Below are positions 1-50,987 of a stretch of 50,987 nucleotides of DNA, piece after piece. The position numbers and the translations under genes were made by a program. The stretch lies in sequence record OK272486.1; one strand, given 5' to 3'. The stretch comes from Escherichia phage JLBYU10. Each line of letters opens with the position of its first letter. Positions within the stretch are counted from its first letter, which is position 1. The notes beneath the pieces are model-generated. The model saw nothing but the letters and a program-made list of their open reading frames with translations. It did no database searches and was not told where the DNA came from.

Positions 1-1
1 T

Positions 2-931
2 TTATAGCAGTGATTCGGGCTTGTAGAGTTTTCTTTCTACGCCCTGTTTAAAATTATCGTTAACAGGCATCATTATGTCAAGCCCTCTTTCCTCTGCCGC
101 GATTATCACATCACGATCATCTTTCCGGCAGACTACGCGCATTCTTCTTTCTCCTTTATATCTATGCGCAACCATTTCAAGATTTGAAGGAGTAAAACAG
201 GCCCACACCTCTTGACCAGTTGATAAATGAACATGCTGAGAATCAACCCAATCAAGGCACAAATAGATCGTCTTATCTGTGCTACCTGTTTTAACAACAG
301 ATCCGCGCGTGTAGTCGCGAGCTAAAAACCAATCCTTTCCATCCTCATCAATGAAAAGCACGTTACACATTTCATCATCCAGCCCGTCATCATGCACCAG
401 GTGACAAGGTAGCGCGTGAATGTATCGACCATCCTTGACGCCGCAATCATAATGACAATCTTCCGGCGGATATATCCCTTCATAAACACTTAAAGGTGTG
501 CGATCGAATTTTAATGTTTTTGCCATCACTTTTTCGCAGCATTCATGACTTGCCTGTTTCCCGAACGAGTAACCAGAAGAACGCGAAGCGCGTTTGTTTG
601 CTCTGATCCTGTAATCCTGCGGCACTTTTCCGAGGAAGCGGCCCAAAATGTTGATGGCCTCGCTGTAAGGTTCGCCAGTTAATTTCATTAACCAACCGAT
701 CCCCGTGTCGTTGCCGCATACGTTGCAGATCGCGCCGCCGTCGCCCTCTTCATTTAGCTTATCAGTCCATCTAAAACGATCCTTACCGCCGCAGTGTGGG
801 CAAGGTTGATGCTTTTTGTTGAAAACATCGCTATGCAGTCCGCAAATGCTTTGTAGTGCTTCACGCCATAACCCCTTCATATATGGCAAAACATCTTCTT
901 TCTGATAGGTCATAAAGTTTTCAGTATTCAT
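2..931 (-). CDS. DNA primase (zinc-ribbon plus TOPRIM-like domain)
   Basis: ORF 2..1009 trimmed to internal Met with GAGG RBS; CPHCGG...CNVCG zinc ribbon; YEG and FIDEDGKD acidic motifs resembling TOPRIM. Confidence 0.55.
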   Translation of the reverse strand: MNTENFMTYQKEDVLPYMKGLWREALQSICGLHSDVFNKKHQPCPHCGGKDRFRWTDKLNEEGDGGAICNVCGNDTGIGWLMKLTGEPYSEAINILGRFLGKVPQDYRIRANKRASRSSGYSFGKQASHECCEKVMAKTLKFDRTPLSVYEGIYPPEDCHYDCGVKDGRYIHALPCHLVHDDGLDDEMCNVLFIDEDGKDWFLARDYTRGSVVKTGSTDKTIYLCLDWVDSQHVHLSTGQEVWACFTPSNLEMVAHRYKGERRMRVVCRKDDRDVIIAAEERGLDIMMPVNDNFKQGVERKLYKPESLL

Positions 932-986
932 GGCAAACCTCAATAAAAAAGCCCAGCAAATATTATCATTTCGCTGAGCCTTATCA

Positions 987-1463
987 TTAGCTATTTGTGC
1001 TGTTATCACCTTTGTAGAATCGTCCGCCTGGTTCGTAGTCTGAATTTTTGACTACGCGCAACATCTCGTATTTGTCGCAACGGGTAGTAAGAGGCTTACC
1101 GTTAGAATCAAACCGCAGATCTGGACGACAAAATGATGCGCGGTATCCTTTGCATCCATTATATTTGTAGTCGTTATGCACCTTTTGTGCTCCAGCGGCT
1201 GAAATCATACCACGCTTTCGCCATTGGTTAACGACTTGCTGAGATACGCGTAGACGTCGAGCCATAGCAGGAACACCGCCATAATACTCGATCAGAATAT
1301 CCAAGCGAGATTTCAGGCTTGCTTTTACCTCATCTCGCAGGATAAGAAATCCGGTTCGGTGTTTTCGTGGCTTTTTGTCTTTACCTCGTCGCGTTCCGTT
1401 GTTACCGTTAATAGTGCGCTTGTCGATCTCACCCGTAGAAACCGCAATTCGTGCATCTTTCAT
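987..1463 (-). CDS. HTH DNA-binding protein (Cro/YdaS-like helix-turn-helix)
   Basis: ORF track; segment GGVPAMARRLRVSQQVVNQWRKRG looks like an HTH; basic N-terminus. Confidence 0.45.
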   Translation of the reverse strand: MKDARIAVSTGEIDKRTINGNNGTRRGKDKKPRKHRTGFLILRDEVKASLKSRLDILIEYYGGVPAMARRLRVSQQVVNQWRKRGMISAAGAQKVHNDYKYNGCKGYRASFCRPDLRFDSNGKPLTTRCDKYEMLRVVKNSDYEPGGRFYKGDNSTNS

Positions 1464-1474
1464 CTAGTCACCTC

Positions 1475-1518
1475 ATAGCATTTTTTGTTAAAACAGTTTA
1501 TTGTAATGAGTCTATTAT
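1475..1518 (+). promoter_or_regulatory. Motif-type promoter-like unit: ATAGCATTTTTTGTTAAAAC, 22-bp spacer, TATTAT
   Basis: Conserved motif copy in divergent intergenic region upstream of helicase gene; -10-like hexamer 22 bp after TTGTTA. Confidence 0.45.
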
Positions 1519-1550
1519 ATACTCCAAATGGCATTTTTTAAAGGTTTAAG

Positions 1551-3548
1551 ATGATTCCAAATATCGAAAAACAAATATCAGCGTTAGGCGAGGCAGTAAT
1601 AAAAAGCATCCAAGAGCGATTCACGGTTGGCAATATAGTGCCTTATCCTTATCAGTGCGTTGCGTATGCCGAGATCGCAAAGCGCATGAAAAACTATGAG
1701 CATCCTTTCTTTGTTAAGGCTTCTGTGTCGGCTGGCAAAACATTGATGTTTGCGATGGTTGCGGCGCAATGCCGAAAAATGGGATTGAAAATGATGGTCC
1801 TTGCTCGCCAGGCTGAAATTGTTGATCAGGATTCGGAAGAGATCAGCAATCTTGGAGTGCCAAACTCAATCTATTGCGCCGGACTGAAAACAAAAAGCGC
1901 ATACTTTCCGATCGTGGTCGGTTCTGAGGGCACTGTAGTAAACGGATTGTTTAAGTCGTTAGGTGATTATGTTCCGCACGTTATCGGTATTGATGAATGT
2001 CACCAGGTGGATTGGGAGGATCTCGCGGACGCGATAGAAAATAATGAATCTTACCAGCAGATGACCACTAAGAAGGATTTGCCTGTACTGATTGGAGAAG
2101 AACAGCAATTTGATTCCAATGGCGATCCAATGTTCGGAACAGGGCGCACACAGTACACCGTAATAATCATGGAAATGATGCGCAGGTGTCGCGAGGCATA
2201 CGGGCACGAATTGCGAATATTCGGTATGACTGGATCTGAGTTTCGCGGCGTGGTTCCAATACTGGTTGAAGATAAGAACAAAAAGGGATTCTGGCGTGAG
2301 CAGGTGACTAACATAGACACAAACTACTTAATCAAATTTGGTTCGGTAGTGCCAACAAATTTCGGCGACGTAGGCGACCTGGGGTATGACCTTTCAGAGT
2401 TCGAAGCCAGTAGCGAGGATGGCGTTTCAGACTTTGACGCTAAAACATTGCGCAAGATGGAAGAAAAGATCCATCAAGACGCAACAATGACACAGAAAAT
2501 CATGGCTAAAGTCCATGAGATATGCAAAGACAGGAACGGAGTTTTAGTTACATGCGCAGGGGAAAGGCACTGCAATGAGGCCGCCGCCGCACTGCCGCCA
2601 GGCGTTGAATACAGGATCATAACTGGCAAGACTGGAGATAATCAGCGTAAAGAGTGGCTGAGGGAGGCATACGAGGGAAAAGTAAAATACATCTTCCAGG
2701 TACAGGCGCTTACCACTGGCGTTAACGTTCCGTTTTGGGATACTTCGGTAATACTGAGAAAGATAGGATCTCTAACATTGCTTATCCAGCTTTTGGGGCG
2801 CGGCATGCGACTGCTTAAGCAATGGCACATTGAGCAGGGATTCAAGAAAAAAGATCATCTTGTATTGGATTTTGCAGGTACTATGGATGAGTTAGGTGAT
2901 TTGTATTTCGATCCAATCCTTGAGCAAGCGCAATTTCAAAAGAGATTTACAAACGGGAAAGAGCCTAAGACTTGCCCGATATGTGGAACGCTAAACAGCT
3001 TTTACGCTCGCCGATGTATGCAAGTAGACGATAACGGGAAGCGATGTGAGCATTTTTGGACTTACAGAATTTGCGAGGACCAGGTAGATCCGAGAACGAA
3101 AAAGATAATCAAGCGCGGCTGCGGAACAAAAAACGACGTAGTGGCGAGAGTATGCCGTTGTTGCGATATTTCTCTTATCGATCCTAACGAGAAGTTAAGC
3201 GGTAAGCACTACACCAAAAACGATTGGTGCAACGTTAAATCTTTCCGCGTTGATATGACGAAAAACCAGAAAGGAATTATTTTTTGCTATGAGCTTGAGG
3301 CCAACGGCGACACGTTCAAGGCATACGAAAGATTTTTCCCTGAGTCAGAAAGCAACATTTGCCGGACGATATGGAGAAAAATAGCATTGCAGCACATACC
3401 GGATCGCAAGATTGCTGGTATGGTGGCGAGCTATAGAAATGCTCGTAAAATAATGTCATACGCTCATCACATCATGCCGCCTGTACGCGTAACGCATCGC
3501 AAAAACGGCAAAGGTGAGGATAACATTGCAAAACGGGAGTTTGTTTAA
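1551..3548 (+). CDS. SF2 DNA helicase with C-terminal Cys-rich zinc-binding region
   Basis: Walker A-like SAGKT, motif II IDECH, helicase C-terminal-like region, multiple CxxC near C-terminus. Confidence 0.65.
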   Translation: MIPNIEKQISALGEAVIKSIQERFTVGNIVPYPYQCVAYAEIAKRMKNYEHPFFVKASVSAGKTLMFAMVAAQCRKMGLKMMVLARQAEIVDQDSEEISNLGVPNSIYCAGLKTKSAYFPIVVGSEGTVVNGLFKSLGDYVPHVIGIDECHQVDWEDLADAIENNESYQQMTTKKDLPVLIGEEQQFDSNGDPMFGTGRTQYTVIIMEMMRRCREAYGHELRIFGMTGSEFRGVVPILVEDKNKKGFWREQVTNIDTNYLIKFGSVVPTNFGDVGDLGYDLSEFEASSEDGVSDFDAKTLRKMEEKIHQDATMTQKIMAKVHEICKDRNGVLVTCAGERHCNEAAAALPPGVEYRIITGKTGDNQRKEWLREAYEGKVKYIFQVQALTTGVNVPFWDTSVILRKIGSLTLLIQLLGRGMRLLKQWHIEQGFKKKDHLVLDFAGTMDELGDLYFDPILEQAQFQKRFTNGKEPKTCPICGTLNSFYARRCMQVDDNGKRCEHFWTYRICEDQVDPRTKKIIKRGCGTKNDVVARVCRCCDISLIDPNEKLSGKHYTKNDWCNVKSFRVDMTKNQKGIIFCYELEANGDTFKAYERFFPESESNICRTIWRKIALQHIPDRKIAGMVASYRNARKIMSYAHHIMPPVRVTHRKNGKGEDNIAKREFV

Positions 3549-3967
3549 TGGCTATAACTGATAAAGGAGATTATCTTGAGTTTTACGAAAGAGATCCAAC
3601 CGACACGAGAAAGGAAGTTAATCACCAGATAGATAGCTTTCAGTGGTTGACTTATGCTCATCCTTATTTGCTAGCGTGGCATACGGTAAACGAGAATGAG
3701 AAGTCGAAAGTAACGGCGATGATTGATCAGCAGTCCGGCTTGGTTAAGGGGGTAAGCGATTTCATCATCCTGATTGGTTCAAACGGAAAATACCCCTTTG
3801 CAGCGATTGAGATCAAACGAGTGAATAAATCAGGCAAGGGGAAAGCATCACCAGTCAGCGATGAACAAAAGGCTTTTTTGCGTCGCGTTCGCAGCTTAGG
3901 AGGATTCGCTGCGGTCGCCTACGGATTTAATCAGTTTAAGTTAGCTATTGAATACATGCTTAAATAG
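3548..3967 (+). CDS. VRR-NUC domain nuclease
   Basis: ATGA start-stop overlap with helicase; SDFIIL...AIEIKR...DEQKAF...GG.AAVAYG pattern typical of VRR-NUC. Confidence 0.6.
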   Translation: MAITDKGDYLEFYERDPTDTRKEVNHQIDSFQWLTYAHPYLLAWHTVNENEKSKVTAMIDQQSGLVKGVSDFIILIGSNGKYPFAAIEIKRVNKSGKGKASPVSDEQKAFLRRVRSLGGFAAVAYGFNQFKLAIEYMLK

Positions 3968-4007
3968 CACTTTTTGTTAAAACTGGCGCGATGGATTGCG
4001 CCATAAT
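3964..4007 (+). promoter_or_regulatory. Motif-type promoter-like unit: ATAGCACTTTTTGTTAAAAC, hairpin in 22-bp spacer, CATAAT
   Basis: Motif overlaps TAG stop of VRR-NUC gene; GGCGC..GCGCC stem in spacer; -10-like hexamer at fixed distance. Confidence 0.5.
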
Positions 4008-4020
4008 TCAATAACACGAG

Positions 4021-4773
4021 ATGGCTTTTAATAGCGGAGAAATGAAAATGGCTAAAGATATTTTAGATAAAGACACCCATGACGCATTTGTTAGCTTTGA
4101 GCAGTTGGAGAGAGAAACGTTTATAGGAAATGCTCTTGCAACTGGAGGCCATTACCAGGCAGTAAAGCCAAATCAATATTATAAGGTAAGCGGCAACCGA
4201 TACGCTGGAAGCACTACGCCGGACGTTGTGCGCGATATGTGGAGCACACCTCAAGAGATCGTGGAGTGGATGGAATCAGAATTTGGCGAATACGATCTCG
4301 ACGCGGCAGCAAGCCAGGAAAACGCAGTTTGCGAGAAGTTCTATAGCAAGGAAACAAACTGCTTAAAGAGTTGGTGGGGTAGCAACAAGCACGTATGGCT
4401 TAACCCGCCGTACAGCAACCCAACTCCATTTATCAAGAAAGCAATTGAGCAAATGGAGCACAACAACCAAATTGATGTTTTGTTGCCATCCGACAACTCT
4501 ACAGCATGGTTTTATGAGGCGCAGCAAAACGCGGCTGAAATCATCTGGATCACTGGCGAGGTTTACGAAGAGGGGGGAGTGGAATATTCCCGCACCGGAA
4601 GAATCGCCTTTGTGTCTGGATTGACTGGCGAGCCTGTACAGGGCAACAATAAGGGAAGCGTGATTTTTGTCATGCGCAAACTTAAAGAAGGCGAGGAGCA
4701 GAAAACGCGATACGTTAAGATCAGCGATATTTGCCCCTCTGTAAACGAACGCCGCGCGCGCAAACGGAGCTAA
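4021..4773 (+). CDS. DNA N6-adenine methyltransferase (Dam-like, NPPY motif)
   Basis: WLNPPYSNP catalytic motif; alternative start at 4045 has better RBS. Confidence 0.65.
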   Translation: MAFNSGEMKMAKDILDKDTHDAFVSFEQLERETFIGNALATGGHYQAVKPNQYYKVSGNRYAGSTTPDVVRDMWSTPQEIVEWMESEFGEYDLDAAASQENAVCEKFYSKETNCLKSWWGSNKHVWLNPPYSNPTPFIKKAIEQMEHNNQIDVLLPSDNSTAWFYEAQQNAAEIIWITGEVYEEGGVEYSRTGRIAFVSGLTGEPVQGNNKGSVIFVMRKLKEGEEQKTRYVKISDICPSVNERRARKRS

Positions 4774-4777
4774 CACG

Positions 4778-5035
4778 ATGAAAAAAGAGAGAAGCGTTTA
4801 TTTAAATGAAACTGGCGAGTGGTTGTTATTTCGCGCTATGGTGTGCGATGCACTTGATAAAAACCCTAACGTGAAAAAGATGATTGATTGCGATCCGTGG
4901 GAATTTTCAAGCGCATTAGATATGAGCTTTGATGAGACAAGAAAACTCCCTCTTGAAAAATGGCACGAACAAATCAGAAATGATATGCAAGAGTTTGTAG
5001 ATTCGTGGAATTTTCAGAACGGAATGATCCACTAA
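4778..5035 (+). CDS. hypothetical protein
   Basis: ORF track; ACGGAG RBS; tightly packed. Confidence 0.45.
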   Translation: MKKERSVYLNETGEWLLFRAMVCDALDKNPNVKKMIDCDPWEFSSALDMSFDETRKLPLEKWHEQIRNDMQEFVDSWNFQNGMIH

Positions 5036-5078
5036 TGGCACTTTTTGTTAAAACGCCCGGCATTTTGTCGGGCATAAT
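5036..5078 (+). promoter_or_regulatory. Motif-type promoter-like unit: TGGCACTTTTTGTTAAAAC, hairpin GCCCGGC..CGGGC, CATAAT
   Basis: Motif immediately after TAA stop; 22-bp spacer with stem-loop; -10-like hexamer. Confidence 0.5.
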
Positions 5079-5104
5079 TATTTCATCGAAACGAACGTGA
5101 GGAA

Positions 5105-5290
5105 ATGAAAATGGTAGTATATAGCAAGAAAGCATTTGACCAGGCGCAACAAGCCGCACGCGAGGCGGTAAAAGGTGGAACGAAAAACAATATGCAGCTT
5201 GATTGGGGCGCTGCAATGATTCTACTTCGCGTTGCATATGGTCACTACCCATTAGAATTTGCGGAGGCATATTATAAGCATGAAGGTTGA
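5105..5290 (+). CDS. hypothetical protein
   Basis: ORF track; GAGGAAATGAAAATG RBS context. Confidence 0.4.
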   Translation: MKMVVYSKKAFDQAQQAAREAVKGGTKNNMQLDWGAAMILLRVAYGHYPLEFAEAYYKHEG

Positions 5291-5522
5291 ACAAGGTAGA
5301 GAGGCGGTATGGAATCACGCTAAAGAATGCGGAATAGCCGACGATATAAAGAAGATCGCGCAATACTTTGATATTGCAGATGTGAGCATAATTAGCGGCG
5401 ACAAGATGACTTTCCTCAAGGAAAGGCCGCGAAAAATGGTAAGAGTTCCAGCAGTTCCAACAAAAATTGATTTCAAAGAGGCAATGGCTAAAATCCGAGA
5501 GCCTCGCAAATATTATAAATGA
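5280..5522 (+). CDS. hypothetical protein
   Basis: ORF 5259..5522 trimmed to Met overlapping upstream stop. Confidence 0.35.
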   Translation: MKVEQGREAVWNHAKECGIADDIKKIAQYFDIADVSIISGDKMTFLKERPRKMVRVPAVPTKIDFKEAMAKIREPRKYYK

Positions 5523-5616
5523 GGATAGTTATCATGTGGCGCTTGTTTGTTCTACCGTTACCCGTTATCATCGCTGTTACAGTTATGTACCATATAGTGA
5601 TGAGATAGGTAGCAGA

Positions 5617-6732
5617 ATGAAAAATGTAAAAATTACAGATGAGCAATTCAAGATCGAACGGGCGGCGGGTAAGACATATAAACAGATCGCTCAAGAGTAC
5701 GGAATGAATGTTAGAAGCGTCGAGCGTCGCGCGGCGCGTCTTGCAAAGCAAGGCCAGGTATCCACCATTGGAGCGCCTGGTTTTGGCGTTCATGGTGAGT
5801 CAGTAATGACTGACAAAGAAGGCAACATAATCCTAAAGTGGACTAAAACCAGCAAGGATAAAGAGCAATTAGAAGCATTAATGCGCGCAGCAATGGAGGC
5901 ATTTAGCGAGGAAGTGCCGCGATTAGATCCGGTTCCATTACAGGAGCGCGACTATAACGAAACGCTTTCCTTGTATCCGATCTTTGACATGCACTTAGGC
6001 GCTATGGCCCATAAGCACGAATGCGGCGAAAATTGGGATACTGCCACGGCAGAGCGCGTTATGAATAACTTTATCGACTATGCTTTAATGTGCGCACCGG
6101 ATAGCGAAAAGGCTGTCATCCTGATTGGTGGCGATATGCTGCATAGCGACGGCCTGGAGGCGGTTACACCTGCAAGCGGTCACGTACTGGATCAAGATAG
6201 TCGATATGCAAAATTGGTTTACGTTGCCATCCGTGCAATGCGACGCGCAATCAATAAAATGTTGTTAAAGCATAAACATGTTGAAGTCCAGATCGTAGAG
6301 GGAAATCATGACCAATCAGGAATGATTTGGCTGCGCGCAGCAATGGCGGCAGCATATGAAAACGAGCCGCGCGTTTACGTTGATGTTTCACCTCGCGTTG
6401 TGCACCACACGCAATACGGAAAAACTTTCCTTGCGTACCATCACGGGCACACAGTGCGTAAACCGGAGACTTTGCTAATGATGTGCGCGTCAGATTGGCG
6501 GGAGGACTTCGGAAACTCAAAAACGATGTATGCGCACGTAGGGCACTGGCATCACCAGACCGTGACAGAAACGTCGCTTGGCATCGTTGAGGTGCATAGC
6601 ACCCTGGCGGCAAAAGACGCATACGCCGCGCGCGGTGGCTGGAGATCTCGACGCCGTGCGGCGGTTATCATTTACGACAAAGAGCATGGAGAGGTGGGGA
6701 GATTTGTTCACTATCCAGAAATGATGAATTGA
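5617..6732 (+). CDS. calcineurin-like metallophosphoesterase with N-terminal HTH
   Basis: GDMLHSD and VEGNHD phosphoesterase-type motifs; N-terminal YKQIAQEYGMNVRSVERRAARL HTH-like; start chosen inside ORF 5467..6732. Confidence 0.45.
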   Translation: MKNVKITDEQFKIERAAGKTYKQIAQEYGMNVRSVERRAARLAKQGQVSTIGAPGFGVHGESVMTDKEGNIILKWTKTSKDKEQLEALMRAAMEAFSEEVPRLDPVPLQERDYNETLSLYPIFDMHLGAMAHKHECGENWDTATAERVMNNFIDYALMCAPDSEKAVILIGGDMLHSDGLEAVTPASGHVLDQDSRYAKLVYVAIRAMRRAINKMLLKHKHVEVQIVEGNHDQSGMIWLRAAMAAAYENEPRVYVDVSPRVVHHTQYGKTFLAYHHGHTVRKPETLLMMCASDWREDFGNSKTMYAHVGHWHHQTVTETSLGIVEVHSTLAAKDAYAARGGWRSRRRAAVIIYDKEHGEVGRFVHYPEMMN

Positions 6733-6778
6733 TGAATTTTTATTTAAATCAATGACAAATTAAATCAAAAACTTGCAA

Positions 6779-6808
6779 AGGGGCGGCGTTTGTCGCCTCT
6801 TTTTTTTG
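6779..6808 (+). terminator. rho-independent terminator
   Basis: GC stem AGGGGCG/CGCCTCT followed by run of 8 T. Confidence 0.55.
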
Positions 6809-6878
6809 TTTAATTTTTTTACCATGTACGTTTATCATGCGGTCAATATATTGACTTTAATTAATATGGAGAATAAAA

Positions 6879-7094
6879 ATGAAAGATTTTATTAACGCAG
6901 CTACCGCCGGATCTGGCGGTTCATCTATCGCAAGCGCCGCTACAGGGCAGTTAACCATTGCTATTGCCAGCTTTGTTTTAATGGCTGCATTCGGTGCATG
7001 GGGCGCTTACCTTCGCTGGCGTGATAGTAAAAAATTCCACGAGGCGATCGAAAAAGGTGATATTCAAAAAGCTATTGAGATCAGGGGCAAGTAA
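6879..7094 (+). CDS. holin
   Basis: 71 aa, hydrophobic helix [20 protein letters not shown], charged C-terminus, directly upstream of endolysin. Confidence 0.55.
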
Positions 7095-7588
7095 TGAGCA
7101 TAAAGAACAGGGTAGCGGCTGCGGCCTTTGGCGTTGCGGTTGCCTTGACTTCTCCACTTCTTGAAGAGATCGAAGGGGTAAGATACAAGCCATACAAAGA
7201 TATTGCGGGGGTATGGACGGTTTGCGCAGGAATCACCGGACCCGATGTTATCCTGGGGAAAACGTACACTAAAAAAGAGTGTGATGCTTTGTTGGCTAAG
7301 CATATCCAGGTTGCTAAAAAGGAAGTTGACAAGCAAGTTAAGGTTGACATTCCTGATAGTATGCGTGCAGCAATGTACTCATTCACTTACAATGCAGGTG
7401 TGGGAGCTTTCAGAAATTCAACAATGCTGAAACTCATCAATCAGGGGAAATTAAACGAGGCTTGCGATCAGCTTTATCGTTGGACTTATTACCATAACCC
7501 AAAAACAGGAAAGCGCGAGAAGTCTAAAGGCTTACTTAACAGGCGCAAGGTCGAATACAAATATTGCACAATGGATCTTAAATTATGA
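7094..7588 (+). CDS. endolysin, lysozyme-type with N-terminal signal-anchor-release (SAR) segment
   Basis: E...C/D...T catalytic spacing EG..YKPYKD..G.WT.C.GIT as in phage lysozymes; hydrophobic N-terminus [13 protein letters not shown]. Confidence 0.7.
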
Positions 7589-7977
7589 AGAAATTTTTAC
7601 TTACACCAATCGCAATGGCGGTGATCTTGTCTGGATGTTCAAGCGTTACGCCACTGACCGGATTAATCGGCAGTAAGCCGGAAATCACAGCGCAGGCTGG
7701 CGCGGAGAACGTGAAGCAGACAGTTGGCATTACAGCAAGGCAGGACGCCAGCACAAAACAGGAAACCACAATAAAGGAATCTGCGGTTGACAAGGTGGAC
7801 ACGTCCAGCAAGAAGGATTTCACAACATCAACCATTCAGGCCAATACCATCAAGGCAGACAAAATTCAGGTCGTGCAGGGTAATAACGGCAGATGGTACG
7901 ATCCAGTAATCATATGCGTGGTTGTGTTTCTTGTGCTGATTTGTCTTTACTGGATAGAAAAGAAAAAGGAGGCTTAA
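7585..7977 (+). CDS. unimolecular spanin (u-spanin)
   Basis: N-terminal lipobox ILSGCSS plus C-terminal transmembrane helix [16 protein letters not shown]; ATGA overlap with endolysin; architecture of T1 gp11. Confidence 0.6.
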
Positions 7978-7995
7978 CGCCTCCTTTATTTTTAT
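7960..7995. terminator. bidirectional rho-independent terminator between convergent genes
   Basis: AGGAGGC/GCCTCCT stem flanked by A-run and T-run. Confidence 0.5.
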
Positions 7996-8216
7996 GCGTC
8001 GGGCCACATATGGCTTTCGTTTGTTGGCTTGTTCGATTCGTCGTACTGCCTTACTTCAATGCTGCAAGTGTCGCCGTATAGTCCTGCAATCTTGCGCTCA
8101 TTTTCAACCGCCGATTGCTCACTCCAGCCTGAATCCTTATCGTAAACTGTCGGGATTTCAGAAGAAGATCCATTTGCATGATTGTATACGCGAACTACTA
8201 AAAACTTGCTGGACAT
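7992..8216 (-). CDS. hypothetical protein
   Basis: ORF 7992..8267 trimmed to Met with AAAGGAAAA RBS downstream of motif promoter. Confidence 0.4.
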   Translation of the reverse strand: MSSKFLVVRVYNHANGSSSEIPTVYDKDSGWSEQSAVENERKIAGLYGDTCSIEVRQYDESNKPTNESHMWPDA

Positions 8217-8253
8217 AATTTTTCCTTTTTGGTTGTTTCGTTTCGATGAAACA

Positions 8254-8297
8254 AATATACCCGACACTAGGCCGGGCGTTTTAACAAAAAATGCTAT
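8254..8297 (-). promoter_or_regulatory. Motif-type promoter-like unit (minus strand): ATAGCATTTTTTGTTAAAAC, 22-bp spacer, TATATT
   Basis: Reverse-complement motif overlapping TAG stop of upstream minus-strand ORF. Confidence 0.45.
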
Positions 8298-8488
8298 TCA
8301 ATACGCTTTAACGTAACCAGTAATACACCATCATCATTGCATAAAACATGTTCAGTGGTGCTAAAAGCGCGCATATCTGAATAAAGCAGCGTAAGTAACG
8401 CATGAATAAAATCCTCATGTGAGATTGAATTTACGGCGCAGTGCTTCAAGATCTTGTCTATTAGCTTTTGCCTGGAACAATTCATCAT
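8294..8488 (-). CDS. hypothetical protein (overlaps upstream gene by ~74 bp)
   Basis: ORF track; GGGGAG RBS; stop embedded in motif like other real genes. Confidence 0.3.
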   Translation of the reverse strand: MMNCSRQKLIDKILKHCAVNSISHEDFIHALLTLLYSDMRAFSTTEHVLCNDDGVLLVTLKRIE

Positions 8489-8810
8489 CGCCCATCTCCC
8501 CTATTCTAGCCATATCCCTGATCCAGTCGTTGCGCATACCATCCAGGCTATACAATTCGAATCCGAAAGGCCGCTTTGACGATCCTTTGGACCAGTATTT
8601 TCCGCAGACTCCATCTATATAACCAGCCGTCATCATTCTTGCGCAAAATTCCTTAGATGCAAGGCTGGCGAACATTCGCGGCGTAAGTCCGGCGGCCCGT
8701 GCGAGCCGCTCACATTCTCTATGCTGATAGATAAATTTGGCTATGTGCTGCCTGTTAAACCAGTCGTATGACTCACACCATTTATACAGATCAAGCAAAA
8801 ACATAATCAT
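8415..8810 (-). CDS. hypothetical protein
   Basis: ORF track; ATGA overlap with upstream 526-aa gene. Confidence 0.45.
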   Translation of the reverse strand: MIMFLLDLYKWCESYDWFNRQHIAKFIYQHRECERLARAAGLTPRMFASLASKEFCARMMTAGYIDGVCGKYWSKGSSKRPFGFELYSLDGMRNDWIRDMARIGEMGDDELFQAKANRQDLEALRRKFNLT

Positions 8811-10387
8811 CCCAGCAGTATTGGATTGACAAAAATAACACCATTAATCACACAAACATAATTTCTTTCTTCCAGCATTGGCAGCAAGTGCCCTTCTATC
8901 CTCTTCATTACGCCAGCCTGACCAACGAAAGGTTTTACCTTTCTCGCTGATTCGTACAGGGCGCGAATATTCAGGATTCCTTTGTTCGCCTTGCCGTGCC
9001 TCGTGATCAATTCAATCAATTTACCCATTTCAGCATCATCACCAGCATAACCAGAAGCATTGGCGGCGCTAATGTATGTTTTGCTCAATTCCTGAAACAT
9101 GATCAACGCCTCTTGCATTGTTTCCACGTCGATCTCTTTCGACTTCTGCGGGTATCCGGCAGGATTAAACCAGTTACGGATAACATGCAGGACGGAAGCA
9201 AGCCTGATCACCTGTTTATCCATTTTACCCAGCGCACCGCGTAACATTGTATGAGAATACTTTCCTCCGTCTGCAAGATGCGGTTCCATATCCTGGCGAG
9301 CAATGTTGAGCACTCGCATAGCTGAACGGCTTATTTTCAGCGATATATTTGATTCGCTCATGATGTTATGCACCAATTGATAATATTGGGCTTTCAATTC
9401 AGAATCCACCGCCTCATAGGTAGAATCACCATTTTCATCAATGAATGAGCGACGGCCTAAGAATGATTCCTCTCGGACCAACAAAAAACGCTCACTAACA
9501 CCGATGCCTCGCGATCCAGCGTCCATTATTCCGCTTATCGTTTCATCCTGGGCTATAACGCTCATACATCCAAGCGCGCGAAAACTCATATTATTGTCAG
9601 CATTAGCGCGGGCAATTGATACGTGACCATTATCCCACGCCTTAAGCACTAACTCACTGTTAGTCTTCCTTTCGCTATTTGCATAGGTCAAGCCTAACAG
9701 ACTGTTAATACTTGTTGCTTCATCAGATATTACGGCAAAGTTACCTTGCTTGTTGTTGATTTTCGCCAAGCCTTCTGGAGTTGTATCTGAAACAGGAAAA
9801 GTTATATCACACATTTTTTCCAGCTTTTCCTCCAGATCCTCTTTTTCCTGGTATAGAGATTCCATATCAGCGCCGGATCTTTCGCTTTTCATCTCCTTTG
9901 CAAGACCTGCCAGCTTTGCCTGTATTTTCTTTCTTTCCTTGCGGCGTTGCTCGTTGATCTTCTCAACTTCCGCAATCATCGGAGCAATAGCCATGCTGTT
10001 GATCGCAGATTTACCAGTTGACGGCGGCTGGCTTGTAACGACGTAAAGCGCAGTCGGCTGATCTGTTCCGTGATAGTCAACCGTAAAGCGTCCAAGCATA
10101 GCGGCAGAAATGCAGCCGATAAAGTGCATGTAAGCCGATGATTCAGGGAATTGAACGGATCGCGCAATGCTGCGTGATAACTTGCCGACAACATCAATAT
10201 CATTACCAAGAGAAATAACGGGGTAGCGATCGTGACCGCTATTCACATCCTTTACGTCGCCCCAAAAGCTGGACGACTGGCGATAGCCGTTAGCCTGAAT
10301 TGATACGCGAACTGGCGAAAGGTTCTGGCTTTCAGCCATAGCGATTATTTGCTGTGGAGTTAATTTGTTCGTTTCTAATGAAAACAT
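8807..10387 (-). CDS. large hypothetical protein with P-loop-like motif
   Basis: 526 aa; PPSTGKS Walker-A-like; AAGGAGA RBS; coiled-coil-like KEDLEEKLEK segment. Confidence 0.55.
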   Translation of the reverse strand: MFSLETNKLTPQQIIAMAESQNLSPVRVSIQANGYRQSSSFWGDVKDVNSGHDRYPVISLGNDIDVVGKLSRSIARSVQFPESSAYMHFIGCISAAMLGRFTVDYHGTDQPTALYVVTSQPPSTGKSAINSMAIAPMIAEVEKINEQRRKERKKIQAKLAGLAKEMKSERSGADMESLYQEKEDLEEKLEKMCDITFPVSDTTPEGLAKINNKQGNFAVISDEATSINSLLGLTYANSERKTNSELVLKAWDNGHVSIARANADNNMSFRALGCMSVIAQDETISGIMDAGSRGIGVSERFLLVREESFLGRRSFIDENGDSTYEAVDSELKAQYYQLVHNIMSESNISLKISRSAMRVLNIARQDMEPHLADGGKYSHTMLRGALGKMDKQVIRLASVLHVIRNWFNPAGYPQKSKEIDVETMQEALIMFQELSKTYISAANASGYAGDDAEMGKLIELITRHGKANKGILNIRALYESARKVKPFVGQAGVMKRIEGHLLPMLEERNYVCVINGVIFVNPILLG

Positions 10388-10415
10388 TCGTTAGCTTCTC
10401 CTTTGTGGGCCGTAA

Positions 10416-10459
10416 ATTTTAACGGCCCAATACTACCCCGTTTTGTCAAAAAGTGCTAT
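10416..10459 (-). promoter_or_regulatory. Motif-type promoter-like unit (minus): ATAGCACTTTTTGACAAAAC, hairpin GGGCCG..CGGCCC, TAAAAT
   Basis: Motif overlaps TAG stop of upstream gene; -10-like hexamer in hairpin loop 22 bp after TTGACA. Confidence 0.5.
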
Positions 10460-10677
10460 TTGATCCGCTCTATTGCAACCAGAAGTCGATCAGGCTGGCG
10501 GTCGCTGTAGCATTCTCCTGTAATCCCATCCTTAAACGTAAAGTAAAGCGCCTTATGATATGAAAAACCAATCAGCCAACCTACCGCCGTTTTTTTGATG
10601 GGCCTAACTATATCGCCAGGCTTGAAAGTCTTTGTGGTAGAATGCGTTACTTTATAACGGTTTTCACTGTTTATCAC
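10456..10677 (-). CDS. hypothetical protein
   Basis: ORF track. Confidence 0.45.
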   Translation of the reverse strand: MINSENRYKVTHSTTKTFKPGDIVRPIKKTAVGWLIGFSYHKALYFTFKDGITGECYSDRQPDRLLVAIERIK

Positions 10678-11060
10678 AGATATTTGCCCTCAAACAGATA
10701 ACAGCCGCCAGCAGAGAATCCGACCTCTTCACGGTACAGGTTCCAGCGGTCGCCGCACTCATCAAAAACATAACCCGCAACGCTTCCAAGCGGTCGCCCT
10801 TTCTCGATCTGGTATCGCTTGCCCTGCTTAAAGTGCTTTTTGCACGGCATGTTATGATCTACAAACGTGCAAAGAACGGTTTTTGTGTTAATGGCGCGGT
10901 AATCATCTCGGTTTGCTGGAAGCCAGCGGCTACCCTTAACAAGCGTCTTAACCTGGAATTCTTCCACCTCGATCACATCATCACTTCCTGCAATCTTCTG
11001 ATAAACCGTTTTAAAACGGCCTTTCATCAATACGTTGGTTTCATTACAGATAACATTCAT
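10674..11060 (-). CDS. hypothetical protein
   Basis: ORF track; AAGGAGATC RBS. Confidence 0.5.
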   Translation of the reverse strand: MNVICNETNVLMKGRFKTVYQKIAGSDDVIEVEEFQVKTLVKGSRWLPANRDDYRAINTKTVLCTFVDHNMPCKKHFKQGKRYQIEKGRPLGSVAGYVFDECGDRWNLYREEVGFSAGGCYLFEGKYL

Positions 11061-11089
11061 GATTAGATCTCCTTTGTTTGTTCGATGTG

Positions 11090-11133
11090 ATTATGCCAGG
11101 TTTTTACACCTGGCTTTTAACAAAAAGTGCTAT
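11090..11133 (-). promoter_or_regulatory. Motif-type promoter-like unit (minus): ATAGCACTTTTTGTTAAAAG, hairpin CCAGG..CCTGG, CATAAT
   Basis: Motif overlaps TAG stop of methyltransferase-like gene; fixed 22-bp spacer. Confidence 0.5.
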
Positions 11134-11870
11134 TTTGAATTTGACTCAAAGACGGCGCGAGCAAATCCGCGCGGAGTGAGGGAGCGTAGTTGCTTTGTTC
11201 TGGCAGACTTACCGCCTAAAAACTTCCAACCCCAAAAGAACATTACGCCATCATCATTGGATAACGGCTTGCGTTCCGGTTCGGTAAATCCGTTGCCGCA
11301 CCAGATAGCCGTCCTTTTAGTGTAGCCATCCTTTAGCGGCATTTTGGGGTGAAATGACCCATCGGATTCGTCCAAGTAGTTACCAAAATCGCGCGGATTG
11401 AAATAAAAATCCGGCTTGCGCCATAGCGTTGATAGTCGGCCTACCGGATTCTCAGCCATCCAGGGAACACCGAAATGATTTCCGACTTTTTCAACCATGA
11501 TTGCATTTTGGAGCGCGATATGAATATCGTCTTCGCTGCGCACATGCTTACTTCCTGATTGGGCGAACATGGTGCAGTCTGGAAAGCCAAATACAATATC
11601 AGGTTTTGGAATATCCATCTTAATGATGTTTTCAATGAAATTTTCATCAATCCACATATTCACATAATGCAGATTTTCATGCTTCATTTTGATGAAATAT
11701 TCTCCGTGATTGCCTTCGTCAGCGTTAAAGCAATAGCATTGATAACCAGCCTTCGCATATTCAAGCAACATGATTCCAGATCCATCAAACATTGAGTAAG
11801 CAACTTTATTTCCCATGATTTTTATGATACCCCAATTCATTCTCGGCTTTACGTTTTGCGGCAACAGCAT
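11130..11870 (-). CDS. DNA cytosine methyltransferase-like protein
   Basis: FDGSG (motif I-like), GFPDC (Pro-Cys-like), ENP motifs; start uncertain (overlaps HNH gene end). Confidence 0.5.
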   Translation of the reverse strand: MLLPQNVKPRMNWGIIKIMGNKVAYSMFDGSGIMLLEYAKAGYQCYCFNADEGNHGEYFIKMKHENLHYVNMWIDENFIENIIKMDIPKPDIVFGFPDCTMFAQSGSKHVRSEDDIHIALQNAIMVEKVGNHFGVPWMAENPVGRLSTLWRKPDFYFNPRDFGNYLDESDGSFHPKMPLKDGYTKRTAIWCGNGFTEPERKPLSNDDGVMFFWGWKFLGGKSARTKQLRSLTPRGFARAVFESNSK

Positions 11871-12333
11871 CTCCAAAACTGGAGAAACAACCTATATAAA
11901 TCCTACTTCCTCGCTTTCCGCTTCCAACCCTTACAATCCACTTGCCATGTTTATTTTTATGCACGCCTGGTATGCCACTTGTATTGTTTTTCTGCTTTGA
12001 TGTGTTTCGCATATTTCCTTTGTGATCTTTTAACTCAAAGTTTATTGCTCTGTTATCAGTCGTAATGTGATTTACGTGATCAACCTCCATTCCTTCCGGT
12101 ATAGGCCCATAGTGCATTTCATAGCATATTCTATGAACTTTCAGGTTATAACGTTTTCCGTTTACAGTAAGTGCGGTTTCTAAATATCTGCCACCACTAC
12201 CCAAAGAGCCAACCTCATTACCAGCATTACAAGCATTCCATTGTTTAACTCTTGATTGGTGAATATCTTTTCTTTCTTTCCAGAACAGCTTTCCGGTTTC
12301 TGGATTGTATGTAAAGTAATCGTGCCAATTCAT
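11806..12333 (-). CDS. HNH homing endonuclease (HNH plus AP2-like DNA-binding region)
   Basis: VDHVNHITTDNR HNH signature; GIPGV...KW...VG; paralogous to ORF at 39518..39994. Confidence 0.65.
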   Translation of the reverse strand: MNWHDYFTYNPETGKLFWKERKDIHQSRVKQWNACNAGNEVGSLGSGGRYLETALTVNGKRYNLKVHRICYEMHYGPIPEGMEVDHVNHITTDNRAINFELKDHKGNMRNTSKQKNNTSGIPGVHKNKHGKWIVRVGSGKRGSRIYIGCFSSFGDAVAAKRKAENELGYHKNHGK

Positions 12334-12341
12334 TCATTACC

Positions 12342-12566
12342 TCAAAACGGAAAACAGCGCGCACAACCAGGATCGAAATCGCATCCACAATCATTAACAA
12401 TCATAGTGGGATCTGCAAATATTGCGCTTGATTCAAGATCCATATCCATATCACCTAAAGCCTCATCAAGAGTCTTAATTTTATATGCCACTTCAAGCGC
12501 CGCCTCTTTATTTAGTCCGGCATCTTCTGCCATTTGAAGGCGCTCAAAAAATCCGTCTTGACTCAT
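12342..12566 (-). CDS. hypothetical protein
   Basis: ORF track. Confidence 0.4.
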   Translation of the reverse strand: MSQDGFFERLQMAEDAGLNKEAALEVAYKIKTLDEALGDMDMDLESSAIFADPTMIVNDCGCDFDPGCARCFPF

Positions 12567-12679
12567 CGCATAATCCCCTTAATAACAGCCAAGATAATAG
12601 CCAGGCCAGCAGCAGTAACCAAAAAGCCAACCGCGCCAATAATCGAATAAAAAAAGAAATCAATAGCCTTATCTATCAT
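12563..12679 (-). CDS. small hydrophobic protein (38 aa), not in ORF track
   Basis: Hand translation MIDKAIDFFFYSIIGAVGFLVTAAGLAIILAVIKGIMR; GAGGTGG RBS; TGA overlapping ATG of next gene. Confidence 0.3.
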   Translation of the reverse strand: MIDKAIDFFFYSIIGAVGFLVTAAGLAIILAVIKGIMR

Positions 12680-12721
12680 TTTCCACCTCATTTAAAAGGC
12701 GGCAAAACGCCGCCAGATTAA

Positions 12722-12949
12722 TTAAAGAGCACGCCAACTTTGAATATAGAAAGCGTTTTCTTCCAGTAATTCTTTTAACTGATCTTTATTGTATTTGCGC
12801 ACCTTACCGCCTGGATGGATACCAATAAGATAGCCGCCTTTGCCCTCGGTGATAGTGATTTGGCTAATTCCACAAGACTTATCAAGTTTTACAGCAACGC
12901 GGTGATGAGCGTCAATAGTTGACATAATGTTTAAAACTTTTGCTTTCAT
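12722..12949 (-). CDS. hypothetical protein
   Basis: ORF track. Confidence 0.45.
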   Translation of the reverse strand: MKAKVLNIMSTIDAHHRVAVKLDKSCGISQITITEGKGGYLIGIHPGGKVRKYNKDQLKELLEENAFYIQSWRAL

Positions 12950-13057
12950 TTAAATATCCTCAATTGAAATATGAATGACGTGGCGCTCTTTTTCCGTCGC
13001 CGCCGTAATGGTCATTTGCAACCGCCACCATCCAAGCGTTTTTGAAAATAAATAGCC

Positions 13058-13270
13058 TCATTTCTTATTTTTCAGCTTAAATTTATGACCTGGAACACCA
13101 GCGCCAATATACCCATCGTTGTATTCCATTAAATAAAGGTGAAGACCATTATCTGAAATTACATGAGGATCTTCTTTGAGATTTCCCATTAGTGGATATT
13201 CTTTTCCGCGCGTAAATTTCCAAATTGAGTTATAAGTTTCTACGCATTTAAGTTTTAATTGCTTTGCCAT
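13058..13270 (-). CDS. hypothetical protein
   Basis: ORF track. Confidence 0.4.
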   Translation of the reverse strand: MAKQLKLKCVETYNSIWKFTRGKEYPLMGNLKEDPHVISDNGLHLYLMEYNDGYIGAGVPGHKFKLKNKK

Positions 13271-13551
13271 TATGCGATCCCAGTTACGTTAAAACTTACA
13301 GCCTTTGTTGCGCTAAATACATAAGCATCAACAGCGCCGCCAAATACACGAATTTTACCCTGGCCGTACTGCGCATTCATATTTCGCCAAACCGTTCTAT
13401 TAGAGCAGAATGCGCTACCAGTCTTAATAAGCGTATCCATATCTTTTCTTAGATCGCGATAGTCCAGCCAGAATCTAAAGGCACGCTGTTTAATTCGCGC
13501 CGCCTTGATTTTTTCTCTTGCGCTATTGAAATCATTCTTTTCGTATGCCAT
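13270..13551 (-). CDS. hypothetical protein
   Basis: ORF track; start-stop overlap with neighbours. Confidence 0.45.
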   Translation of the reverse strand: MAYEKNDFNSAREKIKAARIKQRAFRFWLDYRDLRKDMDTLIKTGSAFCSNRTVWRNMNAQYGQGKIRVFGGAVDAYVFSATKAVSFNVTGIA

Positions 13552-13748
13552 TAAATGATCTCCATGTATGTTTCAAAGCCATTTAACTTGAACAGTCCGT
13601 TTTCACATTTGCGCACGTTCCAAGTTAGCCCTGAGTGGTACGCCTCCATATCATCAAGGTCAATGGTGATTTCAGCACCTTTCTTAAACAAACCTTTTTC
13701 GTGAGACTTGTCGCGCTTAACAACTTTAACATCAACCTGATTTTCCAT
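13551..13748 (-). CDS. hypothetical protein
   Basis: ORF 13551..13799 trimmed to ATG with GAGGA RBS so that the motif promoter lies upstream. Confidence 0.4.
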   Translation of the reverse strand: MENQVDVKVVKRDKSHEKGLFKKGAEITIDLDDMEAYHSGLTWNVRKCENGLFKLNGFETYMEII

Positions 13749-13779
13749 CTTTAAATCCTCGTTTGTTGTCGATGGGTGT

Positions 13780-13823
13780 AATATACCATTCAGGAGCACA
13801 TCGTTTTTAACAAAAAGTGCTAT
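13780..13823 (-). promoter_or_regulatory. Motif-type promoter-like unit (minus): ATAGCACTTTTTGTTAAAAA, 22-bp spacer, TATATT
   Basis: Motif overlaps TAG stop of upstream gene. Confidence 0.45.
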
Positions 13824-14110
13824 TCAACAACTTTTCCAGTTAAAGAGATAAGTTGCCTTGTAATCTTGTGGCGGCGATACTTACGCGCAACAACAGGAAG
13901 GCTTTCACCGCTTTGATGGCCAAAGCAGATCGGCAATTCACCTTCAAGGGAGCGGAAGCCACCAAATTCAAGATCCCGCACTGGCTTCGTGCGCCAGGCT
14001 TCAATAAATCCTCGCTCGTCACGAGTGATATAGCGGTATATGTTCGGGAGGGGCAATTGTATCCCCTCAAAATCCACGGTGTCGGTATAGCTATAAAACT
14101 TAGAACTCAT
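13820..14110 (-). CDS. hypothetical protein
   Basis: ORF 13820..14161 trimmed to Met coupled to upstream small ORF. Confidence 0.4.
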   Translation of the reverse strand: MSSKFYSYTDTVDFEGIQLPLPNIYRYITRDERGFIEAWRTKPVRDLEFGGFRSLEGELPICFGHQSGESLPVVARKYRRHKITRQLISLTGKVVE

Positions 14111-14252
14111 AGTCAACAACTCCAAACTCATTGACGATTTGGGCCTTGTAGAAGCCGCCATTTTTCGCCAGGTTGTAACAAGCGGCTACGGTTTCAAATT
14201 CGCGCGCTTCCGGCTGGCTGTTTTCGTGTTCCCAGGTAATCAGAGTAACCAT
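14100..14252 (-). CDS. small hypothetical protein (50 aa), not in ORF track
   Basis: Hand translation MVTLITWEHENSQPEAREFETVAACYNLAKNGGFYKAQIVNEFGVVDYEF; GAGGA RBS. Confidence 0.3.
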   Translation of the reverse strand: MVTLITWEHENSQPEAREFETVAACYNLAKNGGFYKAQIVNEFGVVDYEF

Positions 14253-14285
14253 TTTAAAATCCTCGCATTCGTTGTCGATGCGTGT

Positions 14286-14329
14286 AATGTACAGGAATGC
14301 GAGGATTGAGTTTTAACAAAAAGTGCTAT
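14286..14329 (-). promoter_or_regulatory. Motif-type promoter-like unit (minus): ATAGCACTTTTTGTTAAAAC, 22-bp spacer, TACATT, 10-bp inverted repeat CCTCGCATTC/GAATGCGAGG around it
   Basis: Motif adjacent to TAA stop of upstream gene; long stem flanks the -10-like hexamer. Confidence 0.45.
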
Positions 14330-14593
14330 TTAGTCCAGGAATTCGATTTCACGCTCTCCAGTTAACGGATCCACAAGCCAGAATCCGAGCGGTTCGCCGT
14401 GAACACCGCCATAGAATCCAAGCGCCGTCAGATCTTCACCTTTAACAAATACCAGTTTTCCGCTACGGCCTACGTGAGACACGTTAACGATAACCGGAAA
14501 TGTGCGATCCTTAAATGCAGGACGCAGGGCGTAACATCCGTTGTTGAGCAAACGTGCTTTGCGCTTAACTGGAATAGGTGCATTAATTTTCAT
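14330..14593 (-). CDS. hypothetical protein
   Basis: ORF track; AAGGAG RBS. Confidence 0.5.
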   Translation of the reverse strand: MKINAPIPVKRKARLLNNGCYALRPAFKDRTFPVIVNVSHVGRSGKLVFVKGEDLTALGFYGGVHGEPLGFWLVDPLTGEREIEFLD

Positions 14594-14819
14594 GGTTATT
14601 ACTCCTTATCGTAAAGATTTAAAGACGTATAGTTTATTGCGGTAACTATATATCCGCATTGTTATTTCTCGCAGTGCAATATATTCCTTCCTGTTTTCCG
14701 GCAGACTGGCGAGCAACAACAGGCAGTATTTATAAGCGCGGTCAAGATTTCTTTCCGTGCCCCTGCAATATCCCTTGTTGCGCCTGGAACGGTACAGCCA
14801 TAACAATTTCTTGAACATT

Positions 14820-15029
14820 TCAGATACGCCCATACAGATCACAGACTTCGTTGATAAAACAGCGTTGAGACTCTTTATCGTCACGCTCAAAAATTGCGCG
14901 GCATTCAAACTTAAGATTATGCACGATGACTACAACCATATTTTCAGGCATTGAGCGGTTATAGCGTCGCGCGTCAGTGATTAAAACATCCATACCCATC
15001 TCATGTGCTTTCTTGATCACATCCAACAT
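14820..15029 (-). CDS. hypothetical protein
   Basis: ORF 14820..15053 trimmed to ATG with GGAGAAG RBS. Confidence 0.4.
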   Translation of the reverse strand: MLDVIKKAHEMGMDVLITDARRYNRSMPENMVVVIVHNLKFECRAIFERDDKESQRCFINEVCDLYGRI

Positions 15030-15283
15030 TTTTTCTTCTCCTGCAATAAGCAAACATCATTGATAAAATCAGCACGGCCCTTAATGTTGCTGATGTGGAA
15101 CGTCTTTTCAGCGTACAGGCCATCACCTTCAATCACGATCATTACGCGAGTCGGTTTATTCACGGGCGCACACGAAAAGAGTGGTCGCGCCGGAAGAAAT
15201 TTAGTAGCCACATCCAGGTTAGCCCTGGCGGCCCTGCAAAATGCCTCCGCCAGATCCAAATCATTTTCGGTAATCACCGCCAT
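15017..15283 (-). CDS. hypothetical protein
   Basis: ORF track. Confidence 0.4.
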   Translation of the reverse strand: MAVITENDLDLAEAFCRAARANLDVATKFLPARPLFSCAPVNKPTRVMIVIEGDGLYAEKTFHISNIKGRADFINDVCLLQEKKKCWM

Positions 15284-15555
15284 TACTTCTTGATCTCCTC
15301 ACTGATAAATTTCAGCACCTGACGCAAGAAAACCTCGTTGTTGATAGTCGCTGGCAATTCTTCCTTCACTTCTTGCGGCAGATAGATATTGCCATGCCAG
15401 GTCAAGCAATCGTAGTTGATACGATAAGAGCAAAGCCACTCGCAATCGTTATCTGCTTCCCAAATGCAGAGTTGCAGAACATCGCCAAAATCTTCAACAG
15501 TCAGATCCAGACCGTGACGCTTAGCGAAATTGAAAGTGGTTTTGCTGATGTTCAT
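15283..15555 (-). CDS. hypothetical protein, first gene of leftward block
   Basis: ORF track; CAGGAGATAGC RBS. Confidence 0.5.
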   Translation of the reverse strand: MNISKTTFNFAKRHGLDLTVEDFGDVLQLCIWEADNDCEWLCSYRINYDCLTWHGNIYLPQEVKEELPATINNEVFLRQVLKFISEEIKK

Positions 15556-15589
15556 TGCTATCTCCTGAGCGGTTCGTTTTGATGTGTGT

Positions 15590-15633
15590 AATGTACCCGA
15601 TCAGACGGCCTGAGTTTTAACAAAAAGTGCTAT
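15590..15633 (-). promoter_or_regulatory. Motif-type promoter-like unit (minus): ATAGCACTTTTTGTTAAAAC, 22-bp spacer, TACATT
   Basis: Only motif copy heading the leftward gene block; not preceded by a gene. Confidence 0.5.
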
Positions 15634-15660
15634 TTGACGGTTAGCGCCAGGATTGTGATC

Positions 15661-15752
15661 GAAATAATCAAAAGTAATCATTCGTAATCAAATAACGTCA
15701 AAATGATGATTGCCTTTGCAAACTTGATGAGAAAAGTAATCACGTTTAATCA
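15661..15752. repeat. Phased short direct repeats (TAATCA at 10-bp spacing, then GTAATCA/TTAATCA)
   Basis: Three TAATCA copies exactly one helical turn apart, two more related copies ~50 bp downstream; upstream of leftward promoter. Confidence 0.5.
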
Positions 15753-15899
15753 TTGGTTGCAGGGGAGATAGTGAAACCCTCCCCTCTTGCCTCACTTTTC
15801 CGCCTGGCTGTCAGTGGTTGTTATGTTCCGTTCCCGCCTGTTCTTTTGTTGACCTTCCGCAAAATACGATAACAAAAAATAACAAACAATACCTATATA

Positions 15900-16165
15900 A
15901 TACATTGAAAAATAAGGATTATTTATTTATATGTATCTATATATTCTCTTTTGTTATCTTGGTTATTGTGGTATTTGGTGGGGGTATATAGTTTTTGTGT
16001 ATCTGTATGTGTGTATGGGTATGTAGGGGCATATATATCTATATGGCACTTTCCGCGAGAAAACTTCGATAACAGGCAATGATAACATTGATTTATAAGG
16101 AAAAATAACGCCAATATTGTTATTGTGCCACCATGTAAAATTGATAAAACACGCGGGAACAAGAA
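15900..16165. repeat. TG/TA-rich non-coding element, copy 1 (homologous to 45000..45240)
   Basis: Shares TTATTTATTTAT-TGTAT...CTTTTGTTATCT...TTGTGGT..TTTGGT and GGGAACAAGAAAAA blocks with copy 2. Confidence 0.6.
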
Positions 16166-16172
16166 AAAACAG

Positions 16173-16201
16173 TTGACACATTAAATAGCATTATTGATAA
16201 T
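16173..16201 (+). promoter_or_regulatory. sigma70-type promoter (TTGACA, 17 bp, GATAAT)
   Basis: Canonical hexamers with 17-bp spacer ~30 bp upstream of first rightward early gene. Confidence 0.6.
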
Positions 16202-16230
16202 GCCGACACCTAACAACCAGGAGGTAGAAA

Positions 16231-16695
16231 ATGAGCGAGCAATCATTCACTGACACGCTGCGCCGTGCCGCTATTATGCTGGCTAATGGCGAGGAAGAGA
16301 CGATCAAGATTCCTGACGCGTATTTGCAGGTCCACATGTTCGGCAAGAAGTCGGCAAGCAATCCGGCGGCCTACATTCGCCAGATCATGAGTCGAGTGCC
16401 AGAAGTCGCCGAGCGGGGGAGCGTATCCGTTACCCGTGGCGTTTACGGGCCGGAAGATGAAAACTTCGGTAGCACTTTCTACGAGGTGCGCATTGTTGAA
16501 GGCCGTCGCAAGGTTTACAACAAAGATGCACTGGAAAGGGCAGTACGCCAGGCTAAGCGCAAGGTTGCAGAGGCGATCATTGATATGTCACCAAACCTGG
16601 CAAACTATGCGCCGGAAGAGTATGAAACATTATCAAAGGCCGTCGCTGACTTTCACGCGATGATCAAAAAAACTTTCCTGGAGGATGAGCAATGA
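16231..16695 (+). CDS. hypothetical early protein
   Basis: ORF track; AGGAGG RBS; first gene after strong promoter. Confidence 0.55.
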   Translation: MSEQSFTDTLRRAAIMLANGEEETIKIPDAYLQVHMFGKKSASNPAAYIRQIMSRVPEVAERGSVSVTRGVYGPEDENFGSTFYEVRIVEGRRKVYNKDALERAVRQAKRKVAEAIIDMSPNLANYAPEEYETLSKAVADFHAMIKKTFLEDEQ

Positions 16696-16964
16696 AAAAG
16701 GCGTTAATCGGCGTTTTGGTGGCAATGGCATTCCTGACCGGATGCGAAGAAGATGGCGCGCATGTTGGCAATGTGCAGATGGCTAACCCTGGCGATGACT
16801 ACAGCGTAAGGGAGCTATTCACCGCCGATGGTTGCACTGTTTACCGATTCTATGACGGTCGCACTGTTTACTTCACCAACTGCAAGGGAACGACTAGCTG
16901 GGAAGTGTCGAAAAGCAACGGCAAAGGCACGAAAACAGAATACATGACCGTTGAGACAAAATAG
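16692..16964 (+). CDS. lipoprotein (possible superinfection-exclusion type)
   Basis: Signal peptide with lipobox FLTGC; ATGA overlap with upstream gene. Confidence 0.5.
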   Translation: MKKALIGVLVAMAFLTGCEEDGAHVGNVQMANPGDDYSVRELFTADGCTVYRFYDGRTVYFTNCKGTTSWEVSKSNGKGTKTEYMTVETK

Positions 16965-17003
16965 CACTTTTTGTTAAAACTCAAATGTGGGGCCAGGTAT
17001 AAT
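16961..17003 (+). promoter_or_regulatory. Motif-type promoter-like unit: ATAGCACTTTTTGTTAAAAC, hairpin GGGCC..GGCCC, TATAAT
   Basis: Motif overlaps TAG stop of lipoprotein gene; TATAAT in hairpin loop 21 bp after TTGTTA. Confidence 0.5.
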
Positions 17004-17033
17004 GGCCCTACTTTCAACGAAGGAGATAAAACG

Positions 17034-17255
17034 ATGTACATTAAAAAGAAGATGAAATGCGTTTCCGTTAACTATGCTTGCTCCGGCATGTTCAAGCCTG
17101 GCGAAATCTATACGGCGCAAAAACTGAAATCATCAACCGGATCTTTTTACGTGAGCAATAGTAAGGGGCATCGCATGTTCCTGAACGGCGGCGAAGGCAC
17201 TAAGGTTATGGCACACGCTATGGTAATGGCTGAATTTGAGGAAGTGAAACAATGA
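17034..17255 (+). CDS. small hypothetical protein, paralog A
   Basis: ORF 16971..17255 trimmed to Met with AAGGAGA RBS; shares FxLNGxEGTK..A...V.AEFExV with next ORF. Confidence 0.45.
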   Translation: MYIKKKMKCVSVNYACSGMFKPGEIYTAQKLKSSTGSFYVSNSKGHRMFLNGGEGTKVMAHAMVMAEFEEVKQ

Positions 17256-17485
17256 TCATTGAAAACAATTTTCTTTGCGTTAAGAGCAATAGACCATTCT
17301 TCACGCCTGGCAAGGTGTACCAGGGCAAGAAGGACAAAAGAGATGGTCACTCTTATCATGTTTACTGCAACAACGGATACAAGTTTTACCTTAACGGCGA
17401 GAATGGAACTAAGATCGTTGCGTTTGAAAACGTAGTTGCAGAGTTCGAGCAGGTTACAGACGCTGAATTTGAGGAAGTGCAATAA
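17252..17485 (+). CDS. small hypothetical protein, paralog B
   Basis: ORF track; tandem paralog of previous gene. Confidence 0.45.
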   Translation: MIIENNFLCVKSNRPFFTPGKVYQGKKDKRDGHSYHVYCNNGYKFYLNGENGTKIVAFENVVAEFEQVTDAEFEEVQ

Positions 17486-17667
17486 TGGATGATTTTACTC
17501 GGCTTGTTCTAGGCTGGATTGTTTTTCTTTTTGCGTGGCTTATCCACTGTGCGAGGCATAAATTCAGACTGAGCTATGATAATTCATTCGTTATGACCTG
17601 CTTCAGTATTCCAGGATGGATCATTTTGCTTGTGGCTACTGCTGAATACATCCATAAAACATTTTAA
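17485..17667 (+). CDS. small membrane protein
   Basis: ORF track; two hydrophobic segments. Confidence 0.4.
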   Translation: MDDFTRLVLGWIVFLFAWLIHCARHKFRLSYDNSFVMTCFSIPGWIILLVATAEYIHKTF

Positions 17668-17677
17668 GGATTAATAT

Positions 17678-18217
17678 ATGAAAAAATACACTTTCGAACT
17701 ATGGGGCAAGAAATACGAATTAATGACCAGCAAGCCGATTGTTGTGTGCGATCTCGACGGCACGCTATCGGACGGATCGCATCGTTTGCATTTGCTGCCA
17801 ACTGAAAACTTGCACCTTACGGAATCGTGGAGCGAATTTAACAGGGCCGCCGCCGGAGATTCACCGATTAAAAGCACGATCGCGGTTATTAACGGTTTAT
17901 GGGTGTCGGGATTTGCCATCGTCATCTTGACCGGACGCAGCGACGAGGTTCGCTATGAAACCTGCAAATGGTTGAATGAGAACGGCGTGAAGTTTGACGA
18001 AATCATCATGCGCCGCCAGGAGGACAACCGAAAGGATACTGTTATTAAAGAAGAAGCCTTGCGCGCTATTGGCCTGGACAACATTGTTTGCGCCTTTGAC
18101 GATTCGCCGAACGTGGTTAAGCACTTCCGCAGCTTGGGGATCACAACCTATCAGGTCACGGAATACGACAAGCCACACGCTCACCTGCAATCTCACGGCG
18201 TGGAGTGTTTAAAATGA
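17678..18217 (+). CDS. HAD-family phosphatase (polynucleotide 3'-phosphatase-like)
   Basis: DLDGTL motif I of HAD superfamily near N-terminus; further acidic motifs. Confidence 0.55.
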   Translation: MKKYTFELWGKKYELMTSKPIVVCDLDGTLSDGSHRLHLLPTENLHLTESWSEFNRAAAGDSPIKSTIAVINGLWVSGFAIVILTGRSDEVRYETCKWLNENGVKFDEIIMRRQEDNRKDTVIKEEALRAIGLDNIVCAFDDSPNVVKHFRSLGITTYQVTEYDKPHAHLQSHGVECLK

Positions 18218-18375
18218 CTTGGTTGCTTTTAATCTTTGTCACAAGTTACAACTCCGCAGCTATTGAGTCGCAGGAGTTCCACGGCGAATCAAGATGCCAG
18301 GAAGCGCGAAAGCAAGTTGTTCTCCACATGTCAGATAGTGGTAAGGATGTAACAGCGTTATGCGTTCGTAAATAG
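18214..18375 (+). CDS. small hypothetical protein (53 aa), not in ORF track
   Basis: Hand translation MTWLLLIFVTSYNSAAIESQEF...; ATGA overlap upstream; TAG stop embedded in motif. Confidence 0.3.
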   Translation: MTWLLLIFVTSYNSAAIESQEFHGESRCQEARKQVVLHMSDSGKDVTALCVRK

Positions 18376-18415
18376 CACTTTTTGCAAAAACAGATTATCG
18401 GGCTTGCGGTATAGT
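18372..18415 (+). promoter_or_regulatory. Motif-type promoter-like unit: ATAGCACTTTTTGCAAAAAC, hairpin GGGCTT..AAGCCC, TATAGT
   Basis: Motif overlaps TAG stop; -10-like hexamer in hairpin loop, 22-bp spacer. Confidence 0.5.
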
Positions 18416-18446
18416 AAGCCCATAAACAACAAACGAGGATTAAATC

Positions 18447-18710
18447 ATGGCTAACAAGATTGAGTTTTTTAAAGCGGTGGACGTTATCGACGGCGAGCCT
18501 AGCTTCTTTGCTATCCATTCTATTGACGGCAAGGATATTGGGTACGACGTTATCCGTCGAGATGGAATCTCAAAACTTAGTGACCTGGTAGGCTATATTG
18601 TGTCAAACGGAAAATGCGCATGGCCCGATTCGCCACGAGAGCCACGCCGCCGCAACATGATTGATCCTGAATTGCTTTACACGCTGGTAGTAGAGGGAGA
18701 AAATAAATGA
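18447..18710 (+). CDS. hypothetical protein
   Basis: ORF track; ACGAGGA RBS. Confidence 0.45.
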   Translation: MANKIEFFKAVDVIDGEPSFFAIHSIDGKDIGYDVIRRDGISKLSDLVGYIVSNGKCAWPDSPREPRRRNMIDPELLYTLVVEGENK

Positions 18711-18892
18711 TTTGGTTACTTGCTTTTTTGGTTGTTTTTCTTTACATTTCAGGCTTGTTTACGTTCCGTGCGTTGGTGAAATATTCTGACGCGACAGACA
18801 AGGACGATAAAATCGTTCTCGCTTTCTGGTTTGTTTGGGTATGGTTAGCAATTTACGAGATCATCAGAGACAAACAGAAATTTGAGTGGTGA
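18707..18892 (+). CDS. small membrane protein
   Basis: ORF track; hydrophobic. Confidence 0.4.
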   Translation: MIWLLAFLVVFLYISGLFTFRALVKYSDATDKDDKIVLAFWFVWVWLAIYEIIRDKQKFEW

Positions 18893-18950
18893 TTCTTGCT
18901 ATGGCGCATTCATGCAGTGCGCCATGTTGAGAAAACCTAAAGGGGGGGGA

Positions 18951-19103
18951 ATGATGCGTAACTTTGAAAAAATCATTACCAAAAAGAAGCGTCGCGGGTA
19001 CGATGAGCATGTGGAGCTTGTGAAAAAGCAACGCAAGAAGCGCAACGAAGACAAGAAGCGCGGGAAAAAAATTAATGCGATTTTTCGCTATGGAGATCAT
19101 TAA
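18951..19103 (+). CDS. small basic protein
   Basis: ORF 18882..19103 trimmed to Met after G-rich RBS; Lys/Arg-rich. Confidence 0.3.
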   Translation: MMRNFEKIITKKKRRGYDEHVELVKKQRKKRNEDKKRGKKINAIFRYGDH

Positions 19104-19105
19104 TC

Positions 19106-19696
19106 ATGAAACGAGACATTATCATCCTTAATGGGCCGCCAGGTTGCGGGAAGGACACTATTGCAGCTTACCTAACGGGCCATCGTTACCCAGCGGTCAA
19201 GGCGTCATTCAAACAGCCGATGTTCGATATTGCTTTTTCTATGCTGGGCGTGTACCGATACGATGAATTTATGGACCTGTACAACGACCGAGAGCAAAAA
19301 GAAAAGCCTCAAGTTATCTTAGGCGGCAAGTCACCTCGACAATTCATGATCTGGATTAGTGAGGATGTAATGAAGCCAGTTTTTGGGGAGCAGTATTTCG
19401 GGCGTCGAATGGTTGAAGAGATTCACGAGATGTACCGAGATTTGGCGGTTGTGATCAGTGATGGCGGATTCCCCGAAGAAATCAAGCCGCTTGTTAAGGC
19501 AGGGCATGAAGTGCATATTTGCCGATTGCATCGCGACGGCTTCACGTTTGCTGGCGATTCGAGAGACTACATTGACCTGAGCGGTTATCACTATCGAATC
19601 CATCACTATGACTTCCACTTGCAGGACGGCAAGCCGGAACTGGCTGTAAACGAGATCGTCAATACTGTCAAATGGAAGCACACACAGATTAAATAG
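19106..19696 (+). CDS. P-loop nucleotide/polynucleotide kinase-like protein
   Basis: Walker A GPPGCGKDT at N-terminus, adenylate-kinase-like. Confidence 0.55.
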   Translation: MKRDIIILNGPPGCGKDTIAAYLTGHRYPAVKASFKQPMFDIAFSMLGVYRYDEFMDLYNDREQKEKPQVILGGKSPRQFMIWISEDVMKPVFGEQYFGRRMVEEIHEMYRDLAVVISDGGFPEEIKPLVKAGHEVHICRLHRDGFTFAGDSRDYIDLSGYHYRIHHYDFHLQDGKPELAVNEIVNTVKWKHTQIK

Positions 19697-19736
19697 CACG
19701 AATTGCTAAACGCGGGGTTATCGGCCCCGCTATAAT
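19693..19736 (+). promoter_or_regulatory. Motif-type promoter-like unit (degenerate motif ATAGCACGAATTGCTAAAC), hairpin GCGGGG..CCCCGC, TATAAT
   Basis: Motif overlaps TAG stop of kinase gene; 22-bp spacer. Confidence 0.45.
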
Positions 19737-19766
19737 GCGCACATCAACAATCAAGAGGAAATCACA

Positions 19767-20147
19767 ATGGTTAACATCAGAAAAATTCGCGTCGGCACTA
19801 AATTCTTAGTTACTTACGCAATTCCAGATAGCGGAATGAAGAAGGGCCAGATTGTTAAGGTTGATAGCAAAAGATTCGGAATCCCTGGCATCAATGGCTA
19901 TCTAATCAATAAAGATCTTGGATTCGGCGGCTTCGCTATCCGTTCGCTTGATGGTATTGTTGCTACCCTCAAGCAAATCACTAACCATCGCGGCTGCCCA
20001 ATCAAGACGATTAAAGCGCCAACCAATTACGGCAAACTGGATAATCGTCGAATCCGCCGCCTGGCGCGTAACGCGTTAAAATTCCGTGGCGTAGGCGATG
20101 ATTTCTACTATGGTTACAAGAGGATCGCGCGCAATGCTGGGAAATAA
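19767..20147 (+). CDS. hypothetical protein
   Basis: ORF track. Confidence 0.45.
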   Translation: MVNIRKIRVGTKFLVTYAIPDSGMKKGQIVKVDSKRFGIPGINGYLINKDLGFGGFAIRSLDGIVATLKQITNHRGCPIKTIKAPTNYGKLDNRRIRRLARNALKFRGVGDDFYYGYKRIARNAGK

Positions 20148-20174
20148 CAATAACGCAACGAATCCTAAGCCACC

Positions 20175-20209
20175 TTTTGATTTTCATTCCGCAATGATTG
20201 CGGTATTAT
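20175..20209 (+). promoter_or_regulatory. Promoter-like unit without the motif: TTGATT, 21-bp spacer containing perfect palindrome CCGCAATGATTGCGG, TATTAT
   Basis: Same hairpin-in-spacer design as motif units. Confidence 0.35.
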
Positions 20210-20246
20210 CAATGCTACTTTTTCTTTATAGCATGAGGGCGCTACT

Positions 20247-20495
20247 ATGGTTTTTAACGCATTGAAACGACTGTTTAAGCCGGAATACCGGATCGTATTT
20301 TGCCGAGACTGTTCTACTTATCATGTGCAGCGACGCAGCTTAGGCGGCAATTGGCACTATGTTACAGACGACTTTTTCGGCATTATTGCCACTGAATTTA
20401 AGTATTACAGCGATGCTTATATGTACGTCAAGAAGCGCCACCGCTTACGCAAGTGTCGTTTTTCCGTGCTGATTCACGTTAATGATTGTTACTGA
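20247..20495 (+). CDS. hypothetical protein
   Basis: ORF track. Confidence 0.4.
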   Translation: MVFNALKRLFKPEYRIVFCRDCSTYHVQRRSLGGNWHYVTDDFFGIIATEFKYYSDAYMYVKKRHRLRKCRFSVLIHVNDCY

Positions 20496-20502
20496 GGTTA
20501 AA

Positions 20503-20685
20503 ATGAAAACTGGTATTATTATTCTTTTCCTGATCCTTTTCGGCAGTCATTTAACCATTAACTATGAGGGCATTATGGCCTTTTGGGGCAACTTGATGGT
20601 TTTTGCCGCTGGTTCAATTACTGGCTACTCTGACGGGAAAAAGGACGGCGTTCGCAAGATGCTGATGGGACTTAAACAAAAATAA
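20503..20685 (+). CDS. small membrane protein
   Basis: ORF 20482..20685 trimmed to Met with GAGG RBS. Confidence 0.35.
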   Translation: MKTGIIILFLILFGSHLTINYEGIMAFWGNLMVFAAGSITGYSDGKKDGVRKMLMGLKQK

Positions 20686-20696
20686 GGGGATCTGAA

Positions 20697-20987
20697 ATGG
20701 CAAACAAAACTTACCGCAAACTACTGGTTAACGCTTTTGAAAACATCGCGCAGTGTAACAAGTGGAACGACTCTAAACACTCGCCAGTCACAATGAAGCG
20801 CGCCGGATTCAAAAATGCTCGTTCATGGGCGCGAGCTTTCGCAGCTTGCTATATGCCGGATGGCGGACTAGGGGCGATGAACGATTTTTTGATCAATATG
20901 ATAGAGGAAGCGGCGCGAGAGGATCGACCGCTGACACAGCGAGATTTTGACGACTTCGCGCGCGATGAGCTTTACTATCTGAGCTAA
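20697..20987 (+). CDS. hypothetical protein
   Basis: ORF track. Confidence 0.45.
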   Translation: MANKTYRKLLVNAFENIAQCNKWNDSKHSPVTMKRAGFKNARSWARAFAACYMPDGGLGAMNDFLINMIEEAAREDRPLTQRDFDDFARDELYYLS

Positions 20988-21030
20988 TAGCACTTTTTGT
21001 TAAAACTTCCGCAAGGGCATTTGGTAAAGT
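20987..21030 (+). promoter_or_regulatory. Motif-type promoter-like unit: ATAGCACTTTTTGTTAAAAC, hairpin AAGGGCA..TGCCCTT, TAAAGT
   Basis: Motif abuts TAA stop; -10-like hexamer inside hairpin, 22-bp spacer. Confidence 0.45.
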
Positions 21031-21062
21031 GCCCTTATTGAAGCGAAACAGAGGAAAGCGCA

Positions 21063-21275
21063 ATGAAAATCAAAATCACCAAAATCGACACTATCAACGG
21101 CGACGGATCAATCACTCTTGAGCAATGTGGCCTGGTTGTTGGTGATGTGCTGGAAGTTGACGGACATTTCAGCGACGGATCTTATTGTGTTATTGCGCCG
21201 CGTAACAGCGAGTTTATCAAGGCTGGCGATAATATTAGTGTTAACCATGACGAATGCGAGGTAGTAGAAGAATGA
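21063..21275 (+). CDS. hypothetical protein
   Basis: ORF track. Confidence 0.45.
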   Translation: MKIKITKIDTINGDGSITLEQCGLVVGDVLEVDGHFSDGSYCVIAPRNSEFIKAGDNISVNHDECEVVEE

Positions 21276-21535
21276 TCACGATTAACCTGTCAGAGCAGCA
21301 AGCGCGCATTATGTTGTCGGCCTTCGGTTGGCGAGACAATGACGGTTTACAGGCTACAGTTAAAATTTATGAGCCAGTGGCGCGTGAAGTTTTCAGCCAG
21401 CTAGAACACGCATTTGATCCTGCTGGGACTGAGCAAGCGGAAACTGCCGCTTGGTTCGGAGAGAACGGATACAGAGATCAGCAAGTCGAAAACTGGAAGC
21501 GAATAAACGAGACTATGGAGGAATCAGGTTTATGA
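21272..21535 (+). CDS. hypothetical protein
   Basis: ORF 21254..21535 trimmed to Met overlapping upstream stop. Confidence 0.4.
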   Translation: MITINLSEQQARIMLSAFGWRDNDGLQATVKIYEPVAREVFSQLEHAFDPAGTEQAETAAWFGENGYRDQQVENWKRINETMEESGL

Positions 21536-21846
21536 TTTACATTCACTACTACCAAATCGGAACTAACGAGAACAAAAAAGAGCATCGTTTCATCCACGAT
21601 GATTTGGACAAGGCAAAGGCCCAGCAACAGGTTTTAGGCGGCGTTATTCAGGCTTTTGAGCCTGTGGAAGATATTGAGCACCGCGAGCATTTAAAAGATG
21701 TTGTTATTGATGAGATCTCTTGCTTGATTGATGATATGACAAATCACGGCCCTGGTTCCCCGTGGGAAGACGCAGGATCTGTAACGTGGGACAAGGCCAA
21801 AATTAAGACGCTAAACAACTTTCGAGAGATTCTCGACGGTTTTTAA
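21532..21846 (+). CDS. hypothetical protein
   Basis: ORF 21451..21846 trimmed to Met with GGAGGAA RBS, ATGA overlap. Confidence 0.4.
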   Translation: MIYIHYYQIGTNENKKEHRFIHDDLDKAKAQQQVLGGVIQAFEPVEDIEHREHLKDVVIDEISCLIDDMTNHGPGSPWEDAGSVTWDKAKIKTLNNFREILDGF

Positions 21847-22044
21847 TTAAAAACGCATAGCCGTTAGAGCGCCCAAATCGCATTCTAACGAGCTATTTTT
21901 CTGGTAAGGTGATTTAATGGATGAGTACAAACAACCTTCGCAGTGGTGCAAAGAGAAGCAAGAAGAGGCACTGGAGCGCGGAGATGTGGAAGAAGCTATG
22001 AACTATTTCAAACTTGCGGAAGAATGGAAGGGGAGAGGATACTG

Positions 22045-22275
22045 ATGTTCGGCATGAATGAGGCGCAATTCAACGCAGCTAAACGCCAGGCTAAAAAGTG
22101 CGGCGAGGCGATGAAAGCGGATGTGGAAAAGCGCGGGAAGTATGTTGATGAAGTAATGAAGGGCATCATTGCAGAACACTACCAGCCAATCGCGCCAATG
22201 TTGACGATCACTCAATTCATTTGGCTATGTGGTTACTTGCGTGGACGTTGGGGGAACGCTTTCGACAGGGAATGA
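22045..22275 (+). CDS. hypothetical protein
   Basis: ORF 21943..22275 trimmed to Met with GGGAGAGGA RBS. Confidence 0.35.
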   Translation: MFGMNEAQFNAAKRQAKKCGEAMKADVEKRGKYVDEVMKGIIAEHYQPIAPMLTITQFIWLCGYLRGRWGNAFDRE

Positions 22276-22437
22276 TTGACAACTCTTTCCTGATTGGTTA
22301 GCATGGCGTCGTTTACATAAGAGCGGCTTAGTCCGAACGCGTGACGCGATAGTCACACAACAACGGCGATATGCAGGAGGTTTTTGCATTGCAAAATAAT
22401 CCGTAAGACGTATCGCCTTTTTTAATGGAGATCCAAA

Positions 22438-22671
22438 ATGATTAAATACGAATTAACCGTTTCTTTCCGTGATACCGTTATTCATCCTTTCCTCAAGAGC
22501 TTTGTTAAATGCTTTACGGTAGAAGTTACAGAGGATCAGCTAGACGGTGACGAAACTTGCATTTCTATCGGCAATGTTGCTTATCCGATTCACAACATTA
22601 CCAGCATTAAGCGTGAGGTTGTCGCTGATGAATTACAAAGTGAAGATGACGATCCGGCGAATGGGGCGTAA
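22438..22671 (+). CDS. hypothetical protein
   Basis: ORF track. Confidence 0.4.
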   Translation: MIKYELTVSFRDTVIHPFLKSFVKCFTVEVTEDQLDGDETCISIGNVAYPIHNITSIKREVVADELQSEDDDPANGA

Positions 22672-22813
22672 TTGCCAATCATGCAAACAGGAATATGAAT
22701 GCGTAGTTGATGCTCTTGATGAACTGGAAGCAGTAGCAAAAGCAAAAGAGCAATCGGGCGCTAATCCTGAAACACATCAATTTTCAATTAACCTTGTGAG
22801 GACTTTACAATGA
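22661..22813 (+). CDS. small Cys-rich hypothetical protein
   Basis: ORF 22547..22813 trimmed to Met; CQSCKQEYEC. Confidence 0.25.
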   Translation: MGRNCQSCKQEYECVVDALDELEAVAKAKEQSGANPETHQFSINLVRTLQ

Positions 22814-23034
22814 TCGCATTATCTTTCTGCATTGGTTTTATCATGGCTATCATTATCTTTTCCGTTGTCATGCGCTTTGCTTATAAGTTCGTTATTAATA
22901 AAGGCTGGTACGCTTCTGCAATCTGGAGCGAAAAACAAAAGAAATGGCTTGTCCGTGGTCAATACCTGACAATCGGTAGCAAGATCCTTAATTCCATTCG
23001 AGCCAAAGATGGAAAAGTAAAATACACAGCTTAA
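22810..23034 (+). CDS. small membrane protein
   Basis: ORF track; hydrophobic N-terminal helix. Confidence 0.4.
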   Translation: MIALSFCIGFIMAIIIFSVVMRFAYKFVINKGWYASAIWSEKQKKWLVRGQYLTIGSKILNSIRAKDGKVKYTA

Positions 23035-23036
23035 AA

Positions 23037-23064
23037 ATCACCCGCCGAACGGCGGGTTTTTTTA
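23037..23064 (+). terminator. rho-independent terminator ending the early block
   Basis: CCCGCC..GGCGGG stem followed by T7. Confidence 0.6.
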
Positions 23065-23076
23065 TTGCCCGTTGTC

Positions 23077-23085
23077 TGGTATAAT
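23077..23085 (+). promoter_or_regulatory. extended -10 promoter-like element (TGGTATAAT) before terminase genes
   Basis: TGnTATAAT match ~29 bp upstream of TerS start. Confidence 0.35.
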
Positions 23086-23113
23086 CAGGTATCTAACCAA
23101 AGGAGGATTAACA

Positions 23114-23641
23114 ATGGCTAAAAACGTTGAGCCTGCTGTAAAGGCATTAAATTTCAAAGAGTTATACAATAAAACTTATGGCGATATTGTTACGCTAAAT
23201 AACCGCCACAAGTACACGCCGGAACAGGTTTTTGATATGGCGATCCGCTATTTCACTTGGGCCGAAGAGAATCACATCCAGGCGGCTGAAACTGCTTCCT
23301 TTCAGGGTGACGTGTACGAGAGCAGAGTTTACAAGCCTCGCGTTTTCACGGTTAACGGATTCAGCTTGTATCTAGGCGTTACCGAGGCGGCTGTAAGCAA
23401 GTGGCGTAAAGAGCCTGGATTCTGCGATGTGATGGAGTTTGTTGATAAAGTAATTTACGAGCAAAAATTCCAGCTTGCGGCAAACAACATGATTAACGCT
23501 GGATTCATCGGTAAAGAGATCGGAGTAGAGAAGCCAGCGACAGTGAGCGTTGAGGCGAGCGCGGCAGCTAATGCAAGCATTGACGCAGTAACTGCCGATG
23601 AGGTGAAAGAGGCCGTGATTGATATTCTGGAGCAACTTTAA
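23114..23641 (+). CDS. terminase small subunit (putative)
   Basis: ORF 23072..23641 trimmed to Met with AAAGGAGG RBS; directly upstream of TerL. Confidence 0.5.
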   Translation: MAKNVEPAVKALNFKELYNKTYGDIVTLNNRHKYTPEQVFDMAIRYFTWAEENHIQAAETASFQGDVYESRVYKPRVFTVNGFSLYLGVTEAAVSKWRKEPGFCDVMEFVDKVIYEQKFQLAANNMINAGFIGKEIGVEKPATVSVEASAAANASIDAVTADEVKEAVIDILEQL

Positions 23642-25209
23642 TGATCATATGGGAAGATTTGACGGCGGCGCAAAAGCGAGCCATTAAAGAAATCAGTGAG
23701 CATTCATTCGAAAAGATGATCAGAATCTGGTTCCAATTATTGCAGGGGCAAAAATTCCAGAGCAACTGGCATTTTAGCTTATTGTGCAGTGAGGTAGAGA
23801 AGATCATCAATGGAGAGTCGCAGAATGTGATTTTCAACATTACGCCAGGTAGCGGCAAGACTGAGATTTTCTCGATCCACATGTCACCCTACGCGTCATT
23901 GAAAAGCCGGAAAGTGAGAAACCTTAACCTTTCGTTTAGTGATGGCCTTGTCCAGCAAAACAGCAACCGGATAAAGGAGATTATTGGTTCTCCTGAGTGG
24001 CAAGAGCTATGGCCTGGAAAACTGGCAAAGGCGAGCGCTAAAGATCTGATAGTCACCGAAGGCGGCAAGGTTAAATTGCAGGTTAACTCACGTTCTATTG
24101 GCGGCCAGGTAACAGGTTTGCGTGGCGGCTATATGGATGATGGTTTTACTGGTATGCTGGTTCTTGACGATCCAGACAAGCCGTATGATATGCTTTCTAA
24201 GGTCAAGCGCGAGGCTATTCACATGCGGTTAAAAAACACAGTGCGATCGCGTCGAATGAAAGACACCACGCCGATTGTTATGGTGCAACAGCGACTACAC
24301 GTTAATGATTCCACCTGGTTCATGCTTAATGGCGGAATGGGTGGTATTGAGTTTAAAGTCGTGAGCATTCCGGCGCTGGTTACGAAAGAATACCGCGAAA
24401 CGCTTCCTGATTGGTTGAAGCCTGAATTTGATCGTGATGTGCTGTCAAGTAAGCCAGTGATGATAGATGGCGTTGCTCATTATTCATTTTGGCCTGCGAA
24501 GGAAAGCGCGGAGGAATTGCTTGCATTGCGCAATGCAGATCCTTATACGTTCGCCAGTCAGTACCAACAGCAGCCAATCGCGCTGGGCGGGAACGTGTTT
24601 AAAACAGAGTGGTTCCAGTATTACGGCAGCGGCGAAAAATGCGCACTTCCTAAACCGGATCGCTTTGAATACACATTTATCACTGGAGATACCGCACAGA
24701 AGGCCGGAGAGCTTAACGACTATTCGGTTTTTTGTTATTGGGGGATGTATAAGAATCGCGTTTACTTCATTGATGGCATTCGCGGAAAGTGGGAAGCGCC
24801 GGATCTTGAATTAAATTTTATTGCCTTCGTTAACCAGTGCTGGAAGCGCAATAAGGAGTGTGGCAGCTTGCGACGTATCCACATTGAGGATAAGGCCAGC
24901 GGCACGGGTTTGATTCAGGGGGCCAAAAAGAAGATCCCGATTGATATAAATCCCGTTCAGCGAAGCAATGACAAGGTGACGCGAGCAATGGACGCCGCGC
25001 CAGTAATGAGGGCCGGACGTGTGGCACTGCCAGAAAATCACCCCATGCTGCCTGAGATACTGGCAGAGGTTGCAGCATTCACTTTTGATGATTCTCATCC
25101 CCATGATGATATTGTCGATAATATAGTTGATGCTGTTAACGTCGAAATGAACTTGGCAGATGATCCGGTGGCAAGGATGAAAAAGCTGGCTGGTCTACGC
25201 AATAAATAG
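23641..25209 (+). CDS. terminase large subunit
   Basis: 522 aa; Walker A-like PGSGKTE, Walker B-like LVLDDPD; position before portal. Confidence 0.75.
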   Translation: MIIWEDLTAAQKRAIKEISEHSFEKMIRIWFQLLQGQKFQSNWHFSLLCSEVEKIINGESQNVIFNITPGSGKTEIFSIHMSPYASLKSRKVRNLNLSFSDGLVQQNSNRIKEIIGSPEWQELWPGKLAKASAKDLIVTEGGKVKLQVNSRSIGGQVTGLRGGYMDDGFTGMLVLDDPDKPYDMLSKVKREAIHMRLKNTVRSRRMKDTTPIVMVQQRLHVNDSTWFMLNGGMGGIEFKVVSIPALVTKEYRETLPDWLKPEFDRDVLSSKPVMIDGVAHYSFWPAKESAEELLALRNADPYTFASQYQQQPIALGGNVFKTEWFQYYGSGEKCALPKPDRFEYTFITGDTAQKAGELNDYSVFCYWGMYKNRVYFIDGIRGKWEAPDLELNFIAFVNQCWKRNKECGSLRRIHIEDKASGTGLIQGAKKKIPIDINPVQRSNDKVTRAMDAAPVMRAGRVALPENHPMLPEILAEVAAFTFDDSHPHDDIVDNIVDAVNVEMNLADDPVARMKKLAGLRNK

Positions 25210-25226
25210 CACTAATTGCCAAAAAG
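25206..25226 (+). repeat. degenerate motif copy (ATAGCACTAATTGCCAAAAAG) followed by terminator
   Basis: Overlaps TAG stop of TerL; lacks -10 at canonical spacing. Confidence 0.4.
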
Positions 25227-25236
25227 TTATATAATC

Positions 25237-25263
25237 AAGGCTGGATTTTTCCAGCCTTTTTTA
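25237..25263 (+). terminator. rho-independent terminator
   Basis: GGCTGG..CCAGCC stem followed by T-run. Confidence 0.55.
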
Positions 25264-25279
25264 TTATGGAGATTTGACG

Positions 25280-26572
25280 ATGAGTGAAAAAACAAGGCTA
25301 GTTAAGGCCGATGGATACAACGAGATTTTCAAGGGCAGCAAGGGCAATGGGCGTGTGGAGTTGCCTTTCTTTATGCAAGGGTTCGAATACACCACGCACG
25401 CTGATTTTTACATTCGCGACGGCCTAGCAAAACGAATCATCGACGTTGTTCCAGAAGAAATGGTGACGCCTGGATTTAATATTGACGGCGTGGAAGACGA
25501 GGAAAGTTTTAGATCTTTGTGGGATGAGAAGCGACTAAACGATAAAATCATTGATGCGCTTTGCTGGTCGCGTCTTTTTGGTGGCGCTGCAATCGTGGCA
25601 ATCGTTCAGGATGGCAGGGCATTAAAGTCACCTGTAGCGCCTGGTGCAATCCTTGAAGATGTTCGCGTTTACGATCGCTTTCAGGTTCGCGTAGAAAAGC
25701 GAGAAACCAATCCGCGCAAGGTGCGATATGGTGAGCCATTGATTTACACCATTACACCTGGTGCTGACCTGCCAGAATACCAGGTTCACTATTCGCGAGT
25801 CTGTATTATCGACGGTGAGCGGCTACCAAATCAGCGACGTCAGTCAAATGATGGTTGGGGTGAGTCGATCCTGAATAAGCGACTTGTTGAGGCCATTTGT
25901 GATTATAACTACTGCGAAAACTTAGCAACTCAATTGTTGCGACGTAAGCAACAGGCGGTATGGAAAGCTAAAGGTCTTGCTGATCTTTGTGATGATGATG
26001 ATGGTGTTAGCGCCGCACGTTTGCGCCTTGCTCAAGTTGATGATGAGGGTGGCGTGGGCCGTGCGATCGGCATTGATGCGGAAGATGAGGAATATGATGT
26101 TTTAAATTCTGATATTTCCGGCGTCGATTCATTCCTTGAAAAGAAGATGGATCGCATTGTATCTCTTTCCGGCATCCATGAAATCATCCTCAAAAACAAG
26201 AACGTTGGCGGTGTTAGTGCGAGCCAAAACACGGCGCTTGAAACCTTCTACAAGCTGATCGACCGAAAGCGAAAGGAAGAATACAAACCAATCCTTGAAT
26301 TTCTGATCCCGTTCCTGATTCAAGAACAAGAATGGAGTATTCATTTTGCGCCGTTAAGCGTTCCCAGCGAAAAGGACCAGGCCGAGATCTTGAACAAGAA
26401 TATTGATTCTTTGAGCAAGGCTATTGACGGTCAATTCATGGATACAGAGGAGGCGCGCGACACATTGCGAGCCATTGCGCCTAACGTTAAACTAAAAGAC
26501 GGCAATAACATTAAATTACCTGAGCAGGACGTAGAGCCGGAGCCAGGAACAACCGAGGGTAACGATCAATGA
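25280..26572 (+). CDS. portal protein
   Basis: ORF 25274..26572 trimmed to ATG; ~430 aa with acidic C-terminus; follows TerL. Confidence 0.6.
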   Translation: MSEKTRLVKADGYNEIFKGSKGNGRVELPFFMQGFEYTTHADFYIRDGLAKRIIDVVPEEMVTPGFNIDGVEDEESFRSLWDEKRLNDKIIDALCWSRLFGGAAIVAIVQDGRALKSPVAPGAILEDVRVYDRFQVRVEKRETNPRKVRYGEPLIYTITPGADLPEYQVHYSRVCIIDGERLPNQRRQSNDGWGESILNKRLVEAICDYNYCENLATQLLRRKQQAVWKAKGLADLCDDDDGVSAARLRLAQVDDEGGVGRAIGIDAEDEEYDVLNSDISGVDSFLEKKMDRIVSLSGIHEIILKNKNVGGVSASQNTALETFYKLIDRKRKEEYKPILEFLIPFLIQEQEWSIHFAPLSVPSEKDQAEILNKNIDSLSKAIDGQFMDTEEARDTLRAIAPNVKLKDGNNIKLPEQDVEPEPGTTEGNDQ

Positions 26573-27324
26573 TAGTGAAAGGCGTCGTTAAACAATGGCG
26601 CTTTCCTGAAGCAAGCGAGCGGCAATTGCGCCGCTCAATTCAGGAGGCGATAAGGGATCTTGTTGTGCTGATGCGCAGCAAAACAAAGGAAATGAAATTT
26701 GACGCGGACACCGAAGAAATCAACGCCGCAGAGGATGAGATTAGTAGCTTCGTGTTAAAGCTAATAGCTGGCATCGCCGCATCGCTTCCGGCTATCGGTC
26801 TTGCTGTTTATAAATTCAACGCGAAGCAATTTATTAACGTAGCCAAATCAACGGGAGGCAAGTCAAATTCCGCCGTTATCATCCTTATGGCTATTGGGGC
26901 CAATGCGAATGAGAGTTGGTATAGGACGCTATACGGTCAATGGCATGACATGACGATCGCATCTCTTCAAAAACTATTTGGAAACATCGTGTCTGACTGG
27001 TCAACCAATATTAGATTGGCAAACTTTCGCGGAATGAGAGATAGCCAGGTCAATGAATTGGCTGGTAAGAGATTTGCAGTGTATAGCTCTTGGGGTAAGA
27101 CCAGGGCGGAAAACATCATAGGCGCTTGGAATAGTAGACTCATGCGCCAGCGTCTGTATGATGCAAAAGTAACTCATTATTTTTGGCATGGTATGCTTGA
27201 TGACAGAGAGCGATTGCAGCATGTACAATGGGAAGGTAAGCGCATTGCGCTAGATTCTGAACATGATTTTCCTGGTGAGCCTTTCGGTTGTCGTTGTTGG
27301 GCCATACCAGATTGGAACAGTTAA
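26569..27324 (+). CDS. head morphogenesis protein (Mu F / SPP1 gp7-like)
   Basis: ORF track; position after portal. Confidence 0.45.
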   Translation: MIVKGVVKQWRFPEASERQLRRSIQEAIRDLVVLMRSKTKEMKFDADTEEINAAEDEISSFVLKLIAGIAASLPAIGLAVYKFNAKQFINVAKSTGGKSNSAVIILMAIGANANESWYRTLYGQWHDMTIASLQKLFGNIVSDWSTNIRLANFRGMRDSQVNELAGKRFAVYSSWGKTRAENIIGAWNSRLMRQRLYDAKVTHYFWHGMLDDRERLQHVQWEGKRIALDSEHDFPGEPFGCRCWAIPDWNS

Positions 27325-27334
27325 GAGGTGTTAA

Positions 27335-28450
27335 ATGAAGGCAAAACAAAGATTTGATAGCGCCAAAGTAAAGGCGCACTTTGATGATAACGGGTTTTTA
27401 GTTGATCGCCCTATCGTGGCGCGAATTGGTTTACAAGTCTATCAGACTCCTTTCGGTGAGCGCAGAGAATTTCGTCCGGCGTCCGAAGTATTCAAGGCCG
27501 ACTCGCTCGCCACCTTCGCAGGTAAGCCAGTCACGGTTGGTCACGTCACGGTAACGCCAGAAAACGCCGAAAAGGTTGTAGTTGGTTCTTGTGCTGGCGC
27601 TGGTGTGCCGAACGGGATCGGCGTAGAGGTTCCGTTAAGCATTTACTCAAAACGAGCAATCGAAAGCGCAAAGAAGCGAGACACGGCGGAAATTTCAGTT
27701 GGTTATACATCGGTTGATATTGATAAACCAGGCTGGGGCAATAATAAAACTGGTGAGTACGTTTTCGATGAGGACGTTAGCGAAGACTGGAAACCTGATT
27801 CTCCTGATTGGGTTAAGTTTGATGCAATCCAGACTGAAATCAAGGTAAACCACATCGCGTTAGTTTTCCGAGGTCGAGCTGGCATTGCAAAATTAAACCT
27901 TGATAGCCAGCAAGATTTTCCGTATAGTGACGACGTTATTAACAACAAAGAGGATCAAATCATGACTGTAAAAATTAAACTGGATGGCGCTGTAGAGTTT
28001 GACGTGCCGAAAGCGGTTGCGGATCACATTGAATCACTGAAAGCTGATGCCAAAGCGCAGAAAGAAAAGGCGGACGGCCTGGAAGCTGAGCGAGATGCAC
28101 TGCAAACCAAAGTAGATGGCATTCAGGATCAGATTGATGCCGCAGTCAAGAAAGCCAAAGAAGATGCCGCGCAACATGCTCAATTAGTGGCAGACGCTAA
28201 AGAGTTAGGCATCAAGTGCGACGGCCTGGATGCGAAAGCAATCAAGGTTGCATACATCAAGGAAGTTATGGGCAATGACGTTTCTGATAAAACTGATGCC
28301 TATATCGAAACAGCTTTCGACATCGCCAAAAACTCTGATAAAATGGCGGCGCAGCGTAAGAGCATTAAAGGTGACTCTTTCGCGAATGAAAAGCAGGATG
28401 ACGCAGGTTCTAAGCTGAATCCTAACGCTCGTTTTGAGAAACTGAAATAA
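27335..28450 (+). CDS. head scaffolding protein (coiled-coil C-terminal half)
   Basis: ORF track; Ala/Lys/Asp/Glu-rich helical C-terminus; before capsid genes. Confidence 0.45.
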   Translation: MKAKQRFDSAKVKAHFDDNGFLVDRPIVARIGLQVYQTPFGERREFRPASEVFKADSLATFAGKPVTVGHVTVTPENAEKVVVGSCAGAGVPNGIGVEVPLSIYSKRAIESAKKRDTAEISVGYTSVDIDKPGWGNNKTGEYVFDEDVSEDWKPDSPDWVKFDAIQTEIKVNHIALVFRGRAGIAKLNLDSQQDFPYSDDVINNKEDQIMTVKIKLDGAVEFDVPKAVADHIESLKADAKAQKEKADGLEAERDALQTKVDGIQDQIDAAVKKAKEDAAQHAQLVADAKELGIKCDGLDAKAIKVAYIKEVMGNDVSDKTDAYIETAFDIAKNSDKMAAQRKSIKGDSFANEKQDDAGSKLNPNARFEKLK

Positions 28451-28462
28451 GGAGTAATTAAA

Positions 28463-28972
28463 ATGGCTAAAATTGGAGCAAGTTATTTTGACACTATGGC
28501 GCGTGCGCTTCCTGGTCAGGTATCCGATACTTCGGCATATAACATCGACGGCGCTTGTGTTCTTGACAAGGAAGACGGCATCCCAATCCTGGTTGGCGTG
28601 GCTGTTAAGCTAAAAGGCGTTGACTCAATGGGTAATAAGCTGATCGACGCTATTTCTGGTAGTGGTGATGTTCCTTATGGCGTTGGCATCCGTTCGCACT
28701 TTCAAACTACGGCTGATAATGGACGAATGGTTTATGAGGCTGGCGGCGGAATCAACGTTATGACAGAGGGCCGCGTTTGGATGGTTGGCGATGATACCGA
28801 CAAGAGCAAAAAACCATCGTATCGTGATCCTGTAAAAATTGATGAAAACACTGGCAAGGTGAAAAGTGCTGGCACTATCAATACCAACTGGATTTACACG
28901 GGAGATAAAACCACATTTGGAACTGGCGATGATGTGTTGACTTTGTTTGAAGTTCAGGTCTTCCCAAGCTAA
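28463..28972 (+). CDS. capsid-associated protein, paralog 1
   Basis: ORF track; shares AYNIDG and VWMVGDD-like blocks with next ORF. Confidence 0.4.
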   Translation: MAKIGASYFDTMARALPGQVSDTSAYNIDGACVLDKEDGIPILVGVAVKLKGVDSMGNKLIDAISGSGDVPYGVGIRSHFQTTADNGRMVYEAGGGINVMTEGRVWMVGDDTDKSKKPSYRDPVKIDENTGKVKSAGTINTNWIYTGDKTTFGTGDDVLTLFEVQVFPS

Positions 28973-28976
28973 AATT

Positions 28977-29003
28977 AAGGCGCTCGCTTGAGCGCCTTTT
29001 TTA
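28977..29003 (+). terminator. rho-independent terminator
   Basis: GGCGCTC..GAGCGCC stem followed by T6. Confidence 0.55.
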
Positions 29004-29022
29004 TTATGTAAGGAGAAATGAA

Positions 29023-29805
29023 ATGGCTAAAGATTATTCATCTGTTATGGGTCTTTCTTGCCCTGGTTGTTTGGTTGATTCTACTCGCTACAATATTGAT
29101 GGAACTGGCGTTTGCGGATCTGAGTCGATCATTGCTGGCAAAGTTGTTTTCTTCAAAGAGAGAGCGGAAGGTTATAACATATTTGTTGATCATAAAGAGT
29201 ATGATGCTGTGGTTGCTGGCGTCGCGCTAAGGAGCAACATAACAACGACAGTTAACGAGGAAGACGGGTATTCAGACTACAAGGAAGGAGACGCCATCAA
29301 CATTTTGACAAGAGGTGTTGTATGGTGTGTAACTCAAACAATTGAATCTCCTCCTGAACATGGCGATCTTGTTTATGTTAACAATGATGGCTTTGTAGCA
29401 AAGAGTGACGGGGATGAAATCGTCGATGGCTGGATTTTTACTGGTGACTTCTACAAGTTTGATGAAACAATAAACATAGTAGGAGTAAGGATAACGCCGC
29501 TTCATCATAGAAAATACCTTCTTACTGGTGCGATAATTGAGGCTGAAAATGGCTACATAGAGGGAACAGAGACGGTTAATAACGTTCAATTAAAGGTAAC
29601 GGTTGTTCCTACTTGGGCTGATGACAAAACTGGTCAGTGGACAATTACAAACGAGCAAGATCCAAAGGTTGCCAGCGTTAGCCGTACAGGTCTTGTTGTT
29701 CCTACTGGTGTAGGAGGCAGAGTTAACGTCAACTGGACTGCTAATGATGGTTCTGGAGTTGCTGACCAGTTTGATATTGTATTTACGAGAACAGCTGGCG
29801 AATAG
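29023..29805 (+). CDS. capsid-associated protein, paralog 2
   Basis: ORF track; paralogous N-terminus to 28463..28972. Confidence 0.4.
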   Translation: MAKDYSSVMGLSCPGCLVDSTRYNIDGTGVCGSESIIAGKVVFFKERAEGYNIFVDHKEYDAVVAGVALRSNITTTVNEEDGYSDYKEGDAINILTRGVVWCVTQTIESPPEHGDLVYVNNDGFVAKSDGDEIVDGWIFTGDFYKFDETINIVGVRITPLHHRKYLLTGAIIEAENGYIEGTETVNNVQLKVTVVPTWADDKTGQWTITNEQDPKVASVSRTGLVVPTGVGGRVNVNWTANDGSGVADQFDIVFTRTAGE

Positions 29806-29829
29806 CTAATAGCATAAAAAAACATTGCA

Positions 29830-29848
29830 CGTTTAACAAAAAGTGCTA
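29830..29848 (-). repeat. motif copy in inverted orientation (GTTTAACAAAAAGTGCTAT) upstream of capsid gene
   Basis: Reverse complement of motif inside a rightward operon, next to a terminator. Confidence 0.45.
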
Positions 29849-29853
29849 TCATC

Positions 29854-29882
29854 TAGGCCGTTACATTTAACGGCCTTTTTTA
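29854..29882 (+). terminator. rho-independent terminator
   Basis: AGGCCGTT..AACGGCCT stem followed by T-run. Confidence 0.55.
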
Positions 29883-29895
29883 TGGAGGAAGCAAA

Positions 29896-30867
29896 ATGGC
29901 TAAAAAATATGATGAACTAGATGCTACGATTGTAGCGAATCATTTGCAGATTCAGGGTGTCAAGACCGACGCTTCTGATATGGGTATTTGGACCGCTCAA
30001 GAGCTACACAAGATCCGCTCTACCGCATACGAGAAAGAGTATCCGGCAGGTTCCGCGCTTCGCGTATTCCCCGTAACAAACGAGCTTTCTGATACTGACA
30101 AGACTTTCGAGTATCAGACTTTTGATAAGGTTGGCTACGCGAAAATTATCGCAGACTACACCGATGATCTGCCAACTGTGGACGCGCTGATGACTTCTGA
30201 GTTTGGCAAAGTGTTCCGCCTGGGTAACGCTTTCCTGATCTCAATTGACGAAATCAAAGCAGGTCAGCGAACTGGTAAAAGCCTTTCTACTCGCAAGGCT
30301 AACGCAGCGCAGAATGCACATGATCAGCTTATTAACTTCCTGGTTTTCAAAGGTTCCAAGCCTCATAAGATCGTTTCCGTTTTCGATCATCCAAACCTGA
30401 CTAAAATCACGTCAAAAGGATGGCTGAGTAACGACGGAAACACCAAGTTTCCAGAAGTTGCAAGCGATGAACTGGAGGCCGCAATCGAAACGATCGAGGA
30501 AGTAACAAAAGGCCAGCACCGCGCGACTAACATCCTGATCCCGCCGTCCATGCGCAAAGTCCTGACGGTTCGAATGGAAAATACCACTGAAAGTTATCTG
30601 GAATACTTCCAGAAGCAAAACGGCGGTATCACTATCGACTCTATCGCAGAGCTTGAGGATATTGACGGCAAAGGTACGAAAGGTTGCTTGGTTTACGAAA
30701 AAGATCCAATGAACATGAGCATTGAGATTCCAGAAGCGTTTAACATGCTTCCGGCGCAGCCAAAAGACCTTCACTTAAAGGTTCCTTGCACTTCCAAGTG
30801 TACTGGCCTTACGATTTACCGTCCGTTTACGATGGTGCTTATTACTGGCTTGAAAAAGTCAGCTTAA
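29896..30867 (+). CDS. major capsid protein
   Basis: 323 aa ORF with strong GGAGGAAGC RBS, flanked by terminators, downstream of scaffold. Confidence 0.65.
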   Translation: MAKKYDELDATIVANHLQIQGVKTDASDMGIWTAQELHKIRSTAYEKEYPAGSALRVFPVTNELSDTDKTFEYQTFDKVGYAKIIADYTDDLPTVDALMTSEFGKVFRLGNAFLISIDEIKAGQRTGKSLSTRKANAAQNAHDQLINFLVFKGSKPHKIVSVFDHPNLTKITSKGWLSNDGNTKFPEVASDELEAAIETIEEVTKGQHRATNILIPPSMRKVLTVRMENTTESYLEYFQKQNGGITIDSIAELEDIDGKGTKGCLVYEKDPMNMSIEIPEAFNMLPAQPKDLHLKVPCTSKCTGLTIYRPFTMVLITGLKKSA

Positions 30868-30877
30868 TTAGATAACA

Positions 30878-30907
30878 TGGGGAGCCTTAAGGGTTCCCCT
30901 TTTTTAT
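30878..30907 (+). terminator. rho-independent terminator after capsid gene
   Basis: GGGGAGCC..GGGTTCCCC stem followed by T-run. Confidence 0.6.
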
Positions 30908-30923
30908 TTATGGAGTACACAAA

Positions 30924-31190
30924 ATGAGCAAAACTTTAAAACTTAAAGTAACTGGCGTTTGCATGATTATTATGGACGGTAAGCGTTATCATCCTGGTGA
31001 TGAAATTGAAATTGAATCAGATCGCATTAATGATTCCGCAATTGAATACCTGATCGCTCGCGGCGATGTGGAAGTTAAAGACAATTCCGAAATTAACGAG
31101 CAAATCAAGGAGAAAGCGGAGAAGAAGCGCAAAAAAGATCCTACCGAGGGCAAGAGCCGCAAAGAGCTAGAGGATGGCGGCGAATATTAA
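30924..31190 (+). CDS. hypothetical head protein
   Basis: ORF track. Confidence 0.4.
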
Positions 31191-31195
31191 TAATT

Positions 31196-31214
31196 GGGGC
31201 GCTTATGCGCCCCT
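31196..31214 (+). terminator. hairpin GGGGCGC-TTAT-GCGCCCC (weak terminator/attenuator), part of repeated hairpin-RBS cassette
   Basis: Near-identical cassette at 47395..47435. Confidence 0.35.
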
Positions 31215-31236
31215 TGTCATATCTGGAGAAAACAAA

Positions 31237-31656
31237 ATGGTAGATGAATTTTATACAGACGCTGAAATCGTTCAGCAAATCGTAAAGTTGGCCCCACCAA
31301 TGCAGCAGGTTGATCCCGATTTAATTGTGGCATGGATTGAGCTTGCTAAAGAATTTGTTTGCAAAAAACGGTTTAAAAACTCATACCCTAAAGCGGTTGC
31401 GCTTTACACTCTTCACCTTATGACCTTAGACGGGGCAATGAAACAGGAAGGTGAAAGCGTAGAAAGCTATTCCCGCCGCGTTGCATCGTTCACTCTGACT
31501 GGTGAGTTTAGTCAGACGTTTGATCGAATTTCTTCCGATACAAGCGGAAAGCAGATCCGACAAACGCCGTGGGGCAAAATGTACGAAGTGTTAAACCGTA
31601 AGCACGGTGGCGGCTTTGGCCTTGTGACTGGATTGCGCCGGAGATGCTGCCGATGA
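31237..31656 (+). CDS. head-tail connector/adaptor protein (putative)
   Basis: ORF 31174..31656 trimmed to Met with GGAGAAAACAAA RBS; position. Confidence 0.4.
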
Positions 31657-32027
31657 ACTACAATGAGATTGCAAGAATGGCTACGGATGGGATTAACTTT
31701 TTCAGCGATGCTAACGGTATGTTTAAGTGCATCACGCAGCAGGGAGGGGTTGAGATTATCGGCGGAGAGGAAGTTACCAAGCCGGAGATTTCAGTGATGA
31801 TAAAGGGGCTTGTTAGATCTCCGAGGACTAGAGAGGTTGACGGTGAAACAATCCGAGTAACCGACAAGTTGGGGATATTCACCAATGAAACTGAGATCAA
31901 AAATGGTTATCAGATTGAAATTGATGGCGATCGTTACGTTGTCGTTGAAGCAAGACCAGTCAGGCAGACTAACATCACGGCAGCTTATCGTCCGATATTA
32001 AGGAGGATTGCAGTGCATGGCGGATAA
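31644..32027 (+). CDS. head-tail joining protein (putative)
   Basis: ORF track; position. Confidence 0.4.
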
Positions 32028-32460
32028 TTATAAGATCAGGGAATTTCACGGTGATATAAGCAGGTGGATTGATTCAGTAAGCAGCGGCCTTGTTGATTGC
32101 GTTGAAATGTTCGCGACAAACGTCCACGAGGATCTTGTAAAGCGTTCGCCAGTTGATACGGGCCGATATAAAGCTAACTGGCAGGTAACAGCAAACAAGC
32201 CGCCGCTATATGCTCTCAATCAATACGATCGCGATGGTAGTAAAACCATTGCAGAAGGCAAGCGAGCAATATATGCAATCATGCGGGGCGGTGGCGCGGT
32301 GCGGTCAATCTATTTTTCAAACATGCTTATTTACGCCAATGCGCTTGAATACGGGCATTCAAAACAAGCGCCGTCCGGCGTGCTGGGAATCGTGGCGGTA
32401 AAGCTGCGATCCTATATGACTAAGGCAATAAAGGATTCGAGGGCAAAAAATGCACTATGA
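32008..32460 (+). CDS. neck/tail terminator protein (putative)
   Basis: ORF track; position. Confidence 0.4.
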   Translation: MQCMADNYKIREFHGDISRWIDSVSSGLVDCVEMFATNVHEDLVKRSPVDTGRYKANWQVTANKPPLYALNQYDRDGSKTIAEGKRAIYAIMRGGGAVRSIYFSNMLIYANALEYGHSKQAPSGVLGIVAVKLRSYMTKAIKDSRAKNAL

Positions 32461-32851
32461 TTTAATGTTATCGGCAAGAAAGGCGCTGGCGGAGGAATAT
32501 GAATCACGATTCAAGATCGCCTATGAAAACGTTGATTTTGTTCCGCCTGGTGATGGTTCGATGTGGTTAAAATTTGACTACATGGAAGCCGACACAGATC
32601 GCATATCTCTTGATAGAAAATGCGTTTCTTATATCGGATTGGTTCAGGTTGGAATTGTTATGCCTCCTGGCGGCGGCACTGATAAAGCGCGTTTGCTGGC
32701 TAAAGAGATTGCGAGATTTTTCTATGATGGTAGAATGTTTGAAACTGGCTATATTAGCGAGGGGGCAAACGTCCACGCATTACTAAAAAGTGAAACAGGT
32801 TGGTTCTTACCGATCCGTTTCAGTGTTAGGCTTGACACAAAGGAGGAATAA
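32450..32851 (+). CDS. tail completion protein (putative)
   Basis: ORF track; position. Confidence 0.4.
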   Translation: MHYDLMLSARKALAEEYESRFKIAYENVDFVPPGDGSMWLKFDYMEADTDRISLDRKCVSYIGLVQVGIVMPPGGGTDKARLLAKEIARFFYDGRMFETGYISEGANVHALLKSETGWFLPIRFSVRLDTKEE

Positions 32852-32853
32852 TC

Positions 32854-33516
32854 ATGCACTTGCCTAATGGTTCTCAAATTTTCATCGGCGTTAATATGGG
32901 TGAGCCAATTAGCGCGACTCAAATCAGCAATGCTGATAATCCTGTTTTTACAACCGAAAACACTCAAAGCATCAAAAAAGGCGCTTATGTTCTTATTGAA
33001 ACATCTTCTTGGGGCAAACTTGTTAGTCGAGTGCTTCGAGTTAAGGAAGTATCAGATAATGTAAGTGTTACTCTTGAGGGTGTTAGCACTAAAGATACAA
33101 ACGTATTTCCAGAAGGACAGAACACAGCAACCTTCCGAGAAGTAAAATCATGGGTAGAGATTCCTTGCGTGCAGGATCTTGCGCAGGACGGCGGCGAGCA
33201 ACAGTATTACACTTATCAGTGTTTGGCTGACGACCAGGAGCAGCAGTTACCGACCTATAAGAGCGCCGTTTCTCTTACCTACACTTTCGCGCATGAATAT
33301 GATAACCCGATTTATCCGATCTTGCGCGAGGCTGAGGAATCCGGCGACGTAACAGCTTTGCGTATGTACGTGCCGAAAGCTAAAGAGATGCGTTGCTGGG
33401 CTGGCGTATTGTCTTTTAATGACATTCCGCAAACAACTATGAACGAAATGGAAACTGTTTCCCTTTCTGTATCTCTGAAAGTCCGATTCACGTTCTTACC
33501 TTCCGACGTTAAGTAA
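32854..33516 (+). CDS. major tail protein
   Basis: 220 aa; followed by terminator then chaperone/tape measure genes. Confidence 0.55.
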   Translation: MHLPNGSQIFIGVNMGEPISATQISNADNPVFTTENTQSIKKGAYVLIETSSWGKLVSRVLRVKEVSDNVSVTLEGVSTKDTNVFPEGQNTATFREVKSWVEIPCVQDLAQDGGEQQYYTYQCLADDQEQQLPTYKSAVSLTYTFAHEYDNPIYPILREAEESGDVTALRMYVPKAKEMRCWAGVLSFNDIPQTTMNEMETVSLSVSLKVRFTFLPSDVK

Positions 33517-33543
33517 AACAAGGGGCGTTGCGCCCCTTTTTTC
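33517..33543 (+). terminator. rho-independent terminator after major tail gene
   Basis: GGGGCG-TTG-CGCCCC stem followed by T-run. Confidence 0.6.
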
Positions 33544-33581
33544 ATTCCTGTAAAATCAATCTATCAAATAAATTAATTCCA

Positions 33582-33601
33582 CTTTTAACAAAAAGTGCTA
33601 T
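33582..33601 (-). repeat. motif copy in inverted orientation (CTTTTAACAAAAAGTGCTAT) abutting RBS of chaperone gene
   Basis: Reverse complement of motif followed immediately by AAGGAG and ATG at 33616. Confidence 0.45.
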
Positions 33602-33615
33602 AAGGAGATCTTAAG

Positions 33616-33933
33616 ATGGCAAAGATGAAACTAACGTTAGGCCCACTTCCTGATTTTAAGCTGCCTGTTTCTTTCGTGCTTCCAAATGGTGATGAGCAAG
33701 TTATTGTTTTTACCGTGCGCCACAAGAAGGCAAGCGAAATTCACGAACGATACACGGCAGAAAAGCCGATGAGCGACGTAGAAATGATCACCTTCCTTGC
33801 TTCCGGTTGGGATTTGGAAGATGAATTTAACGAGGAAAACGTTGCTAAATTGCTGGATTATTACCCGTCTGCGTCATTATCGCTGACTGGTCATTATATG
33901 AAAGCACTTGCGGGGCAGCGGGTAAAAAACTAA
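33616..33933 (+). CDS. tail assembly chaperone (lambda G-like)
   Basis: ORF immediately upstream of tape measure gene; ends 3 nt after slippery heptamer. Confidence 0.55.
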   Translation: MAKMKLTLGPLPDFKLPVSFVLPNGDEQVIVFTVRHKKASEIHERYTAEKPMSDVEMITFLASGWDLEDEFNEENVAKLLDYYPSASLSLTGHYMKALAGQRVKN

Positions 33934-34250
33934 AGCGGGCGGTTTACCTGTTTTACCTCAAGCCGCCAACTGACGCACAATTAGAGGCCGTCGGCCTATC
34001 CCGTTCAGACTACGAAGGGGAGGATCCGCCGGAGGTAATTTTTGATGAATCAATGTTTCAATCTTGGGATCTGTTTTGCGCTATGCAGACGCAATGGAGA
34101 TCGACTAGCGGCAGTGTGTATGGGTTCGACTATAACGTTTTGCCTATGCTTTTTGACATTTACAAGATTGAGGATCGGGAGATGGCGCTAAATGATTTGC
34201 GCATCATGGAACAAAAGGCGCTAGAAATGATTCATTCAAACAAAACATAA
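33616..34250 (+). CDS. tail assembly chaperone frameshift product (lambda GT-like fusion, ~211 aa)
   Basis: -1 frame after heptamer joins ORF 34053..34250 with no stop; conserved arrangement before tape measure genes. Confidence 0.45.
33924..33930 (+). other. candidate -1 programmed ribosomal frameshift site A_AAA_AAC
   Basis: X_XXY_YYZ heptamer just before stop; -1 frame open to 34250. Confidence 0.5.
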
Positions 34251-34271
34251 GCGCCGCGAGGCGCTTTTTTA
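34250..34271 (+). terminator. rho-independent terminator/attenuator
   Basis: GCGCC-GCGA-GGCGC stem followed by T6. Confidence 0.5.
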
Positions 34272-34289
34272 ATATCTGGAGGTTTTAAA

Positions 34290-36971
34290 ATGGCTGAAAA
34301 ATACGCTGGCCTAACGCTAGGCGTTGACGTGTCGCAGGTCAACAATGCTGTTAAATCATTGCAGCAATTCAAGAAGGCAAACGACGACGCAAAAAAAAGC
34401 GTTAATGAATTTGTTGATTCTGAGGTTGTGGCCCGACAGCAAGCAAAACAGCTTGCCGAAGAACTGGCGCGCCAGAAAGCAGAATTTAAGAAAATCCAGG
34501 AGTCAATTGATCCCACTGCATCAAAGATGGATAAGCTGCGAAAGGCAGCGACACAGCTTGATGCGCTATGGAAAAAGGGCGTTGTTCCTGATCAGACTTT
34601 TTTTGAGCTTGGATCAATTCTTGAGACGCAGCAAAACAAGCTGATCGCAACAAAAAAAGCGATGACGGAGGAAGGCCGCGCGGCGCTTGAGGAATCAAAG
34701 AACAAAGCGCGTGCAGCGGAAGAGGCTAAAAAATTCGTCCAGGCTTTGCGTGAGCAGGAAGAAGCAGCCGGAAAAAGCAAGTCTGAATTGCTGGAAATGA
34801 AAGCGGCACAGCTTGGTGTTAGCCAGGAGGCAGCGCCTTACATCGCAAGGCTGAAAGAGCAGGAAAAGCAGATCCAAAAACTTGGAATTTCTACGGGCCA
34901 ATACAAACAAGCAATGGCGCAATTGCCAATGCAGATCACAGACGTGGTGACTTCACTTGCTTCTGGAATGCCTGTTTGGTTGGTCGCAATCCAGCAGGGC
35001 GGACAGATTAAGGATTCTTTTGGTGGCGCATCCAATGCTTTAAAAGCGTTGCTATCTTTCCTGAATCCGGTAAACGTGGCGTTTGGCTTGCTTTCCGGTA
35101 CGCTGGCAATTGCTGCATATAATGCCTACAAAACACAGACAGAGTTTGAGGCAATTAAAAAAACCGTTCAGGAAACAACTGGCTTGACTGGTGATTTTGC
35201 CGAAAAGATTGCTACCGGAATACAGGAGCTTTCCGACAAAACAGGCGAAAGCGCCGAAGATCTGGCAAAGGCTTACATCACAACGAAAGACGGCGCGAGC
35301 GAGGCGATTAAAAAACTGGTTGACGTTGGCATGACTTATGATGACGCAAAAAAGAAAGTCAACGAGTACAAGGGCGCGTCTAGCTTTGTCAGCTTGAATA
35401 ACGAAATTGCAAACCACAAAAACAAAGTCCTTGAGTTGGGCGATTCGTGGTATGAGGTTTTGAAAGCGAAGCGTGATTACGCTTCCCCGTCCGGCGGCCT
35501 GTTAGGTAAGGAGCTTGGCTATGTTAACCCTATGCTTAAGTTTGCACTTAACACTTATGAAGACATTGGAAAGGTCGTAAAAGATGCGAATAAGGACATG
35601 GCGGAACGAGCGGAGCGAATCGACAAAGAAAACCTGGCCTTAAACAGAGTGCGCGCAGCACAGGAGGCTTTAAACAAAGCTATTGAGGATCAGAAAAATG
35701 TGGCGCGTTCGGCTGATGAAGAACTGAAAAAGCGCGCGGCTGAAAACGTGGAGTTTAGGCGCAAAGAGCTTGAGGAAATCAAGAAGCAGGAGCAGAAAAA
35801 GAAAGAGGCTAAAGGTGGAATAGTTCGCGGCCCGACTGAGCAGCTTGATAAAGAGTTGTACGTTTTAAAAGCGCAACTGGAGATGCTTAAAGAGCATCGC
35901 ACTGTTAACGATGTTATTTCTCGCCAGCGTAAATCATTATGGAGTATCGAAAAGCAGATCGAGATCCTGGAGGAAGCGCAGAGCAAGCGTAAATTGACCG
36001 GAGCGGAACAGGCGCTACTAAACGAGCAAAAAGCCGTTCTTGAAATGGCAAGGCAAAAAGCGGAGCTAGGGGATCAGATTGTTTTGCAGGAGCGCAAAAA
36101 CAAGCTGGAGCAAGATAGCATTAAGTTTATCCGTGAAACTCAGGCGGCTATTGATGTGCTTGGCCTTAAGCAACTTGGCTACACTGAAAAGCAGATCGAG
36201 CGTGAGCTAGAGTTACGCAAGCTGCGCACCGACTACGAGTCGCAAGGCGGAAGCGTTAGCGATGAAGTTTTTCAGCAAATGGAGGCGAAACTTAAGCAGT
36301 ATTATCAGACACAGGATGAGGTTCAAGGCAACTGGTTGGCAGGAGCAAAAAACGCATGGGAGATGTTCGCGGAAGATGCAAACAATGCCTATGGCAATGT
36401 TCAGCAGATCGCAAGCGAGGCGTTAAACGGCCTTACAAACCAATTAGCGAATTTTATCGCTACTGGCAAGGCAAACTTTAAAGACTTCTCGACGGCTATC
36501 ATCAAAATGATTATTCAGATGATCACGAAAATGGTCGTCTTTAATGCGTTATCTGGTCTGATGGGTGGTCAAACCTGGACGATGGGGAGCTTGCTTAAGA
36601 ATATTGGCGGATTTGCTGGCGGTGGATACACTGGCGACGGCGGGAAGTATGAGCCAGCCGGAATTGTCCATAAAGGTGAATTTGTCATGACGAAGGAGGC
36701 GACTCAGCGTATTGGGGTAGGAAACTTGTACCGCATGATGCGAGGCTATGCTAACGGCGGCGTTGTTGGTAGTTCCGGCTATACTGGCGGTGGCGCTGTA
36801 ACTGGTGGAGCACCTCAATTTAACATCGGCGGGATTGATGTTAGCATCACTAACGGAAACGATCCGAAGGGCATCGAAACTGGTGTTAAGATGATCTTTA
36901 CTGATATGATTAAACGTTCCTGTATGCAGGGCGGCGAGGTTTACGAATTTGTTATGAGCAAGCGAGGTTGA
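34290..36971 (+). CDS. tail tape measure protein
   Basis: 893 aa, long coiled-coil-rich, Gly-rich C-terminal region; after chaperone pair. Confidence 0.75.
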   Translation: MAEKYAGLTLGVDVSQVNNAVKSLQQFKKANDDAKKSVNEFVDSEVVARQQAKQLAEELARQKAEFKKIQESIDPTASKMDKLRKAATQLDALWKKGVVPDQTFFELGSILETQQNKLIATKKAMTEEGRAALEESKNKARAAEEAKKFVQALREQEEAAGKSKSELLEMKAAQLGVSQEAAPYIARLKEQEKQIQKLGISTGQYKQAMAQLPMQITDVVTSLASGMPVWLVAIQQGGQIKDSFGGASNALKALLSFLNPVNVAFGLLSGTLAIAAYNAYKTQTEFEAIKKTVQETTGLTGDFAEKIATGIQELSDKTGESAEDLAKAYITTKDGASEAIKKLVDVGMTYDDAKKKVNEYKGASSFVSLNNEIANHKNKVLELGDSWYEVLKAKRDYASPSGGLLGKELGYVNPMLKFALNTYEDIGKVVKDANKDMAERAERIDKENLALNRVRAAQEALNKAIEDQKNVARSADEELKKRAAENVEFRRKELEEIKKQEQKKKEAKGGIVRGPTEQLDKELYVLKAQLEMLKEHRTVNDVISRQRKSLWSIEKQIEILEEAQSKRKLTGAEQALLNEQKAVLEMARQKAELGDQIVLQERKNKLEQDSIKFIRETQAAIDVLGLKQLGYTEKQIERELELRKLRTDYESQGGSVSDEVFQQMEAKLKQYYQTQDEVQGNWLAGAKNAWEMFAEDANNAYGNVQQIASEALNGLTNQLANFIATGKANFKDFSTAIIKMIIQMITKMVVFNALSGLMGGQTWTMGSLLKNIGGFAGGGYTGDGGKYEPAGIVHKGEFVMTKEATQRIGVGNLYRMMRGYANGGVVGSSGYTGGGAVTGGAPQFNIGGIDVSITNGNDPKGIETGVKMIFTDMIKRSCMQGGEVYEFVMSKRG

Positions 36972-37324
36972 TAATGAAGCTGGATCAGTTTAAGTGGTGC
37001 ACGCAGGTTCAGAACGGTGGCGGGTCCATGACGTCATCAAATAACGATCGAGAGATTGCATTCGGTAACGGATACACACAGGTAGCATCTGGAGGCTTTA
37101 ACACAATCCGGCGAGAGTTTAGCATTGTTTACGCTGGGCTTGATTACAGAGATGTTGTCAAGTTCCTAAATGAGCACAGACTAAAACCTTTCTTGTGGAT
37201 TATGCCTGATGGAAGCCCTGGATTGTTCAGAGTGAAAAGCGGTAGCGTCGGCCTTACTCCATTGTCGCCAACCGTTCAGGAAGTAAAAGCCACTTTTACG
37301 GAGCAATTTACATCAATGCAGTAA
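36968..37324 (+). CDS. minor tail protein (lambda M-like)
   Basis: ~118 aa ORF directly after tape measure gene. Confidence 0.5.
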   Translation: MIMKLDQFKWCTQVQNGGGSMTSSNNDREIAFGNGYTQVASGGFNTIRREFSIVYAGLDYRDVVKFLNEHRLKPFLWIMPDGSPGLFRVKSGSVGLTPLSPTVQEVKATFTEQFTSMQ

Positions 37325-37327
37325 TTT

Positions 37328-37353
37328 AAAGCCGCCTTTGTGCGGCTTTTTTC
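37328..37353 (+). terminator. rho-independent terminator
   Basis: AGCCGC..GCGGCT stem followed by T-run. Confidence 0.5.
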
Positions 37354-37386
37354 TTGATGTTACAATGAGCAAAAAGGAGGTAGAAA

Positions 37387-38148
37387 ATGGCTAATAAAGA
37401 ATCAGGTAGAGTTGAATTTGAGAACTGCCTACAAAGTTTGTACCCAGGTGAAATTATAACGCTTGTAGAGATTGACGGGACGAAGTTCGGGGCAAATATT
37501 TACCGATTTCACAATGAGAACATCTCTTATACTGCCGAAGAATTAATGCAAGCGCAGCAAACCGGAATCTTGCCGCCGAAAGATATTATTTTTCAGGGTG
37601 AGGTTTACGGAGCGCGGCCTTTCGGTGTGAGCGGGATTAACTTCACAAGTAACGGCAGGGCAGATAAGCCTCAGCTTATAGTGTCAAACCTTGACAGCAG
37701 GGTTAGCGCCATGATCAGAAACTACAATGGCATGATGCAAGCAAAGGTGACTTTCTGGATTACGGCAAAGGAATTTATAGGAGAAGGCGGAGCAATCAAA
37801 GATGGCGCTTACAGAAAATTGGTTTATTACATTGAGCGCCCAAGCCAGTATAATAGAGAGGTGGCGAAATTTGATCTGACATCGCCTTACGATATGGATG
37901 GATTAATGATCCCGCCGCGCATCACTCAAAGCGTTTGCTATTGGGCGCAAAGGGGGTGGTACAGGAGCGGAAAGGGTTGCTCTTATAACGGATCGGCAAT
38001 GTTCGATAAAGACAATAAGCCAGTAACAGATCCATCACAAGACTATTGCGCAGGAACTGTAACGGCTTGCAAATTGAGATTCGGTCAGCAAAACGAGTTG
38101 GATTTCGGCGGCTGTGCGGTGGCATCACTGCTACGGAGGAATCAATAA
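37387..38148 (+). CDS. minor tail protein (lambda L-like, C-terminal Cys cluster)
   Basis: 253 aa with C-terminal cysteines CYWAQ...GCSYNG...YCAGTVTAC. Confidence 0.55.
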   Translation: MANKESGRVEFENCLQSLYPGEIITLVEIDGTKFGANIYRFHNENISYTAEELMQAQQTGILPPKDIIFQGEVYGARPFGVSGINFTSNGRADKPQLIVSNLDSRVSAMIRNYNGMMQAKVTFWITAKEFIGEGGAIKDGAYRKLVYYIERPSQYNREVAKFDLTSPYDMDGLMIPPRITQSVCYWAQRGWYRSGKGCSYNGSAMFDKDNKPVTDPSQDYCAGTVTACKLRFGQQNELDFGGCAVASLLRRNQ

Positions 38149-38879
38149 TGATTAGTGCAAAAATTAAACTTGAAATAATGCAGCACGTTAAAGAGGAATA
38201 CCCTAAAGAGGCTTGCGGCGTCATAACTCAAAAGTCACGGGTACAGAAATATCACCGCATAACCAACGTTCATGACGATCCAGAAAATCATTTTGAAATG
38301 GACGCCGTAGAATACGCTGAATCGCTCGACAAAGGCGAATTAATCGCGGTGGTGCATTCCCATTGCGGGGATGGTGCTAGCACGATACCGAGCGCGCACG
38401 ACTCATGTATGTGCGATGAAATGGGTGTGTCGTGGATTATAGTGTCATGGCCCGAAGGTGATATGAGAATTGTCGAGCCGCAGGAGAGGCCGCTTATCGG
38501 TCGCCCGTGGTCGCTGGGGTCGTTCGATTGCTGGGGTCTTATCATGGCATGGCATAAACAGCACGGAGTAGTATTGAATGACTTCCGAAAGCCTTACGAG
38601 TGGTGGAGGTCAGAATATGGTGAAAATCTTTACCAGGATAATTATTTGAAAGAGGGATTTGTTGAAACTAACGAGCCTCCAAAACCTGGTGATATGGTGA
38701 TTATGCAGCTATCATCGCCAGTCTGGAATCATGCGGGGATTTATTTGGGTAACAATCAGCTATTACATCATGCGTTTGGAAAGCTATCTCGCATTGACTT
38801 GTATTCTGGATGGTATCAGGAGCACACTGTAAAAATTTGCCGACATAAGGATCTGAAATATGACATTGAAAGTAATTAA
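38148..38879 (+). CDS. tail assembly protein (lambda K-like, MPN/JAMM plus NlpC/P60-like)
   Basis: ORF 38046..38879 trimmed to Met with GGAGG RBS; EACGV and HSHCGDGASTIPSAHD JAMM-like motif. Confidence 0.55.
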   Translation: MISAKIKLEIMQHVKEEYPKEACGVITQKSRVQKYHRITNVHDDPENHFEMDAVEYAESLDKGELIAVVHSHCGDGASTIPSAHDSCMCDEMGVSWIIVSWPEGDMRIVEPQERPLIGRPWSLGSFDCWGLIMAWHKQHGVVLNDFRKPYEWWRSEYGENLYQDNYLKEGFVETNEPPKPGDMVIMQLSSPVWNHAGIYLGNNQLLHHAFGKLSRIDLYSGWYQEHTVKICRHKDLKYDIESN

Positions 38880-39456
38880 GCTATCTGGTTCCCTGGGGCG
38901 TAGATTTGGCGTCTTTCACAAAATGGCGGTTGACTCATACCCCGAAGCAATACGCGCGTTATCTTCCCAGGTTGAAGGGTTCAAAGACTACATGCAAAGC
39001 GAAGTAGGATCGCGCATGAAATACGCTGTATTCGTTGATGGAAAAAACATTGGTCAGCATGATGAAAAATCATGGAAGTGCGCGCGAGAGGTTCGAATAG
39101 TTCCTGTTCCAACTGGTTCTAAGTCCGGCGGCCTGTTCAATGTTGTTTTTGGTGCTGTAATTATGGCTACTGCGTTCATTACTGGCGGTGGAAGCCTGGC
39201 GCTTATGGGCGCTTTTGCATCTTCCGCATTTATGATGGGTGGTGCTATAGCGCTTGGCGGTGTCATGCAAATGATCTCACCGCAGCAGGGCGGAATGAAA
39301 CTGCAAAGCCAATCAGCGGAAAACAAGCCTTCTTACGCTTTCGGCGGTGCAGTAAATACCACGGCGGCAGGTTATCCGGTTCCGTTGCCATATGGATATA
39401 GGACAGTCGGCGGCGCGATCTGGTCGGCTGGCAGCTACGCAGAGGACAAAGCATAA
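38860..39456 (+). CDS. tail assembly protein (lambda I-like)
   Basis: ORF between K-like and J-like genes; Gly/Ala-rich hydrophobic C-terminal half. Confidence 0.5.
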   Translation: MTLKVIKLSGSLGRRFGVFHKMAVDSYPEAIRALSSQVEGFKDYMQSEVGSRMKYAVFVDGKNIGQHDEKSWKCAREVRIVPVPTGSKSGGLFNVVFGAVIMATAFITGGGSLALMGAFASSAFMMGGAIALGGVMQMISPQQGGMKLQSQSAENKPSYAFGGAVNTTAAGYPVPLPYGYRTVGGAIWSAGSYAEDKA

Positions 39457-39500
39457 ATAGCACAATATGTTAAAGCGAAAACGGATTTTCGCTTTACAAT
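39457..39500 (+). promoter_or_regulatory. Motif-type promoter-like unit (ATAGCACAATATGTTAAAG), hairpin GCGAAAA..TTTTCGC, TACAAT
   Basis: Motif adjacent to TAA stop of I-like gene; precedes HNH gene inserted in tail module. Confidence 0.45.
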
Positions 39501-39517
39501 TAATTAAGGAGGTGATC

Positions 39518-39994
39518 ATGTGGCGTGATATTTTTTATTATAATGACGGTAAGTTATTTTGGGCTGTAGACGTAGGAAGAAGGATAAAGAAAGGAAGTGA
39601 GGCAGGAAGCGTAAGCAAAAGCAAGAAGAGTGGAGAAAGGGTTAGAATATCAATTGATGGAGAAAGATACTACAGGAGCAGGATAGTTTGGGAAATTCAT
39701 AATGGAGAAATACCGCATGGAATGCAAGTTGATCACATAGATCACAACACAATGAACGACAATATTTCAAACTTAAGACTTGTTAGAATGAGTGTTAACA
39801 ACAAGAATAAGTCGCTTTACAGGAACAGCAAGACGGGAATTACTGGGGTAAACTTTAGTCGCGGAAAATGGATTGCAAGAGCAAAGATTGATGGTGTTAG
39901 GCATGAATTTTACTTTGATTCATTTCAGGATGCGGCAGAAAAGAGGATAGAGATTGAAGTTTTAAACAAATTCCACATAAACCACGGAAAGTAG
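39518..39994 (+). CDS. HNH homing endonuclease (paralog of 11806..12333)
   Basis: ORF 39467..39994 trimmed to Met with AAGGAGG RBS; VDHIDHNTMNDN HNH signature; shared C-terminal ...HGK. Confidence 0.65.
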   Translation: MWRDIFYYNDGKLFWAVDVGRRIKKGSEAGSVSKSKKSGERVRISIDGERYYRSRIVWEIHNGEIPHGMQVDHIDHNTMNDNISNLRLVRMSVNNKNKSLYRNSKTGITGVNFSRGKWIARAKIDGVRHEFYFDSFQDAAEKRIEIEVLNKFHINHGK

Positions 39995-39997
39995 ATT

Positions 39998-40023
39998 TAA
40001 CCAGCATTGCGCTGGTTTTTTTG
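39998..40023 (+). terminator. rho-independent terminator after HNH gene
   Basis: CCAGC..GCTGG stem followed by T7. Confidence 0.55.
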
Positions 40024-40071
40024 TGCATTTATAATGTGCAAACCAAGAAACAGCACAAAAGGTTAAAAGTC

Positions 40072-43000
40072 ATGGCTAAATATATGATAAGCGGCAGTAA
40101 GGGCGGAAGCAAAAAGCCATACGTGCCAAAAGAGATGGAAGATAACCTGATCTCGATAAACAAGATTAAAGTTTTGCTGGCTGTATCTGATGGCGAGTGC
40201 GATCCAGATTTCACGTTGCGTGATCTTTATCTTGATGATGTTCCGGTTATTGCCAGCGATGGCACTGTTAACTATGAGGGGGTAACGGCTGAATATAGAC
40301 CAGGCACACAGACGCAAGATTACATCCAGGGGTTTACTGACACATCAAGCGAGGTGACAGTTTCGCGAGACATTACAACAGACAATCCCTATATTATCTC
40401 TGTGACAAACAAAAATCTTTCTGCAATAAGAATCAAGATTCTGATGCCAGTTGGCATAAAACAGGAGGATAACGGCGATCTTGTTGGCGTAAGGGTTGAG
40501 TATGCCGTAGATATGGCTATTGATGGCGGTTCTTATAGCGAGGTTATGAGAGATGTAATTGACGGCAAGACAAGATCAGGATACGACCGCAGCAGAAGGA
40601 TTGATCTTCCTAAGTTTGATGAGCGCGTTTTAATCCGAGTAAAGCGACTGACTCCAGACAGCACATCTTCAAAGGTGACTGATAAAATCAAGCTGCAAAG
40701 TTACGCTGAGGTTGTTGATGCAAAATTCCGTTATCCTCTGACTGGCCTTGTATTCGTAGAATTTGACAGCGAATTGTTTCCTACGCAAATCCCTAACATT
40801 TCTATAAAAAAGAAATGGAAGATTATTAATGTGCCAAGCAACTATGATCCAATATCAAGAGAATATCACGGGTCATGGGATGGGACTTTTAAAAAAGCGT
40901 GGTCAAATAATCCCGCTTGGGTTCTTTATGATCTGGTGACAAATCAGCGTTATGGACTTGATCAGCGAGAGTTAGGAATACAGATCGACAAGTGGAGCTT
41001 ATACGAGGCGGGCGTTTACTGTGATCAGAAAGTTCCAGACGGTAAGGGCGGTACAGAGCCTCGCTACCTATGCGATGTAGTTATCCAGAATCAGGTTGAG
41101 GCTTATCAGCTAATCCGTGACATTTGCTCAATCTTTCGCGGAATGAGCTTTTGGAATGGTGAGAGCTTATCAATCGTGATTGATAAGCCGCGCGATCCAT
41201 CATACGTGTTTACTAATGAAAACGTCATCAACGGTGATTTTCAGTACACAACCGCAAGCGAAAAAAGCATGTACACGCAATGTAATGTGACGTTTGACGA
41301 CGAACAAAACATGTATCAACAGGACGTCGAGGGGGTTTTTGATACTGAGGCGGCATTACGATTTGGATACAATCCAACAAGCATTACAGCGATCGGATGT
41401 ACACGCAGGAGTGAAGCGAATCGTCGCGGTCGGTGGGTTTTGAAAACAAACCTTAGAAGCACTACTGTAAACTTTGCTACCGGACTAGAGGGGATGATTC
41501 CATCCATAGGTGATGTGATTGCTATCGCTGATAATTTTCAGAGCAGCAATCTAACGTTAAATCTTTCGGGCCGAGTAATGGAAGTTTCAGGCTTGCAAGT
41601 TTTCGTTCCGTTTAAAGTTGATGCGCGTCCTGGTGATTTTATTATCATCAATAAGCCGGACGGCAAGCCAGTTAAGCGAACGATCTCAAAGGTGAGCGCA
41701 GACGGAAAAACCATTGAGTTAAATATTGGCTTTGGTTTTGATGTTAAGCCTGATACTGTTTTTGCGATTGACCGTACTGACCTTGCGTTGCAGCAATACG
41801 TTGTGACAACTATCAGCAAGGGTGATGACGAAAACGAGTTTACCTATTCAATCACGGCTGTAGAGTACGATCCGAACAAATACGACGAGATTGATTATGG
41901 AGTAAACATTGATGACAGGCCAACTTCAATTGTTCAGCCTGACGTGATGGCAGCGCCTGAGAACGTGCAGATCTCATCTTATTCTCGCGTCGTGCAGGGC
42001 GTCAGCGTTGAAACTATGGTTGTGTCGTGGGAAAAAGTGCCTTATGCGTCACTGTATGAAATGCAATGGCGAAAAGGTGATGGCAACTGGCTGAATACGC
42101 CGCAGACAGCTAACAAAGAGATAGAGGTAGAAGGAATTTATTCTGGTAACTACCAAGTAAGGGTTAGATCTGTTTCTGCAAGCGGTAACACTTCCCCGTG
42201 GTCAAAGATTGCAACCGCAACCCTGACAGGTAAAGTTGGCGAGCCAGGAGCGCCGATTAATCTTACAGCTTCTGATAATGAAGTTTTTGGCATTCGTGTC
42301 AAATGGGGTATGCCGGAAGGATCAGGCGATACGGCTTACATTGAGCTTCACCAATCGCCAGACGGAACGGTTGAAAACTCAAGCCTGCTTACGCTGATTC
42401 CATATCCTCAATATGAGTATTGGCATAGCACGTTACCAGCGGGTCAAGTTGTATGGTATAGAATCCGTAGCGTTGACAGGATCGGCAACGTTTCCGGCTG
42501 GACTGACTTTGTTCGCGGCATGGCGTCAGATGATGTTGAATCTGTTTTAGGCGACATTCTGGACAAGATTTTTGATACCGAAGCGGGTCAAGAAATCAAA
42601 GAGAACGCCATAGACAGTGCAAACAAAATCAAAGACCAGGCGCAATCAATCATCCAGAACGCATTGGCAAACGATGCTGATGTGAAGTGGACGCGAGTAC
42701 AAAACGGAAAGCGTAAGGCTGAATATGGTCATGCACTGGAGCTTATTGCTACCGAAACGGAGGCGCGAGTAACTCAAATCGAAGAGTTAAAGGCGTCAAT
42801 TGATGAAGATATAGTTTCAAGTATCAAAACCGTTCAGGAAGCGATTGCCAACGAATCAGAGACGCGAGCTACTCAAGTGCAGCAACTTGATTCTAAATTT
42901 ACGAAGGAAATAGACGGCGTAAAACAAGATACGGCTGCAAGCATTGGCGAGGTAAGGCAAACCATTACCAATGAATCAGAAGCGCGTGCGCAAGCCGTTC

Positions 43001-43650
43001 AGCAGCTTGACGCTAAGTTTTCGAAAGAGATTAATGACCTTAACGATGCAATCAAGGTTGATGTTGAGGCGAACATATCAGAAGTAAGACAGGCTATCGC
43101 TAATGAGACAGAGGCAAGGGTTCAGGCTGACCAGGCTTTAACAGCCAAATTCGGAGACGTTGAATCAGCACTAGCCGAAAAACTTGATTCGTGGGCTAAC
43201 GTTGATTCGGTTGGCGCTAAGTACGCTATGAAATTGGGCCTTACTTACAAGGGGCAGAAGTACAGCGCAGGCATGATCATGCAGTTGTCGCAATCTTCTC
43301 AAGGCCTGATCTCGCAAATCTTGTTCGATGCTAACAGGTTCGCGATCATGACTAGCTCTACTGGCGGTACGTTTACATTGCCGTTTGTAGTAGAAAATAA
43401 CCAGGTGTTTATCAACAGTTTGTTGGTGAAAAACGGGTCCATTACTAACGCAATGATTGGTAACGTGATTCAGTCAAATAACTTTGTTCAGAATCAGCAA
43501 GGATGGAGGCTTGATAAAAATGGTAACTTTGAGAACTACGGAACTAGAGCGGGAGAAGGAGCTACAAAATTCACTAACGAAGGCTTAAAGGTGAAAGATG
43601 CAAATGGACGATTGAGAGTTGAGATAGGGAGAATAACCGGAAGTTGGTAA
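40072..43650 (+). CDS. tail tip / host specificity protein (lambda J-like)
   Basis: ORF 40021..43650 trimmed to Met; ~1190 aa; last large gene of tail module. Confidence 0.7.
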   Translation: MAKYMISGSKGGSKKPYVPKEMEDNLISINKIKVLLAVSDGECDPDFTLRDLYLDDVPVIASDGTVNYEGVTAEYRPGTQTQDYIQGFTDTSSEVTVSRDITTDNPYIISVTNKNLSAIRIKILMPVGIKQEDNGDLVGVRVEYAVDMAIDGGSYSEVMRDVIDGKTRSGYDRSRRIDLPKFDERVLIRVKRLTPDSTSSKVTDKIKLQSYAEVVDAKFRYPLTGLVFVEFDSELFPTQIPNISIKKKWKIINVPSNYDPISREYHGSWDGTFKKAWSNNPAWVLYDLVTNQRYGLDQRELGIQIDKWSLYEAGVYCDQKVPDGKGGTEPRYLCDVVIQNQVEAYQLIRDICSIFRGMSFWNGESLSIVIDKPRDPSYVFTNENVINGDFQYTTASEKSMYTQCNVTFDDEQNMYQQDVEGVFDTEAALRFGYNPTSITAIGCTRRSEANRRGRWVLKTNLRSTTVNFATGLEGMIPSIGDVIAIADNFQSSNLTLNLSGRVMEVSGLQVFVPFKVDARPGDFIIINKPDGKPVKRTISKVSADGKTIELNIGFGFDVKPDTVFAIDRTDLALQQYVVTTISKGDDENEFTYSITAVEYDPNKYDEIDYGVNIDDRPTSIVQPDVMAAPENVQISSYSRVVQGVSVETMVVSWEKVPYASLYEMQWRKGDGNWLNTPQTANKEIEVEGIYSGNYQVRVRSVSASGNTSPWSKIATATLTGKVGEPGAPINLTASDNEVFGIRVKWGMPEGSGDTAYIELHQSPDGTVENSSLLTLIPYPQYEYWHSTLPAGQVVWYRIRSVDRIGNVSGWTDFVRGMASDDVESVLGDILDKIFDTEAGQEIKENAIDSANKIKDQAQSIIQNALANDADVKWTRVQNGKRKAEYGHALELIATETEARVTQIEELKASIDEDIVSSIKTVQEAIANESETRATQVQQLDSKFTKEIDGVKQDTAASIGEVRQTITNESEARAQAVQQLDAKFSKEINDLNDAIKVDVEANISEVRQAIANETEARVQADQALTAKFGDVESALAEKLDSWANVDSVGAKYAMKLGLTYKGQKYSAGMIMQLSQSSQGLISQILFDANRFAIMTSSTGGTFTLPFVVENNQVFINSLLVKNGSITNAMIGNVIQSNNFVQNQQGWRLDKNGNFENYGTRAGEGATKFTNEGLKVKDANGRLRVEIGRITGSW

Positions 43651-43680
43651 AAAAAGGGGGCATAGCCCCCTTTAATTTTA
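43651..43680. terminator. bidirectional rho-independent terminator
   Basis: GGGGGC-ATA-GCCCCC stem flanked by A-run and T-run between convergent genes. Confidence 0.6.
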
Positions 43681-44292
43681 ATCATAGTGTGATGAATTTA
43701 TAACCAAAACAGATGAAGCCGTGTAAATACCAACAGGACCAGAAGTTTGTGCAACCTGCCTAGATAAAGAATATACCCCGTTGCCATACGCGGCAGCTTG
43801 AGACTCAAATATCATGAATCCACCTAAAGACGGATTACGCACAGAGTTTAAAGCTGTTAGTGACGGCATGATGGCGCAAGGGTATCCCAAGTTAACGTCA
43901 AAAGTGATCCCGCTTACAGATACAAGTTTTGCATCTAAAGGCTTCATCTTTCCATGATAAACCATCTCACCATTAGCATTATAAAAAGCTATTCCGTGAC
44001 TGCCAGGAGGAGTAACCATATTGCTAAAAGCATAAACAAATACCTCACCTTGATTGTCGGACTTTTCTATCTTTATTGCGTGCTTCCCACCATTATTAAA
44101 TTGAGTAAATGCTATGTATGATTTTGATGTTAACCTTACAAAAAAGAAGCACGGTCTATTTATTGGTATAGAAGTATTAAAAACGGTTCCTGTTTTTGCT
44201 GATATTTTACCTTTATCTATAAGGTTAACAGGAGTGAAATCTGGACTTAACCACAATGATCCGTCTGGTTTTTTTATGCTCATCCCGTACAT
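43678..44292 (-). CDS. putative receptor-binding protein
   Basis: ORF 43678..44304 trimmed to Met with GGGGG RBS; leftward locus directly after J-like gene, co-transcribed with lipoprotein. Confidence 0.35.
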   Translation of the reverse strand: MYGMSIKKPDGSLWLSPDFTPVNLIDKGKISAKTGTVFNTSIPINRPCFFFVRLTSKSYIAFTQFNNGGKHAIKIEKSDNQGEVFVYAFSNMVTPPGSHGIAFYNANGEMVYHGKMKPLDAKLVSVSGITFDVNLGYPCAIMPSLTALNSVRNPSLGGFMIFESQAAAYGNGVYSLSRQVAQTSGPVGIYTASSVLVINSSHYD

Positions 44293-44294
44293 TA

Positions 44295-44573
44295 TTACCC
44301 CCAAAAAGTATATATATATCTTGAGTCAGATCCAGAAAGTCCGCTCCATGTAACGGTATCACCACTTACACCTAAACTTGGAGCGCCAGGATCTCCTCCG
44401 CGCCACGAATTCATTCCAACATATATTGCTTTCAACGACTTACCTGGCGGCCTGTTTGAGTAGGTCTTACTGCCAGATGATTGAGTAAATTTATCCAAGA
44501 AAAAAACTGGAGTTAAAAGGCCAGTAACATTTCTACCTTGCTCATCATATATTGCATACCCATATTCAGCCAT
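44295..44573 (-). CDS. hypothetical protein in receptor-binding locus
   Basis: ORF track; GAGGTG RBS. Confidence 0.4.
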   Translation of the reverse strand: MAEYGYAIYDEQGRNVTGLLTPVFFLDKFTQSSGSKTYSNRPPGKSLKAIYVGMNSWRGGDPGAPSLGVSGDTVTWSGLSGSDSRYIYTFWG

Positions 44574-44841
44574 TTTTGCACCTCAAATCAATGAATTTTC
44601 TTTCATCTTGCCAACGGTTGATAAATTTAACTTCTTTATTGTCAACGCTCAACCTGTATTGCTTTTGGCTGAATCTGTTTTCGCGTACCGCATTAATTTT
44701 AACTTCATGGAATCCGTTAACAGGGAATGTTTTAACGTTAAATTTTGCCGTGCAATCGATCTCCTTGAAGTTGCCAGTAGGCGAAGAAGAACATCCGGTC
44801 AGGGCGGCTACGGTGGCGATAACTGCGATTAATTTTTTCAT
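44566..44841 (-). CDS. lipoprotein (Cor/Llp-like superinfection exclusion candidate)
   Basis: ORF 44566..44847 trimmed to ATG; signal peptide with lipobox ALTGCSS; AAGGGG RBS. Confidence 0.5.
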   Translation of the reverse strand: MKKLIAVIATVAALTGCSSSPTGNFKEIDCTAKFNVKTFPVNGFHEVKINAVRENRFSQKQYRLSVDNKEVKFINRWQDERKFIDLRCKNG

Positions 44842-44872
44842 CTTCAATACCCCTTAGTTGTTGTTGGCTGTA

Positions 44873-44915
44873 ACTATACACGATCCGGCAAGCCGAGTTT
44901 AGCAAAAAGTGCTAC
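44873..44915 (-). promoter_or_regulatory. Motif-type promoter-like unit (minus): GTAGCACTTTTTGCTAAAC, 21-bp spacer, TATAGT
   Basis: Reverse-complement motif heading leftward lipoprotein/receptor-binding operon. Confidence 0.5.
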
Positions 44916-44999
44916 TTGTTATTTTTTGTTTTCCGGTGCTATCGGATTTAAGACGGCGTAAATTTAGCGCAAATTTTAGCCAACATAAGAACAATAAAT

Positions 45000-45240
45000 A
45001 ATCAATAAAATATGTATATACATATAAAATCAATAGTTTATTTATTTATGTATGTGTATTTGTTTTTTTCTTGTTATCTGTGTTTCTTGTGGTTTTGGTT
45101 GTTTGTGGTGATTTTTCTTTCTGAGTATCTGTATGTGCCATCATTCATGTGTATGTATATAATCCGGCGTATCTGAGAGAACAAGGGAACAAGAAAAATA
45201 ACACATATTAATCATTAACTTACGCGTCAAATTTGTTTTA
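45000..45240. repeat. TG/TA-rich non-coding element, copy 2 (homologous to 15900..16165)
   Basis: Shares TTTATTTATTTATGTATGTGTATTTGT...CTTGTTATCTGTGTTTCTTGTGGTTTTGGT and GGGAACAAGAAAAA blocks with copy 1. Confidence 0.6.
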
Positions 45241-45285
45241 TTGCCATCTGAGAACGCTTAGAAAACAGAAAAAACAAAACAACTA

Positions 45286-45313
45286 TTGACTAAATCAATC
45301 AAATGGCTACAAT
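45286..45313 (+). promoter_or_regulatory. sigma70-type promoter (TTGACT, 16 bp, TACAAT)
   Basis: Near-canonical hexamers ~30 bp upstream of exonuclease gene. Confidence 0.55.
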
Positions 45314-45343
45314 GCACACACAAAGCAACGAGGAGCATTAAAG

Positions 45344-46399
45344 ATGAGTGATTTTAACGCCTATACTAGCGAAGAAATGAGCAATGAGCTTTATCATGAT
45401 CCTAACGCGTGGACGGCTGAATACGTCAGCGGTTCCAGCCTGGCGGAGATTTACAGCACTTGCCCTGCCTACTGGAAGTACAAGCCTCGCCAGGAAACCA
45501 AAGCACTTGTTTTCGGTACGCAGTCGCATACCAATTTTGAAAGCAAGGAGTTATTCGAAAAAACATATCGCCGCGCACCGTCGCAGGATGATTTTAAAGA
45601 TCTGATCACAAGTCAAACGGCGTTGGCCTCAAAGCTGAAATCTTTTGGCCTGAAAGGTACAACGGGTAAGCAATACCCCGAATTGCTGGAAATGCTGTAC
45701 AAGTGCGGTGAGGATCTCAATGTATGGTGGCTTATCGAAATGATGGCAGAATGCCAGGCCGCAGCGGACGGCGTGCAGTTAATCGACGCGAAAGATTATG
45801 ATGCCTGTGTAGCGATGCGGCGCGTACTTGAGGCAATACCTGAGCATAATGCTTGCATGAATAGCCCAACCGCGCAGCGTGAAATGTCAATATTCGGGAT
45901 CATTAATGGCGTAAAAGTTAAAGTGCGCCTTGATCACGTTGACGTAAACAAGGATGTAAAGGCCACAATCATTAACGGTTACGACGAAAAAGGCCGACCG
46001 ATTTATGAAGAAGTCATCTATCCAGAAGCTGTGATTATAACTGACTATAAAACAACGGTTAGCGCAAATCCGATTGACTTCCAGCGCCTGGCTTACAATC
46101 ACGGCTATTATCTCAAAATGGCTTTGCAACATGATTTATTCAAAAAGGCGTATCCAGACGAGGAAAGACCAGTAATTGTGAGATTGCTTGCTCAAGAGAA
46201 GAAAGAGCCTTACTTGCCGCTCGCATTCCGAATGAATATTGAGCAATTGAAGATCGGGCGTATCCAGTACATGAGCGTGATCAACAAGTTCAACGTTTGC
46301 CAACAGTTAGATGAATGGCCTTCGTATGCAAACGGACAACCAGAAATTGATCTTGATACTCCTGATTGGGTGCGCGCTCAATTCAGGCAGTATCTATAA
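45344..46399 (+). CDS. recombination exonuclease (PD-(D/E)XK fold, putative)
   Basis: D...ITDYKT acidic-Lys motif; position upstream of Erf and SSB. Confidence 0.5.
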   Translation: MSDFNAYTSEEMSNELYHDPNAWTAEYVSGSSLAEIYSTCPAYWKYKPRQETKALVFGTQSHTNFESKELFEKTYRRAPSQDDFKDLITSQTALASKLKSFGLKGTTGKQYPELLEMLYKCGEDLNVWWLIEMMAECQAAADGVQLIDAKDYDACVAMRRVLEAIPEHNACMNSPTAQREMSIFGIINGVKVKVRLDHVDVNKDVKATIINGYDEKGRPIYEEVIYPEAVIITDYKTTVSANPIDFQRLAYNHGYYLKMALQHDLFKKAYPDEERPVIVRLLAQEKKEPYLPLAFRMNIEQLKIGRIQYMSVINKFNVCQQLDEWPSYANGQPEIDLDTPDWVRAQFRQYL

Positions 46400-46474
46400 C
46401 AAACTAAACAAATAGCTAAACTTTTATAATGGTTGGTGATATAATTCGCCAACCAGATAACAGGAGAATGAGAA

Positions 46475-46732
46475 ATGACAGACAAAGACAATGCCACATT
46501 GTTGCATTTAGAACGATTCATTGATCGAGTAACCATTGCAATGAAAGAATTTATTAAGCCGATGAACATTAAAGAGTCGGAAGAAATGAAGACTTACATC
46601 AAGGACGTGGTTGCATCCATTGACAACGTTATCCTTGTTGCAACGATGAGCAAGGGAAACAAAGAGCGCGAGAGGTTGGTTGTTGAATCAACAGAAGAAT
46701 TTATTAAAATGCTTGAAAGCGAGAAGGAATAA
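46475..46732 (+). CDS. hypothetical protein
   Basis: ORF track; CAGGAGAA RBS. Confidence 0.45.
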   Translation: MTDKDNATLLHLERFIDRVTIAMKEFIKPMNIKESEEMKTYIKDVVASIDNVILVATMSKGNKERERLVVESTEEFIKMLESEKE

Positions 46733-47389
<657 letters not shown>

Positions 47390-47432
47390 TAAACGGGGCG
47401 CTTGCGCCCCTTTTGTCATAGGAGAAAACAAA

Positions 47433-47885
47433 ATGCACGTTATTACAGGTGAGATTCGAAAAGAGCCAAAAGTAAAGCAAATGCCTAACGGCAGCACGCT
47501 ATATGTTATTGAGCTTTCCGAGCGATACAAAGACCGAGAGGGAAATTGGCAGTATACAAACTATGTGTTTTTCTTTAACGCGAAAACAGACGGCCTGAAT
47601 GGTTGGTATGCCGAGGCGTTCCAGGTAGGCAAGGTTGTTTCTGTTTCCTGCGATACCTTGCGAGTAGAAACGCGAGAATACAACGGAAAGATTTACAGCA
47701 CCGTGCAGCCTGGCGGATTTGCAAACTTGCTATTTAGCCAGAGAGGTGAAAGCCAGCAACAATATCAGCAGCGAACGCAAGGAGGCTGGGGGCAACCACA
47801 ACAGCAACAGCAACAAAATACTCAACAGCAGCCGCAGCAAAGCAATCAGCCTCCGATTGACTTTGACGACGATATACCATTCTGA
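47433..47885 (+). CDS. ssb: single-stranded DNA-binding protein
   Basis: ORF 47382..47885 trimmed to Met with GGAGAAAACAAA RBS; Gly/Gln-rich linker and acidic tail DFDDDIPF. Confidence 0.75.
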   Translation: MHVITGEIRKEPKVKQMPNGSTLYVIELSERYKDREGNWQYTNYVFFFNAKTDGLNGWYAEAFQVGKVVSVSCDTLRVETREYNGKIYSTVQPGGFANLLFSQRGESQQQYQQRTQGGWGQPQQQQQQNTQQQPQQSNQPPIDFDDDIPF

Positions 47886-47887
47886 TA

Positions 47888-47919
47888 ACAAAAAGCCCCG
47901 CATATGCGGGGCTTTTTTT
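47888..47919. terminator. bidirectional rho-independent terminator
   Basis: GCCCCGCAT-ATGCGGGGC stem flanked by A-run and T-run between convergent genes. Confidence 0.6.
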
Positions 47920-48322
47920 AGTCTAACGTGGTTGGTTTGTTTACCAGTGCCGCTACAACCGCTTTTAGCTCGTCAATTTCTTTTCTCATCTCATCGTTTT
48001 CCGCTTTCAGTTTCTTAACGTGGTGAATCAGTGGAACAGTGAGGCGGTCATACATAACGCCTTCCGCCACCATGCCATTACTTGAAGCAATGGCAGGATC
48101 TTCTCCTTCTTGCAGCGGCCGCCAGTGAACGTACTCCGGCGCAATTTCTCCAACCTCTTCCGCGATTAGCCCGTACCATCCCCAATCTTTACGGTCGCTT
48201 TCACAGGTTGACCGATACCACACAGGACGCATTTCAAGCATCAGATCCGCATATTCATCAATAACCGATTCTACGCTGCGCTTATAACGAGAAGAGGAAG
48301 TGGAGCGTAAAACTTGCGACAC
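47918..48322 (-). CDS. peptidase S74-like intramolecular chaperone domain protein (possibly C-terminal part of a split tail-fibre gene)
   Basis: SDRKDW...YGLIAEEVGEIAPEYV...coiled-coil tail, resembling tail-fibre auto-cleaving chaperone domains; frame open upstream of annotated start. Confidence 0.4.
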   Translation of the reverse strand: MSQVLRSTSSSRYKRSVESVIDEYADLMLEMRPVWYRSTCESDRKDWGWYGLIAEEVGEIAPEYVHWRPLQEGEDPAIASSNGMVAEGVMYDRLTVPLIHHVKKLKAENDEMRKEIDELKAVVAALVNKPTTLD

Positions 48323-48615
48323 TCCAGCATTTGGATCAAGCCATAAGTTTGCTGATTGAGCGGGGTTGTGTTTAGTCTAAACAAATAAAATGCCTCGTTA
48401 CCAGTCAGGGGGTAAAAATTGCCACCATACCTTCCGCTATCCAACTCGGACGATAGATCATTTTGTTTTAGATACGGTTTCAACTTATTGTCAACATCAG
48501 CAGTTGATGCTTTTCCGGCAACATCCTGTTTTAGTGTCGAAACATCCTGTTTTATCGTAGAAACATCATTTTTCAGCTTCGTTATATCACTAGGTATAAC
48601 AGTGACTGTAGCCAT
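48271..48615 (-). CDS. tail-fibre-like coiled-coil protein fragment
   Basis: ORF track; heptad-like KLKNDVSTIKQDVSTLKQDV; overlaps next ORF out of frame by ~50 bp. Confidence 0.3.
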   Translation of the reverse strand: MATVTVIPSDITKLKNDVSTIKQDVSTLKQDVAGKASTADVDNKLKPYLKQNDLSSELDSGRYGGNFYPLTGNEAFYLFRLNTTPLNQQTYGLIQMLECRKFYAPLPLLVISAA

Positions 48616-48627
48616 TTTCCTAACTCC

Positions 48628-48906
48628 TTAAGCCCATTCTCTAATCGGCTGATCTAACTCAACCACGTAGCCGTTAAAAATTACGGCATCAAACTTATCA
48701 TCAATGATTCGCACATTGACGAAATAGCCGTCGTTCTTTCGCGCAATCTCATCGCCATCGTCAGATCGTGCAATTACTGTGTAAGTATTGCCGATTACAT
48801 CGAGCAGGATTGCATCCTGAATGGATTCGTTTTCGTTCCATTCAATTTCTTCCAGAAAGGCGGAAAACTCCGCCTTGTCTAAAAATTTCAGTGTTAAATC
48901 ACGCAT
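48628..48906 (-). CDS. hypothetical protein (tail-fibre accessory?)
   Basis: ORF 48628..48951 trimmed to ATG overlapping stop of tail-fibre gene. Confidence 0.4.
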   Translation of the reverse strand: MRDLTLKFLDKAEFSAFLEEIEWNENESIQDAILLDVIGNTYTVIARSDDGDEIARKNDGYFVNVRIIDDKFDAVIFNGYVVELDQPIREWA

Positions 48907-50882
48907 TATACAATTTCCCCCAATTGATGATCTGTTAGTGCCTTGTGCCATATACGGAAGTTTCTAACGTGCCCGAAAAGATGGCGTTCGCCCGTAGTTG
49001 TTTGTCCGCCAATCCTTATAGTAGCCGTTGATTTTATGTATCTCCATTCCGTTTTTGTTTCGCTTGATATTCTGGCATTACTTACACAGCAATTATTGTA
49101 ATCACTCTTTACTCTCATTCCCATGATCATCTTTTTTAGTTTTGCATTCTCGTAAACCCTTCTTTTTGATCCACCTATATCGCAATAAGGGAATCCATCA
49201 TTATCTCCCTCGGCAGATCCGAAAGCAAGAATAATTGCCGCACCAGATTGATGACCTACAGTATCAAAAACACGAGGCGCAGCATTTGGCGTTATACTCC
49301 AGTTTTTATTAGCTTCCACAAGAACTGTAAACGGCAAATTGTAAAGGTTGTTTTTTATTGGCACTGTAACCATATCGCTTGCCCTTGTTACTGGATTTTC
49401 TTCTGTAATTATGAAAGAAGAGGCACAAGATCCTCCCTCAACTTGTGGAGTTGCAATATAAATGTAATCATCCGCGCCAGTGCCCACTCCTTTTGCCGGG
49501 GCATACTGAACCATTCCACCTATCATATTTTCTGTATCAAGTGCCTTAATTGTCGCCTCAAAAAAGATCCATTTGCTTGCTTCATCTTTAACAGCCCTTG
49601 CAGTAATACGATTTGCAGCGACGCCAGTTTTTTCAATTGATAAATCTGTCAGATTTACGTAAGCATCACCCAAAAATGCATAAGCAGATCCATCGTAGTT
49701 TTCAAATCGTAATCGGCATCTTAAATTTGGAGTCCCACTTTGCGCCCTGCATGATATGGTTACATACTTTTCATTTCCTGTTACATCAAAACCTCTACTG
49801 CCGGAAACGGTTACTATGTTAATCTCTGAAATTTGCCCTACCATTTCTGGTTTTAATGTAAATTTTGCGTACTGGAATCCGAAATTATCCACACCTGATC
49901 TATCTAAGATCATATTTGATGACTTGTTCCATTTTGAAGGATTGACGCTATTTATAAGAAGGTTTGTTCTTTGCCCCTCAATGAGCAGACCATCCTTTTC
50001 AAATCTAGGTTCATCAATAGCAGCATTAGTAAGCACCCCAGACTTATTAATGTAAGTAGCGGTTGATGCGCGTTTAAACTTAACAATCTTGTCACCTGGC
50101 ATCGTGATCTCATCGTCACCTATAACAATCTTTTTATATGACGGAGAGAATCCGGTGATCATATCCAGGGAATCATTAAACGGTATCCACACGTCCGGCA
50201 ACGGTTGCAATAAATCTTTGTAAGGTTCTGCGGCCTGCTTTGCGTATTCCTCCGCTTGATCTCGCGCACTTTCAGCTCCTGCCTTTGCAGTGTTCGCAGC
50301 GTCACGCGCGGATTCAGCGCCTTTTCTTGCAGTTTCAGCGCCAGTCTTTGCAGTGTTTGCAGCGTCGCGCGCGGATTCAGCGGCAGCCTTTGCAGTGTCA
50401 GCACCTTTCTTGCTATTCTCTGCATTTGTTGCGCTTGTCTTTGCGTTATTCTCGCTAGTTTTAGCTGCCTTCTGGCTTGCTGCGGCTGCGTCAGCATTTG
50501 TCTTTACGTCTTCCTGGATCTTCTGTAGCTTATCCCAATCAAAATCCTTGATGATCTCAATAAATCCAGCAAGCTCCGACTCCTTTCCCTGGTAATAACG
50601 CAACGTTTCCGCTACGTCTTGCGCAAGACCGTCAACCGTTAACGAGTCATGAAGCAAGATCAGGTAATTTGTCTTCTGGACTACCGCGCCGCCAGTAGTA
50701 ATTGCGCGAATGCTTGTATCGCTAATCACTTCCGTAATCACAGCAGCTTGCAAAGGTTGAGCAAGAAAGAAAATAGTTGCACCTGGGCGAATCAAGGTTA
50801 ATTGCTCACGCCATTTTGTACCGTAACCAGTTACATAACCTTGCGCGTCCATAGACGCTTGGCCTTGTCTGTAAATCGCCAT
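48906..50882 (-). CDS. side tail fibre protein
   Basis: ORF 48906..50906 trimmed to ATG with AGGAGGA RBS; Ala-rich repeats AAESARDAANTAKTGAETARKGAESARDAANTAKAGAESARD typical of fibre shafts. Confidence 0.55.
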   Translation of the reverse strand: MAIYRQGQASMDAQGYVTGYGTKWREQLTLIRPGATIFFLAQPLQAAVITEVISDTSIRAITTGGAVVQKTNYLILLHDSLTVDGLAQDVAETLRYYQGKESELAGFIEIIKDFDWDKLQKIQEDVKTNADAAAASQKAAKTSENNAKTSATNAENSKKGADTAKAAAESARDAANTAKTGAETARKGAESARDAANTAKAGAESARDQAEEYAKQAAEPYKDLLQPLPDVWIPFNDSLDMITGFSPSYKKIVIGDDEITMPGDKIVKFKRASTATYINKSGVLTNAAIDEPRFEKDGLLIEGQRTNLLINSVNPSKWNKSSNMILDRSGVDNFGFQYAKFTLKPEMVGQISEINIVTVSGSRGFDVTGNEKYVTISCRAQSGTPNLRCRLRFENYDGSAYAFLGDAYVNLTDLSIEKTGVAANRITARAVKDEASKWIFFEATIKALDTENMIGGMVQYAPAKGVGTGADDYIYIATPQVEGGSCASSFIITEENPVTRASDMVTVPIKNNLYNLPFTVLVEANKNWSITPNAAPRVFDTVGHQSGAAIILAFGSAEGDNDGFPYCDIGGSKRRVYENAKLKKMIMGMRVKSDYNNCCVSNARISSETKTEWRYIKSTATIRIGGQTTTGERHLFGHVRNFRIWHKALTDHQLGEIV

Positions 50883-50899
50883 TTGTAAAATCCTCCTAA

Positions 50900-50920
50900 A
50901 TAGCACTTTTTGCTAATGAC
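50900..50920 (+). repeat. motif copy (ATAGCACTTTTTGCTAATGAC) upstream of, and inverted relative to, the tail-fibre gene
   Basis: No -10 at canonical spacing on plus strand; adjacent to RBS of minus-strand gene. Confidence 0.4.
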
Positions 50921-50947
50921 AATGCAGATAATAGCATTTTCAAGTGC

Positions 50948-50975
50948 AAAAAAAAACCCCGCATAAGCGGGGCAA
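50948..50975 (-). terminator. rho-independent terminator for leftward transcription
   Basis: CCCCGCATAAGCGGGG stem with T9 on minus strand; would terminate primase operon if genome is circularly permuted. Confidence 0.5.
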
Positions 50976-50987
50976 TACTAGCGGAGT

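What the first reader, a model, noticed from the sequence alone, without database searches (positions are those of the whole stretch)
1475..44915. Genome-wide 20-bp motif ATAGCACTTTTTGTTAAAAC builds ~15 promoter-like units with a rigid 21-22 bp spacer
About 19 copies of the motif sit in short intergenic gaps. In 15 of them (near 1475, 3964, 5036, 8278, 10440, 11114, 13804, 14310, 15614, 16961, 18372, 19693, 20987, 39457, 44897) the -35-like part (TTGTTA/TTGACA/TTGCTA) is followed 21-22 bp later by a -10-like hexamer (TATAAT, TAAAAT, CATAAT, TATATT, TACATT, TATAGT, TAAAGT). The spacer usually holds a 5-7 bp GC stem, often with the -10 hexamer in or next to the loop. Orientation follows the transcribed strand in the early and middle blocks. 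A 21-22 bp spacer is too long for ordinary sigma70 recognition, and no extended -10 is present, so these look like a phage-specific promoter class (needing a phage factor, DNA distortion by the hairpin, or another mechanism), or a protein-binding/RNA-processing element. I do not recognise this as a described element.
Basis: seen in the sequence. Interest (0 to 1): 0.85.

Follow-up and report, generated by a model that had tools for sequence, protein, structure and literature searches.

The report
Host-activator (marbox) promoters of T1-like phage
The repeated 20-base motif of this T1-like coliphage is a near-perfect binding site for the host stress regulators MarA/SoxS/Rob, placed as in the E. 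coli micF promoter, so about 16 phage promoters probably borrow a host activator, which would answer an open question about T1-like phages.

Summary
The window is a Warwickvirus-like member of the Drexlerviridae, close to Shigella phage JK16. It holds 20 copies of ATAGCACTTTTTGTTAAAAC. Sixteen of them have a YAnnnT hexamer starting at motif position 38-39, which puts it 21-22 bp after TTGTTA.

The repeat is not new. It was described in phage TLS in 2024 as a 21-nt direct repeat of unknown function.

What appears to be new is its identity. The motif matches the MarA ChIP consensus GCAnnWWnTGnnAAA at every specified position, and it is 15/20 identical to the E. coli micF marbox. It has the micF class II geometry: forward orientation, GCAC at -47 to -44, and 18 bp between the 20-mer and the -10 hexamer. 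TTGTTA is therefore not a misplaced -35, and the "too long spacer" is activator geometry.

A published 101-bp T1 reporter fragment that equals one unit is reported as a promoter in uninfected E. coli.

The hairpins are real and covary. They contain G-U pairs on the sense strand, so they probably act on read-through RNA.

Binding and activation by Rob, MarA or SoxS is inferred, not shown.

The parts
1475..1525 (+). Class II marbox promoter unit upstream of the helicase gene. Marbox 1475-1494, -10 TATTAT 1513-1518, predicted start about 1525. It lies face to face with the canonical pir promoter on the minus strand.
3964..4014 (+). Unit upstream of dam. Marbox 3964-3983, spacer hairpin TGGCGC/GCGCCA, -10 CATAAT 4002-4007, predicted start about 4014.
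5035..5085 (+). Unit. Marbox 5035-5054 (ATGGCAC variant), terminator-like hairpin 5055-5073, -10 CATAAT 5073-5078, predicted start about 5085.
8247..8297 (-). Unit. Marbox 8278-8297, terminator-like hairpin 8259-8277, -10 TATATT 8254-8259, predicted start about 8247.
10409..10459 (-). Unit upstream of the DUF3987 ATPase gene. Marbox 10440-10459 (TTGACA variant), -10 TAAAAT 10416-10421 in the loop of a hairpin.
11083..11133 (-). Unit. Marbox 11114-11133, hairpin CCAGGT/ACCTGG, TGG + CATAAT 11090-11095. It sits in a 120-bp island of homology to JK16.
13773..13823 (-). Unit. Marbox 13804-13823, TGG + TATATT 13780-13785. It forms the left boundary of a cassette (13825-14248) that is absent from JK16.
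14279..14329 (-). Unit. Marbox 14310-14329, -10 TACATT 14286-14291. A long hairpin pairs the spacer with the Shine-Dalgarno region. It forms the right boundary of the same cassette.
15583..15633 (-). Unit that heads the leftward early block. Marbox 15614-15633, -10 TACATT 15590-15595.
16961..17010 (+). Unit. Marbox 16961-16980, -10 TATAAT 16998-17003 (17 bp after the 20-mer) in a hairpin loop. It is the exact junction of a 1.8-kb indel relative to JK16.
18372..18422 (+). Unit. Marbox 18372-18391 (TTGCAA variant), -10 TATAGT 18410-18415 in a hairpin loop.
19693..19743 (+). Unit of the GAA subclass (ATAGCACGAATTGCTAAAC), a full match to the classic 20-mer consensus. -10 TATAAT 19731-19736.
20987..21037 (+). 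Unit. Marbox 20987-21006, TGG + TAAAGT 21025-21030 in the loop of a covarying hairpin.
33515..33601 (-). Minus-strand unit inside the tail-gene block. Marbox 33582-33601, TGA + TAGATT 33558-33563, then the bidirectional terminator 33520-33538. It is a candidate gene for an RNA of about 35-40 nt.
   Evidence: the same arrangement occurs in T1 at 18832-
39457..39507 (+). Degenerate unit (ATAGCACAATATGTTAAAGC) upstream of ORF 39467-39994. -10 TACAAT 39495-39500.
44866..44915 (-). Unit upstream of the leftward genes, including the cor-like gene. Marbox 44896-44915 (GTAGCAC...), -10 TATAGT 44873-44878 (17 bp after the 20-mer).
25206..25225 (+). Marbox copy without the class II -10. It is followed by the terminator 25237-25258 and lies upstream of the portal gene. 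Its role is unknown.
29830..29849 (-). Reverse-oriented marbox copy between the decoration-protein and major-capsid genes. Here TTGTTA is followed after 17 bp by TATGCT, an ordinary sigma70 spacing on the minus strand. The copy is conserved in T1 and TLS.
40050..40068 (+). Degenerate marbox-like copy at the start of the tail-fibre gene, with no class II -10. The same copy is present in TLS and T1.
50900..50919 (+). Degenerate copy (ATAGCACTTTTTGCTAATGA) at the window end, with no class II -10.
16173..16201 (+). Canonical sigma70 promoter (TTGACA-17-GATAAT) with no marbox, in front of the first rightward early gene (DUF7174, 16231-16695). Listed for contrast.
45286..45313 (+). Canonical sigma70 promoter (TTGACT-16-TACAAT) upstream of recE. 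Listed for contrast. In T1 the recE promoter carries the same CATCG..AACGA leader as the units.

Best explanation
Each unit is a sigma70 promoter of the class II Mar/Sox/Rob type.

Shown from sequence:
- The 20-bp motif is a near-consensus, forward-oriented marbox at -50 to -31. GCAC lies at -47 to -44 and TAAA at -36 to -33.
- It is followed after a fixed 18 bp (17 bp in two units) by a -10 hexamer TAnnnT or CAnnnT. G-14 is usually present and full TGn sometimes.
- A conserved C(-1)A(+1) follows, then a CA-rich leader (CATCGAAACGAA), a Shine-Dalgarno sequence and the start codon.

Inferred:
- A monomeric host activator binds the marbox. The candidates are Rob, MarA or SoxS in E. coli, and RamA as well in Klebsiella.
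- The activator takes the place of the -35 contact and recruits RNA polymerase through alpha-CTD and sigma70 region 4, as at micF.
- TTGTTA is therefore part of the activator site, and the rigid 21-22 bp is activator-polymerase geometry.

The variable G+C hairpin is a separate layer. It lies in the spacer or around the -10, upstream of the unit's own start site. It covaries and has sense-strand G-U pairs, so it most likely folds in read-through RNA from the upstream gene. There it would act as a leaky terminator or a 3'-end stabiliser. Each unit would then be a compact terminator-promoter joint.

The units also serve as recombination joints for the gain and loss of gene cassettes.
For: Sequence identity:
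- All 18 perfect matches in the window to the independently derived MarA consensus 5'-GCAnnWWnTGnnAAA-3' (PMC12052159) are motif copies, against 1.5 expected.
- Seventeen sites fit the classic 20-mer AYnGCACnnWnnRYYAAAYn with at most 1 mismatch.
- The motif is 15/20 identical to the micF marbox ACAGCACTGAATGTCAAAAC and 15-16/20 identical to the marRAB marbox.

Geometry:
- In E. coli micF, 18 bp separate the 20-mer from the -10 hexamer, and the G of GCAC lies 35 nt before the hexamer. The phage units have the same distances.
- In the Rob-RNAP-micF structure, Rob contacts -47G and -45A, and Rob keeps sigma70 region 4 off the -35 (PMC9178005).
- The class II soxbox or RamA site is centred at about -41 (PMC9638938; PMC8811837).
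- Class II means a forward marbox overlapping the -35.

Promoter character:
- A-11 and T-7 are invariant, G-14 is present in 82% and A+1 in 84% of 45 units.
- Canonical -35/-10 pairs are no more frequent than in shuffled sequence.

Experiment in the literature: the T1 Porf65 reporter (T1 4335-4435) equals one unit and is reported as an active promoter in uninfected E. coli W3110. Pdam also contains a unit (PMC6737242).

Breadth: six Drexlerviridae from five lineages hold 13-20 perfect marboxes each, against about 0.5 expected. A Vibrio myophage with a related helicase holds 2.

No MarA/SoxS/Rob homologue is encoded by the phages.

Hairpins: z-scores. For covariation, 95.5% of cells were paired, 7 of 11 pairs changed on both sides, G-U pairs were present, and 0 of 500 shuffles reached the observed score.

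Cassette joints.
Against: - No binding or activation data exist for MarA, SoxS or Rob on these sites. The link rests on sequence and geometry.
- In unstressed cells MarA and SoxS are scarce (my knowledge). Rob is mostly sequestered and inactive (PMC2787020). Total dependence on them would therefore be risky for a virulent phage that plates well on laboratory strains.
- Activation by this family can be modest. RamA gives about twofold.
- G-14 or TGn may let many units fire without any activator, leaving the marbox only as a modulator.
- I know of no report that rob, mar or sox mutants resist T1. This is absence of evidence only.
- Position 19 of the motif is A where the classic consensus has Y.
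- Four copies (25206, 29830, 40050, 50900) do not have class II geometry.
- Spacer hairpins are not a feature of known class II marbox promoters.
- The figures of the T1 reporter paper were not visible to me, so I could not judge the level of basal activity.
Confidence: 0.72

Rival explanations
1. The motif is bound by a phage-encoded protein with marbox-like specificity rather than by the host activators. This protein would switch on the units after an immediate-early phase driven by the few canonical promoters. Candidates are Pir, the DUF7174 product of the first early gene, or the HTH-bearing T1p16 homologue.
For: - A few canonical sigma70 promoters exist. They drive pir (1514-1542, minus strand) and the conserved first early gene DUF7174 (16173-16201).
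- Pir activates the T1 dam promoter, which contains a unit, and Orf65 activates its own unit (PMC6737242).
- The reverse-complement motif lies in the pir 5'UTR, which fits autoregulation.
- The T1p16 homologue has an N-terminal HTH that hits Sigma70_r4_2: 26.6 bits in KP36 and 18 bits in the window.
Against: - The one-unit T1 Porf65 fragment is reported as active without any phage protein and as independent of Pir.
- Orf65 has no homologue in the window.
- No AraC-type protein was found.
- The DUF7174 model (pLDDT 76) has no significant fold match, and none to MarA or Rob.
- An exact copy of both the host marbox consensus and the micF geometry would be an unexplained coincidence.
- The motif is nearly invariant across phages whose Pir proteins are only about 58% identical.
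Confidence: 0.13
2. The units are constitutive extended -10 type promoters read by sigma70 holoenzyme alone. In this view the conserved upstream block is an RNA-polymerase contact (UP-like, or a displaced -35), or it is conserved mainly as a recombination sequence.
For: - G-14 is present in 82% of units and T-15 in 49%.
- A one-unit fragment works in uninfected cells.
- Indels between the window and JK16 are bounded by units.
- In the reverse copies TTGTTA sits 17 bp from a TAnnnT, so it can serve as a true -35.
Against: - Only 4 of the 16 window units have full TGn.
- The block does not fit the UP-element consensus (from memory), and it sits 5 bp out of register for a -35.
- Base-specific conservation of about 2 bits at G4, C5, A6 and G13 indicates major-groove reading by a protein.
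- The match to marbox sequence, orientation and distance is far beyond chance.
Confidence: 0.1
3. The element acts only at the RNA level or as a roadblock and is not a promoter. It would be a processing, termination or antitermination signal, or a stoperator-like repressor site.
For: - Covarying sense-strand hairpins are present.
- Two units score as terminator-like.
- The TLS authors raised the stoperator idea.
Against: - A-11 and T-7 are invariant at a fixed distance, and C(-1)A(+1) is conserved.
- Reporter fragments made of a unit drive gfp.
- Hairpin sequences vary while the linear motif does not.
- The motif sits at a fixed distance upstream of a -10 rather than inside transcription units.
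Confidence: 0.04

Closest known systems
Class II Mar/Sox/Rob (RamA) promoters of Enterobacteriaceae, e.g. E. coli micF
   Same: Both have an asymmetric 20-bp marbox with GCAC and YAAA elements 7 bp apart. Both are forward-oriented and centred at about -41, overlapping the -35 region. In both, 18 bp separate the 20-mer from a sigma70 -10, and no good -35 is present.
   Different: The sites are on a virulent phage genome, 13-20 per 50 kb, and are nearly identical and near-consensus, whereas host sites are degenerate. Each carries a G+C hairpin in or around the spacer and a conserved leader. Binding by the host activators is untested.
The 21-nt intergenic direct repeats of phage TLS (also reported for T1, Rtp and Rogue1), consensus aaATAGCACnnnTTGnTAAAA (PMC11447400)
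   Same: This is the same element: the same sequence, the same orientation with transcription, and about 76 nt upstream of start codons.
   Different: The paper left the function open (stoperator, enhancer or UP element) and listed it as an unanswered question. In the text I read, it mentions neither the fixed-distance -10 nor the marbox identity.
PeSL (promoter-early stem-loop) cassettes of T4-type phages (Arbiol, Comeau, Krisch and colleagues 2010; recalled from memory, not re-read here)
   Same: Both are short repeated intergenic cassettes that combine a promoter with a stem-loop. Both are concentrated among small early genes and act as joints for modular gene shuffling. Here, three indels against JK16 are bounded by units.
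   Different: PeSL promoters are ordinary strong sigma70 early promoters and their stem-loops are efficient terminators. Here the promoter is of the activator-site type, and most hairpins lack a U-tract.
T4 middle promoters (MotA box plus AsiA, sigma appropriation)
   Same: In both, a good -10 (often with TGn) is combined with a conserved upstream box that replaces the -35, and the box is read by an activator instead of sigma70 region 4.
   Different: The MotA box is centred at about -30 and is read by phage proteins (from memory). Here the box is centred at about -41 and matches a host activator site.

Membership tests
Class II Mar/Sox/Rob-dependent promoter | Asymmetric 20-bp marbox with GCAC (RE1/A site) and YAAA (RE2/B site) separated by 7 bp of A/T-rich DNA | tested here: met
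   All 18 perfect matches to GCAnnWWnTGnnAAA are motif copies. Seventeen sites fit AYnGCACnnWnnRYYAAAYn with at most 1 mismatch. Logo. The motif is 15/20 identical to the micF marbox and 15-16/20 to the mar marbox.
Class II Mar/Sox/Rob-dependent promoter | Forward orientation: consensus on the non-template strand, with GCAC distal and AAA proximal to the -10 | tested here: met
   The motif strand equals the strand of the downstream gene and of the -10 in all 16 units. The orientation is the same as in micF. Definition taken from PMC12052159.
Class II Mar/Sox/Rob-dependent promoter | Site overlaps the -35 region and is centred at about -41, at a fixed distance from the -10 | tested here: met
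   The 20-mer spans -50 to -31. The gap to the hexamer is 18 bp in 14 units and 17 bp in 2. micF has the same 18-bp gap. GCAC lies at -47 to -44, as in the Rob complex.
Class II Mar/Sox/Rob-dependent promoter | Sigma70 -10 element with a weak or absent -35 | tested here: met
   A-11 and T-7 are invariant in 45 of 45 units, and the -35 position reads AAAACn. Canonical promoter matches are not above shuffled sequence.
Class II Mar/Sox/Rob-dependent promoter | Binding of MarA, SoxS or Rob and activator-dependent transcription | not testable with these tools
   Only indirect evidence exists. A one-unit T1 fragment is reported as a promoter in uninfected E. coli (PMC6737242). No phage AraC-type protein was found.
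PeSL-like mobile regulatory cassette | Repeated promoter plus stem-loop cassettes that bound insertions and deletions between close relatives | tested here: met
   Hairpins are enriched. Against JK16, the insertion at window 13825-14248 lies between units 13804 and 14310. JK16 carries an extra 1.8 kb between two of its units, joined at window unit 16961. A 120-bp island of homology surrounds unit 11114. Only one pairwise comparison was made.
PeSL-like mobile regulatory cassette | Stem-loop is an efficient intrinsic terminator | tested here: inconclusive
   Only 2 of 16 units pass the simple terminator scan. Most hairpins lack a U-tract.
Sigma54 (-24/-12) promoter | GG and GC elements exactly 10 bp apart (TGGCAC-N5-TTGC) and an enhancer-binding ATPase | tested here: not met
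   In TAGCAC-N3-TTGC the two elements are 2 bp too close (sequence; consensus from memory). The conserved -10 hexamer and A+1 would also be left unexplained.
UP element | A/T-tract consensus at -59 to -38 read by alpha-CTD in the minor groove | tested here: not met
   The block spans -50 to -31 and has invariant G and C positions. It does not align with the UP consensus (from memory).
Stoperator (mycobacteriophage L5) | Asymmetric repressor sites inside transcription units that block elongation; phage-encoded repressor | not tested
   The idea was raised by the TLS authors. The fixed distance to a -10 and the reporter activity argue against it.

The most novel reading that the evidence does not exclude
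Drexlerviridae have handed recognition of nearly all their early and middle promoters to the host Mar/Sox/Rob (RamA) stress activators. Phage gene expression would then be tuned by bile salts, fatty acids, antibiotics and oxidative stress, the signals of the gut. The 15-20 consensus marboxes per genome, multiplied by replication, would also soak up these activators and blunt the host efflux and stress response during infection.
Probability: 0.3. Interest if true: 0.85.

Novelty: new member of a known kind. Interest (0 to 1): 0.74.

Why it matters
T1 is one of the classic T phages, yet how its genes are transcribed is still unclear. The 2024 TLS paper found only three canonical promoters. [quoted passage not shown]

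Reading the repeat as a class II marbox gives a concrete answer that can be tested at once, and it explains the odd 22-bp spacing. If true, it would be a rare case of a virulent phage wiring almost its whole early programme to a host stress regulon.

It would also have practical consequences:
- Inducers of mar, sox or rob (salicylate, bile, some antibiotics) and clinical marR or ramR mutants could change the efficacy of T1-like therapeutic phages, including Klebsiella weberviruses.
- The units are compact, portable, activator-responsive promoters.

As far as this library could be searched, no paper makes the link.

Tried and rejected
- Cruciform or hairpin shortening of a 22-bp -35/-10 spacer. 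Extrusion of the stems would remove nearly the whole spacer, and the G-U pairs point to RNA.
- A MerR-like spacer operator. The inverted repeats differ in sequence between units.
- Sigma54. The spacing is 2 bp too short.
- UP element, Fis, IHF, CRP and DnaA sites. I compared the motif by eye with remembered consensus sequences and found no fit.
- T4 MotA box. The position is wrong.
- T1 Orf65 as a universal factor. It has no homologue in the window.
- A phage-encoded MarA/SoxS/Rob. phmmer and a three-sequence profile against all six-frame ORFs of five phages found nothing below E = 0.09.
- DUF7174, the first early gene, which sits under a canonical promoter in all lineages. The database search found only 2 homologues. 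The AlphaFold model had pLDDT 76. Foldseek against the PDB gave no match at E <= 0.001 and none to AraC-type folds.
- Rfam scan of the window: no family reached threshold.
- Scan of viral contigs for the motif.
- Literature searches for TSS or RNA-seq data on T1-like phages found nothing usable.
- The original T1 genome paper (PMID 14972552) is not held.

Full report
**What the window is**

The window is a T1-like siphophage of the Drexlerviridae. It is about 97% identical over most of its first 25 kb to phages such as tonijn, vB_EcoS-95 and JLBYU19. Its helicase is 99.5% identical to that of Shigella phage JK16 (Warwickvirus, Tempevirinae), and it starts at the same base as that record.

**Check of the observation**

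- ATAGCACTTTTTGTTAAAAC occurs 14 times within 3 mismatches, against 0.01 expected. Looser scans raise this to 20 copies.
Each has a YAnnnT hexamer beginning at motif position 39, or 38 at 16961 and 44896. That is 22 or 21 bp after TTGnTA. One further unit, 33582 on the minus strand, was missed.
- The spacing is rigid beyond this phage. Of 57 copies in the window, TLS and T1, the hexamer starts at position 39 in 45, at 38 in 4 and at 40 in 1. The same holds in Rtp, KP36 and AKS96.
- Aligned on the hexamer, 45 units show invariant A-11 and T-7. G-14 is present in 82%, T-15 in 49% and A at +1 in 84%, with C at -1. A CA-rich leader (CATCGAAACGAA), a Shine-Dalgarno sequence and the start codon follow about 20-30 nt later.
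- Canonical -35/-10 pairs are no more common than in shuffled sequence.

**Prior description**

The repeat is not new. The 2024 re-annotation of phage TLS reports a 21-nt direct repeat, aaATAGCACnnnTTGnTAAAA. It found 18 intergenic copies, in the direction of transcription, about 76 nt upstream of start codons. It says the repeat is also present in T1, Rtp and Rogue1.

Only three sigma70-like promoters were found in TLS. The authors suggested stoperators, enhancer sites or UP elements, and listed the function of the repeat as an open question (PMC11447400).

**What it is**

The motif is a marbox, the binding site of the monomeric AraC-family activators MarA, SoxS and Rob, and of RamA in Klebsiella.

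- The MarA consensus 5'-GCAnnWWnTGnnAAA-3' was derived independently of any phage (PMC12052159). Both motif classes match it at every specified position: GCACTTTTTGTTAAA and GCACGAATTGCTAAA.
- All 18 perfect matches in the window are motif copies, against 1.5 expected.
- The classic 20-mer AYnGCACnnWnnRYYAAAYn (from memory) is matched except at position 19.
- Read directly from E. coli K-12, the micF marbox is ACAGCACTGAATGTCAAAAC, 15/20 identical to the phage motif. The marRAB marbox is ATGCCACGTTTTGCTAAATC on the reverse strand, 15-16/20 identical.

**Geometry**

Class II Mar/Sox/Rob promoters have a forward marbox overlapping the -35, centred near -41.

- In micF, 18 bp separate the 20-mer from the -10 hexamer TAGAAT. 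The G of GCAC lies 35 nt before the hexamer. Both distances are the same in the phage units (against 20, 21).
- In the Rob-polymerase-micF cryo-EM structure, Rob contacts -47G and -45A of the non-template strand. Rob also keeps sigma70 region 4 off the -35 element (PMC9178005). In the phage logo, G4, C5, A6 and C7 fall at -47 to -44.

The puzzling 21-22 bp "spacer" is thus explained. TTGnTA is the TG and YY part of the activator site, not a -35. The fixed distance is set by the geometry between activator and polymerase.

**Experimental support from the literature**

Laganenka et al. (PMC6737242) cloned T1 upstream regions in front of gfp. I mapped their primers onto T1.

- The orf65 construct is T1 4335-4435. 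It consists of 9 nt, the motif, the spacer, TATGAT, the leader and 15 nt of coding sequence, which is exactly one unit.
- The text reports it as a promoter in uninfected E. coli W3110 that is independent of Pir and raised by Orf65.
- The dam construct also holds a unit and is activated by Pir.
- The T1 recE promoter is a canonical TTGACT-17-TATAAT followed by the same leader.
- The pir promoter is canonical too. It overlaps the helicase unit face to face, with the reverse-complement motif in its 5'UTR.

I could not see the figures, so I do not know the level of basal activity.

**Who binds**

No MarA/SoxS/Rob homologue was detectable in six-frame ORFs of the window, T1, TLS, Rtp or KP36.

- T1 Orf65 has no homologue in the window.
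- Pir is conserved at 58% identity, but it is not needed for the orf65 unit.
- The first early gene lies under a canonical promoter in every lineage and encodes a DUF7174 protein. Its AlphaFold model (pLDDT 76) has no significant PDB fold match, and none to AraC-type proteins.

The simplest reading is that host Rob, MarA or SoxS is used. The motif is nearly invariant in five diverged lineages that infect E. coli, Shigella and Klebsiella, with 13-20 perfect marboxes per genome against about 0.5 expected. A Vibrio myophage with a related helicase holds 2. This fits a conserved host reader.

The main caveat is that Rob is largely sequestered without inducers (PMC2787020), and MarA and SoxS are scarce in unstressed cells (my knowledge). 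G-14 or TGn may give activator-independent basal firing.

**Hairpins**

The region from -31 to +18 folds more stably than shuffled sequence. There are two layouts:

- a stem wholly inside the 18-bp gap, sometimes followed by a U-rich -10 region and scored or annotated as a terminator (T1 and KP36 annotations);
- a stem that flanks the -10 and leaves it in the loop.

In a ten-member subfamily, 95.5% of cells pair and 7 of 11 pairs change on both sides. None of 500 shuffles reaches the observed score, and slid controls collapse. G-U pairs occur on the sense strand.

Both arms lie largely upstream of the unit's own start site. The structure must therefore matter in RNA reading through from the upstream gene. 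I infer a leaky terminator or a 3'-end stabiliser. This is not shown.

**Cassette behaviour**

Against JK16, three of the indel junctions in the first 25 kb fall exactly on units.

- The window carries an extra gene (13825-14248) between units 13804 and 14310, and both of these align to one JK16 unit.
- JK16 carries 1.8 kb between two of its units, which meet at window unit 16961.
- Unit 11114 sits in a 120-bp island of homology.

This resembles the promoter-early stem-loop cassettes of T4-type phages (from memory).

**Unexplained**

Four copies lack class II geometry: 25206+, 29830-, 40050+ and 50900+. At 29830-, and at the orthologous T1 and TLS sites, TTGTTA is followed after 17 bp by TAnnnT. 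That is an ordinary promoter pointing against the late genes.

**Verdict**

It is wrong on mechanism and on novelty of the element.

The new content is the identification of a long-noted T1-family repeat as a class II marbox. No paper in the searchable library makes that link.

Noticed in passing
window 33515-33601 (minus strand): A complete unit (marbox, TGA + TAGATT) points against the tail genes and runs straight into the bidirectional terminator 33520-33538. This predicts an RNA of about 35-40 nt. The same arrangement occurs in T1 at 18832-. Rfam has no match.
   Followed up: partly
window 13804-14329, 16959-16985 and 11068-11186, compared with L008 (JK16): Indels between the window and JK16 are bounded by duplicated units, so single genes seem to be gained and lost as gene-plus-unit cassettes.
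   Followed up: partly
window 29830-29849 (minus strand); T1 15068-; TLS 15024-: A reverse-oriented marbox lies between the decoration-protein and major-capsid genes and is conserved in three phages. TTGTTA is followed after 17 bp by TATGCT or TATGTT, an ordinary sigma70 spacing. This would be an antisense promoter that a marbox-bound activator would be expected to occlude.
   Followed up: no
window 1464-1550: The helicase unit and the canonical pir promoter (TTTAAA-17-TATAAT on the minus strand) overlap face to face and share the -10 region. The reverse-complement marbox lies in the pir 5'UTR next to its Shine-Dalgarno sequence. The layout is the same in T1, where pir is reported to be repressed by itself, by Orf65 and by cAMP-CRP.
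   Followed up: partly
window 5467-6732 (+); KP36 40948-42078: The SbcD-like phosphoesterase or exonuclease (T1p16 homologue) carries an N-terminal helix-turn-helix that hits Pfam Sigma70_r4_2. The score is 26.6 bits in KP36, just above the cut-off, and 18 bits in the window.
   Followed up: no
window 16173-16695 (+): The first rightward early gene (DUF7174, 154 aa) is preceded by a canonical TTGACA-17-GATAAT promoter instead of a unit, and this holds in all six Drexlerviridae examined. The model shows an alpha/beta N-terminal domain plus long C-terminal helices, with no PDB fold match.
   Followed up: partly
window units at about +1 to +12; T1 30340-30375: The initial transcribed sequence CATCGAAACGAA (CA-rich, predicted unstructured) is conserved among units. 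In T1 it also follows the canonical recE promoter, so it is a separate module, perhaps a translation or stability element.
   Followed up: no
and one search hit lists: About 20 GenBank records named "Campylobacter phage" (for example A13a, host C. jejuni) are T1-like genomes 85% identical in helicase to this coliphage. They may be contaminants or mislabelled hosts.
   Followed up: no
L007 (AKS96) annotation, features at 7280-7320 and 22079-22113: The annotators of AKS96 recorded promoters "similar to TTGACA(N23)TATAAT" and "(N29)". Long-spacer promoter-like sites have therefore been noticed in Rogunavirus records without explanation.
   Followed up: no

What the first reader, a model, noticed from the sequence alone, without database searches (positions are those of the whole stretch)
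3964..3983. Stop codons of upstream genes are embedded in the motif (TAA-ATAGCAC / TAGCAC)
In at least 12 copies (3964, 5036, 8294, 10456, 11130, 13820, 14330, 16962, 18373, 19694, 20985, 25207, 39454) the upstream gene ends with TAG or TAA inside or directly abutting the ATAGCAC half of the motif. This couples gene ends to the regulatory element and recalls the 'stoperator'-like sites scattered near stop codons in some temperate phages. It also gives independent support for which small ORFs are real: those whose stops fall in the motif.
Basis: seen in the sequence. Interest (0 to 1): 0.5.

Follow-up and report, generated by a model that had tools for sequence, protein, structure and literature searches.

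The report
Gene stops built into phage promoters
In this T1-like phage a repeated 22-base box that marks the upstream edge of its early promoters sits directly on the end of the preceding gene, so the box supplies that gene's stop codon. This is a tidy, previously undescribed detail of a known kind of phage promoter cassette, not a new regulatory system.

Summary
The window is a Warwickvirus (Drexlerviridae, T1-like). It holds 19 strong copies of aaA-TAGCAC-nnn-TTGyTAAAAC. All 13 copies with a co-directional upstream gene carry that gene's stop at -4 to +2 of the box: TAG of TAGCAC 9 times, TAA at -4 twice, TAA at -3 twice. In four annotated relatives (JK16, T1, TLS, Rtp), 51 of 57 such junctions behave the same. 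TAG ends 47% of box-adjacent genes and 4.5% of the others.

The stoperator reading is not supported. The box lies at a fixed distance from a G-14/TAnnnT extended -10 (16 of 19 copies, P~1e-19), a CA start point at +49 and a start codon at +70 to +83. It therefore spans -49 to -31 of a promoter. A GC-rich hairpin with compensatory changes fills the spacer. Mosaic breakpoints between relatives fall on the box edge and on the next start codon.

The closest known kind is the T4-type PeSL (promoter-early stem-loop) cassette, which also begins at the upstream stop codon. The same T1-type cassette occurs in T4-like Klebsiella phages that lack the Drexlerviridae HTH regulator.

The box itself was published for phage TLS in 2024, with its function left open. 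No transcript-end data were found.

The parts
3962..3983 (+). Motif copy (the given finding). TAG 3965-3967 is the stop of the VRR-NUC gene 3548..3967.
3985..4002 (+). GC-rich hairpin GGCGC-N8-GCGCC in the promoter spacer. The orthologous hairpin shows compensatory changes across 12 phages.
4002..4007 (+). -10 hexamer CATAAT at +37. The predicted start site is about 4014, and the start codon of the Dam methylase gene is at 4048.
1473..1494 (+). Motif copy heading the helicase operon. It is divergent from the HTH regulator gene 987..1463(-) and has no upstream co-directional gene.
5033..5054 (+). Motif copy (TGGCAC variant). TAA 5033-5035 ends gene 4778..5035.
8278..8299 (-). Motif copy. TAG 8296-8294 ends the 64-aa ORF 8294..8488 (phrog_9539).
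10440..10461 (-). Motif copy. TAG ends gene 10456..10677. It is the promoter for the helicase gene 8807..10387.
11114..11135 (-). Motif copy. TAG ends the methyltransferase gene 11130..11876. It forms a conserved island between non-homologous flanks when compared with JK16.
13804..13825 (-). Motif copy. TAG ends gene 13820..14161. It is the lower boundary of a 424-bp cassette that is absent from JK16.
14310..14332 (-). Motif copy. TAA 14332-14330 (offset -4) ends gene 14330..14593. It is the upper boundary of the same cassette.
15614..15635 (-). Motif copy. It is the first leftward promoter of the early divergent region and has no upstream gene.
16959..16980 (+). Motif copy. TAG ends gene 16692..16964. 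The crossover point against JK16 lies inside it; JK16 has two copies flanking 1.8 kb.
18370..18391 (+). Motif copy. TAG ends gene 18205..18375.
19691..19712 (+). Motif copy (GAA subtype). TAG ends the dNMP kinase gene 19106..19696.
20985..21006 (+). Motif copy. TAA 20985-20987 ends gene 20697..20987.
25204..25225 (+). Motif copy. TAG ends the large terminase gene 23641..25209. It has no -10 at +37 and is followed by a terminator at 25237-25258.
29830..29851 (-). Reversed copy in the leader region of the major capsid gene. There is no upstream gene on its strand.
33582..33603 (-). Reversed copy abutting the RBS of gene 33616..33933.
39454..39476 (+). Motif copy. TAA 39454-39456 ends tail gene 38860..39456. 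It is the first bases of an HNH-endonuclease cassette (39458-39999) that is absent from JK16.
44896..44917 (-). Motif copy heading a leftward two-gene operon in a divergent region.
50898..50919 (+). Motif copy lying reversed inside the leader of the minus-strand tail-fibre gene (ATG 50882).

Best explanation
The box aaA-TAGCAC-nnn-TTGyTAAAAC is the upstream recognition half (about -49 to -31) of the phage's early/middle promoters.

Anatomy of the cassette, in order:
- the box;
- an 18-nt spacer that usually forms a GC-rich hairpin;
- an extended -10 (G at -14, TAnnnT);
- a C-A start point at +49;
- an A-rich leader (CATCGAAACGAA) with the ribosome-binding site;
- a start codon at +70 to +83.

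The TTAAAA part of the box aligns with the -35 TTGACA of the PeSL promoters of T4-type phages. The promoters are most likely read by host sigma-70 RNA polymerase. This step is inferred.

Why stops end up in the box:
1. There is no spare DNA between a gene and the next promoter.
2. The box itself closes two reading frames, with TAG at 0 and TAA at +13. The third frame is closed by a T at -4 (TAA-A-TAG).
3. Genes are gained, lost and swapped as cassettes whose junctions lie in the box and at the next start codon. A gene therefore travels already fused to a box.

Consequences shown here:
- Proteins ending at the box TAG end in Lys or Glu (AAA or GAA).
- Proteins ending at +13 carry a box-encoded N-S-T-N-C tail.

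Inferred: on read-through RNA the ribosome is released just before the hairpin, which terminates or attenuates that transcript, while a new transcript starts 49 nt downstream.
For: Stop positions: 13 of 13 junctions in the window and 51 of 57 in four annotated relatives.

Promoter anatomy:
- 16 of 19 copies have a -10-like hexamer at +36/+37, against a background of 4.3% (P=1e-19), and 12 of those have G at -14.
- The 74-copy logo shows G35, TATAAT at 37-42 and C48-A49.
- Start codons lie at +70 to +83.
- Canonical -35/-10 promoters are not enriched (29 found, 33.7 expected). These boxes therefore account for most candidate promoters in the early regions.

Hairpin: mean MFE -9.0 kcal/mol, mean z -2.5, n=74. 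The orthologous helix is 97% paired, 4 of its 6 pairs show changes on both sides, and 0 of 500 shuffles reach the observed value.

The box keeps TAGCAC where no gene ends.

Cassette exchange:
- 10 of 39 window breakpoints fall inside cassettes that cover 4.5% of the region (P=6e-6), and 5 of them at -6 to +1 (P=3e-7).
- Duplicated cassettes flank indels at 13822/14328 and at JK16 16585/18379.
- An HNH-endonuclease cassette starts exactly at 39458.

PeSL parallel:
- phi1 PeSLs show stop codon, A/T run, TTGACA, a GGGG..CCCC hairpin, TATAAT and an ACACACATCGAAACGA leader.
- PeSLs were shown to be very strong promoters, and a PeSL stem-loop terminates transcription, in E. coli reporter constructs.

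T1-type cassettes with embedded stops also occur in the T4-like phages KP15 and mtp7. There they flank homologues of PeSL-flanked ORFans, and mtp7 has no homologue of the Drexlerviridae HTH protein.

The box and its architecture are conserved in Vibrio phage Vc1 and in a contig encoding the Pantoea phage AAS23 regulator.
Against: - I found no transcript 5' or 3' end data for any T1-like phage. The start site and promoter activity are inferred.
- There is no consensus -35. TTAAAA with a 19-nt spacer is weak, and the invariant GCAC of TAGCAC is not explained by what is known of alpha-CTD or sigma region 4 contacts. A dedicated binding factor therefore cannot be excluded.
- Three of the 19 copies lack a -10 at the right distance (25207, 29848, 50901).
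- The reversed copies in late-gene leaders are not explained.
- The strong excess of frame 0 (11 of 13 in the window; 34 of 51 in relatives, where orthologous junctions make the counts non-independent) is only loosely explained by cassette inheritance.
- Breakpoints at gene borders are partly expected whenever whole genes are replaced.
Confidence: 0.77

Rival explanations
1. Stoperator or operator reading. The box is the binding site of a phage regulator, for which the conserved Cro/YdaS-like HTH protein 987..1463(-) is the candidate. That regulator would block or switch transcription at many gene ends. Reversed copies in late leaders would act as roadblocks.
For: - The site is asymmetric, present in many copies and co-oriented with transcription, and it overlaps stop codons, as the TLS authors also noted.
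- An HTH regulator is conserved in 849 phage records, essentially the whole family.
- The regulator's own gene end lies in a box copy (T1, TLS, and weakly in the window at 1002-).
- Its promoter overlaps a box promoter back to back.
- Copies lie downstream of late -10 elements.
Against: - The box has a fixed phase with the -10 and the start codon.
- Copies head divergent operons that have no upstream transcription.
- The family is virulent and has no annotated immunity repressor.
- The same cassette occurs in T4-like phage mtp7, which has no homologue of the HTH protein (best tblastn E=0.016).
- No covariation between box and protein could be tested, because both are nearly invariant.
Confidence: 0.1
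2. RNA-level signal. The box acts in the read-through transcript as a 3'-end element, namely an A/U-rich single strand followed by a hairpin. It would serve as an RNase E or RNase III processing site or as a terminator placed right after the stop codon.
For: - It always lies at gene 3' ends and is co-oriented with the genes.
- The hairpin is under selection for pairing.
- The T1 record annotates these hairpins as terminators.
- A PeSL stem-loop terminates transcription in a reporter.
Against: - The most conserved part is the box, not the hairpin.
- The box keeps a strict distance to the -10 and the start codon, which an RNA 3' signal does not need.
- Six copies have no upstream co-directional gene, and reversed copies would be read as the complement.
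- Most hairpins lack a U-run.
- No Rfam family matches.
- The hairpin could still work at the RNA level alongside a DNA-level box.
Confidence: 0.08
3. Selected universal stop. The TAG and TAA triplets are kept in the box because the cassette must end whatever gene it lands behind. It would be a portable three-frame stop joined to a promoter.
For: - TAA(-4), TAG(0) and TAA(+13) together close all three frames, and all three are used in relatives.
- Cassettes carrying HNH endonucleases insert directly behind genes.
- A gene in the one open frame reads through the whole promoter (T1 ST8).
Against: - T at -4 is present in only 28 of 74 copies, so only two frames are closed by the box itself. By my own rough estimate that happens about one time in five in an A/T-rich 19-mer.
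- Copies with no gene to end keep TAG just as well.
- The hairpin position does not track the stop position.
Confidence: 0.04
4. Chance or base composition. Stops fall near the box only because intergenic DNA is A/T-rich.
For: The box is A/T-rich, and stops are common in such sequence.
Against: - The stop is at -4 to +2 in 13 of 13 junctions.
- TAG is used by 47% of box-adjacent genes against 4.5% of other genes (P=1e-14).
- The box is over-represented several hundred-fold.
Confidence: 0.01

Closest known systems
21-nt direct repeats of phage TLS (aaATAGCACnnnTTGnTAAAA; PMC11447400, 2024)
   Same: It is the same element. The paper reports 21 copies, 18 of them intergenic, lying in the direction of transcription about 76 nt upstream of start codons. 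It says the repeats are also seen in T1, Rtp and Rogue1.
   Different: The paper does not mention stop codons; the term has 0 occurrences in the text and in the supplement. It does not link the repeats to a -10 or a start site. It lists their function as an open question and offers stoperator, enhancer site or UP element as possibilities.
PeSL (promoter-early stem-loop) cassettes of T4-type phages RB49/phi1 (PMC2839356, PMC4122927)
   Same: - Composite cassettes that start at the upstream gene's stop codon.
- An A/T-rich stretch, a promoter, and a GGGG..CCCC-type hairpin often placed between -35 and -10.
- A shared -10 plus ACACNCATCGAAACGA leader.
- Location in front of small ORFans.
- Bounding of indels and replacements between relatives.

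   Different: - PeSLs have a consensus TTGACA -35 with a 17-18-nt spacer and no TAGCAC box.
- The T1-type cassette has TTAAAA with a 19-nt spacer, an extended -10 and the invariant TAGCAC.
- In PeSLs the stop lies next to the A/T stretch. Here it is part of a conserved box.
- PeSLs were defined in Straboviridae, whereas this window is a Drexlerviridae genome. T1-type cassettes do also occur in the Straboviridae phages KP15 and mtp7.
Stoperators of mycobacteriophage L5 (Brown et al. 1997, as cited; details from my own knowledge)
   Same: Many copies of an asymmetric site, in one orientation relative to transcription, lying in short intergenic spaces at gene ends.
   Different: Stoperators are repressor sites of a temperate phage and have no fixed relation to promoter elements. 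Here the site is phased with a -10 and a start site in a virulent family.
UP-element and extended -10 promoters of E. coli and of phages T5 and T4 (from my own knowledge; UP elements are mentioned)
   Same: - An A/T-rich stretch upstream of -38.
- G at -14 with TAnnnT, which compensates for a weak -35.
- Strong early phage promoters read by the host polymerase.
   Different: UP elements have no conserved G/C core such as GCAC, and they extend to -59. The box ends at -49 and overlaps the -35 position.

Membership tests
L5-type stoperator | Sites bound by the immunity repressor of a temperate phage | tested here: not met
   No integrase or immunity repressor is annotated in JK16, T1, TLS or Rtp. 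The family is described as virulent. Only a Cro/YdaS-like HTH protein is present.
L5-type stoperator | Asymmetric multi-copy site, one orientation relative to transcription, in short intergenic spaces or at stop codons | tested here: met
   There are 19 copies. 13 of 13 junctions carry the stop at -4 to +2, and the copies are co-oriented with the genes except for the reversed late copies.
L5-type stoperator | No fixed relation to promoter elements; acts by blocking elongation | tested here: not met
   16 of 19 copies have a -10 at +36/+37 (P=1e-19) and start codons at +70 to +83. The elongation block itself cannot be tested here.
PeSL cassette | Cassette begins at the stop codon of the upstream gene | tested here: met
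   the PeSL definition is
PeSL cassette | Sigma-70-type promoter with consensus -35 and -10 | tested here: inconclusive
   The -10 (extended type) is present. There is no TTGACA; TTAAAA sits at the aligned position with a 19-nt spacer.
PeSL cassette | Stable stem-loop inside or next to the promoter | tested here: met
   70% of copies fold at -5 kcal/mol or lower and the mean z is -2.5. Compensatory changes are seen in the orthologous helix.
PeSL cassette | Cassettes bound indels and replacements between close relatives | tested here: met
PeSL cassette | Promoter and terminator activity in reporter assays | not testable with these tools
   This has been shown only for phi1 PeSLs.
UP element | A/T-rich alpha-CTD site at -59 to -38 with no conserved G/C core | tested here: not met
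   The box spans -49 to -31 and has invariant G2, C3, A4 and C5.
Sigma-54 promoter | GG at -24 and GC at -12 with fixed spacing (TGGCAC-N5-TTGCW) | tested here: not met
   The box is TAGCAC-N3-TTGY. The sigma-54 consensus is recalled from my own knowledge.
T4 MotA-dependent middle promoter | MotA box centred at -30, 11-13 bp from the -10 | tested here: not met
   TTGYTA lies 22 bp upstream of the -10. KP15 annotators labelled the element 'putative middle promoter' on the basis of MEME only. MotA and AsiA genes were not searched for.

The most novel reading that the evidence does not exclude
The TAGCAC box is the site of a dedicated, still unidentified factor. That factor could be the family's HTH protein or a host protein. 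This would define a -35-less promoter class in which forward copies at -40 switch early/middle genes on, and reversed copies in late-gene leaders hold late genes back or fire antisense RNA. Because the box carries its own stops, the cassette would be a portable 'gene end plus promoter' adaptor that moves between unrelated phage families (Drexlerviridae and T4-like Slopekvirus).
Probability: 0.2. Interest if true: 0.65.

Novelty: new member of a known kind. Interest (0 to 1): 0.4.

Why it matters
- The function of the 21-base repeats of T1-like phages was listed as an open question by the TLS authors in 2024. The anatomy found here turns it into a precise, testable prediction: a start site 49 nt after the T of TAGCAC, an extended -10, and a spacer hairpin.
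- It explains why standard promoter finders report only a handful of promoters in these genomes.
- It shows that promoter sequence dictates the last residue or residues of about a dozen proteins per genome, and most of the genome's TAG stops.
- It gives annotators a cheap rule for small genes in Drexlerviridae.
- It extends the PeSL idea, in which promoter cassettes act as joints for gene shuffling, from T4-type phages to a second family. The same cassette is shared across the two families.

Tried and rejected
- **Chance or A/T composition.** Rejected by the counts.
- **Sigma-54 promoter and MotA box.** Neither the spacing nor the key bases fit.
- **Canonical sigma-70 scan.** Such promoters are not enriched, and only one box promoter is picked up.
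- **Ribosome-to-hairpin spacing.** I tested whether hairpins start further downstream when the stop is at +13. They do not: starts are 18-27 against 15-30 for stops at 0.
- **Covariation between the HTH regulator and the box.** Not possible, because all homologues are at least 51% identical and the box is unchanged even in the Vibrio and Pantoea phages.
- **A distant small HTH hit in Klebsiella phage XY3.** That phage has no box.
- **The 32-aa ORF ending at -14 as the true gene upstream of 8296.** Rejected in favour of the 64-aa frame-0 ORF, on substitution pattern and the PHROG match.
- **Literature search for T1-like transcript mapping.** Nothing found.
- **Rfam.** No family matches.
- **The L5 stoperator paper.**

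Full report
**What the window is.** The window is almost collinear with Shigella phage JK16 and with Escherichia phages tunus, tonijn and SECphi27, at 96-99% identity. These belong to genus Warwickvirus, subfamily Tempevirinae, family Drexlerviridae, the T1-like phages. It has early arms on both strands, replication genes and a long late operon.

**The motif.**
- At 3964-3983 the sequence is ATAGCACTTTTTGTTAAAAC.
- ATAGCAC occurs 19 times against 5.1 expected.
- The 19-mer with up to 3 mismatches occurs 15 times against 0.04 expected.
- A position weight matrix finds 19 strong copies. Ten are on the + strand (1476, 3965, 5036, 16962, 18373, 19694, 20988, 25207, 39458, 50901) and nine on the - strand (8296, 10458, 11132, 13822, 14328, 15632, 29848, 33600, 44914).
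- Positions are those of the T of TAGCAC, which I.

**The observation.** Thirteen copies have a co-directional gene upstream. In all thirteen the gene's stop lies at -4 to +2:
- the TAG of TAGCAC nine times;
- TAA at -4 twice (TAA-A-TAGCAC);
- TAA at -3 twice.

The junction genes of JK16 are RefSeq-annotated, and tunus and tonijn annotate equivalents for the two junctions at which the window differs from JK16. One ORF, 8294..8488(-), is not annotated there. It has a ribosome-binding site and overlaps the end of the YdbL-like gene out of frame. In its own frame 6 of 11 variable codons are synonymous, against 2 of 9 and 0 of 9 in the other two frames, and it matches phrog_9539 over its full length (E=2e-24). 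The remaining six copies have no gene upstream on their strand, yet they keep TAGCAC.

Of 57 copies with a co-directional CDS ending within 60 nt, the first base of the stop falls as follows:

| Stop position | Copies |
|---|---|
| 0 | 27 |
| +13 (the TAA inside GTTAAAAC) | 8 |
| -4 | 7 |
| -3 | 6 |
| -1, +6, -5 | 1 each |
| further upstream | 6 |

- TAG ends 27 of 57 box-adjacent genes but only 12 of 264 other genes (Fisher P=1e-14). Most TAG stops in these genomes are therefore the box's own TAG.
- The box closes frame 0 (TAG) and frame 1 (TAA at +13) by itself. Frame 2 is closed only if -4 is T, which holds in 28 of 74 copies.
- Where frame 2 is open, a gene can run through the whole promoter. 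T1 ST8, an HNH endonuclease, does this.
- Proteins that end at the box TAG end in AAA (Lys; 21 of 27 in relatives, 7 of 9 in the window) or GAA (Glu). Those ending at +13 carry the box-encoded tail N-S-T-N-C.
- Frame 0 is over-used: 11 of 13 in the window (P=2e-4) and 34 of 51 in the relatives (P=1e-6, not independent because of orthology). I have only a loose explanation for this.

**What the box is.** I aligned 74 copies from the window, T1, TLS and Rtp on the box. The conserved positions are:
- AA at -2 and -1, TAGCAC at 0-5, TTG at 9-11 and TAAAA at 13-17;
- after an unconserved stretch, G at +35 (58 of 74) and TATAAT at +37 to +42;
- C48 and A49, an A-rich leader, and a purine-rich patch around +62 to +66.

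In the window 16 of 19 copies have a -10-like hexamer at +36/+37. The background rate for that is 4.3%, giving P=1e-19, and 12 of the 16 have G at -14. Annotated start codons lie at +70 to +83. This is the anatomy of an extended -10 promoter with its start site at +49, which places the box at -49 to -31.

A scan for standard TTGACA-N16-18-TATAAT promoters finds no excess (29 found, 33.7 expected) and picks up only one of the box promoters. That explains why the TLS authors reported just three sigma-70-like promoters.

**The hairpin.** The spacer between box and start site usually forms a GC-rich hairpin.
- Over +17 to +51 the mean MFE is -9.0 kcal/mol and the mean z is -2.5, and 70% of the 74 copies fold at -5 kcal/mol or lower.
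- For the orthologous site after the VRR-NUC gene, 12 distinct phages keep a 6-bp helix. These include Vibrio phage Vc1 and a contig encoding the Pantoea phage AAS23 regulator. The helix is 97% paired, 4 of its 6 pairs change on both sides, and no shuffle of 500 reaches the observed value.
- The T1 record annotates these hairpins as terminators. Most of them lack a U-run.

**Cassettes as joints.** I compared the window with JK16, tunus, tonijn and SECphi27.
- 10 of 39 distinct homology breakpoints in the window fall inside the -10 to +90 cassettes, which cover 4.5% of the region (P=6e-6).
- They cluster at the 5' edge of the box (five at -6 to +1; P=3e-7), at its 3' edge, and at the next start codon.
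- The copies at 13822 and 14328 flank 424 bp that JK16 lacks, and the 80-nt cassette matches JK16 twice.
- JK16 copies at 16585 and 18379 flank 1.8 kb that the window lacks. The two alignments overlap by 27 nt at window 16959-16985, a stretch that contains the whole box.
- Window 39458-39999 is an insertion relative to JK16. It starts exactly at a box and carries an HNH endonuclease with its own box promoter.
- Breakpoints at gene borders are partly expected when whole genes are swapped. The duplicated-cassette cases are the stronger evidence.

**Comparison with what is known.**

*The TLS paper.* The element was published for phage TLS in 2024 as 21 copies of aaATAGCACnnnTTGnTAAAA. The authors noted its orientation and its distance of about 76 nt to start codons. 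They suggested stoperators, enhancer sites or UP elements, and listed its function among the unanswered questions. They do not mention stop codons in the text or the supplement. No other paper in the library prints the sequence.

*PeSL cassettes.* The closest known kind is the PeSL cassette of the T4-type phages RB49 and phi1. The authors describe it as starting with the stop codon of the upstream gene, followed by an A/T-rich stretch and a sigma-70 promoter. A GGGG..CCCC stem-loop often lies between -35 and -10. PeSLs sit in front of ORFans and mediate indels by recombination. In reporter constructs they are very strong promoters, and a PeSL stem-loop terminates transcription.

Reading phi1 PeSLs directly shows the following arrangement:
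- a TAA stop, then AAAAGTTG;
- TTGACA, then a GGGGATC..GATCCCC hairpin;
- TATAAT, then an ACACACATCGAAACGA leader, a GGAG ribosome-binding site and the ATG.

The -10, the leader and the hairpin position match the T1-type cassette. The TTGACA aligns with the TTAAAA of the box.

*T4-like Klebsiella phages.* An exact-match scan of viral contigs found the 20-mer almost only in contigs of about 50 kb or shorter fragments, with one exception, the T4-like Klebsiella phage KP15.
- KP15 has full T1-type cassettes, comprising an embedded stop, the box, a GGGGTA..TACCCC hairpin around TATAGT, and CATCGAAAC.
- They flank KP15_13B, a homologue of phi1 ORF193, one of the PeSL-flanked ORFans.
- The record labels them 'putative middle promoter; discovered using MEME'.
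- The related phage mtp7 has four strong copies, each with the upstream stop at 0, -3 or -4. It has no homologue of the Drexlerviridae HTH protein (best tblastn E=0.016).

This favours recognition by the host polymerase and weighs against the HTH protein being required.

**Who reads the box?** This remains inferred.
- The invariant GCAC core is not what an alpha-CTD site looks like.
- The box resembles a sigma-54 site but has N3 in place of N5 and AG in place of GG.
- TTGYTA is 22 bp from the -10, so it fits neither a standard -35 nor a MotA box.
- The conserved Cro/YdaS-like protein 987..1463(-) (phrog_2856) is present in 849 phage records and is a candidate binder. Both the protein and the box are too invariant for a covariation test.

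**Verdict.**
- The stoperator interpretation is not supported. The stop is embedded for three reasons: the box is the first element of a tightly abutted promoter cassette, it happens to contain stops, and genes are exchanged at these cassettes.
- This is a new member of the PeSL-like kind. It is of moderate interest, mainly because it makes an acknowledged open question directly testable.

Noticed in passing
window 29830-29851(-), 33582-33603(-), 50898-50919(+): Reversed box copies sit in the leaders of late genes: before the major capsid gene, abutting the RBS of 33616, and in the leader of the minus-strand tail-fibre gene (ATG 50882). T1 (15085-, 18849-) and JK16 keep reversed copies at both corresponding junctions, and TLS (15041-) at the capsid-gene one. 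They could be antisense promoters or operator-like sites. They remain unexplained.
   Followed up: partly
window 40051-40069(+); T1 locus L002 8363 and 25020-25040: A degenerate forward copy (CAGCACAAAAGGTTAAAAG) lies between a late -10 and the start codon of the J-like tail gene and contains its RBS. T1 has similar copies before the J-like tail gene and terS, and TLS before the J-like tail gene.
   Followed up: partly
window 23040-23085, 33522-33556, 37329-37366, 40000-40035, 50928-50972(-): Late-gene junctions share another architecture: a terminator hairpin, a T-run, then directly a TGnTAnnnT-like -10 with no -35. This fits the 'transcripton' idea proposed for T1.
   Followed up: partly
window 15633-16230 and 44915-45343: Two large gene-free divergent regions have the same layout. 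A box promoter points leftward and a near-consensus sigma-70 promoter points rightward (16173-16201 TTGACA-17-GATAAT; 45286-45313 TTGACT-17-TACAAT). Between them lies odd TG/TA-rich DNA. Four (G/T)TAATCA repeats lie at 15674-15752. They are possible origin or control regions.
   Followed up: partly
window 39458-39999: An HNH homing-endonuclease gene (158 aa; Pfam HNH_3, phrog_99) with its own box promoter is inserted exactly after the stop of tail gene 38860..39456. It is absent from JK16. In Rtp and T1 several HNH genes also follow box copies.
   Followed up: yes
window 8294-8488(-): A 64-aa ORF is unannotated in JK16, tunus, tonijn and SECphi27. It overlaps the 3' end of the YdbL-like gene by 74 nt in another frame and looks real, on synonymous-biased changes and a match to phrog_9539 (E=2e-24).
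   Followed up: yes
window 1464-1550: The promoter of the HTH regulator gene (minus strand, TATAAT as the reverse complement of 1515-1520) and the box promoter of the helicase operon (TATTAT 1513-1518) overlap at their -10 elements. This back-to-back arrangement suggests mutual exclusion or autoregulation.
   Followed up: no
window 984-1005(-): A weak box copy (CAGCACAAATAGCTAATGA) lies at the end of the HTH regulator gene. Its TAA at +13 is the gene's stop (989-987), as at the stronger copies in T1 and TLS.
   Followed up: partly
loci L056/L163 (KP15 10084-, 10438-) and L165-L168 (mtp7 32493-, 80103+, 80458+, 173218+): Complete T1-type cassettes with embedded stops occur in T4-like Klebsiella phages (Slopekvirus), which lack the Drexlerviridae HTH protein. 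In KP15 they are annotated as 'putative middle promoter'.
   Followed up: yes
window, +43 to +60 after each box (e.g. 15583-15570 on the - strand): A conserved transcribed leader, (A)CACNCATCGAAACGAA, follows the -10 in T1-type cassettes and in phi1 PeSLs alike. Its role, for example at the start site or in mRNA stability or translation, is unknown.
   Followed up: partly

What the first reader, a model, noticed from the sequence alone, without database searches (positions are those of the whole stretch)
5617..6732. Metallophosphoesterase fused to an N-terminal HTH
GDMLHSD and VEGNHD motifs indicate a calcineurin-like phosphoesterase, preceded by an HTH-like segment (YKQIAQEYGMNVRSVERRAARL). 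The alternatives are a DNA-targeted phosphoesterase/nuclease and a protein phosphatase. The start is uncertain, because the ORF extends upstream to 5467.
Basis: partly seen in the sequence, partly recalled or inferred. Interest (0 to 1): 0.35.

Follow-up and report, generated by a model that had tools for sequence, protein, structure and literature searches.

The report
Phage HTH-fused metallophosphoesterase, probable DNA nuclease
This gene of a T1-like coliphage encodes a DNA-binding-type helix-turn-helix domain fused to an intact two-metal phosphoesterase; the family is common in phages, already annotated but never tested, and most likely cuts DNA rather than dephosphorylating proteins.

Summary
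Window 5617-6732 (+) encodes a 371-aa protein with an N-terminal three-helix HTH (aa 5-46), a conserved beta-hairpin plus helix (aa 55-100) and a metallophosphoesterase (MPE) core (aa 114-366). All five MPE motifs are invariant across relatives.

The start is settled: ATG 5617. The in-frame extension to 5467 is not coding for this protein. Relatives begin at the same Met, several have in-frame stops just upstream, and a conserved hydrophobic mini-ORF (5519/5534-5608) fills that space in another frame.

The window is a T1-like coliphage (Drexlerviridae). The protein is 100% identical to the annotated "putative phosphoesterase" of phage tunzivis and belongs to PHROG 704 ("DNA repair exonuclease"). 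The family occurs in about 2,000 of 50,697 phage records.

Fold and profile comparisons show a divergent MPE clade with weak affinity to DNA nucleases (Mre11, PdeM) and none to PPP protein phosphatases. In unrelated phage backbones the gene lies mostly in replication, recombination or nucleotide-metabolism modules.

Best reading: an HTH-tethered DNA nuclease/phosphodiesterase of phage DNA metabolism. No functional study of the family was found. Ordinary, modest interest.

The parts
5617..6732 (+). HTH-metallophosphoesterase gene, 371 aa, stop codon included
   Evidence: ORF. PHROG 704 at E=5e-149 over the full length. 100% identical to phage tunzivis 'putative phosphoesterase' (H66).
5629..5754 (+). 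N-terminal helix-turn-helix domain, aa 5-46 (helices 8-16, 21-27, 32-44)
   Evidence: Sub-threshold Pfam hits to Sigma70_r4_2, HTH_28 and HTH_23. Relatives hit Sigma70_r4_2 (12 of 53, best 1.5e-9), GerE, HTH_23 and others, and sigma70-ECF (10 of 53). AF2 shows three helices.
5779..5916 (+). Conserved middle module, aa 55-100: beta-hairpin (60-77, with G69 and W75 nearly invariant) plus a long helix (79-97)
   Evidence: Conservation. Secondary structure, at low-to-medium confidence.
5956..6714 (+). Metallophosphoesterase catalytic core, aa 114-366
   Evidence: AF2 model of aa 100-371 has pLDDT 87.6 and pTM 0.89. Foldseek matches are MPE-fold proteins (COG0622 phosphoesterase, Mre11, YfcE, Vps29, Rv0805, PolD DP1).
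5986..5994 (+). MPE motif I, D124-M-H126 (within FDMHLG)
   Evidence: Invariant in A1, A2 and A3. Aligned to Mre11 D8/H10.
6130..6150 (+). MPE motif II, G172-D173-M-L-H176-S-D178
   Evidence: D173 and H176 are invariant. Aligned to Mre11 D49/H52.
6301..6312 (+). MPE motif III, G229-N230-H231-D232
   Evidence: N230 and H231 are invariant. Aligned to Mre11 N84/H85.
6442..6450 (+). MPE motif IV, H276-G277-H278
   Evidence: H276 is invariant; G277 and H278 are nearly invariant.
6541..6552 (+). MPE motif V, G309-H310-W-H312
   Evidence: G309 and H312 are invariant; H310 is nearly invariant.
6157..6204 (+). Family-specific conserved loop between motifs II and III, aa 181-196 (AVTPASGHVLDQDSRY). T184 is invariant; L191, D192 and R196 are nearly invariant. 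Likely a substrate-binding element.
   Evidence: Conservation. Low pLDDT. The substrate-binding role is inference.
5604..5609 (+). Shine-Dalgarno-like GATAGG (AGG at 5607-5609), 7 nt before the ATG. It overlaps the mini-ORF stop codon.
   Evidence: Sequence. Relatives carry AAGGAG, AAGAGG or TAAGGA at the same place.
5519..5608 (+). Conserved hydrophobic mini-ORF (24 aa from ATG 5534, or 29 aa from ATG 5519, which overlaps the upstream stop as ATGA). It occupies the supposed upstream extension in a different frame.
   Evidence: Translation. A comparable hydrophobic peptide precedes the gene in 16 of 17 T1-like relatives.
6777..6812 (+). Intrinsic terminator (11-bp stem, 6 GC pairs, T-run). It ends the helicase / VRR-NUC / Dam / MPE transcription unit before the lysis cassette.
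   Evidence: and the sequence.

Best explanation
The gene encodes a catalytically competent two-metal (Mn2+/Mg2+-type) metallophosphoesterase. An N-terminal helix-turn-helix domain brings it to DNA, and it most likely hydrolyses phosphodiester bonds in DNA, that is, it acts as a nuclease.

It is the last gene of the early/middle DNA-metabolism operon: SNF2-type helicase, VRR-NUC nuclease, Dam methylase, small ORFs, mini-ORF, then this gene, then a terminator. Translation starts at ATG 5617, probably coupled to the preceding mini-ORF.

Its likely job is either to process DNA ends or structures during phage replication and recombination, or to break down host DNA to feed or protect phage replication. 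Phage T5 A1 and mycobacteriophage Gp48, both MPE proteins, are linked to host DNA breakdown (direct in-vitro nuclease activity of A1 is not yet shown).

Shown: the domain architecture, the intact active site, the start codon, the operon position, and the family's distribution and gene contexts. Inferred: DNA as the substrate, DNA binding by the HTH, and the biological role.
For: Active site:
- All five MPE motifs lie on invariant columns in 30 close and 53 distant relatives.
- The model of the core is confident (pLDDT 87.6), and its best PDB matches are MPE-fold proteins.

Affinity to DNA nucleases:
- M. jannaschii Mre11 bound to DNA is the first or second Foldseek hit.
- hhalign of the family profile against P. 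furiosus Mre11 gives probability 65% and E=6e-5. It aligns D124/H126 to D8/H10, D173/H176 to D49/H52 and N230/H231 to N84/H85.
- The only curated NCBIfam enzyme model touched by several members is the DNA endonuclease PdeM (9 of 53, best 1.6e-5).
- PHROG 704 and PHROG 284 carry exonuclease labels.

HTH: the fusion is kept across the family.

Gene context in unrelated phage backbones:
- Between an O-like initiator and a DnaB helicase in lambdoid prophages.
- After PolA plus a D5 primase-helicase, or after PolA plus a 5'-3' exonuclease.
- After a PD-(D/E)XK exonuclease-like gene (DUF3799) and a Sak4-like ATPase (AAA_24).
- In this window, after helicase, VRR-NUC and Dam.

Precedents: T5 A1 is necessary and sufficient for host DNA degradation (bioRxiv 10.64898/2026.04.02.716235). 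Mycobacteriophage Gp48 is an MPE that disrupts host DNA (PMC12287305).
Against: - No biochemical or genetic data exist for any member; five literature searches found none.
- Fold similarity is generic. TM-scores are 0.37-0.55, and YfcE/COG0622, Vps29, Rv0805, GpdQ and LpxH score about as well as Mre11.
- The Mre11 alignment covers only motifs I-III at 65% probability.
- There is no Mre11 capping domain and no Rad50/SbcC partner in the genome.
- No specific relationship to T5 A1 was found (28 aligned columns, probability 48%).
- Some contexts are not DNA metabolism: upstream of antiterminator Q, or between the lysis and terminase genes.
- In several lineages the next genes are a HAD phosphatase and a dNMP-kinase-like protein. 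That also fits a nucleotide or end-healing substrate.
Confidence: 0.5

Rival explanations
1. It is a nucleic-acid end-healing enzyme: a 3'-phosphatase or 2',3'-cyclic phosphodiesterase, like the MPE domain of bacterial Pnkp. It would work with the phage's HAD-type PNK phosphatase and P-loop kinase to repair cleaved tRNA or DNA ends, for example after attack by host anticodon nucleases.
For: - In several lineages the gene is followed directly by a HAD_PNKP phosphatase (PF25109, E=4e-18; PHROG 415 'polynucleotide kinase') and a P-loop kinase (PHROG 139).
- Homologues of both are present in this window at 17678-18217 and 19106-19696.
- From established knowledge, bacterial Pnkp uses an MPE domain for end healing.
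Against: - The adjacency is seen in only 6-7 of the 53 loci surveyed, spread over three or four phage lineages. In this window the two genes lie more than 11 kb away.
- The kinase matches dNMP kinases rather than polynucleotide kinases.
- No RNA ligase was seen in the genome annotation.
- The HTH fusion and the replication-module contexts are not explained by this reading.
Confidence: 0.13
2. It is a nucleotide-directed phosphodiesterase. It would degrade immune signalling nucleotides (cyclic oligonucleotides), or remodel dNTP/dNMP pools together with the HAD phosphatase and the dNMP kinase.
For: - Class III cyclic-nucleotide phosphodiesterases (Rv0805) and GpdQ are among the Foldseek hits.
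- An MPE plus HAD pair can form a nucleotide-hydrolysing cascade in a defence system (bioRxiv 10.64898/2026.01.15.699771).
- Neighbours include a HAD phosphatase and a dNMP-kinase-like gene.
Against: - A conserved HTH fusion is not expected for a small-molecule hydrolase.
- There is no PADLOC hit.
- No curated cyclic-nucleotide phosphodiesterase model was hit, whereas the DNA endonuclease PdeM was.
- The gene's neighbours are mostly replication and recombination genes.
Confidence: 0.1
3. It is a protein Ser/Thr/Tyr phosphatase of the lambda PPase (NinI) kind. It would be brought to DNA-bound targets by the HTH.
For: - It belongs to the MPE superfamily.
- In three lambdoid contigs (L073, L077, L080) the gene lies directly upstream of antiterminator Q. 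From memory, lambda ninI occupies that slot.
Against: - hhalign against lambda PPase (sequence verified against PDB 1G5B) gives probability 0.8%.
- The PPP signatures GDxHG, GDxVDRG and GNHE are replaced by FDMHLG, GGDMLHSD and EGNHD.
- No entry labelled as a PPP-type protein phosphatase is in the top 50 Foldseek matches.
Confidence: 0.05
4. It is mainly a transcription or replication-initiation regulator. The HTH would recognise specific phage DNA sites, and the MPE domain would serve as a sensor or accessory. One version: a helicase-associated replication factor in the slot next to DnaB.
For: - The HTH resembles sigma-70 region 4 and LuxR-type domains.
- In 14 of 15 lambdoid loci surveyed the gene lies directly upstream of the DnaB-family helicase and downstream of the O-like initiator; in L024 two short minus-strand ORFs intervene.
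- In the window it lies just before the late lysis cassette.
Against: - Invariant catalytic residues across 32-56% identity show that enzyme activity is under selection.
- The HTH type varies between members, which argues against one fixed operator.
- No repeated binding sites were looked for or found.
Confidence: 0.08

Closest known systems
PHROG 704 ('DNA repair exonuclease'), annotated as 'putative phosphoesterase' in T1-like phages such as tunzivis, tonn, JK16 and SECphi27
   Same: Full-length match at E=5e-149. 100% identical to the tunzivis protein and 99.5% to JK16. Same position before the lysis cassette.
   Different: Nothing differs; it is a member. The family name is an annotation label, and no experiment was found. 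Some public entries use a wrong, longer start: JLBYU01 annotates it from 5535 of its record, and cluster P0001 is 398 aa.
Mre11 / SbcD / T4 gp47 nucleases
   Same: MPE fold. Motifs I-III align, including the His that follows motif II (GGDMLH vs AGDLFH) and EGNHD. Mre11-DNA complexes are among the best Foldseek hits.
   Different: - No capping domain after the core; the chain ends at aa 371.
- No Rad50/SbcC-type partner in the genome.
- An N-terminal HTH and a beta-hairpin module instead.
- TM-scores of only about 0.33-0.46.
- A family-specific loop (VTPxSGHxLDxDxRY) between motifs II and III.
Phage T5 A1 (with A2 and dmp)
   Same: - A phage MPE-type protein; A1 is necessary and sufficient for host DNA degradation.
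- A1 has a DNA-binding partner, A2.
- A small membrane protein is encoded directly upstream of A1, as the mini-ORF is here.
- A HAD phosphatase or PNK-type gene lies nearby.
   Different: - The profile-profile match covers only 28 columns round motif III (probability 48%).
- The N-terminus shows no similarity to A2.
- A1 is 556 aa with a different N-terminal half.
- In T5 the DNA-binding function is a separate protein, not a fused domain.
Mycobacteriophage A10ZJ24 Gp48 (cluster A MPE)
   Same: An early phage MPE with five motifs and phosphodiesterase activity. It disrupts host DNA and acts as a counter-defence (PMC12287305).
   Different: No sequence comparison was done here. No HTH fusion was noted in the parts of the paper read. 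Different host and phage group.
PdeM (TIGR04123), the ligase-associated DNA-damage-response MPE endonuclease
   Same: It is the only curated NCBIfam enzyme model hit by several family members (9 of 53, best E=1.6e-5).
   Different: Scores are far below the cut-off (16.5 vs 150 bits for this protein). No Lhr or ligase neighbours. PdeM has no HTH.
Lambda Ser/Thr protein phosphatase (NinI, PPP family)
   Same: A phage-encoded MPE-superfamily enzyme. Some relatives occupy the pre-Q slot in lambdoid phages.
   Different: No profile alignment (probability 0.8%). PPP signature motifs are absent. No HTH in lambda PPase.

Membership tests
Metallophosphoesterase (calcineurin-like) superfamily | Five motifs: DxH, GD, GNH[DE], H, GHxH | tested here: met
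   D124-x-H126, G172-D173, G229-N230-H231-D232, H276 (HGH) and G309-H310-x-H312 are all invariant or nearly invariant in 30 and 53 relatives.
Metallophosphoesterase (calcineurin-like) superfamily | The two-sheet MPE fold | tested here: met
   The AF2 core model has pLDDT 87.6. Foldseek gives 82 PDB matches at E<=0.001, and the 50 listed are dominated by MPE-fold entries.
Metallophosphoesterase (calcineurin-like) superfamily | Pfam PF00149 at or above its gathering score | tested here: not met
   16.8 bits against a cut-off of 21.5. 14 of 53 relatives match at E<=0.01. This is a sensitivity limit of the Pfam model for a divergent clade.
Metallophosphoesterase (calcineurin-like) superfamily | Metal-dependent phosphoester hydrolysis | not testable with these tools
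   Needs an enzyme assay.
PHROG 704 | Full-length profile match | tested here: met
   E=5.4e-149; aa 5-370 against profile positions 3-389 of 390.
Mre11/SbcD nuclease family | Motifs I-III, with the His after motif II (Pfu H52) and GNHD | tested here: met
   hhalign aligns FDMHLG to ADIHLG, GGDMLHS to AGDLFHS, and EGNHD to EGNHD (probability 65%, E=6e-5).
Mre11/SbcD nuclease family | A capping (DNA-specificity) domain C-terminal to the MPE core | tested here: not met
   The protein ends at aa 371, right after the last core strands.
Mre11/SbcD nuclease family | A Rad50/SbcC-type ATPase partner encoded alongside | tested here: not met
   No such gene appears in the annotation of the collinear genome JLBYU01 or among neighbours in 53 loci.
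PPP-family protein phosphatase (lambda PPase / NinI) | Signatures GDxHG, GDxVDRG and GNHE, with profile similarity | tested here: not met
   The motifs are absent. hhalign probability is 0.8%. No PPP-type phosphatase in the Foldseek top 50.
T5 A1 family | Profile-level homology over the MPE domain | tested here: inconclusive
   Only 28 columns round motif III align (probability 48%, E=1.9e-4). With T5 A1 alone as a single sequence: 20 columns, probability 21%.
PdeM (TIGR04123) | Score above the curated cut-off | tested here: not met
   16.5 bits against 150. 9 of 53 relatives hit weakly.
Helix-turn-helix DNA-binding domain (sigma-70 region 4 / LuxR-like) | A three-helix HTH recognisable by profile and structure | tested here: met
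   Sub-threshold here (Sigma70_r4_2, 18.3 vs 25.7 bits). Relatives reach E=1.5e-9 (Sigma70_r4_2) and 2.4e-8 (GerE). AF2 helices at 8-16, 21-27 and 32-44.
Helix-turn-helix DNA-binding domain (sigma-70 region 4 / LuxR-like) | DNA binding | not testable with these tools
   Needs EMSA or ChIP.
Known anti-phage defence proteins (PADLOC) | Any profile match | tested here: not met
   0 families at E<=0.1.

The most novel reading that the evidence does not exclude
The HTH-MPE family is the single-chain counterpart of T5 A2 plus A1 in T1-like and many other siphophages. In this reading it is a DNA-tethered nuclease that dismantles host DNA, feeding the phage's dNMP kinase and silencing host defences. 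It might correspond to the unmapped T1 host-DNA-degradation function; that link is from memory and could not be verified. In lambdoid prophages it would instead be a so-far unrecognised nuclease component of the replication module, working next to DnaB. The conserved small membrane peptide encoded just upstream could be its partner or regulator.
Probability: 0.15. Interest if true: 0.55.

Novelty: new member of a known kind. Interest (0 to 1): 0.3.

Why it matters
The family is large: about 4% of sequenced phage genomes and 4,616 clusters at 50% identity. It is conserved in model T1-like phages used in defence-system studies, such as SECphi27 (its use in such studies is from memory), yet no experiment on it was found. 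Phage MPE proteins have recently been tied to host-DNA destruction and counter-defence (T5 A1, mycobacteriophage Gp48).

If this HTH-fused clade does the same, or proves to be a replication-module nuclease, it would fill a gap in T1-group biology and give a handle on how these phages treat host DNA.

On the practical side, this analysis fixes the start codon, which is mis-set in many database entries. It also reveals an apparently unannotated conserved mini-gene.

Tried and rejected
- **PDB sequence searches.** The single protein and the family profile found nothing beyond chance HTH hits.
- **First full-length AF2 model.** It used a shallow alignment (pLDDT 74) and gave only generic MPE matches. 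The deeper-alignment core model (pLDDT 87.6) did not sharpen the subfamily either.
- **T5 A1+A2 in one chain.** Specific homology to A1 and to A2 was not supported. It is kept only as a functional analogy.
- **Lambda PPase-like protein phosphatase.** Rejected on motifs and hhalign.
- **Defence-system relative.** No PADLOC hit.
- **The search for related loci with the 53-sequence alignment.** It failed because no stretch was conserved enough. It was redone with 10 sequences.
- **Literature.** Searches for any functional work on the T1-group phosphoesterase and for T1 host-DNA degradation (one search was malformed) found nothing usable. My recollection of a T1 'gene 2.5' host-degradation function could not be checked and is not used as evidence.
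- **Longer starts (TTG 5467, GTG 5536).** Rejected by comparative evidence.
- **PNK-phosphatase/kinase linkage.** Real in some lineages, but loose; in this window those genes lie more than 11 kb away.
- **Role in lysis.** Considered because of the neighbouring lysis cassette and the LpxH fold hits. Set aside because a strong terminator separates the two units and the adjacency is not kept in other lineages.
Full report
**What is there**

The window is essentially a whole T1-like coliphage genome (Drexlerviridae, Tempevirinae, Warwickvirus). The 2.6-kb region round the finding is 99% identical to phages JLBYU01, tonn, SECphi27 and JK16. The JLBYU01 record is collinear with the window.

On the + strand, an ORF runs from TTG 5467 to the stop at 6730-6732 (421 aa). 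An internal ATG at 5617 gives 371 aa.
- YKQIAQEYGMNVRSVERRAARL is aa 21-42.
- GDMLHSD is aa 172-178.
- VEGNHD is aa 227-232.

**Start codon**

Four lines of evidence place the start at ATG 5617.
- In alignments of 30 close relatives (60-86% identity) and 10 distant ones (36-56%), the N-termini coincide with this Met, followed by the conserved K-I-T-D-E-Q.
- In five T1-like relatives (L005, L006, L008, L011, L012) the longest possible ORF is only 371-373 aa. An in-frame stop therefore lies just upstream of the ATG.
- A Shine-Dalgarno sequence (AAGGAG, AAGAGG or TAAGGA; GATAGG in the window) is conserved 7-9 nt upstream of the ATG, while the DNA further upstream diverges.
- The space between the previous gene (stop at 5520-5522) and the ATG holds a small ORF in a different frame. 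It reads MWRLFVLPLPVIIAVTVMYHIVMR from 5534, or starts at ATG 5519, which overlaps the upstream stop as ATGA. A comparable 22-29-aa hydrophobic peptide stands at the same place in 16 of 17 T1-like relatives, although the nucleotides differ.

The extension to 5467 is therefore an accident of reading frame. The GTG start used in some public records is wrong; JLBYU01 annotates the gene from 5535 of its record, and the 398-aa cluster P0001 has 193 member sequences.

**Domains**

Pfam alone is marginal for this protein: Sigma70_r4_2 at E=0.0018, HTH_28 at 0.0064 and Metallophos at 0.0098, all below their gathering scores. The family context removes the doubt.
- PHROG 704 ('DNA repair exonuclease') matches over the full length at E=5e-149.
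- A scan of 1.84 billion cluster representatives finds 4,616 relatives at E<=1e-3 and 1,054 at E<=1e-30, mostly 370-420 aa.
- In 53 representatives of 32-56% identity, the invariant residues are D124, H126, D173, H176, T184, N230, H231, H276, G299, G309 and H312. H278, H310, D178 and D232 are nearly invariant.

These are the metal and phosphate ligands of the five canonical MPE motifs: DxH, GD, GNHD, H and GHxH.

Among the same 53 proteins, 14 hit Pfam Metallophos and 9 hit Metallophos_2. The N-termini hit a range of HTH families: Sigma70_r4_2 in 12 (best 1.5e-9), GerE in 5 (2.4e-8), plus HTH_23, HTH_28, HTH_1, MarR and others. NCBIfam sigma70-ECF is hit by 10. The HTH-MPE fusion is thus a property of the family, not of this one gene.

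AlphaFold on the full length (30-sequence alignment, pLDDT 74) gives:
- three helices at aa 8-16, 21-27 and 32-44;
- a beta-hairpin at 60-77;
- a long helix at 79-97;
- the MPE core from 114.

A second model of aa 100-371 with a deeper alignment is confident (pLDDT 87.6, pTM 0.89).

**Which kind of metallophosphoesterase**

Foldseek against PDB gives only superfamily-level similarity (E about 1e-7, TM 0.37-0.55). No entry labelled as a PPP-type protein phosphatase appears in either top 50.

I checked them against PDB and they were essentially identical to 3DSC/1II7 and 1G5B.
- hhalign of the family profile against Mre11 gives probability 65% and E=6e-5 over 99 columns. It pairs FDMHLG with ADIHLG, GGDMLHS with AGDLFHS (including the His after motif II) and EGNHD with EGNHD.
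- Against lambda PPase the probability is 0.8%.
- Among curated NCBIfam models, the only enzyme family touched by several members is the DNA endonuclease PdeM (9 of 53, best 1.6e-5), far below its cut-off.
- PADLOC finds nothing.

So this is a divergent MPE clade. It leans towards the DNA-nuclease branches and away from the protein phosphatases. It is not a member of the Mre11/SbcD family proper: it has no capping domain, and the genome encodes no Rad50/SbcC-like partner. A family-specific, highly conserved loop (AVTPASGHVLDQDSRY, aa 181-196) between motifs II and III is predicted with low confidence. It probably shapes the substrate site; that is inference.

**Context**

In the window the gene ends a + strand unit:
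- SNF2-type helicase (1551-3548);
- VRR-NUC nuclease (3548-3967);
- Dam methylase (4021-4773);
- three small ORFs of unknown function (PHROGs 2676, 2180 and 2817);
- the mini-ORF;
- the HTH-MPE gene.

A strong intrinsic terminator at 6777-6812 follows. After it come the holin (6879), endolysin (7094) and spanin (7585).

I surveyed 53 viral contigs carrying homologues of 42-99% identity, plus four genome or metagenome contigs from exact-protein look-ups.
- T1-like phages keep the arrangement above.
- In lambdoid prophages (64-67% identity) the gene lies between an O-like replication initiator and a DnaB-family helicase. A variable T5orf172/DUF4379 gene is often inserted just before it.
- In other backbones it follows PolA plus a D5-type primase-helicase (L071), or PolA plus a 5'-3' exonuclease in a phage with a T7-type RNA polymerase (L079, L081).
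- In L087 it follows a PD-(D/E)XK exonuclease-like gene (DUF3799) and a Sak4-like ATPase (AAA_24).
- Less telling positions also occur: directly before antiterminator Q (L073, L077, L080), before the terminase (L064, L066), or between the lysis and terminase genes (L085).
- In Jersey-like Salmonella phages and a few others, the next genes are a HAD_PNKP-type phosphatase and a P-loop kinase of the dNMP-kinase family. Homologues of both exist in this window at 17678-18217 and 19106-19696.

By tblastn the family is present in 2,032 of 50,697 phage records. These include Escherichia, Klebsiella, Salmonella, Vibrio, Rhodobacter, Flavobacterium and Thermus phages.

**Mechanism**

The intact binuclear site and its strict conservation mean the protein is an enzyme. 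The conserved HTH, the nuclease-leaning similarities and the predominance of replication and recombination neighbours make DNA the most likely substrate.

I therefore propose an HTH-tethered DNA nuclease/phosphodiesterase. It would act either on phage replication or recombination intermediates or on host DNA.

Two recent papers give precedents for phage MPE proteins linked to host DNA breakdown.
- T5 A1, a putative metallophosphatase, is necessary and sufficient for host chromosome degradation. It works alongside the DNA-binding protein A2 (bioRxiv 10.64898/2026.04.02.716235).
- Mycobacteriophage A10ZJ24 Gp48 is an early MPE with phosphodiesterase activity that disrupts host DNA (PMC12287305).

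I tested whether the present family is specifically related to A1 or A2, and it is not. The profile-profile match to nine A1 homologues covers only 28 columns round motif III (probability 48%). There is no match to A2. The parallel is functional and organisational only: an MPE, a DNA-binding module, a small membrane protein directly upstream and a HAD or PNK gene nearby.

Rivals remain open because nothing has been measured:
- an end-healing phosphatase or cyclic phosphodiesterase working with the PNK-like genes;
- a nucleotide or signal-degrading phosphodiesterase;
- a regulator;
- least likely, a protein phosphatase.

**Novelty and verdict**

The gene is already annotated in public records as 'putative phosphoesterase', 'DNA repair exonuclease', 'metallophosphoesterase' or 'winged helix-turn-helix domain-containing protein'.

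This analysis adds four things:
- the firm start codon;
- evidence that the nuclease alternative is better supported than the protein-phosphatase one;
- the finding that the family is a distinct, large and uncharacterised MPE clade found mostly in DNA-metabolism modules;
- a conserved mini-ORF upstream.

Five literature searches found no functional study of the family. Interest is modest (0.3). It would rise if the protein proved to be the T1-group host-DNA-degrading nuclease or a new replication-module factor.

Noticed in passing
window 5519-5608 (+), with the conserved start at 5534: A conserved 24-29-aa hydrophobic mini-ORF (MWRLFVLPLPVIIAVTVMYHIVMR) lies between the upstream gene and the MPE gene. 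It is probably translationally coupled: ATGA overlap with the upstream stop, and its own stop overlaps the MPE Shine-Dalgarno sequence. A comparable peptide is present in 16 of 17 T1-like relatives. It is not annotated in JLBYU01. A different small TM-containing ORF precedes the gene in some Jersey-like phages, and T5 A1 is also preceded by a small membrane protein.
   Followed up: partly
window 5536 (JLBYU01 record 5535) and protein cluster P0001: Many public entries annotate this gene with a longer 398-aa product starting at a GTG inside the mini-ORF region. Comparative evidence shows this start is wrong.
   Followed up: yes
window 17678-18217 and 19106-19696 (+): These encode a HAD-type PNK-phosphatase-like protein (67% identical to the gene that directly follows the MPE in Klebsiella T1-like phages) and a dNMP-kinase-like P-loop protein (48% identical to the next gene there). 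The three genes form a cassette in Jersey-like phages but are dispersed in this genome.
   Followed up: partly
L013-L025 and L002 (lambdoid prophages), the gene directly upstream of the MPE homologue: A variable T5orf172/DUF4379 (GIY-YIG-like homing-endonuclease-type) gene of 171-375 aa, in three unrelated versions (clusters c33, c90, c67), is inserted between the O-like initiator and the MPE gene. This suggests a hotspot for mobile endonuclease insertion.
   Followed up: no
window 6777-6812 (+) and 7965-7987 (both strands): A strong intrinsic terminator stands between the MPE gene and the holin. A bidirectional terminator hairpin stands after the spanin gene, where + and - strand units converge.
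   Followed up: no
window 5259-5522 (+): This 87-aa ORF is annotated 'putative endonuclease' in JLBYU01. It matches only PHROG 2817 (unknown function), so the endonuclease label has no support here.
   Followed up: partly
phage collection hits, e.g. MG065688 'Campylobacter phage A110b': 20 to 59 records labelled Campylobacter phage carry T1-like or Enterobacteria-phage-like versions of this region (59% protein identity, 44-kb genomes). The labels look doubtful for the host given.
   Followed up: no
PHROGs 20703 and 20762; BFVD entries Q45PV2 (phage Jk06, 258 aa), A0A0N7CGC6 (Salmonella phage 36, 112 aa), F4YXL3 and F4YXL6 (RDJL Phi 1): In some phages the gene appears split into an N-terminal piece (HTH plus half of the MPE) and a C-terminal piece. 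These may be frameshifts, sequencing errors or real splits.
   Followed up: no
L093 (Vibrio phage D232, T5 A1 homologue locus): The A1 homologue is flanked by a 'DNA binding protein' upstream and a 'polynucleotide kinase' downstream. This mirrors the HTH / MPE / PNK-phosphatase order seen around the family studied here.
   Followed up: no

What the first reader, a model, noticed from the sequence alone, without database searches (positions are those of the whole stretch)
8807..10387. 526-aa P-loop protein of unknown function in the leftward block
The largest gene in the leftward block has a Walker-A-like PPSTGKS but no other motif I can assign. A large NTPase in the replication-proximal region could be a primase/helicase-associated or helicase-loader-like factor, or something unrelated.
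Basis: inference. Interest (0 to 1): 0.4.

Follow-up and report, generated by a model that had tools for sequence, protein, structure and literature searches.

The report
MCM-like DUF3987 helicase of a T1-like phage
The 526-residue P-loop gene is the conserved DUF3987 (MCM-like AAA+) DNA helicase of T1-family coliphages, most likely the phage's own replication-fork helicase; it is real but already catalogued and therefore ordinary.

Summary
The ORF exists exactly as described (8807..10387, minus strand, 526 aa, PPSTGKS at residues 121-127). The window is essentially a whole Drexlerviridae (T1-like, Warwickvirus) genome. The protein is 100% identical to proteins of phages swan01 and KMB46 and 58% identical to T1 ST9.

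It is not an orphan. It matches Pfam DUF3987 (E=1.7e-44) and PHROG 2373 'DNA helicase' (E=2.6e-244). A confident AlphaFold2 model (pLDDT 87) finds only MCM subunits among its top 50 PDB matches.

Beyond Walker A, the family keeps several residues invariant: the Walker-B glutamate (VISDE), Q280 (IAQDE), an MCM-style 'SERF' arginine finger (R300), R260 in a beta-hairpin, and K388 in the lid. A C-terminal winged helix follows.

Relatives are fused to DnaG-type, PriCT or DnaB-N domains. In more distant phages the gene sits in one module with a T7-gp4-type primase, an SF2 helicase, RecE/Erf and SSB.

Published work predicted DUF3987 as an SF6 replicative helicase (2016) and showed one member to be a 5'-3' helicase (2025).

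Best reading: a hexameric replicative helicase working with the phage primase and host Pol III (inferred, confidence about 0.7). Novelty: already known. Interest is low. No T1-family member has been tested experimentally.

The parts
8807..10387 (-). Complete CDS (526 aa plus TGA), 58.2 kDa, pI 6.6: DUF3987-family putative helicase, orthologue of phage T1 ST9
10398..10403 (-). Shine-Dalgarno AAGGAG, 10 nt upstream of the ATG at 10387
   Evidence: sequence read directly
10097..10387 (-). N-terminal helical region (residues 1-97; helices 11-21, 25-33, 36-41, 66-78, 82-97). This position holds DnaB-N, PriCT or DnaG-Zn-ribbon/primase domains in longer relatives. Inferred to be a partner- (primase-) or DNA-docking domain.
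   Evidence: AF2 model; fusions; N-terminal length variation
9098..10147 (-). Pfam PF13148 DUF3987 match (residues 81-430): AAA+-like ATPase core plus helical lid
   Evidence: Foldseek to MCM
10007..10027 (-). Walker A / P-loop PPSTGKS (family signature Q-P-P-S-T-G-K-S; K126 invariant in 151/151, first Gly replaced by Q120)
9812..10006 (-). Long, highly charged (43% KRED) helical hairpin inserted right after the P-loop (helices 126-166 and 172-191). It is present in the whole family, 37-84 residues long. Its function is unknown.
   Evidence: coiled-coil noise hits
9719..9733 (-). Walker B strand VISDE. E223 is invariant, but the aspartate D222 is not conserved in the family (D 65, A 48, S 32 of 151).
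9578..9625 (-). Predicted beta-hairpin (residues 255-270) carrying invariant R260, placed where the pre-sensor-1 hairpin of MCM and SF3 helicases sits. Inferred to contact DNA in the central channel.
   Evidence: position and role inferred
9542..9556 (-). IAQDE at the end of the next core strand; Q280 conserved 150/151, candidate sensor 1
9485..9496 (-). SERF motif; R300 invariant 151/151. It resembles the MCM 'SRF' arginine finger just before the last core strand (301-305).
   Evidence: the MCM motif is recalled from general knowledge
9224..9241 (-). RGALGK in the helical lid; K388 invariant, R383 conserved 113/151; candidate sensor 2
8810..9052 (-). C-terminal winged-helix-like domain (residues 446-526: helix, short strand, two helices, beta-hairpin wing). 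It matches PHROG 7327 on its own.
   Evidence: the C-terminal wHTH of DUF3987 is described in PMC4889955
8415..8810 (-). 131-aa ORF translationally coupled to the helicase (ATGA overlap). PHROG 2794, unknown function. Conserved downstream of the T1 orthologue (ST10) but not in more distant phages.
2..931 (-). Phage DNA primase with a T7-gp4 / P4-alpha-type zinc ribbon and no helicase domain of its own: the presumed partner
1551..3548 (+). SF2 (ResIII/Helicase_C) helicase, followed by a VRR-NUC nuclease (3548..3967): the second, distinct helicase of the module

Best explanation
The gene encodes the Drexlerviridae member of the DUF3987 family, a divergent MCM-like (superfamily 6, AAA+) ring helicase.

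Proposed mechanism:
- Subunits assemble into a hexamer.
- ATP binds between subunits, held by the P-loop (K126/S127) and the catalytic E223 of one subunit.
- R300 (SERF) of the neighbouring subunit acts as the arginine finger.
- Q280 and K388 (possibly with R383) sense the gamma-phosphate.
- The beta-hairpin carrying R260 lines the central channel and pulls single-stranded DNA through.

The helicase would unwind the phage replication fork. The separately encoded T7-gp4/P4-alpha-type primase lays down primers, and host DNA polymerase III does the synthesis, because the phage has no polymerase gene. The variable N-terminal region and/or the C-terminal winged helix would dock the primase or DNA.

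What is shown here:
- family membership;
- motif conservation;
- MCM-like predicted fold;
- the genomic association with replication genes and the domain fusions of relatives.

What is inferred:
- hexamer formation;
- helicase activity and its polarity (5'-3' by analogy with AgaPH);
- the partnership with the primase and Pol III;
- essentiality.
For: Family and annotation:
- Pfam DUF3987 E=1.7e-44 over residues 81-430.
- PHROG 2373 'DNA helicase' E=2.6e-244 over the full length.

Structure:
- The AF2 model has pLDDT 87.1 and pTM 0.85.
- Its 50 best PDB Foldseek matches are all MCM2-7 or archaeal MCM chains, probability 1.00, best E=1.7e-5.
- Its viral-library matches are DUF3987 proteins, helicases and primase-helicase fusions.

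Catalytic residues:
- K126, E223, R260, G296, R300 and K388 are invariant, and Q280 is 99% conserved, across 151 relatives down to about 25% identity.

Domain fusions in relatives:
- DnaG CHC2 zinc ribbon, PriCT_2, DnaB N-terminal domain and pRN1 helical domain precede DUF3987 in longer relatives.

Genomic context:
- The gene is a core gene of the family. Record counts per host genus track those of the primase and the major capsid protein, and the T1 orthologue ST9 is 58% identical.
- In more distant phages the gene lies inside the replication/recombination module: Akira, a metagenomic contig, pYD38-B and Vibrio phage 1.263.A. In 1.263.A it heads one operon with the gp4-type primase, Dam, SF2 helicase and RecE-like exonuclease.
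- The genome has a primase lacking a helicase domain, and no DNA polymerase is annotated.

Literature:
- DUF3987 was predicted as an SF6 replicative helicase with a C-terminal wHTH. N4 dns, essential for replication, is a member (PMC4889955).
- PriCT-DUF3987 AgaPH is an ATP/dATP-dependent 5'-3' helicase that needs Walker A and B and binds its primase-polymerase (PMC11724360).
Against: - No experiment exists on any Drexlerviridae orthologue that I could find.
- In this genome the gene is not next to the primase. It sits in a block of small genes of unknown function, beyond the lysis cassette.
- The genome carries a second helicase (SF2) right beside the primase. The T1/TLS literature treats that one as 'the' replication helicase (PMC11447400).
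- The MCM link rests on predicted-structure similarity with low global TM-scores (0.30-0.37) and 9-14% identity. HMMER profiles find no MCM or any PDB entry.
- The Walker B aspartate is missing in more than half of the family, and the P-loop lacks its first glycine. The ATPase site is therefore atypical.
- I could not consult the classical data on which host dna genes T1 needs. If T1 needs host DnaB at the fork, the phage protein would have a narrower role.
Confidence: 0.7

Rival explanations
1. It is a self-loading initiator-helicase. The C-terminal winged helix (or the N-terminal domain) recognises the phage origin, the ring assembles and melts the DNA there, and the protein then serves as fork helicase, as P4 alpha, SaPI Rep or papillomavirus E1 do. 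This refines the main reading rather than excluding it.
For: A winged-helix-like C-terminal domain is predicted and is reported as typical of DUF3987. No lambda O/P-like or DnaA-like initiator and no helicase loader is annotated in the genome. The primase resembles the primase part of P4 alpha according to the T1 record's note.
Against: No iteron array or other repeated binding-site cluster was found anywhere in the window. The TLS authors also found none. A Cro/YdaS-like HTH protein encoded just upstream of the primase (987..1463) could be the origin binder instead. T1-like phages may start replication by recombination (RecE/Erf/SSB module).
Confidence: 0.3
2. It is an accessory helicase or translocase rather than the fork helicase. 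It might serve recombination-dependent replication, fork restart or primosome assembly, while host DnaB or the phage SF2 helicase drives the fork.
For: The gene always co-occurs with an SF2 helicase plus RecE/Erf/SSB recombination genes. The SF2 helicase, not this gene, is adjacent to the primase in Drexlerviridae. The phage relies on host Pol III and might also use host DnaB.
Against: SF2 helicases paired with a VRR-NUC nuclease look like branch-processing enzymes rather than fork helicases (inference). Relatives carry DUF3987 directly after the DnaB N-terminal domain or after primase-associated domains (DnaG zinc ribbon, PriCT, pRN1 helical domain). This is the position other primase-helicase proteins give to a known replicative helicase domain, and published work reports that DUF3987 substitutes for MCM, RepA or DnaB domains in such fusions. 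AgaPH forms a complex with its primase-polymerase.
Confidence: 0.2
3. It is a non-helicase AAA+ ATPase, such as a loader or remodeller, or has a role outside replication such as host takeover or anti-defence.
For: It lies in a block of small early-type genes of unknown function. One of those genes may be a defence trigger. The Walker B and P-loop are atypical.
Against: There is no PADLOC hit. The full set of ring-ATPase residues, including a trans-acting arginine, is invariant. A family member has proven helicase activity. The fusions and gene neighbourhoods are those of replication genes.
Confidence: 0.07

Closest known systems
Phage T1 ST9 and its Drexlerviridae orthologues (annotated 'DNA helicase' or 'putative helicase'; in TLS 'yfiJ putative ATPase')
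   Same: Orthologues: 58% identity over the full length with T1 ST9, and 100% with swan01 and KMB46. The synteny is the same: a leftward block after the lysis cassette, followed by the PHROG 2794 gene.
   Different: Nothing of substance. None of them has been characterised experimentally as far as I could find.
AgaPH, the PriCT-DUF3987 helicase associated with a pAgo-linked primase-polymerase (Seonamhaeicola sp.; PMC11724360)
   Same: [quoted passage not shown] It is the only biochemically characterised member I found: an oligomeric ATP/dATP-dependent 5'-3' helicase that binds its primase.
   Different: AgaPH has an N-terminal PriCT domain and pairs with an AEP primase-polymerase encoded next to it. 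The phage protein has a different short helical N-terminus. Its likely partner is a DnaG/T7-gp4-type primase encoded 8 kb away.
MCM (superfamily 6 AAA+ replicative helicase of archaea and eukaryotes)
   Same: The predicted ATPase core, lid and C-terminal winged helix superpose best on MCM chains. It has an SRF-like arginine-finger motif and a beta-hairpin before the sensor-1 strand. It was linked to MCM by HHsearch in PMC4889955.
   Different: There is no Pfam MCM hit and no N-terminal OB-fold/zinc domain. A long helical hairpin follows the P-loop, and no helix-2 insert is evident. The Walker B aspartate is not conserved. The one tested DUF3987 protein moves 5'-3', whereas MCM moves 3'-5' (the MCM polarity is general knowledge).
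Phage P4 alpha protein (primase + SF3 helicase + origin-binding domain)
   Same: It combines the same set of functions: a zinc-ribbon/TOPRIM-type primase, an AAA+ ring helicase and a C-terminal DNA-binding winged helix. The T1 primase is annotated as similar to alpha-type primases.
   Different: Here the functions are split over two genes, and the helicase is DUF3987 (MCM-like) rather than SF3. Origin binding is not shown.
Phage N4 dns protein
   Same: It is a DUF3987-type helicase domain in a lytic coliphage and is reported essential for replication (PMC4889955).
   Different: N4 dns carries a C-terminal AEP primase domain. I did not compare it directly here.

Membership tests
DUF3987 (Pfam PF13148) | Score above the Pfam gathering threshold over most of the model | tested here: met
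   152.9 bits against a cutoff of 27, E=1.7e-44, profile positions 3-350 of 364
DUF3987 (Pfam PF13148) | Conserved Walker A lysine and Walker B glutamate (needed for AgaPH helicase activity) | tested here: met
   K126 and E223 are invariant in 151/151 relatives. The Walker B aspartate is variable across the family.
DUF3987 (Pfam PF13148) | [quoted passage not shown] | tested here: met
   The AF2 model at pLDDT about 90 shows helix, strand, two helices and a beta-hairpin wing over residues 450-520. This rests on topology only, with no separate fold search. C-terminal length is conserved at about 92-102 residues.
DUF3987 (Pfam PF13148) | Fused to, or encoded next to, a primase (typical of the family, not obligatory) | tested here: inconclusive
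   It is not adjacent in this genome: the primase is at 2..931 and the helicase at 8807..10387, with 12 genes between. It is in the same module in Akira and Vibrio phage 1.263.A. It is fused in P0156, P0227 and P0193.
DUF3987 (Pfam PF13148) | ATP-dependent 5'-3' DNA unwinding by an oligomer | not testable with these tools
   Known only for AgaPH
MCM / superfamily 6 helicases | Sequence-profile match to the MCM AAA+ domain (PF00493) | tested here: not met
   No MCM hit at E<=1 for the query or any of 60 diverse relatives. There are no PDB hits by HMMER profile. HHsearch was not available.
MCM / superfamily 6 helicases | AAA+ core, lid and winged helix structurally most similar to MCM | tested here: met
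   The Foldseek top 50 PDB hits are all MCM, probability 1.00, E from 1.7e-5 to 2.4e-3. However TM is only 0.30-0.37 and the query is a predicted model.
MCM / superfamily 6 helicases | N-terminal OB-fold/zinc-binding domain forming the N-tier ring | tested here: not met
   Residues 1-97 are predicted all-helical, and no zinc motif is present.
MCM / superfamily 6 helicases | Trans-acting arginine finger in an SRF motif, and a pre-sensor-1 beta-hairpin | tested here: met
   SERF with invariant R300 lies before strand 301-305. Hairpin 255-270 with invariant R260 lies before strand 273-279. Their roles are inferred.
MCM / superfamily 6 helicases | Helix-2 insert hairpin | tested here: not met
   Helix 204-214 is uninterrupted in the model. 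Instead a 65-residue helical hairpin follows the P-loop.
DnaB / superfamily 4 (RecA-fold) replicative helicases | DnaB_C / RecA-type ATPase domain | tested here: not met
   No Pfam DnaB_C hit and no SF4 helicase among the top 50 structural matches. In relatives the DnaB N-terminal domain is followed by DUF3987 and not by a detectable RecA-type domain.
Anti-phage defence or counter-defence proteins | Match to a PADLOC model | tested here: not met
   No family at E<=0.01

The most novel reading that the evidence does not exclude
T1-family coliphages would run a hybrid replisome. An MCM-like AAA+ ring helicase of bacterial-virus origin would translocate 5'-3', the opposite of MCM, E1 and large T antigen. 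It would replace host DnaB at the fork. It would couple a T7-type primase to the host Pol III holoenzyme, perhaps through the family-specific charged helical hairpin or the N-terminal domain. The classical phage T1 would then be a tractable model for how an AAA+ helicase works with reversed polarity and an aspartate-less Walker B.
Probability: 0.3. Interest if true: 0.5.

Novelty: already known. Interest (0 to 1): 0.15.

Why it matters
For the scan, it removes an apparent 'unknown P-loop protein': the gene is the family's catalogued DUF3987 helicase.

Three points remain of modest interest.
- T1-like phages are among the commonest coliphages and Klebsiella phages, yet their replication machinery has not been worked out. 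Recent descriptions still name only the SF2 helicase next to the primase.
- By HMMER sequence and profile searches, no DUF3987 relative has a solved structure, and only one has been assayed.
- The family deviates from textbook AAA+ motifs: Q instead of the first P-loop glycine, and a dispensable Walker B aspartate.

A T1-family orthologue would be an easy system for settling polarity, partners and structure.

Tried and rejected
- NCBIfam scan: no hit.
- Sequence (phmmer) and profile (24- and 60-sequence HMM) searches of PDB chains found only coiled-coil or chance matches at E>0.3. No solved relative was detected by sequence.
- I tried to sharpen the MCM comparison by modelling the ATPase core alone (residues 98-430, 12-sequence alignment). 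The model failed (pLDDT 56.8, pTM 0.43). It was not searched, and the third fold search was left unused.
- Pfam scan of 60 diverse relatives for weak MCM, AAA or DnaB_C hits: none.
- Search for iterons or repeat arrays as a candidate origin for the winged helix to bind: only two-copy short repeats, nothing convincing.
- Promoter/terminator scan of the leftward block gave fewer promoter-like sites than the shuffled controls. The only clear feature is the bidirectional terminator at 7965-7987.
- PADLOC scan for defence relatedness: none.
- Literature searches for classical T1 genetics (genes 1 and 2, host dna-gene requirements; Figurski and Christensen, Bourque and Christensen, Ritchie et al.) found nothing in the held library. 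I do not use my uncertain recollection of them as evidence.
- Searches for defence-escape mutations in this gene found none.
- The supplement of Kazlauskas et al. 2016, which might list T1, is not held.
- The 'YdbL', 'phosphoglucomutase', 'TamB' and similar labels in the JLBYU07 record are rejected as over-annotation. Pfam and PHROGs give no such functions.
Full report
**1. The observation**

The ORF is real and the coordinates are exact: 8807..10387, minus strand, ATG start, 526 aa. It is the largest ORF in the leftward block, which runs from about 15.5 kb down to the bidirectional terminator at 7965-7987. A good ribosome-binding site, AAGGAG, lies 10 nt before the ATG. The TGA stop overlaps the ATG of the next ORF, 8415..8810, as ATGA, which suggests translational coupling. 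PPSTGKS is residues 121-127, window 10007..10027.

That does not hold. VISDE (219-223), IAQDE (278-282), SERF (298-301) and RGALGK (383-388) are all present and conserved.

**2. What the window is**

The 4 kb around the gene are 99.5% identical to Escherichia phage JLBYU07 (Drexlerviridae, Tempevirinae, Warwickvirus). They are 98-99% identical to SECphi27, tonn, swan01 and others. The window is in effect a complete T1-like phage genome.

The protein is 100% identical to the one encoded by phages swan01 and KMB46. It is 58% identical over its full length to phage T1 ST9, annotated 'DNA helicase'. T1 shows the same local order: lysis genes, terminator, a small ORF, the PHROG 2794 gene, then this gene.

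tblastn finds the protein in 925 phage records, 911 of them at full length. Record counts per host genus match those of the phage primase and the major capsid protein:

| Host genus | DUF3987 helicase | Primase | Major capsid protein |
|---|---|---|---|
| Klebsiella | 420 | 469 | 413 |
| Escherichia | 294 | 316 | 331 |
| Shigella | 37 | 37 | 36 |

The gene is therefore a core gene of the family.

**3. Family assignment**

- Pfam gives DUF3987 (PF13148), E=1.7e-44, 152.9 bits against a cutoff of 27, residues 81-430.
- PHROGs places the whole protein in phrog_2373 'DNA helicase', E=2.6e-244. The last 85 residues also match phrog_7327.
- NCBIfam and PADLOC give nothing.
- An exhaustive HMMER search of 1.84 billion cluster representatives finds 2635 relatives at E<=1e-3 and 672 at E<=1e-10.

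Most of the 150 best-scoring relatives are about 520 aa, like this one. Others are longer (about 580-970 aa) and carry the DUF3987 module at the C-terminal end. Pfam identifies the N-terminal parts of some of them:

- a DnaG-type CHC2 zinc ribbon (P0156);
- PriCT_2 (P0227);
- the DnaB N-terminal domain (P0193, plus a second case);
- the pRN1 primase helical domain.

These are primase domains, or domains of the kind that precede the ATPase domain in known replicative and primase-helicase proteins. DUF3987 therefore occupies the slot that a RecA-type or SF3 helicase domain holds in other replicative helicases.

**4. Structure**

AlphaFold2 with a 24-sequence alignment (36-100% identity) gave a confident model, mean pLDDT 87.1 and pTM 0.85. 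The order of elements along the sequence is:

1. a helical N-terminal region (1-97);
2. a strand leading into the P-loop (115-127);
3. a very long helical hairpin (126-166 and 172-191), 43% charged residues;
4. the Walker B strand (217-221);
5. a beta-hairpin (255-270);
6. a strand ending in IAQDE (273-282);
7. SERF, followed by the last core strand (301-305);
8. a helical lid (329-405);
9. a winged-helix-like C-terminal domain (about 450-520).

Foldseek against the PDB returned 30 matches at E<=1e-3. The 50 best are without exception Mcm2-7 subunits or archaeal MCM (4r7y, 8q67, 6mii), probability 1.00, best E=1.7e-5. Global TM-scores are low (0.30-0.37) and identity is 9-14%. This is fold-level resemblance on a predicted model and does not establish membership.

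Against the viral predicted-structure library, the matches are DUF3987 proteins, 'helicase' entries and primase-helicase or primase-polymerase fusions.

HMMER sequence and profile searches find no PDB entry at all. They also give no Pfam MCM hit in 60 diverse relatives. An attempt to model the ATPase core alone failed, at pLDDT 56.8, and was discarded.

**5. Conserved residues**

I aligned 151 sequences reaching down to about 25% identity (also A3).

- Strictly invariant positions: K126 (P-loop), E223 (Walker B), R260 (beta-hairpin), G296, R300 (SERF) and K388 (lid).
- Q280 is conserved in 150/151.
- T203, E205, E306 and R313 are conserved in 94-99%.

This is the pattern expected of a ring ATPase whose active site is completed by an arginine from the neighbouring subunit.

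Two deviations are worth recording. First, the P-loop reads Q-P-P-S-T-G-K-S, with Q120 (97% conserved) where the canonical first glycine would be. Second, the Walker B aspartate is not conserved (D 65, A 48, S 32 of 151), while the following glutamate never varies. The helical hairpin after the P-loop is present throughout the family, at 37-84 residues.

**6. Genomic context**

In this genome the replication and recombination genes are scattered:

| Gene | Window coordinates |
|---|---|
| T7-gp4/P4-alpha-type primase, with Zn_Ribbon_Prim and no helicase domain | 2..931 (-) |
| Cro/YdaS-like HTH protein | 987..1463 (-) |
| SF2 helicase (ResIII + Helicase_C) | 1551..3548 (+) |
| VRR-NUC nuclease | 3548..3967 (+) |
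| RecE-like exonuclease | 45344..46399 |
| Erf | 46736..47389 |
| SSB | 47382..47885 |

No DNA polymerase is annotated, as also stated for T1 and TLS in PMC11447400.

The DUF3987 gene lies about 8 kb from the primase, beyond the lysis cassette. In more distant relatives the link is much tighter.

- Salmonella phage Akira (36% identity): DUF3987, two small genes, then primase, SF2 helicase, exonuclease VIII, Erf and SSB.
- A 78-kb metagenomic contig (37% identity): DUF3987 is immediately followed by the SF2 helicase, a RecE-like gene, AAA_24 and SSB.
- Vibrio phage pYD38-B: a similar arrangement.
- Vibrio phage 1.263.A: its DUF3987 gene is too divergent for tblastn with this query. There the gene heads one co-directional operon with the gp4-type primase, Dam, the SF2 helicase and a RecE-like exonuclease.

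The set of DUF3987, an SF2 helicase, recombination genes and an SSB or other P-loop ATPase is thus conserved in all these relatives. A primase is annotated with it in two of the four (Akira, 1.263.A). The Drexlerviridae arrangement is a rearranged version. The constant co-occurrence of the two helicases argues that they do different jobs.

**7. What is known**

Kazlauskas, Krupovic and Venclovas (2016, PMC4889955) identified phage DUF3987 proteins as divergent SF6 (MCM-related) helicases. A mycobacteriophage Corndog member reached 98% HHsearch probability to MCM. They noted the association with AEP or DnaG primases and a C-terminal winged helix. They proposed that these proteins are replicative helicases. 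They also noted that the N4 dns protein, essential for replication, is a member.

A 2018 study of AEP primases found DUF3987 substituting for MCM, RepA or DnaB domains in primase fusions (PMC5862659).

In 2025 a PriCT-DUF3987 protein, AgaPH, was purified. It is oligomeric and unwinds 5'-tailed and forked DNA, which indicates 5'-3' polarity. It uses ATP or dATP and loses activity on Walker A or B mutation. It binds its primase-polymerase (PMC11724360).

I found no experiment on a T1-family orthologue. A 2024 re-annotation of phage TLS names only the primase and the SF2 helicase as replication initiators. The TLS GenBank record calls this gene 'yfiJ putative ATPase'.

**8. Most likely mechanism**

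The protein most likely forms a hexameric ring helicase and serves as the phage's replication-fork helicase.

- ATP is bound by K126/S127 and hydrolysed with E223.
- R300 from the adjacent subunit acts as the arginine finger.
- Q280 and K388 (possibly with R383) act as sensors.
- The R260 hairpin faces the channel and moves ssDNA.
- The primase, which has the zinc ribbon of T7 gp4 but lacks its helicase half, would dock on the ring.
- Host Pol III would synthesise the DNA.

Shown here: family membership, motif invariance, MCM-like predicted fold, and the fusion and neighbourhood patterns. Inferred: hexamer formation, unwinding and polarity (5'-3' by analogy with AgaPH), the partners, and essentiality. 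I put this reading at about 0.7.

A refinement has the winged helix or the N-terminal domain recognise an origin, so that the protein loads itself. This is possible (about 0.3) but has no sequence support. No iterons were found.

The main true rival is that host DnaB or the SF2 helicase drives the fork and this protein has an accessory role (about 0.2). A non-helicase or non-replicative role is unlikely (about 0.07).

**9. Comparison and membership**

The protein is a member of DUF3987. The profile threshold, the catalytic residues and the C-terminal winged helix are all met.

It works like an MCM-type AAA+ helicase, but I do not file it as an MCM.

- The MCM sequence profile is not matched.
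- The N-terminal OB/zinc tier is absent.
- No helix-2 insert is seen, and a different insertion is present.
- The only measured polarity in the family is opposite to that of MCM.

It is not a DnaB/SF4 helicase. Functionally, the primase plus this protein resemble a split version of P4 alpha, with the SF3 helicase replaced.

**10. Verdict**

The finding is real but ordinary. The gene is a known, widely annotated core gene of T1-like phages. It belongs to a family that was predicted in 2016 and shown in 2025 to be a helicase. Novelty: already known. Interest: 0.15.

The residual value is that no DUF3987 relative with a solved structure was detectable by sequence, and no T1-family orthologue has been tested. 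The atypical ATPase motifs and the reported reversed polarity make it a reasonable, though not surprising, target.

Noticed in passing
window 10674..11060 (-): A 128-aa ORF of unknown function (PHROG 2684) lies two genes upstream of the helicase. The same ORF is gp13 of SECphi27 (128 aa, region 98.8% identical). Stokar-Avihail et al. [quoted passage not shown] This may be that gene, but the text gives no gene identifier, so it is not verified.
   Followed up: partly
window 11806..12333 (-), overlapping 11130..11876 (-): An HNH endonuclease ORF sits directly upstream of the cytosine methyltransferase gene, and the listed ORFs overlap. Close relatives such as SECphi27, tonn and swan01 align only up to about window 11187, whereas JLBYU07, Poky and AV105 align through to 12000. 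The region beyond about 11187, which holds this ORF, therefore differs between close relatives. In T1 an HNH gene (ST8) lies immediately upstream of the helicase gene instead.
   Followed up: no
window 10407..10428 (-): A perfect 7-bp GC-rich hairpin (GGGCCGT, 8-nt loop, ACGGCCC) lies in the 68-nt spacer between the 73-aa ORF and the helicase ribosome-binding site. It is not followed by a T-run, so it is not a canonical terminator. It could be an RNA-processing or stability element.
   Followed up: no
window 9719..9733 and 10007..10030 (-); family alignment: Family-wide, the Walker B aspartate is dispensable (D 65, A 48, S 32 of 151) while the glutamate is invariant. The P-loop has an almost invariant Gln in place of the first glycine. 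An invariant T-P-E (T203, E205) precedes helix 204-214. This is an atypical nucleotide site for an AAA+ helicase.
   Followed up: partly
window 8415..8810 (-): The 131-aa ORF translationally coupled to the helicase (ATGA overlap) is labelled 'YdbL' in several records, but it has no Pfam hit and PHROG 2794 has unknown function. It is conserved next to the helicase in T1 (ST10) but not in Akira, pYD38-B or the metagenomic relative. It could be a family-specific helicase partner.
   Followed up: partly
window 7965..7987 (both strands): A 9-bp-stem hairpin with T-runs on both sides separates the rightward lysis cassette from the leftward block. It is a bidirectional terminator, annotated at the equivalent place in T1.
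   Followed up: no
public records, not the window: About 20 'Campylobacter phage' records (for example A112a, 25 kb, host C. jejuni) carry this T1-like helicase at 88% identity, together with the primase and capsid genes. This looks like contamination or host mis-assignment. In Shigella phage 2019SD1 (an unverified nanopore assembly) the gene is broken into five pieces.
   Followed up: no
L007 (Vibrio phage 1.263.A, MG592627) 2159..3580: About 250 Vibrio phage records share the capsid and the N-terminal primase zinc ribbon with T1-like phages. Only 25 are detected by tblastn with this helicase. The one I inspected nevertheless has a divergent DUF3987 gene at the head of its replication operon, so the helicase evolves much faster than the capsid across this supergroup.
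   Followed up: partly
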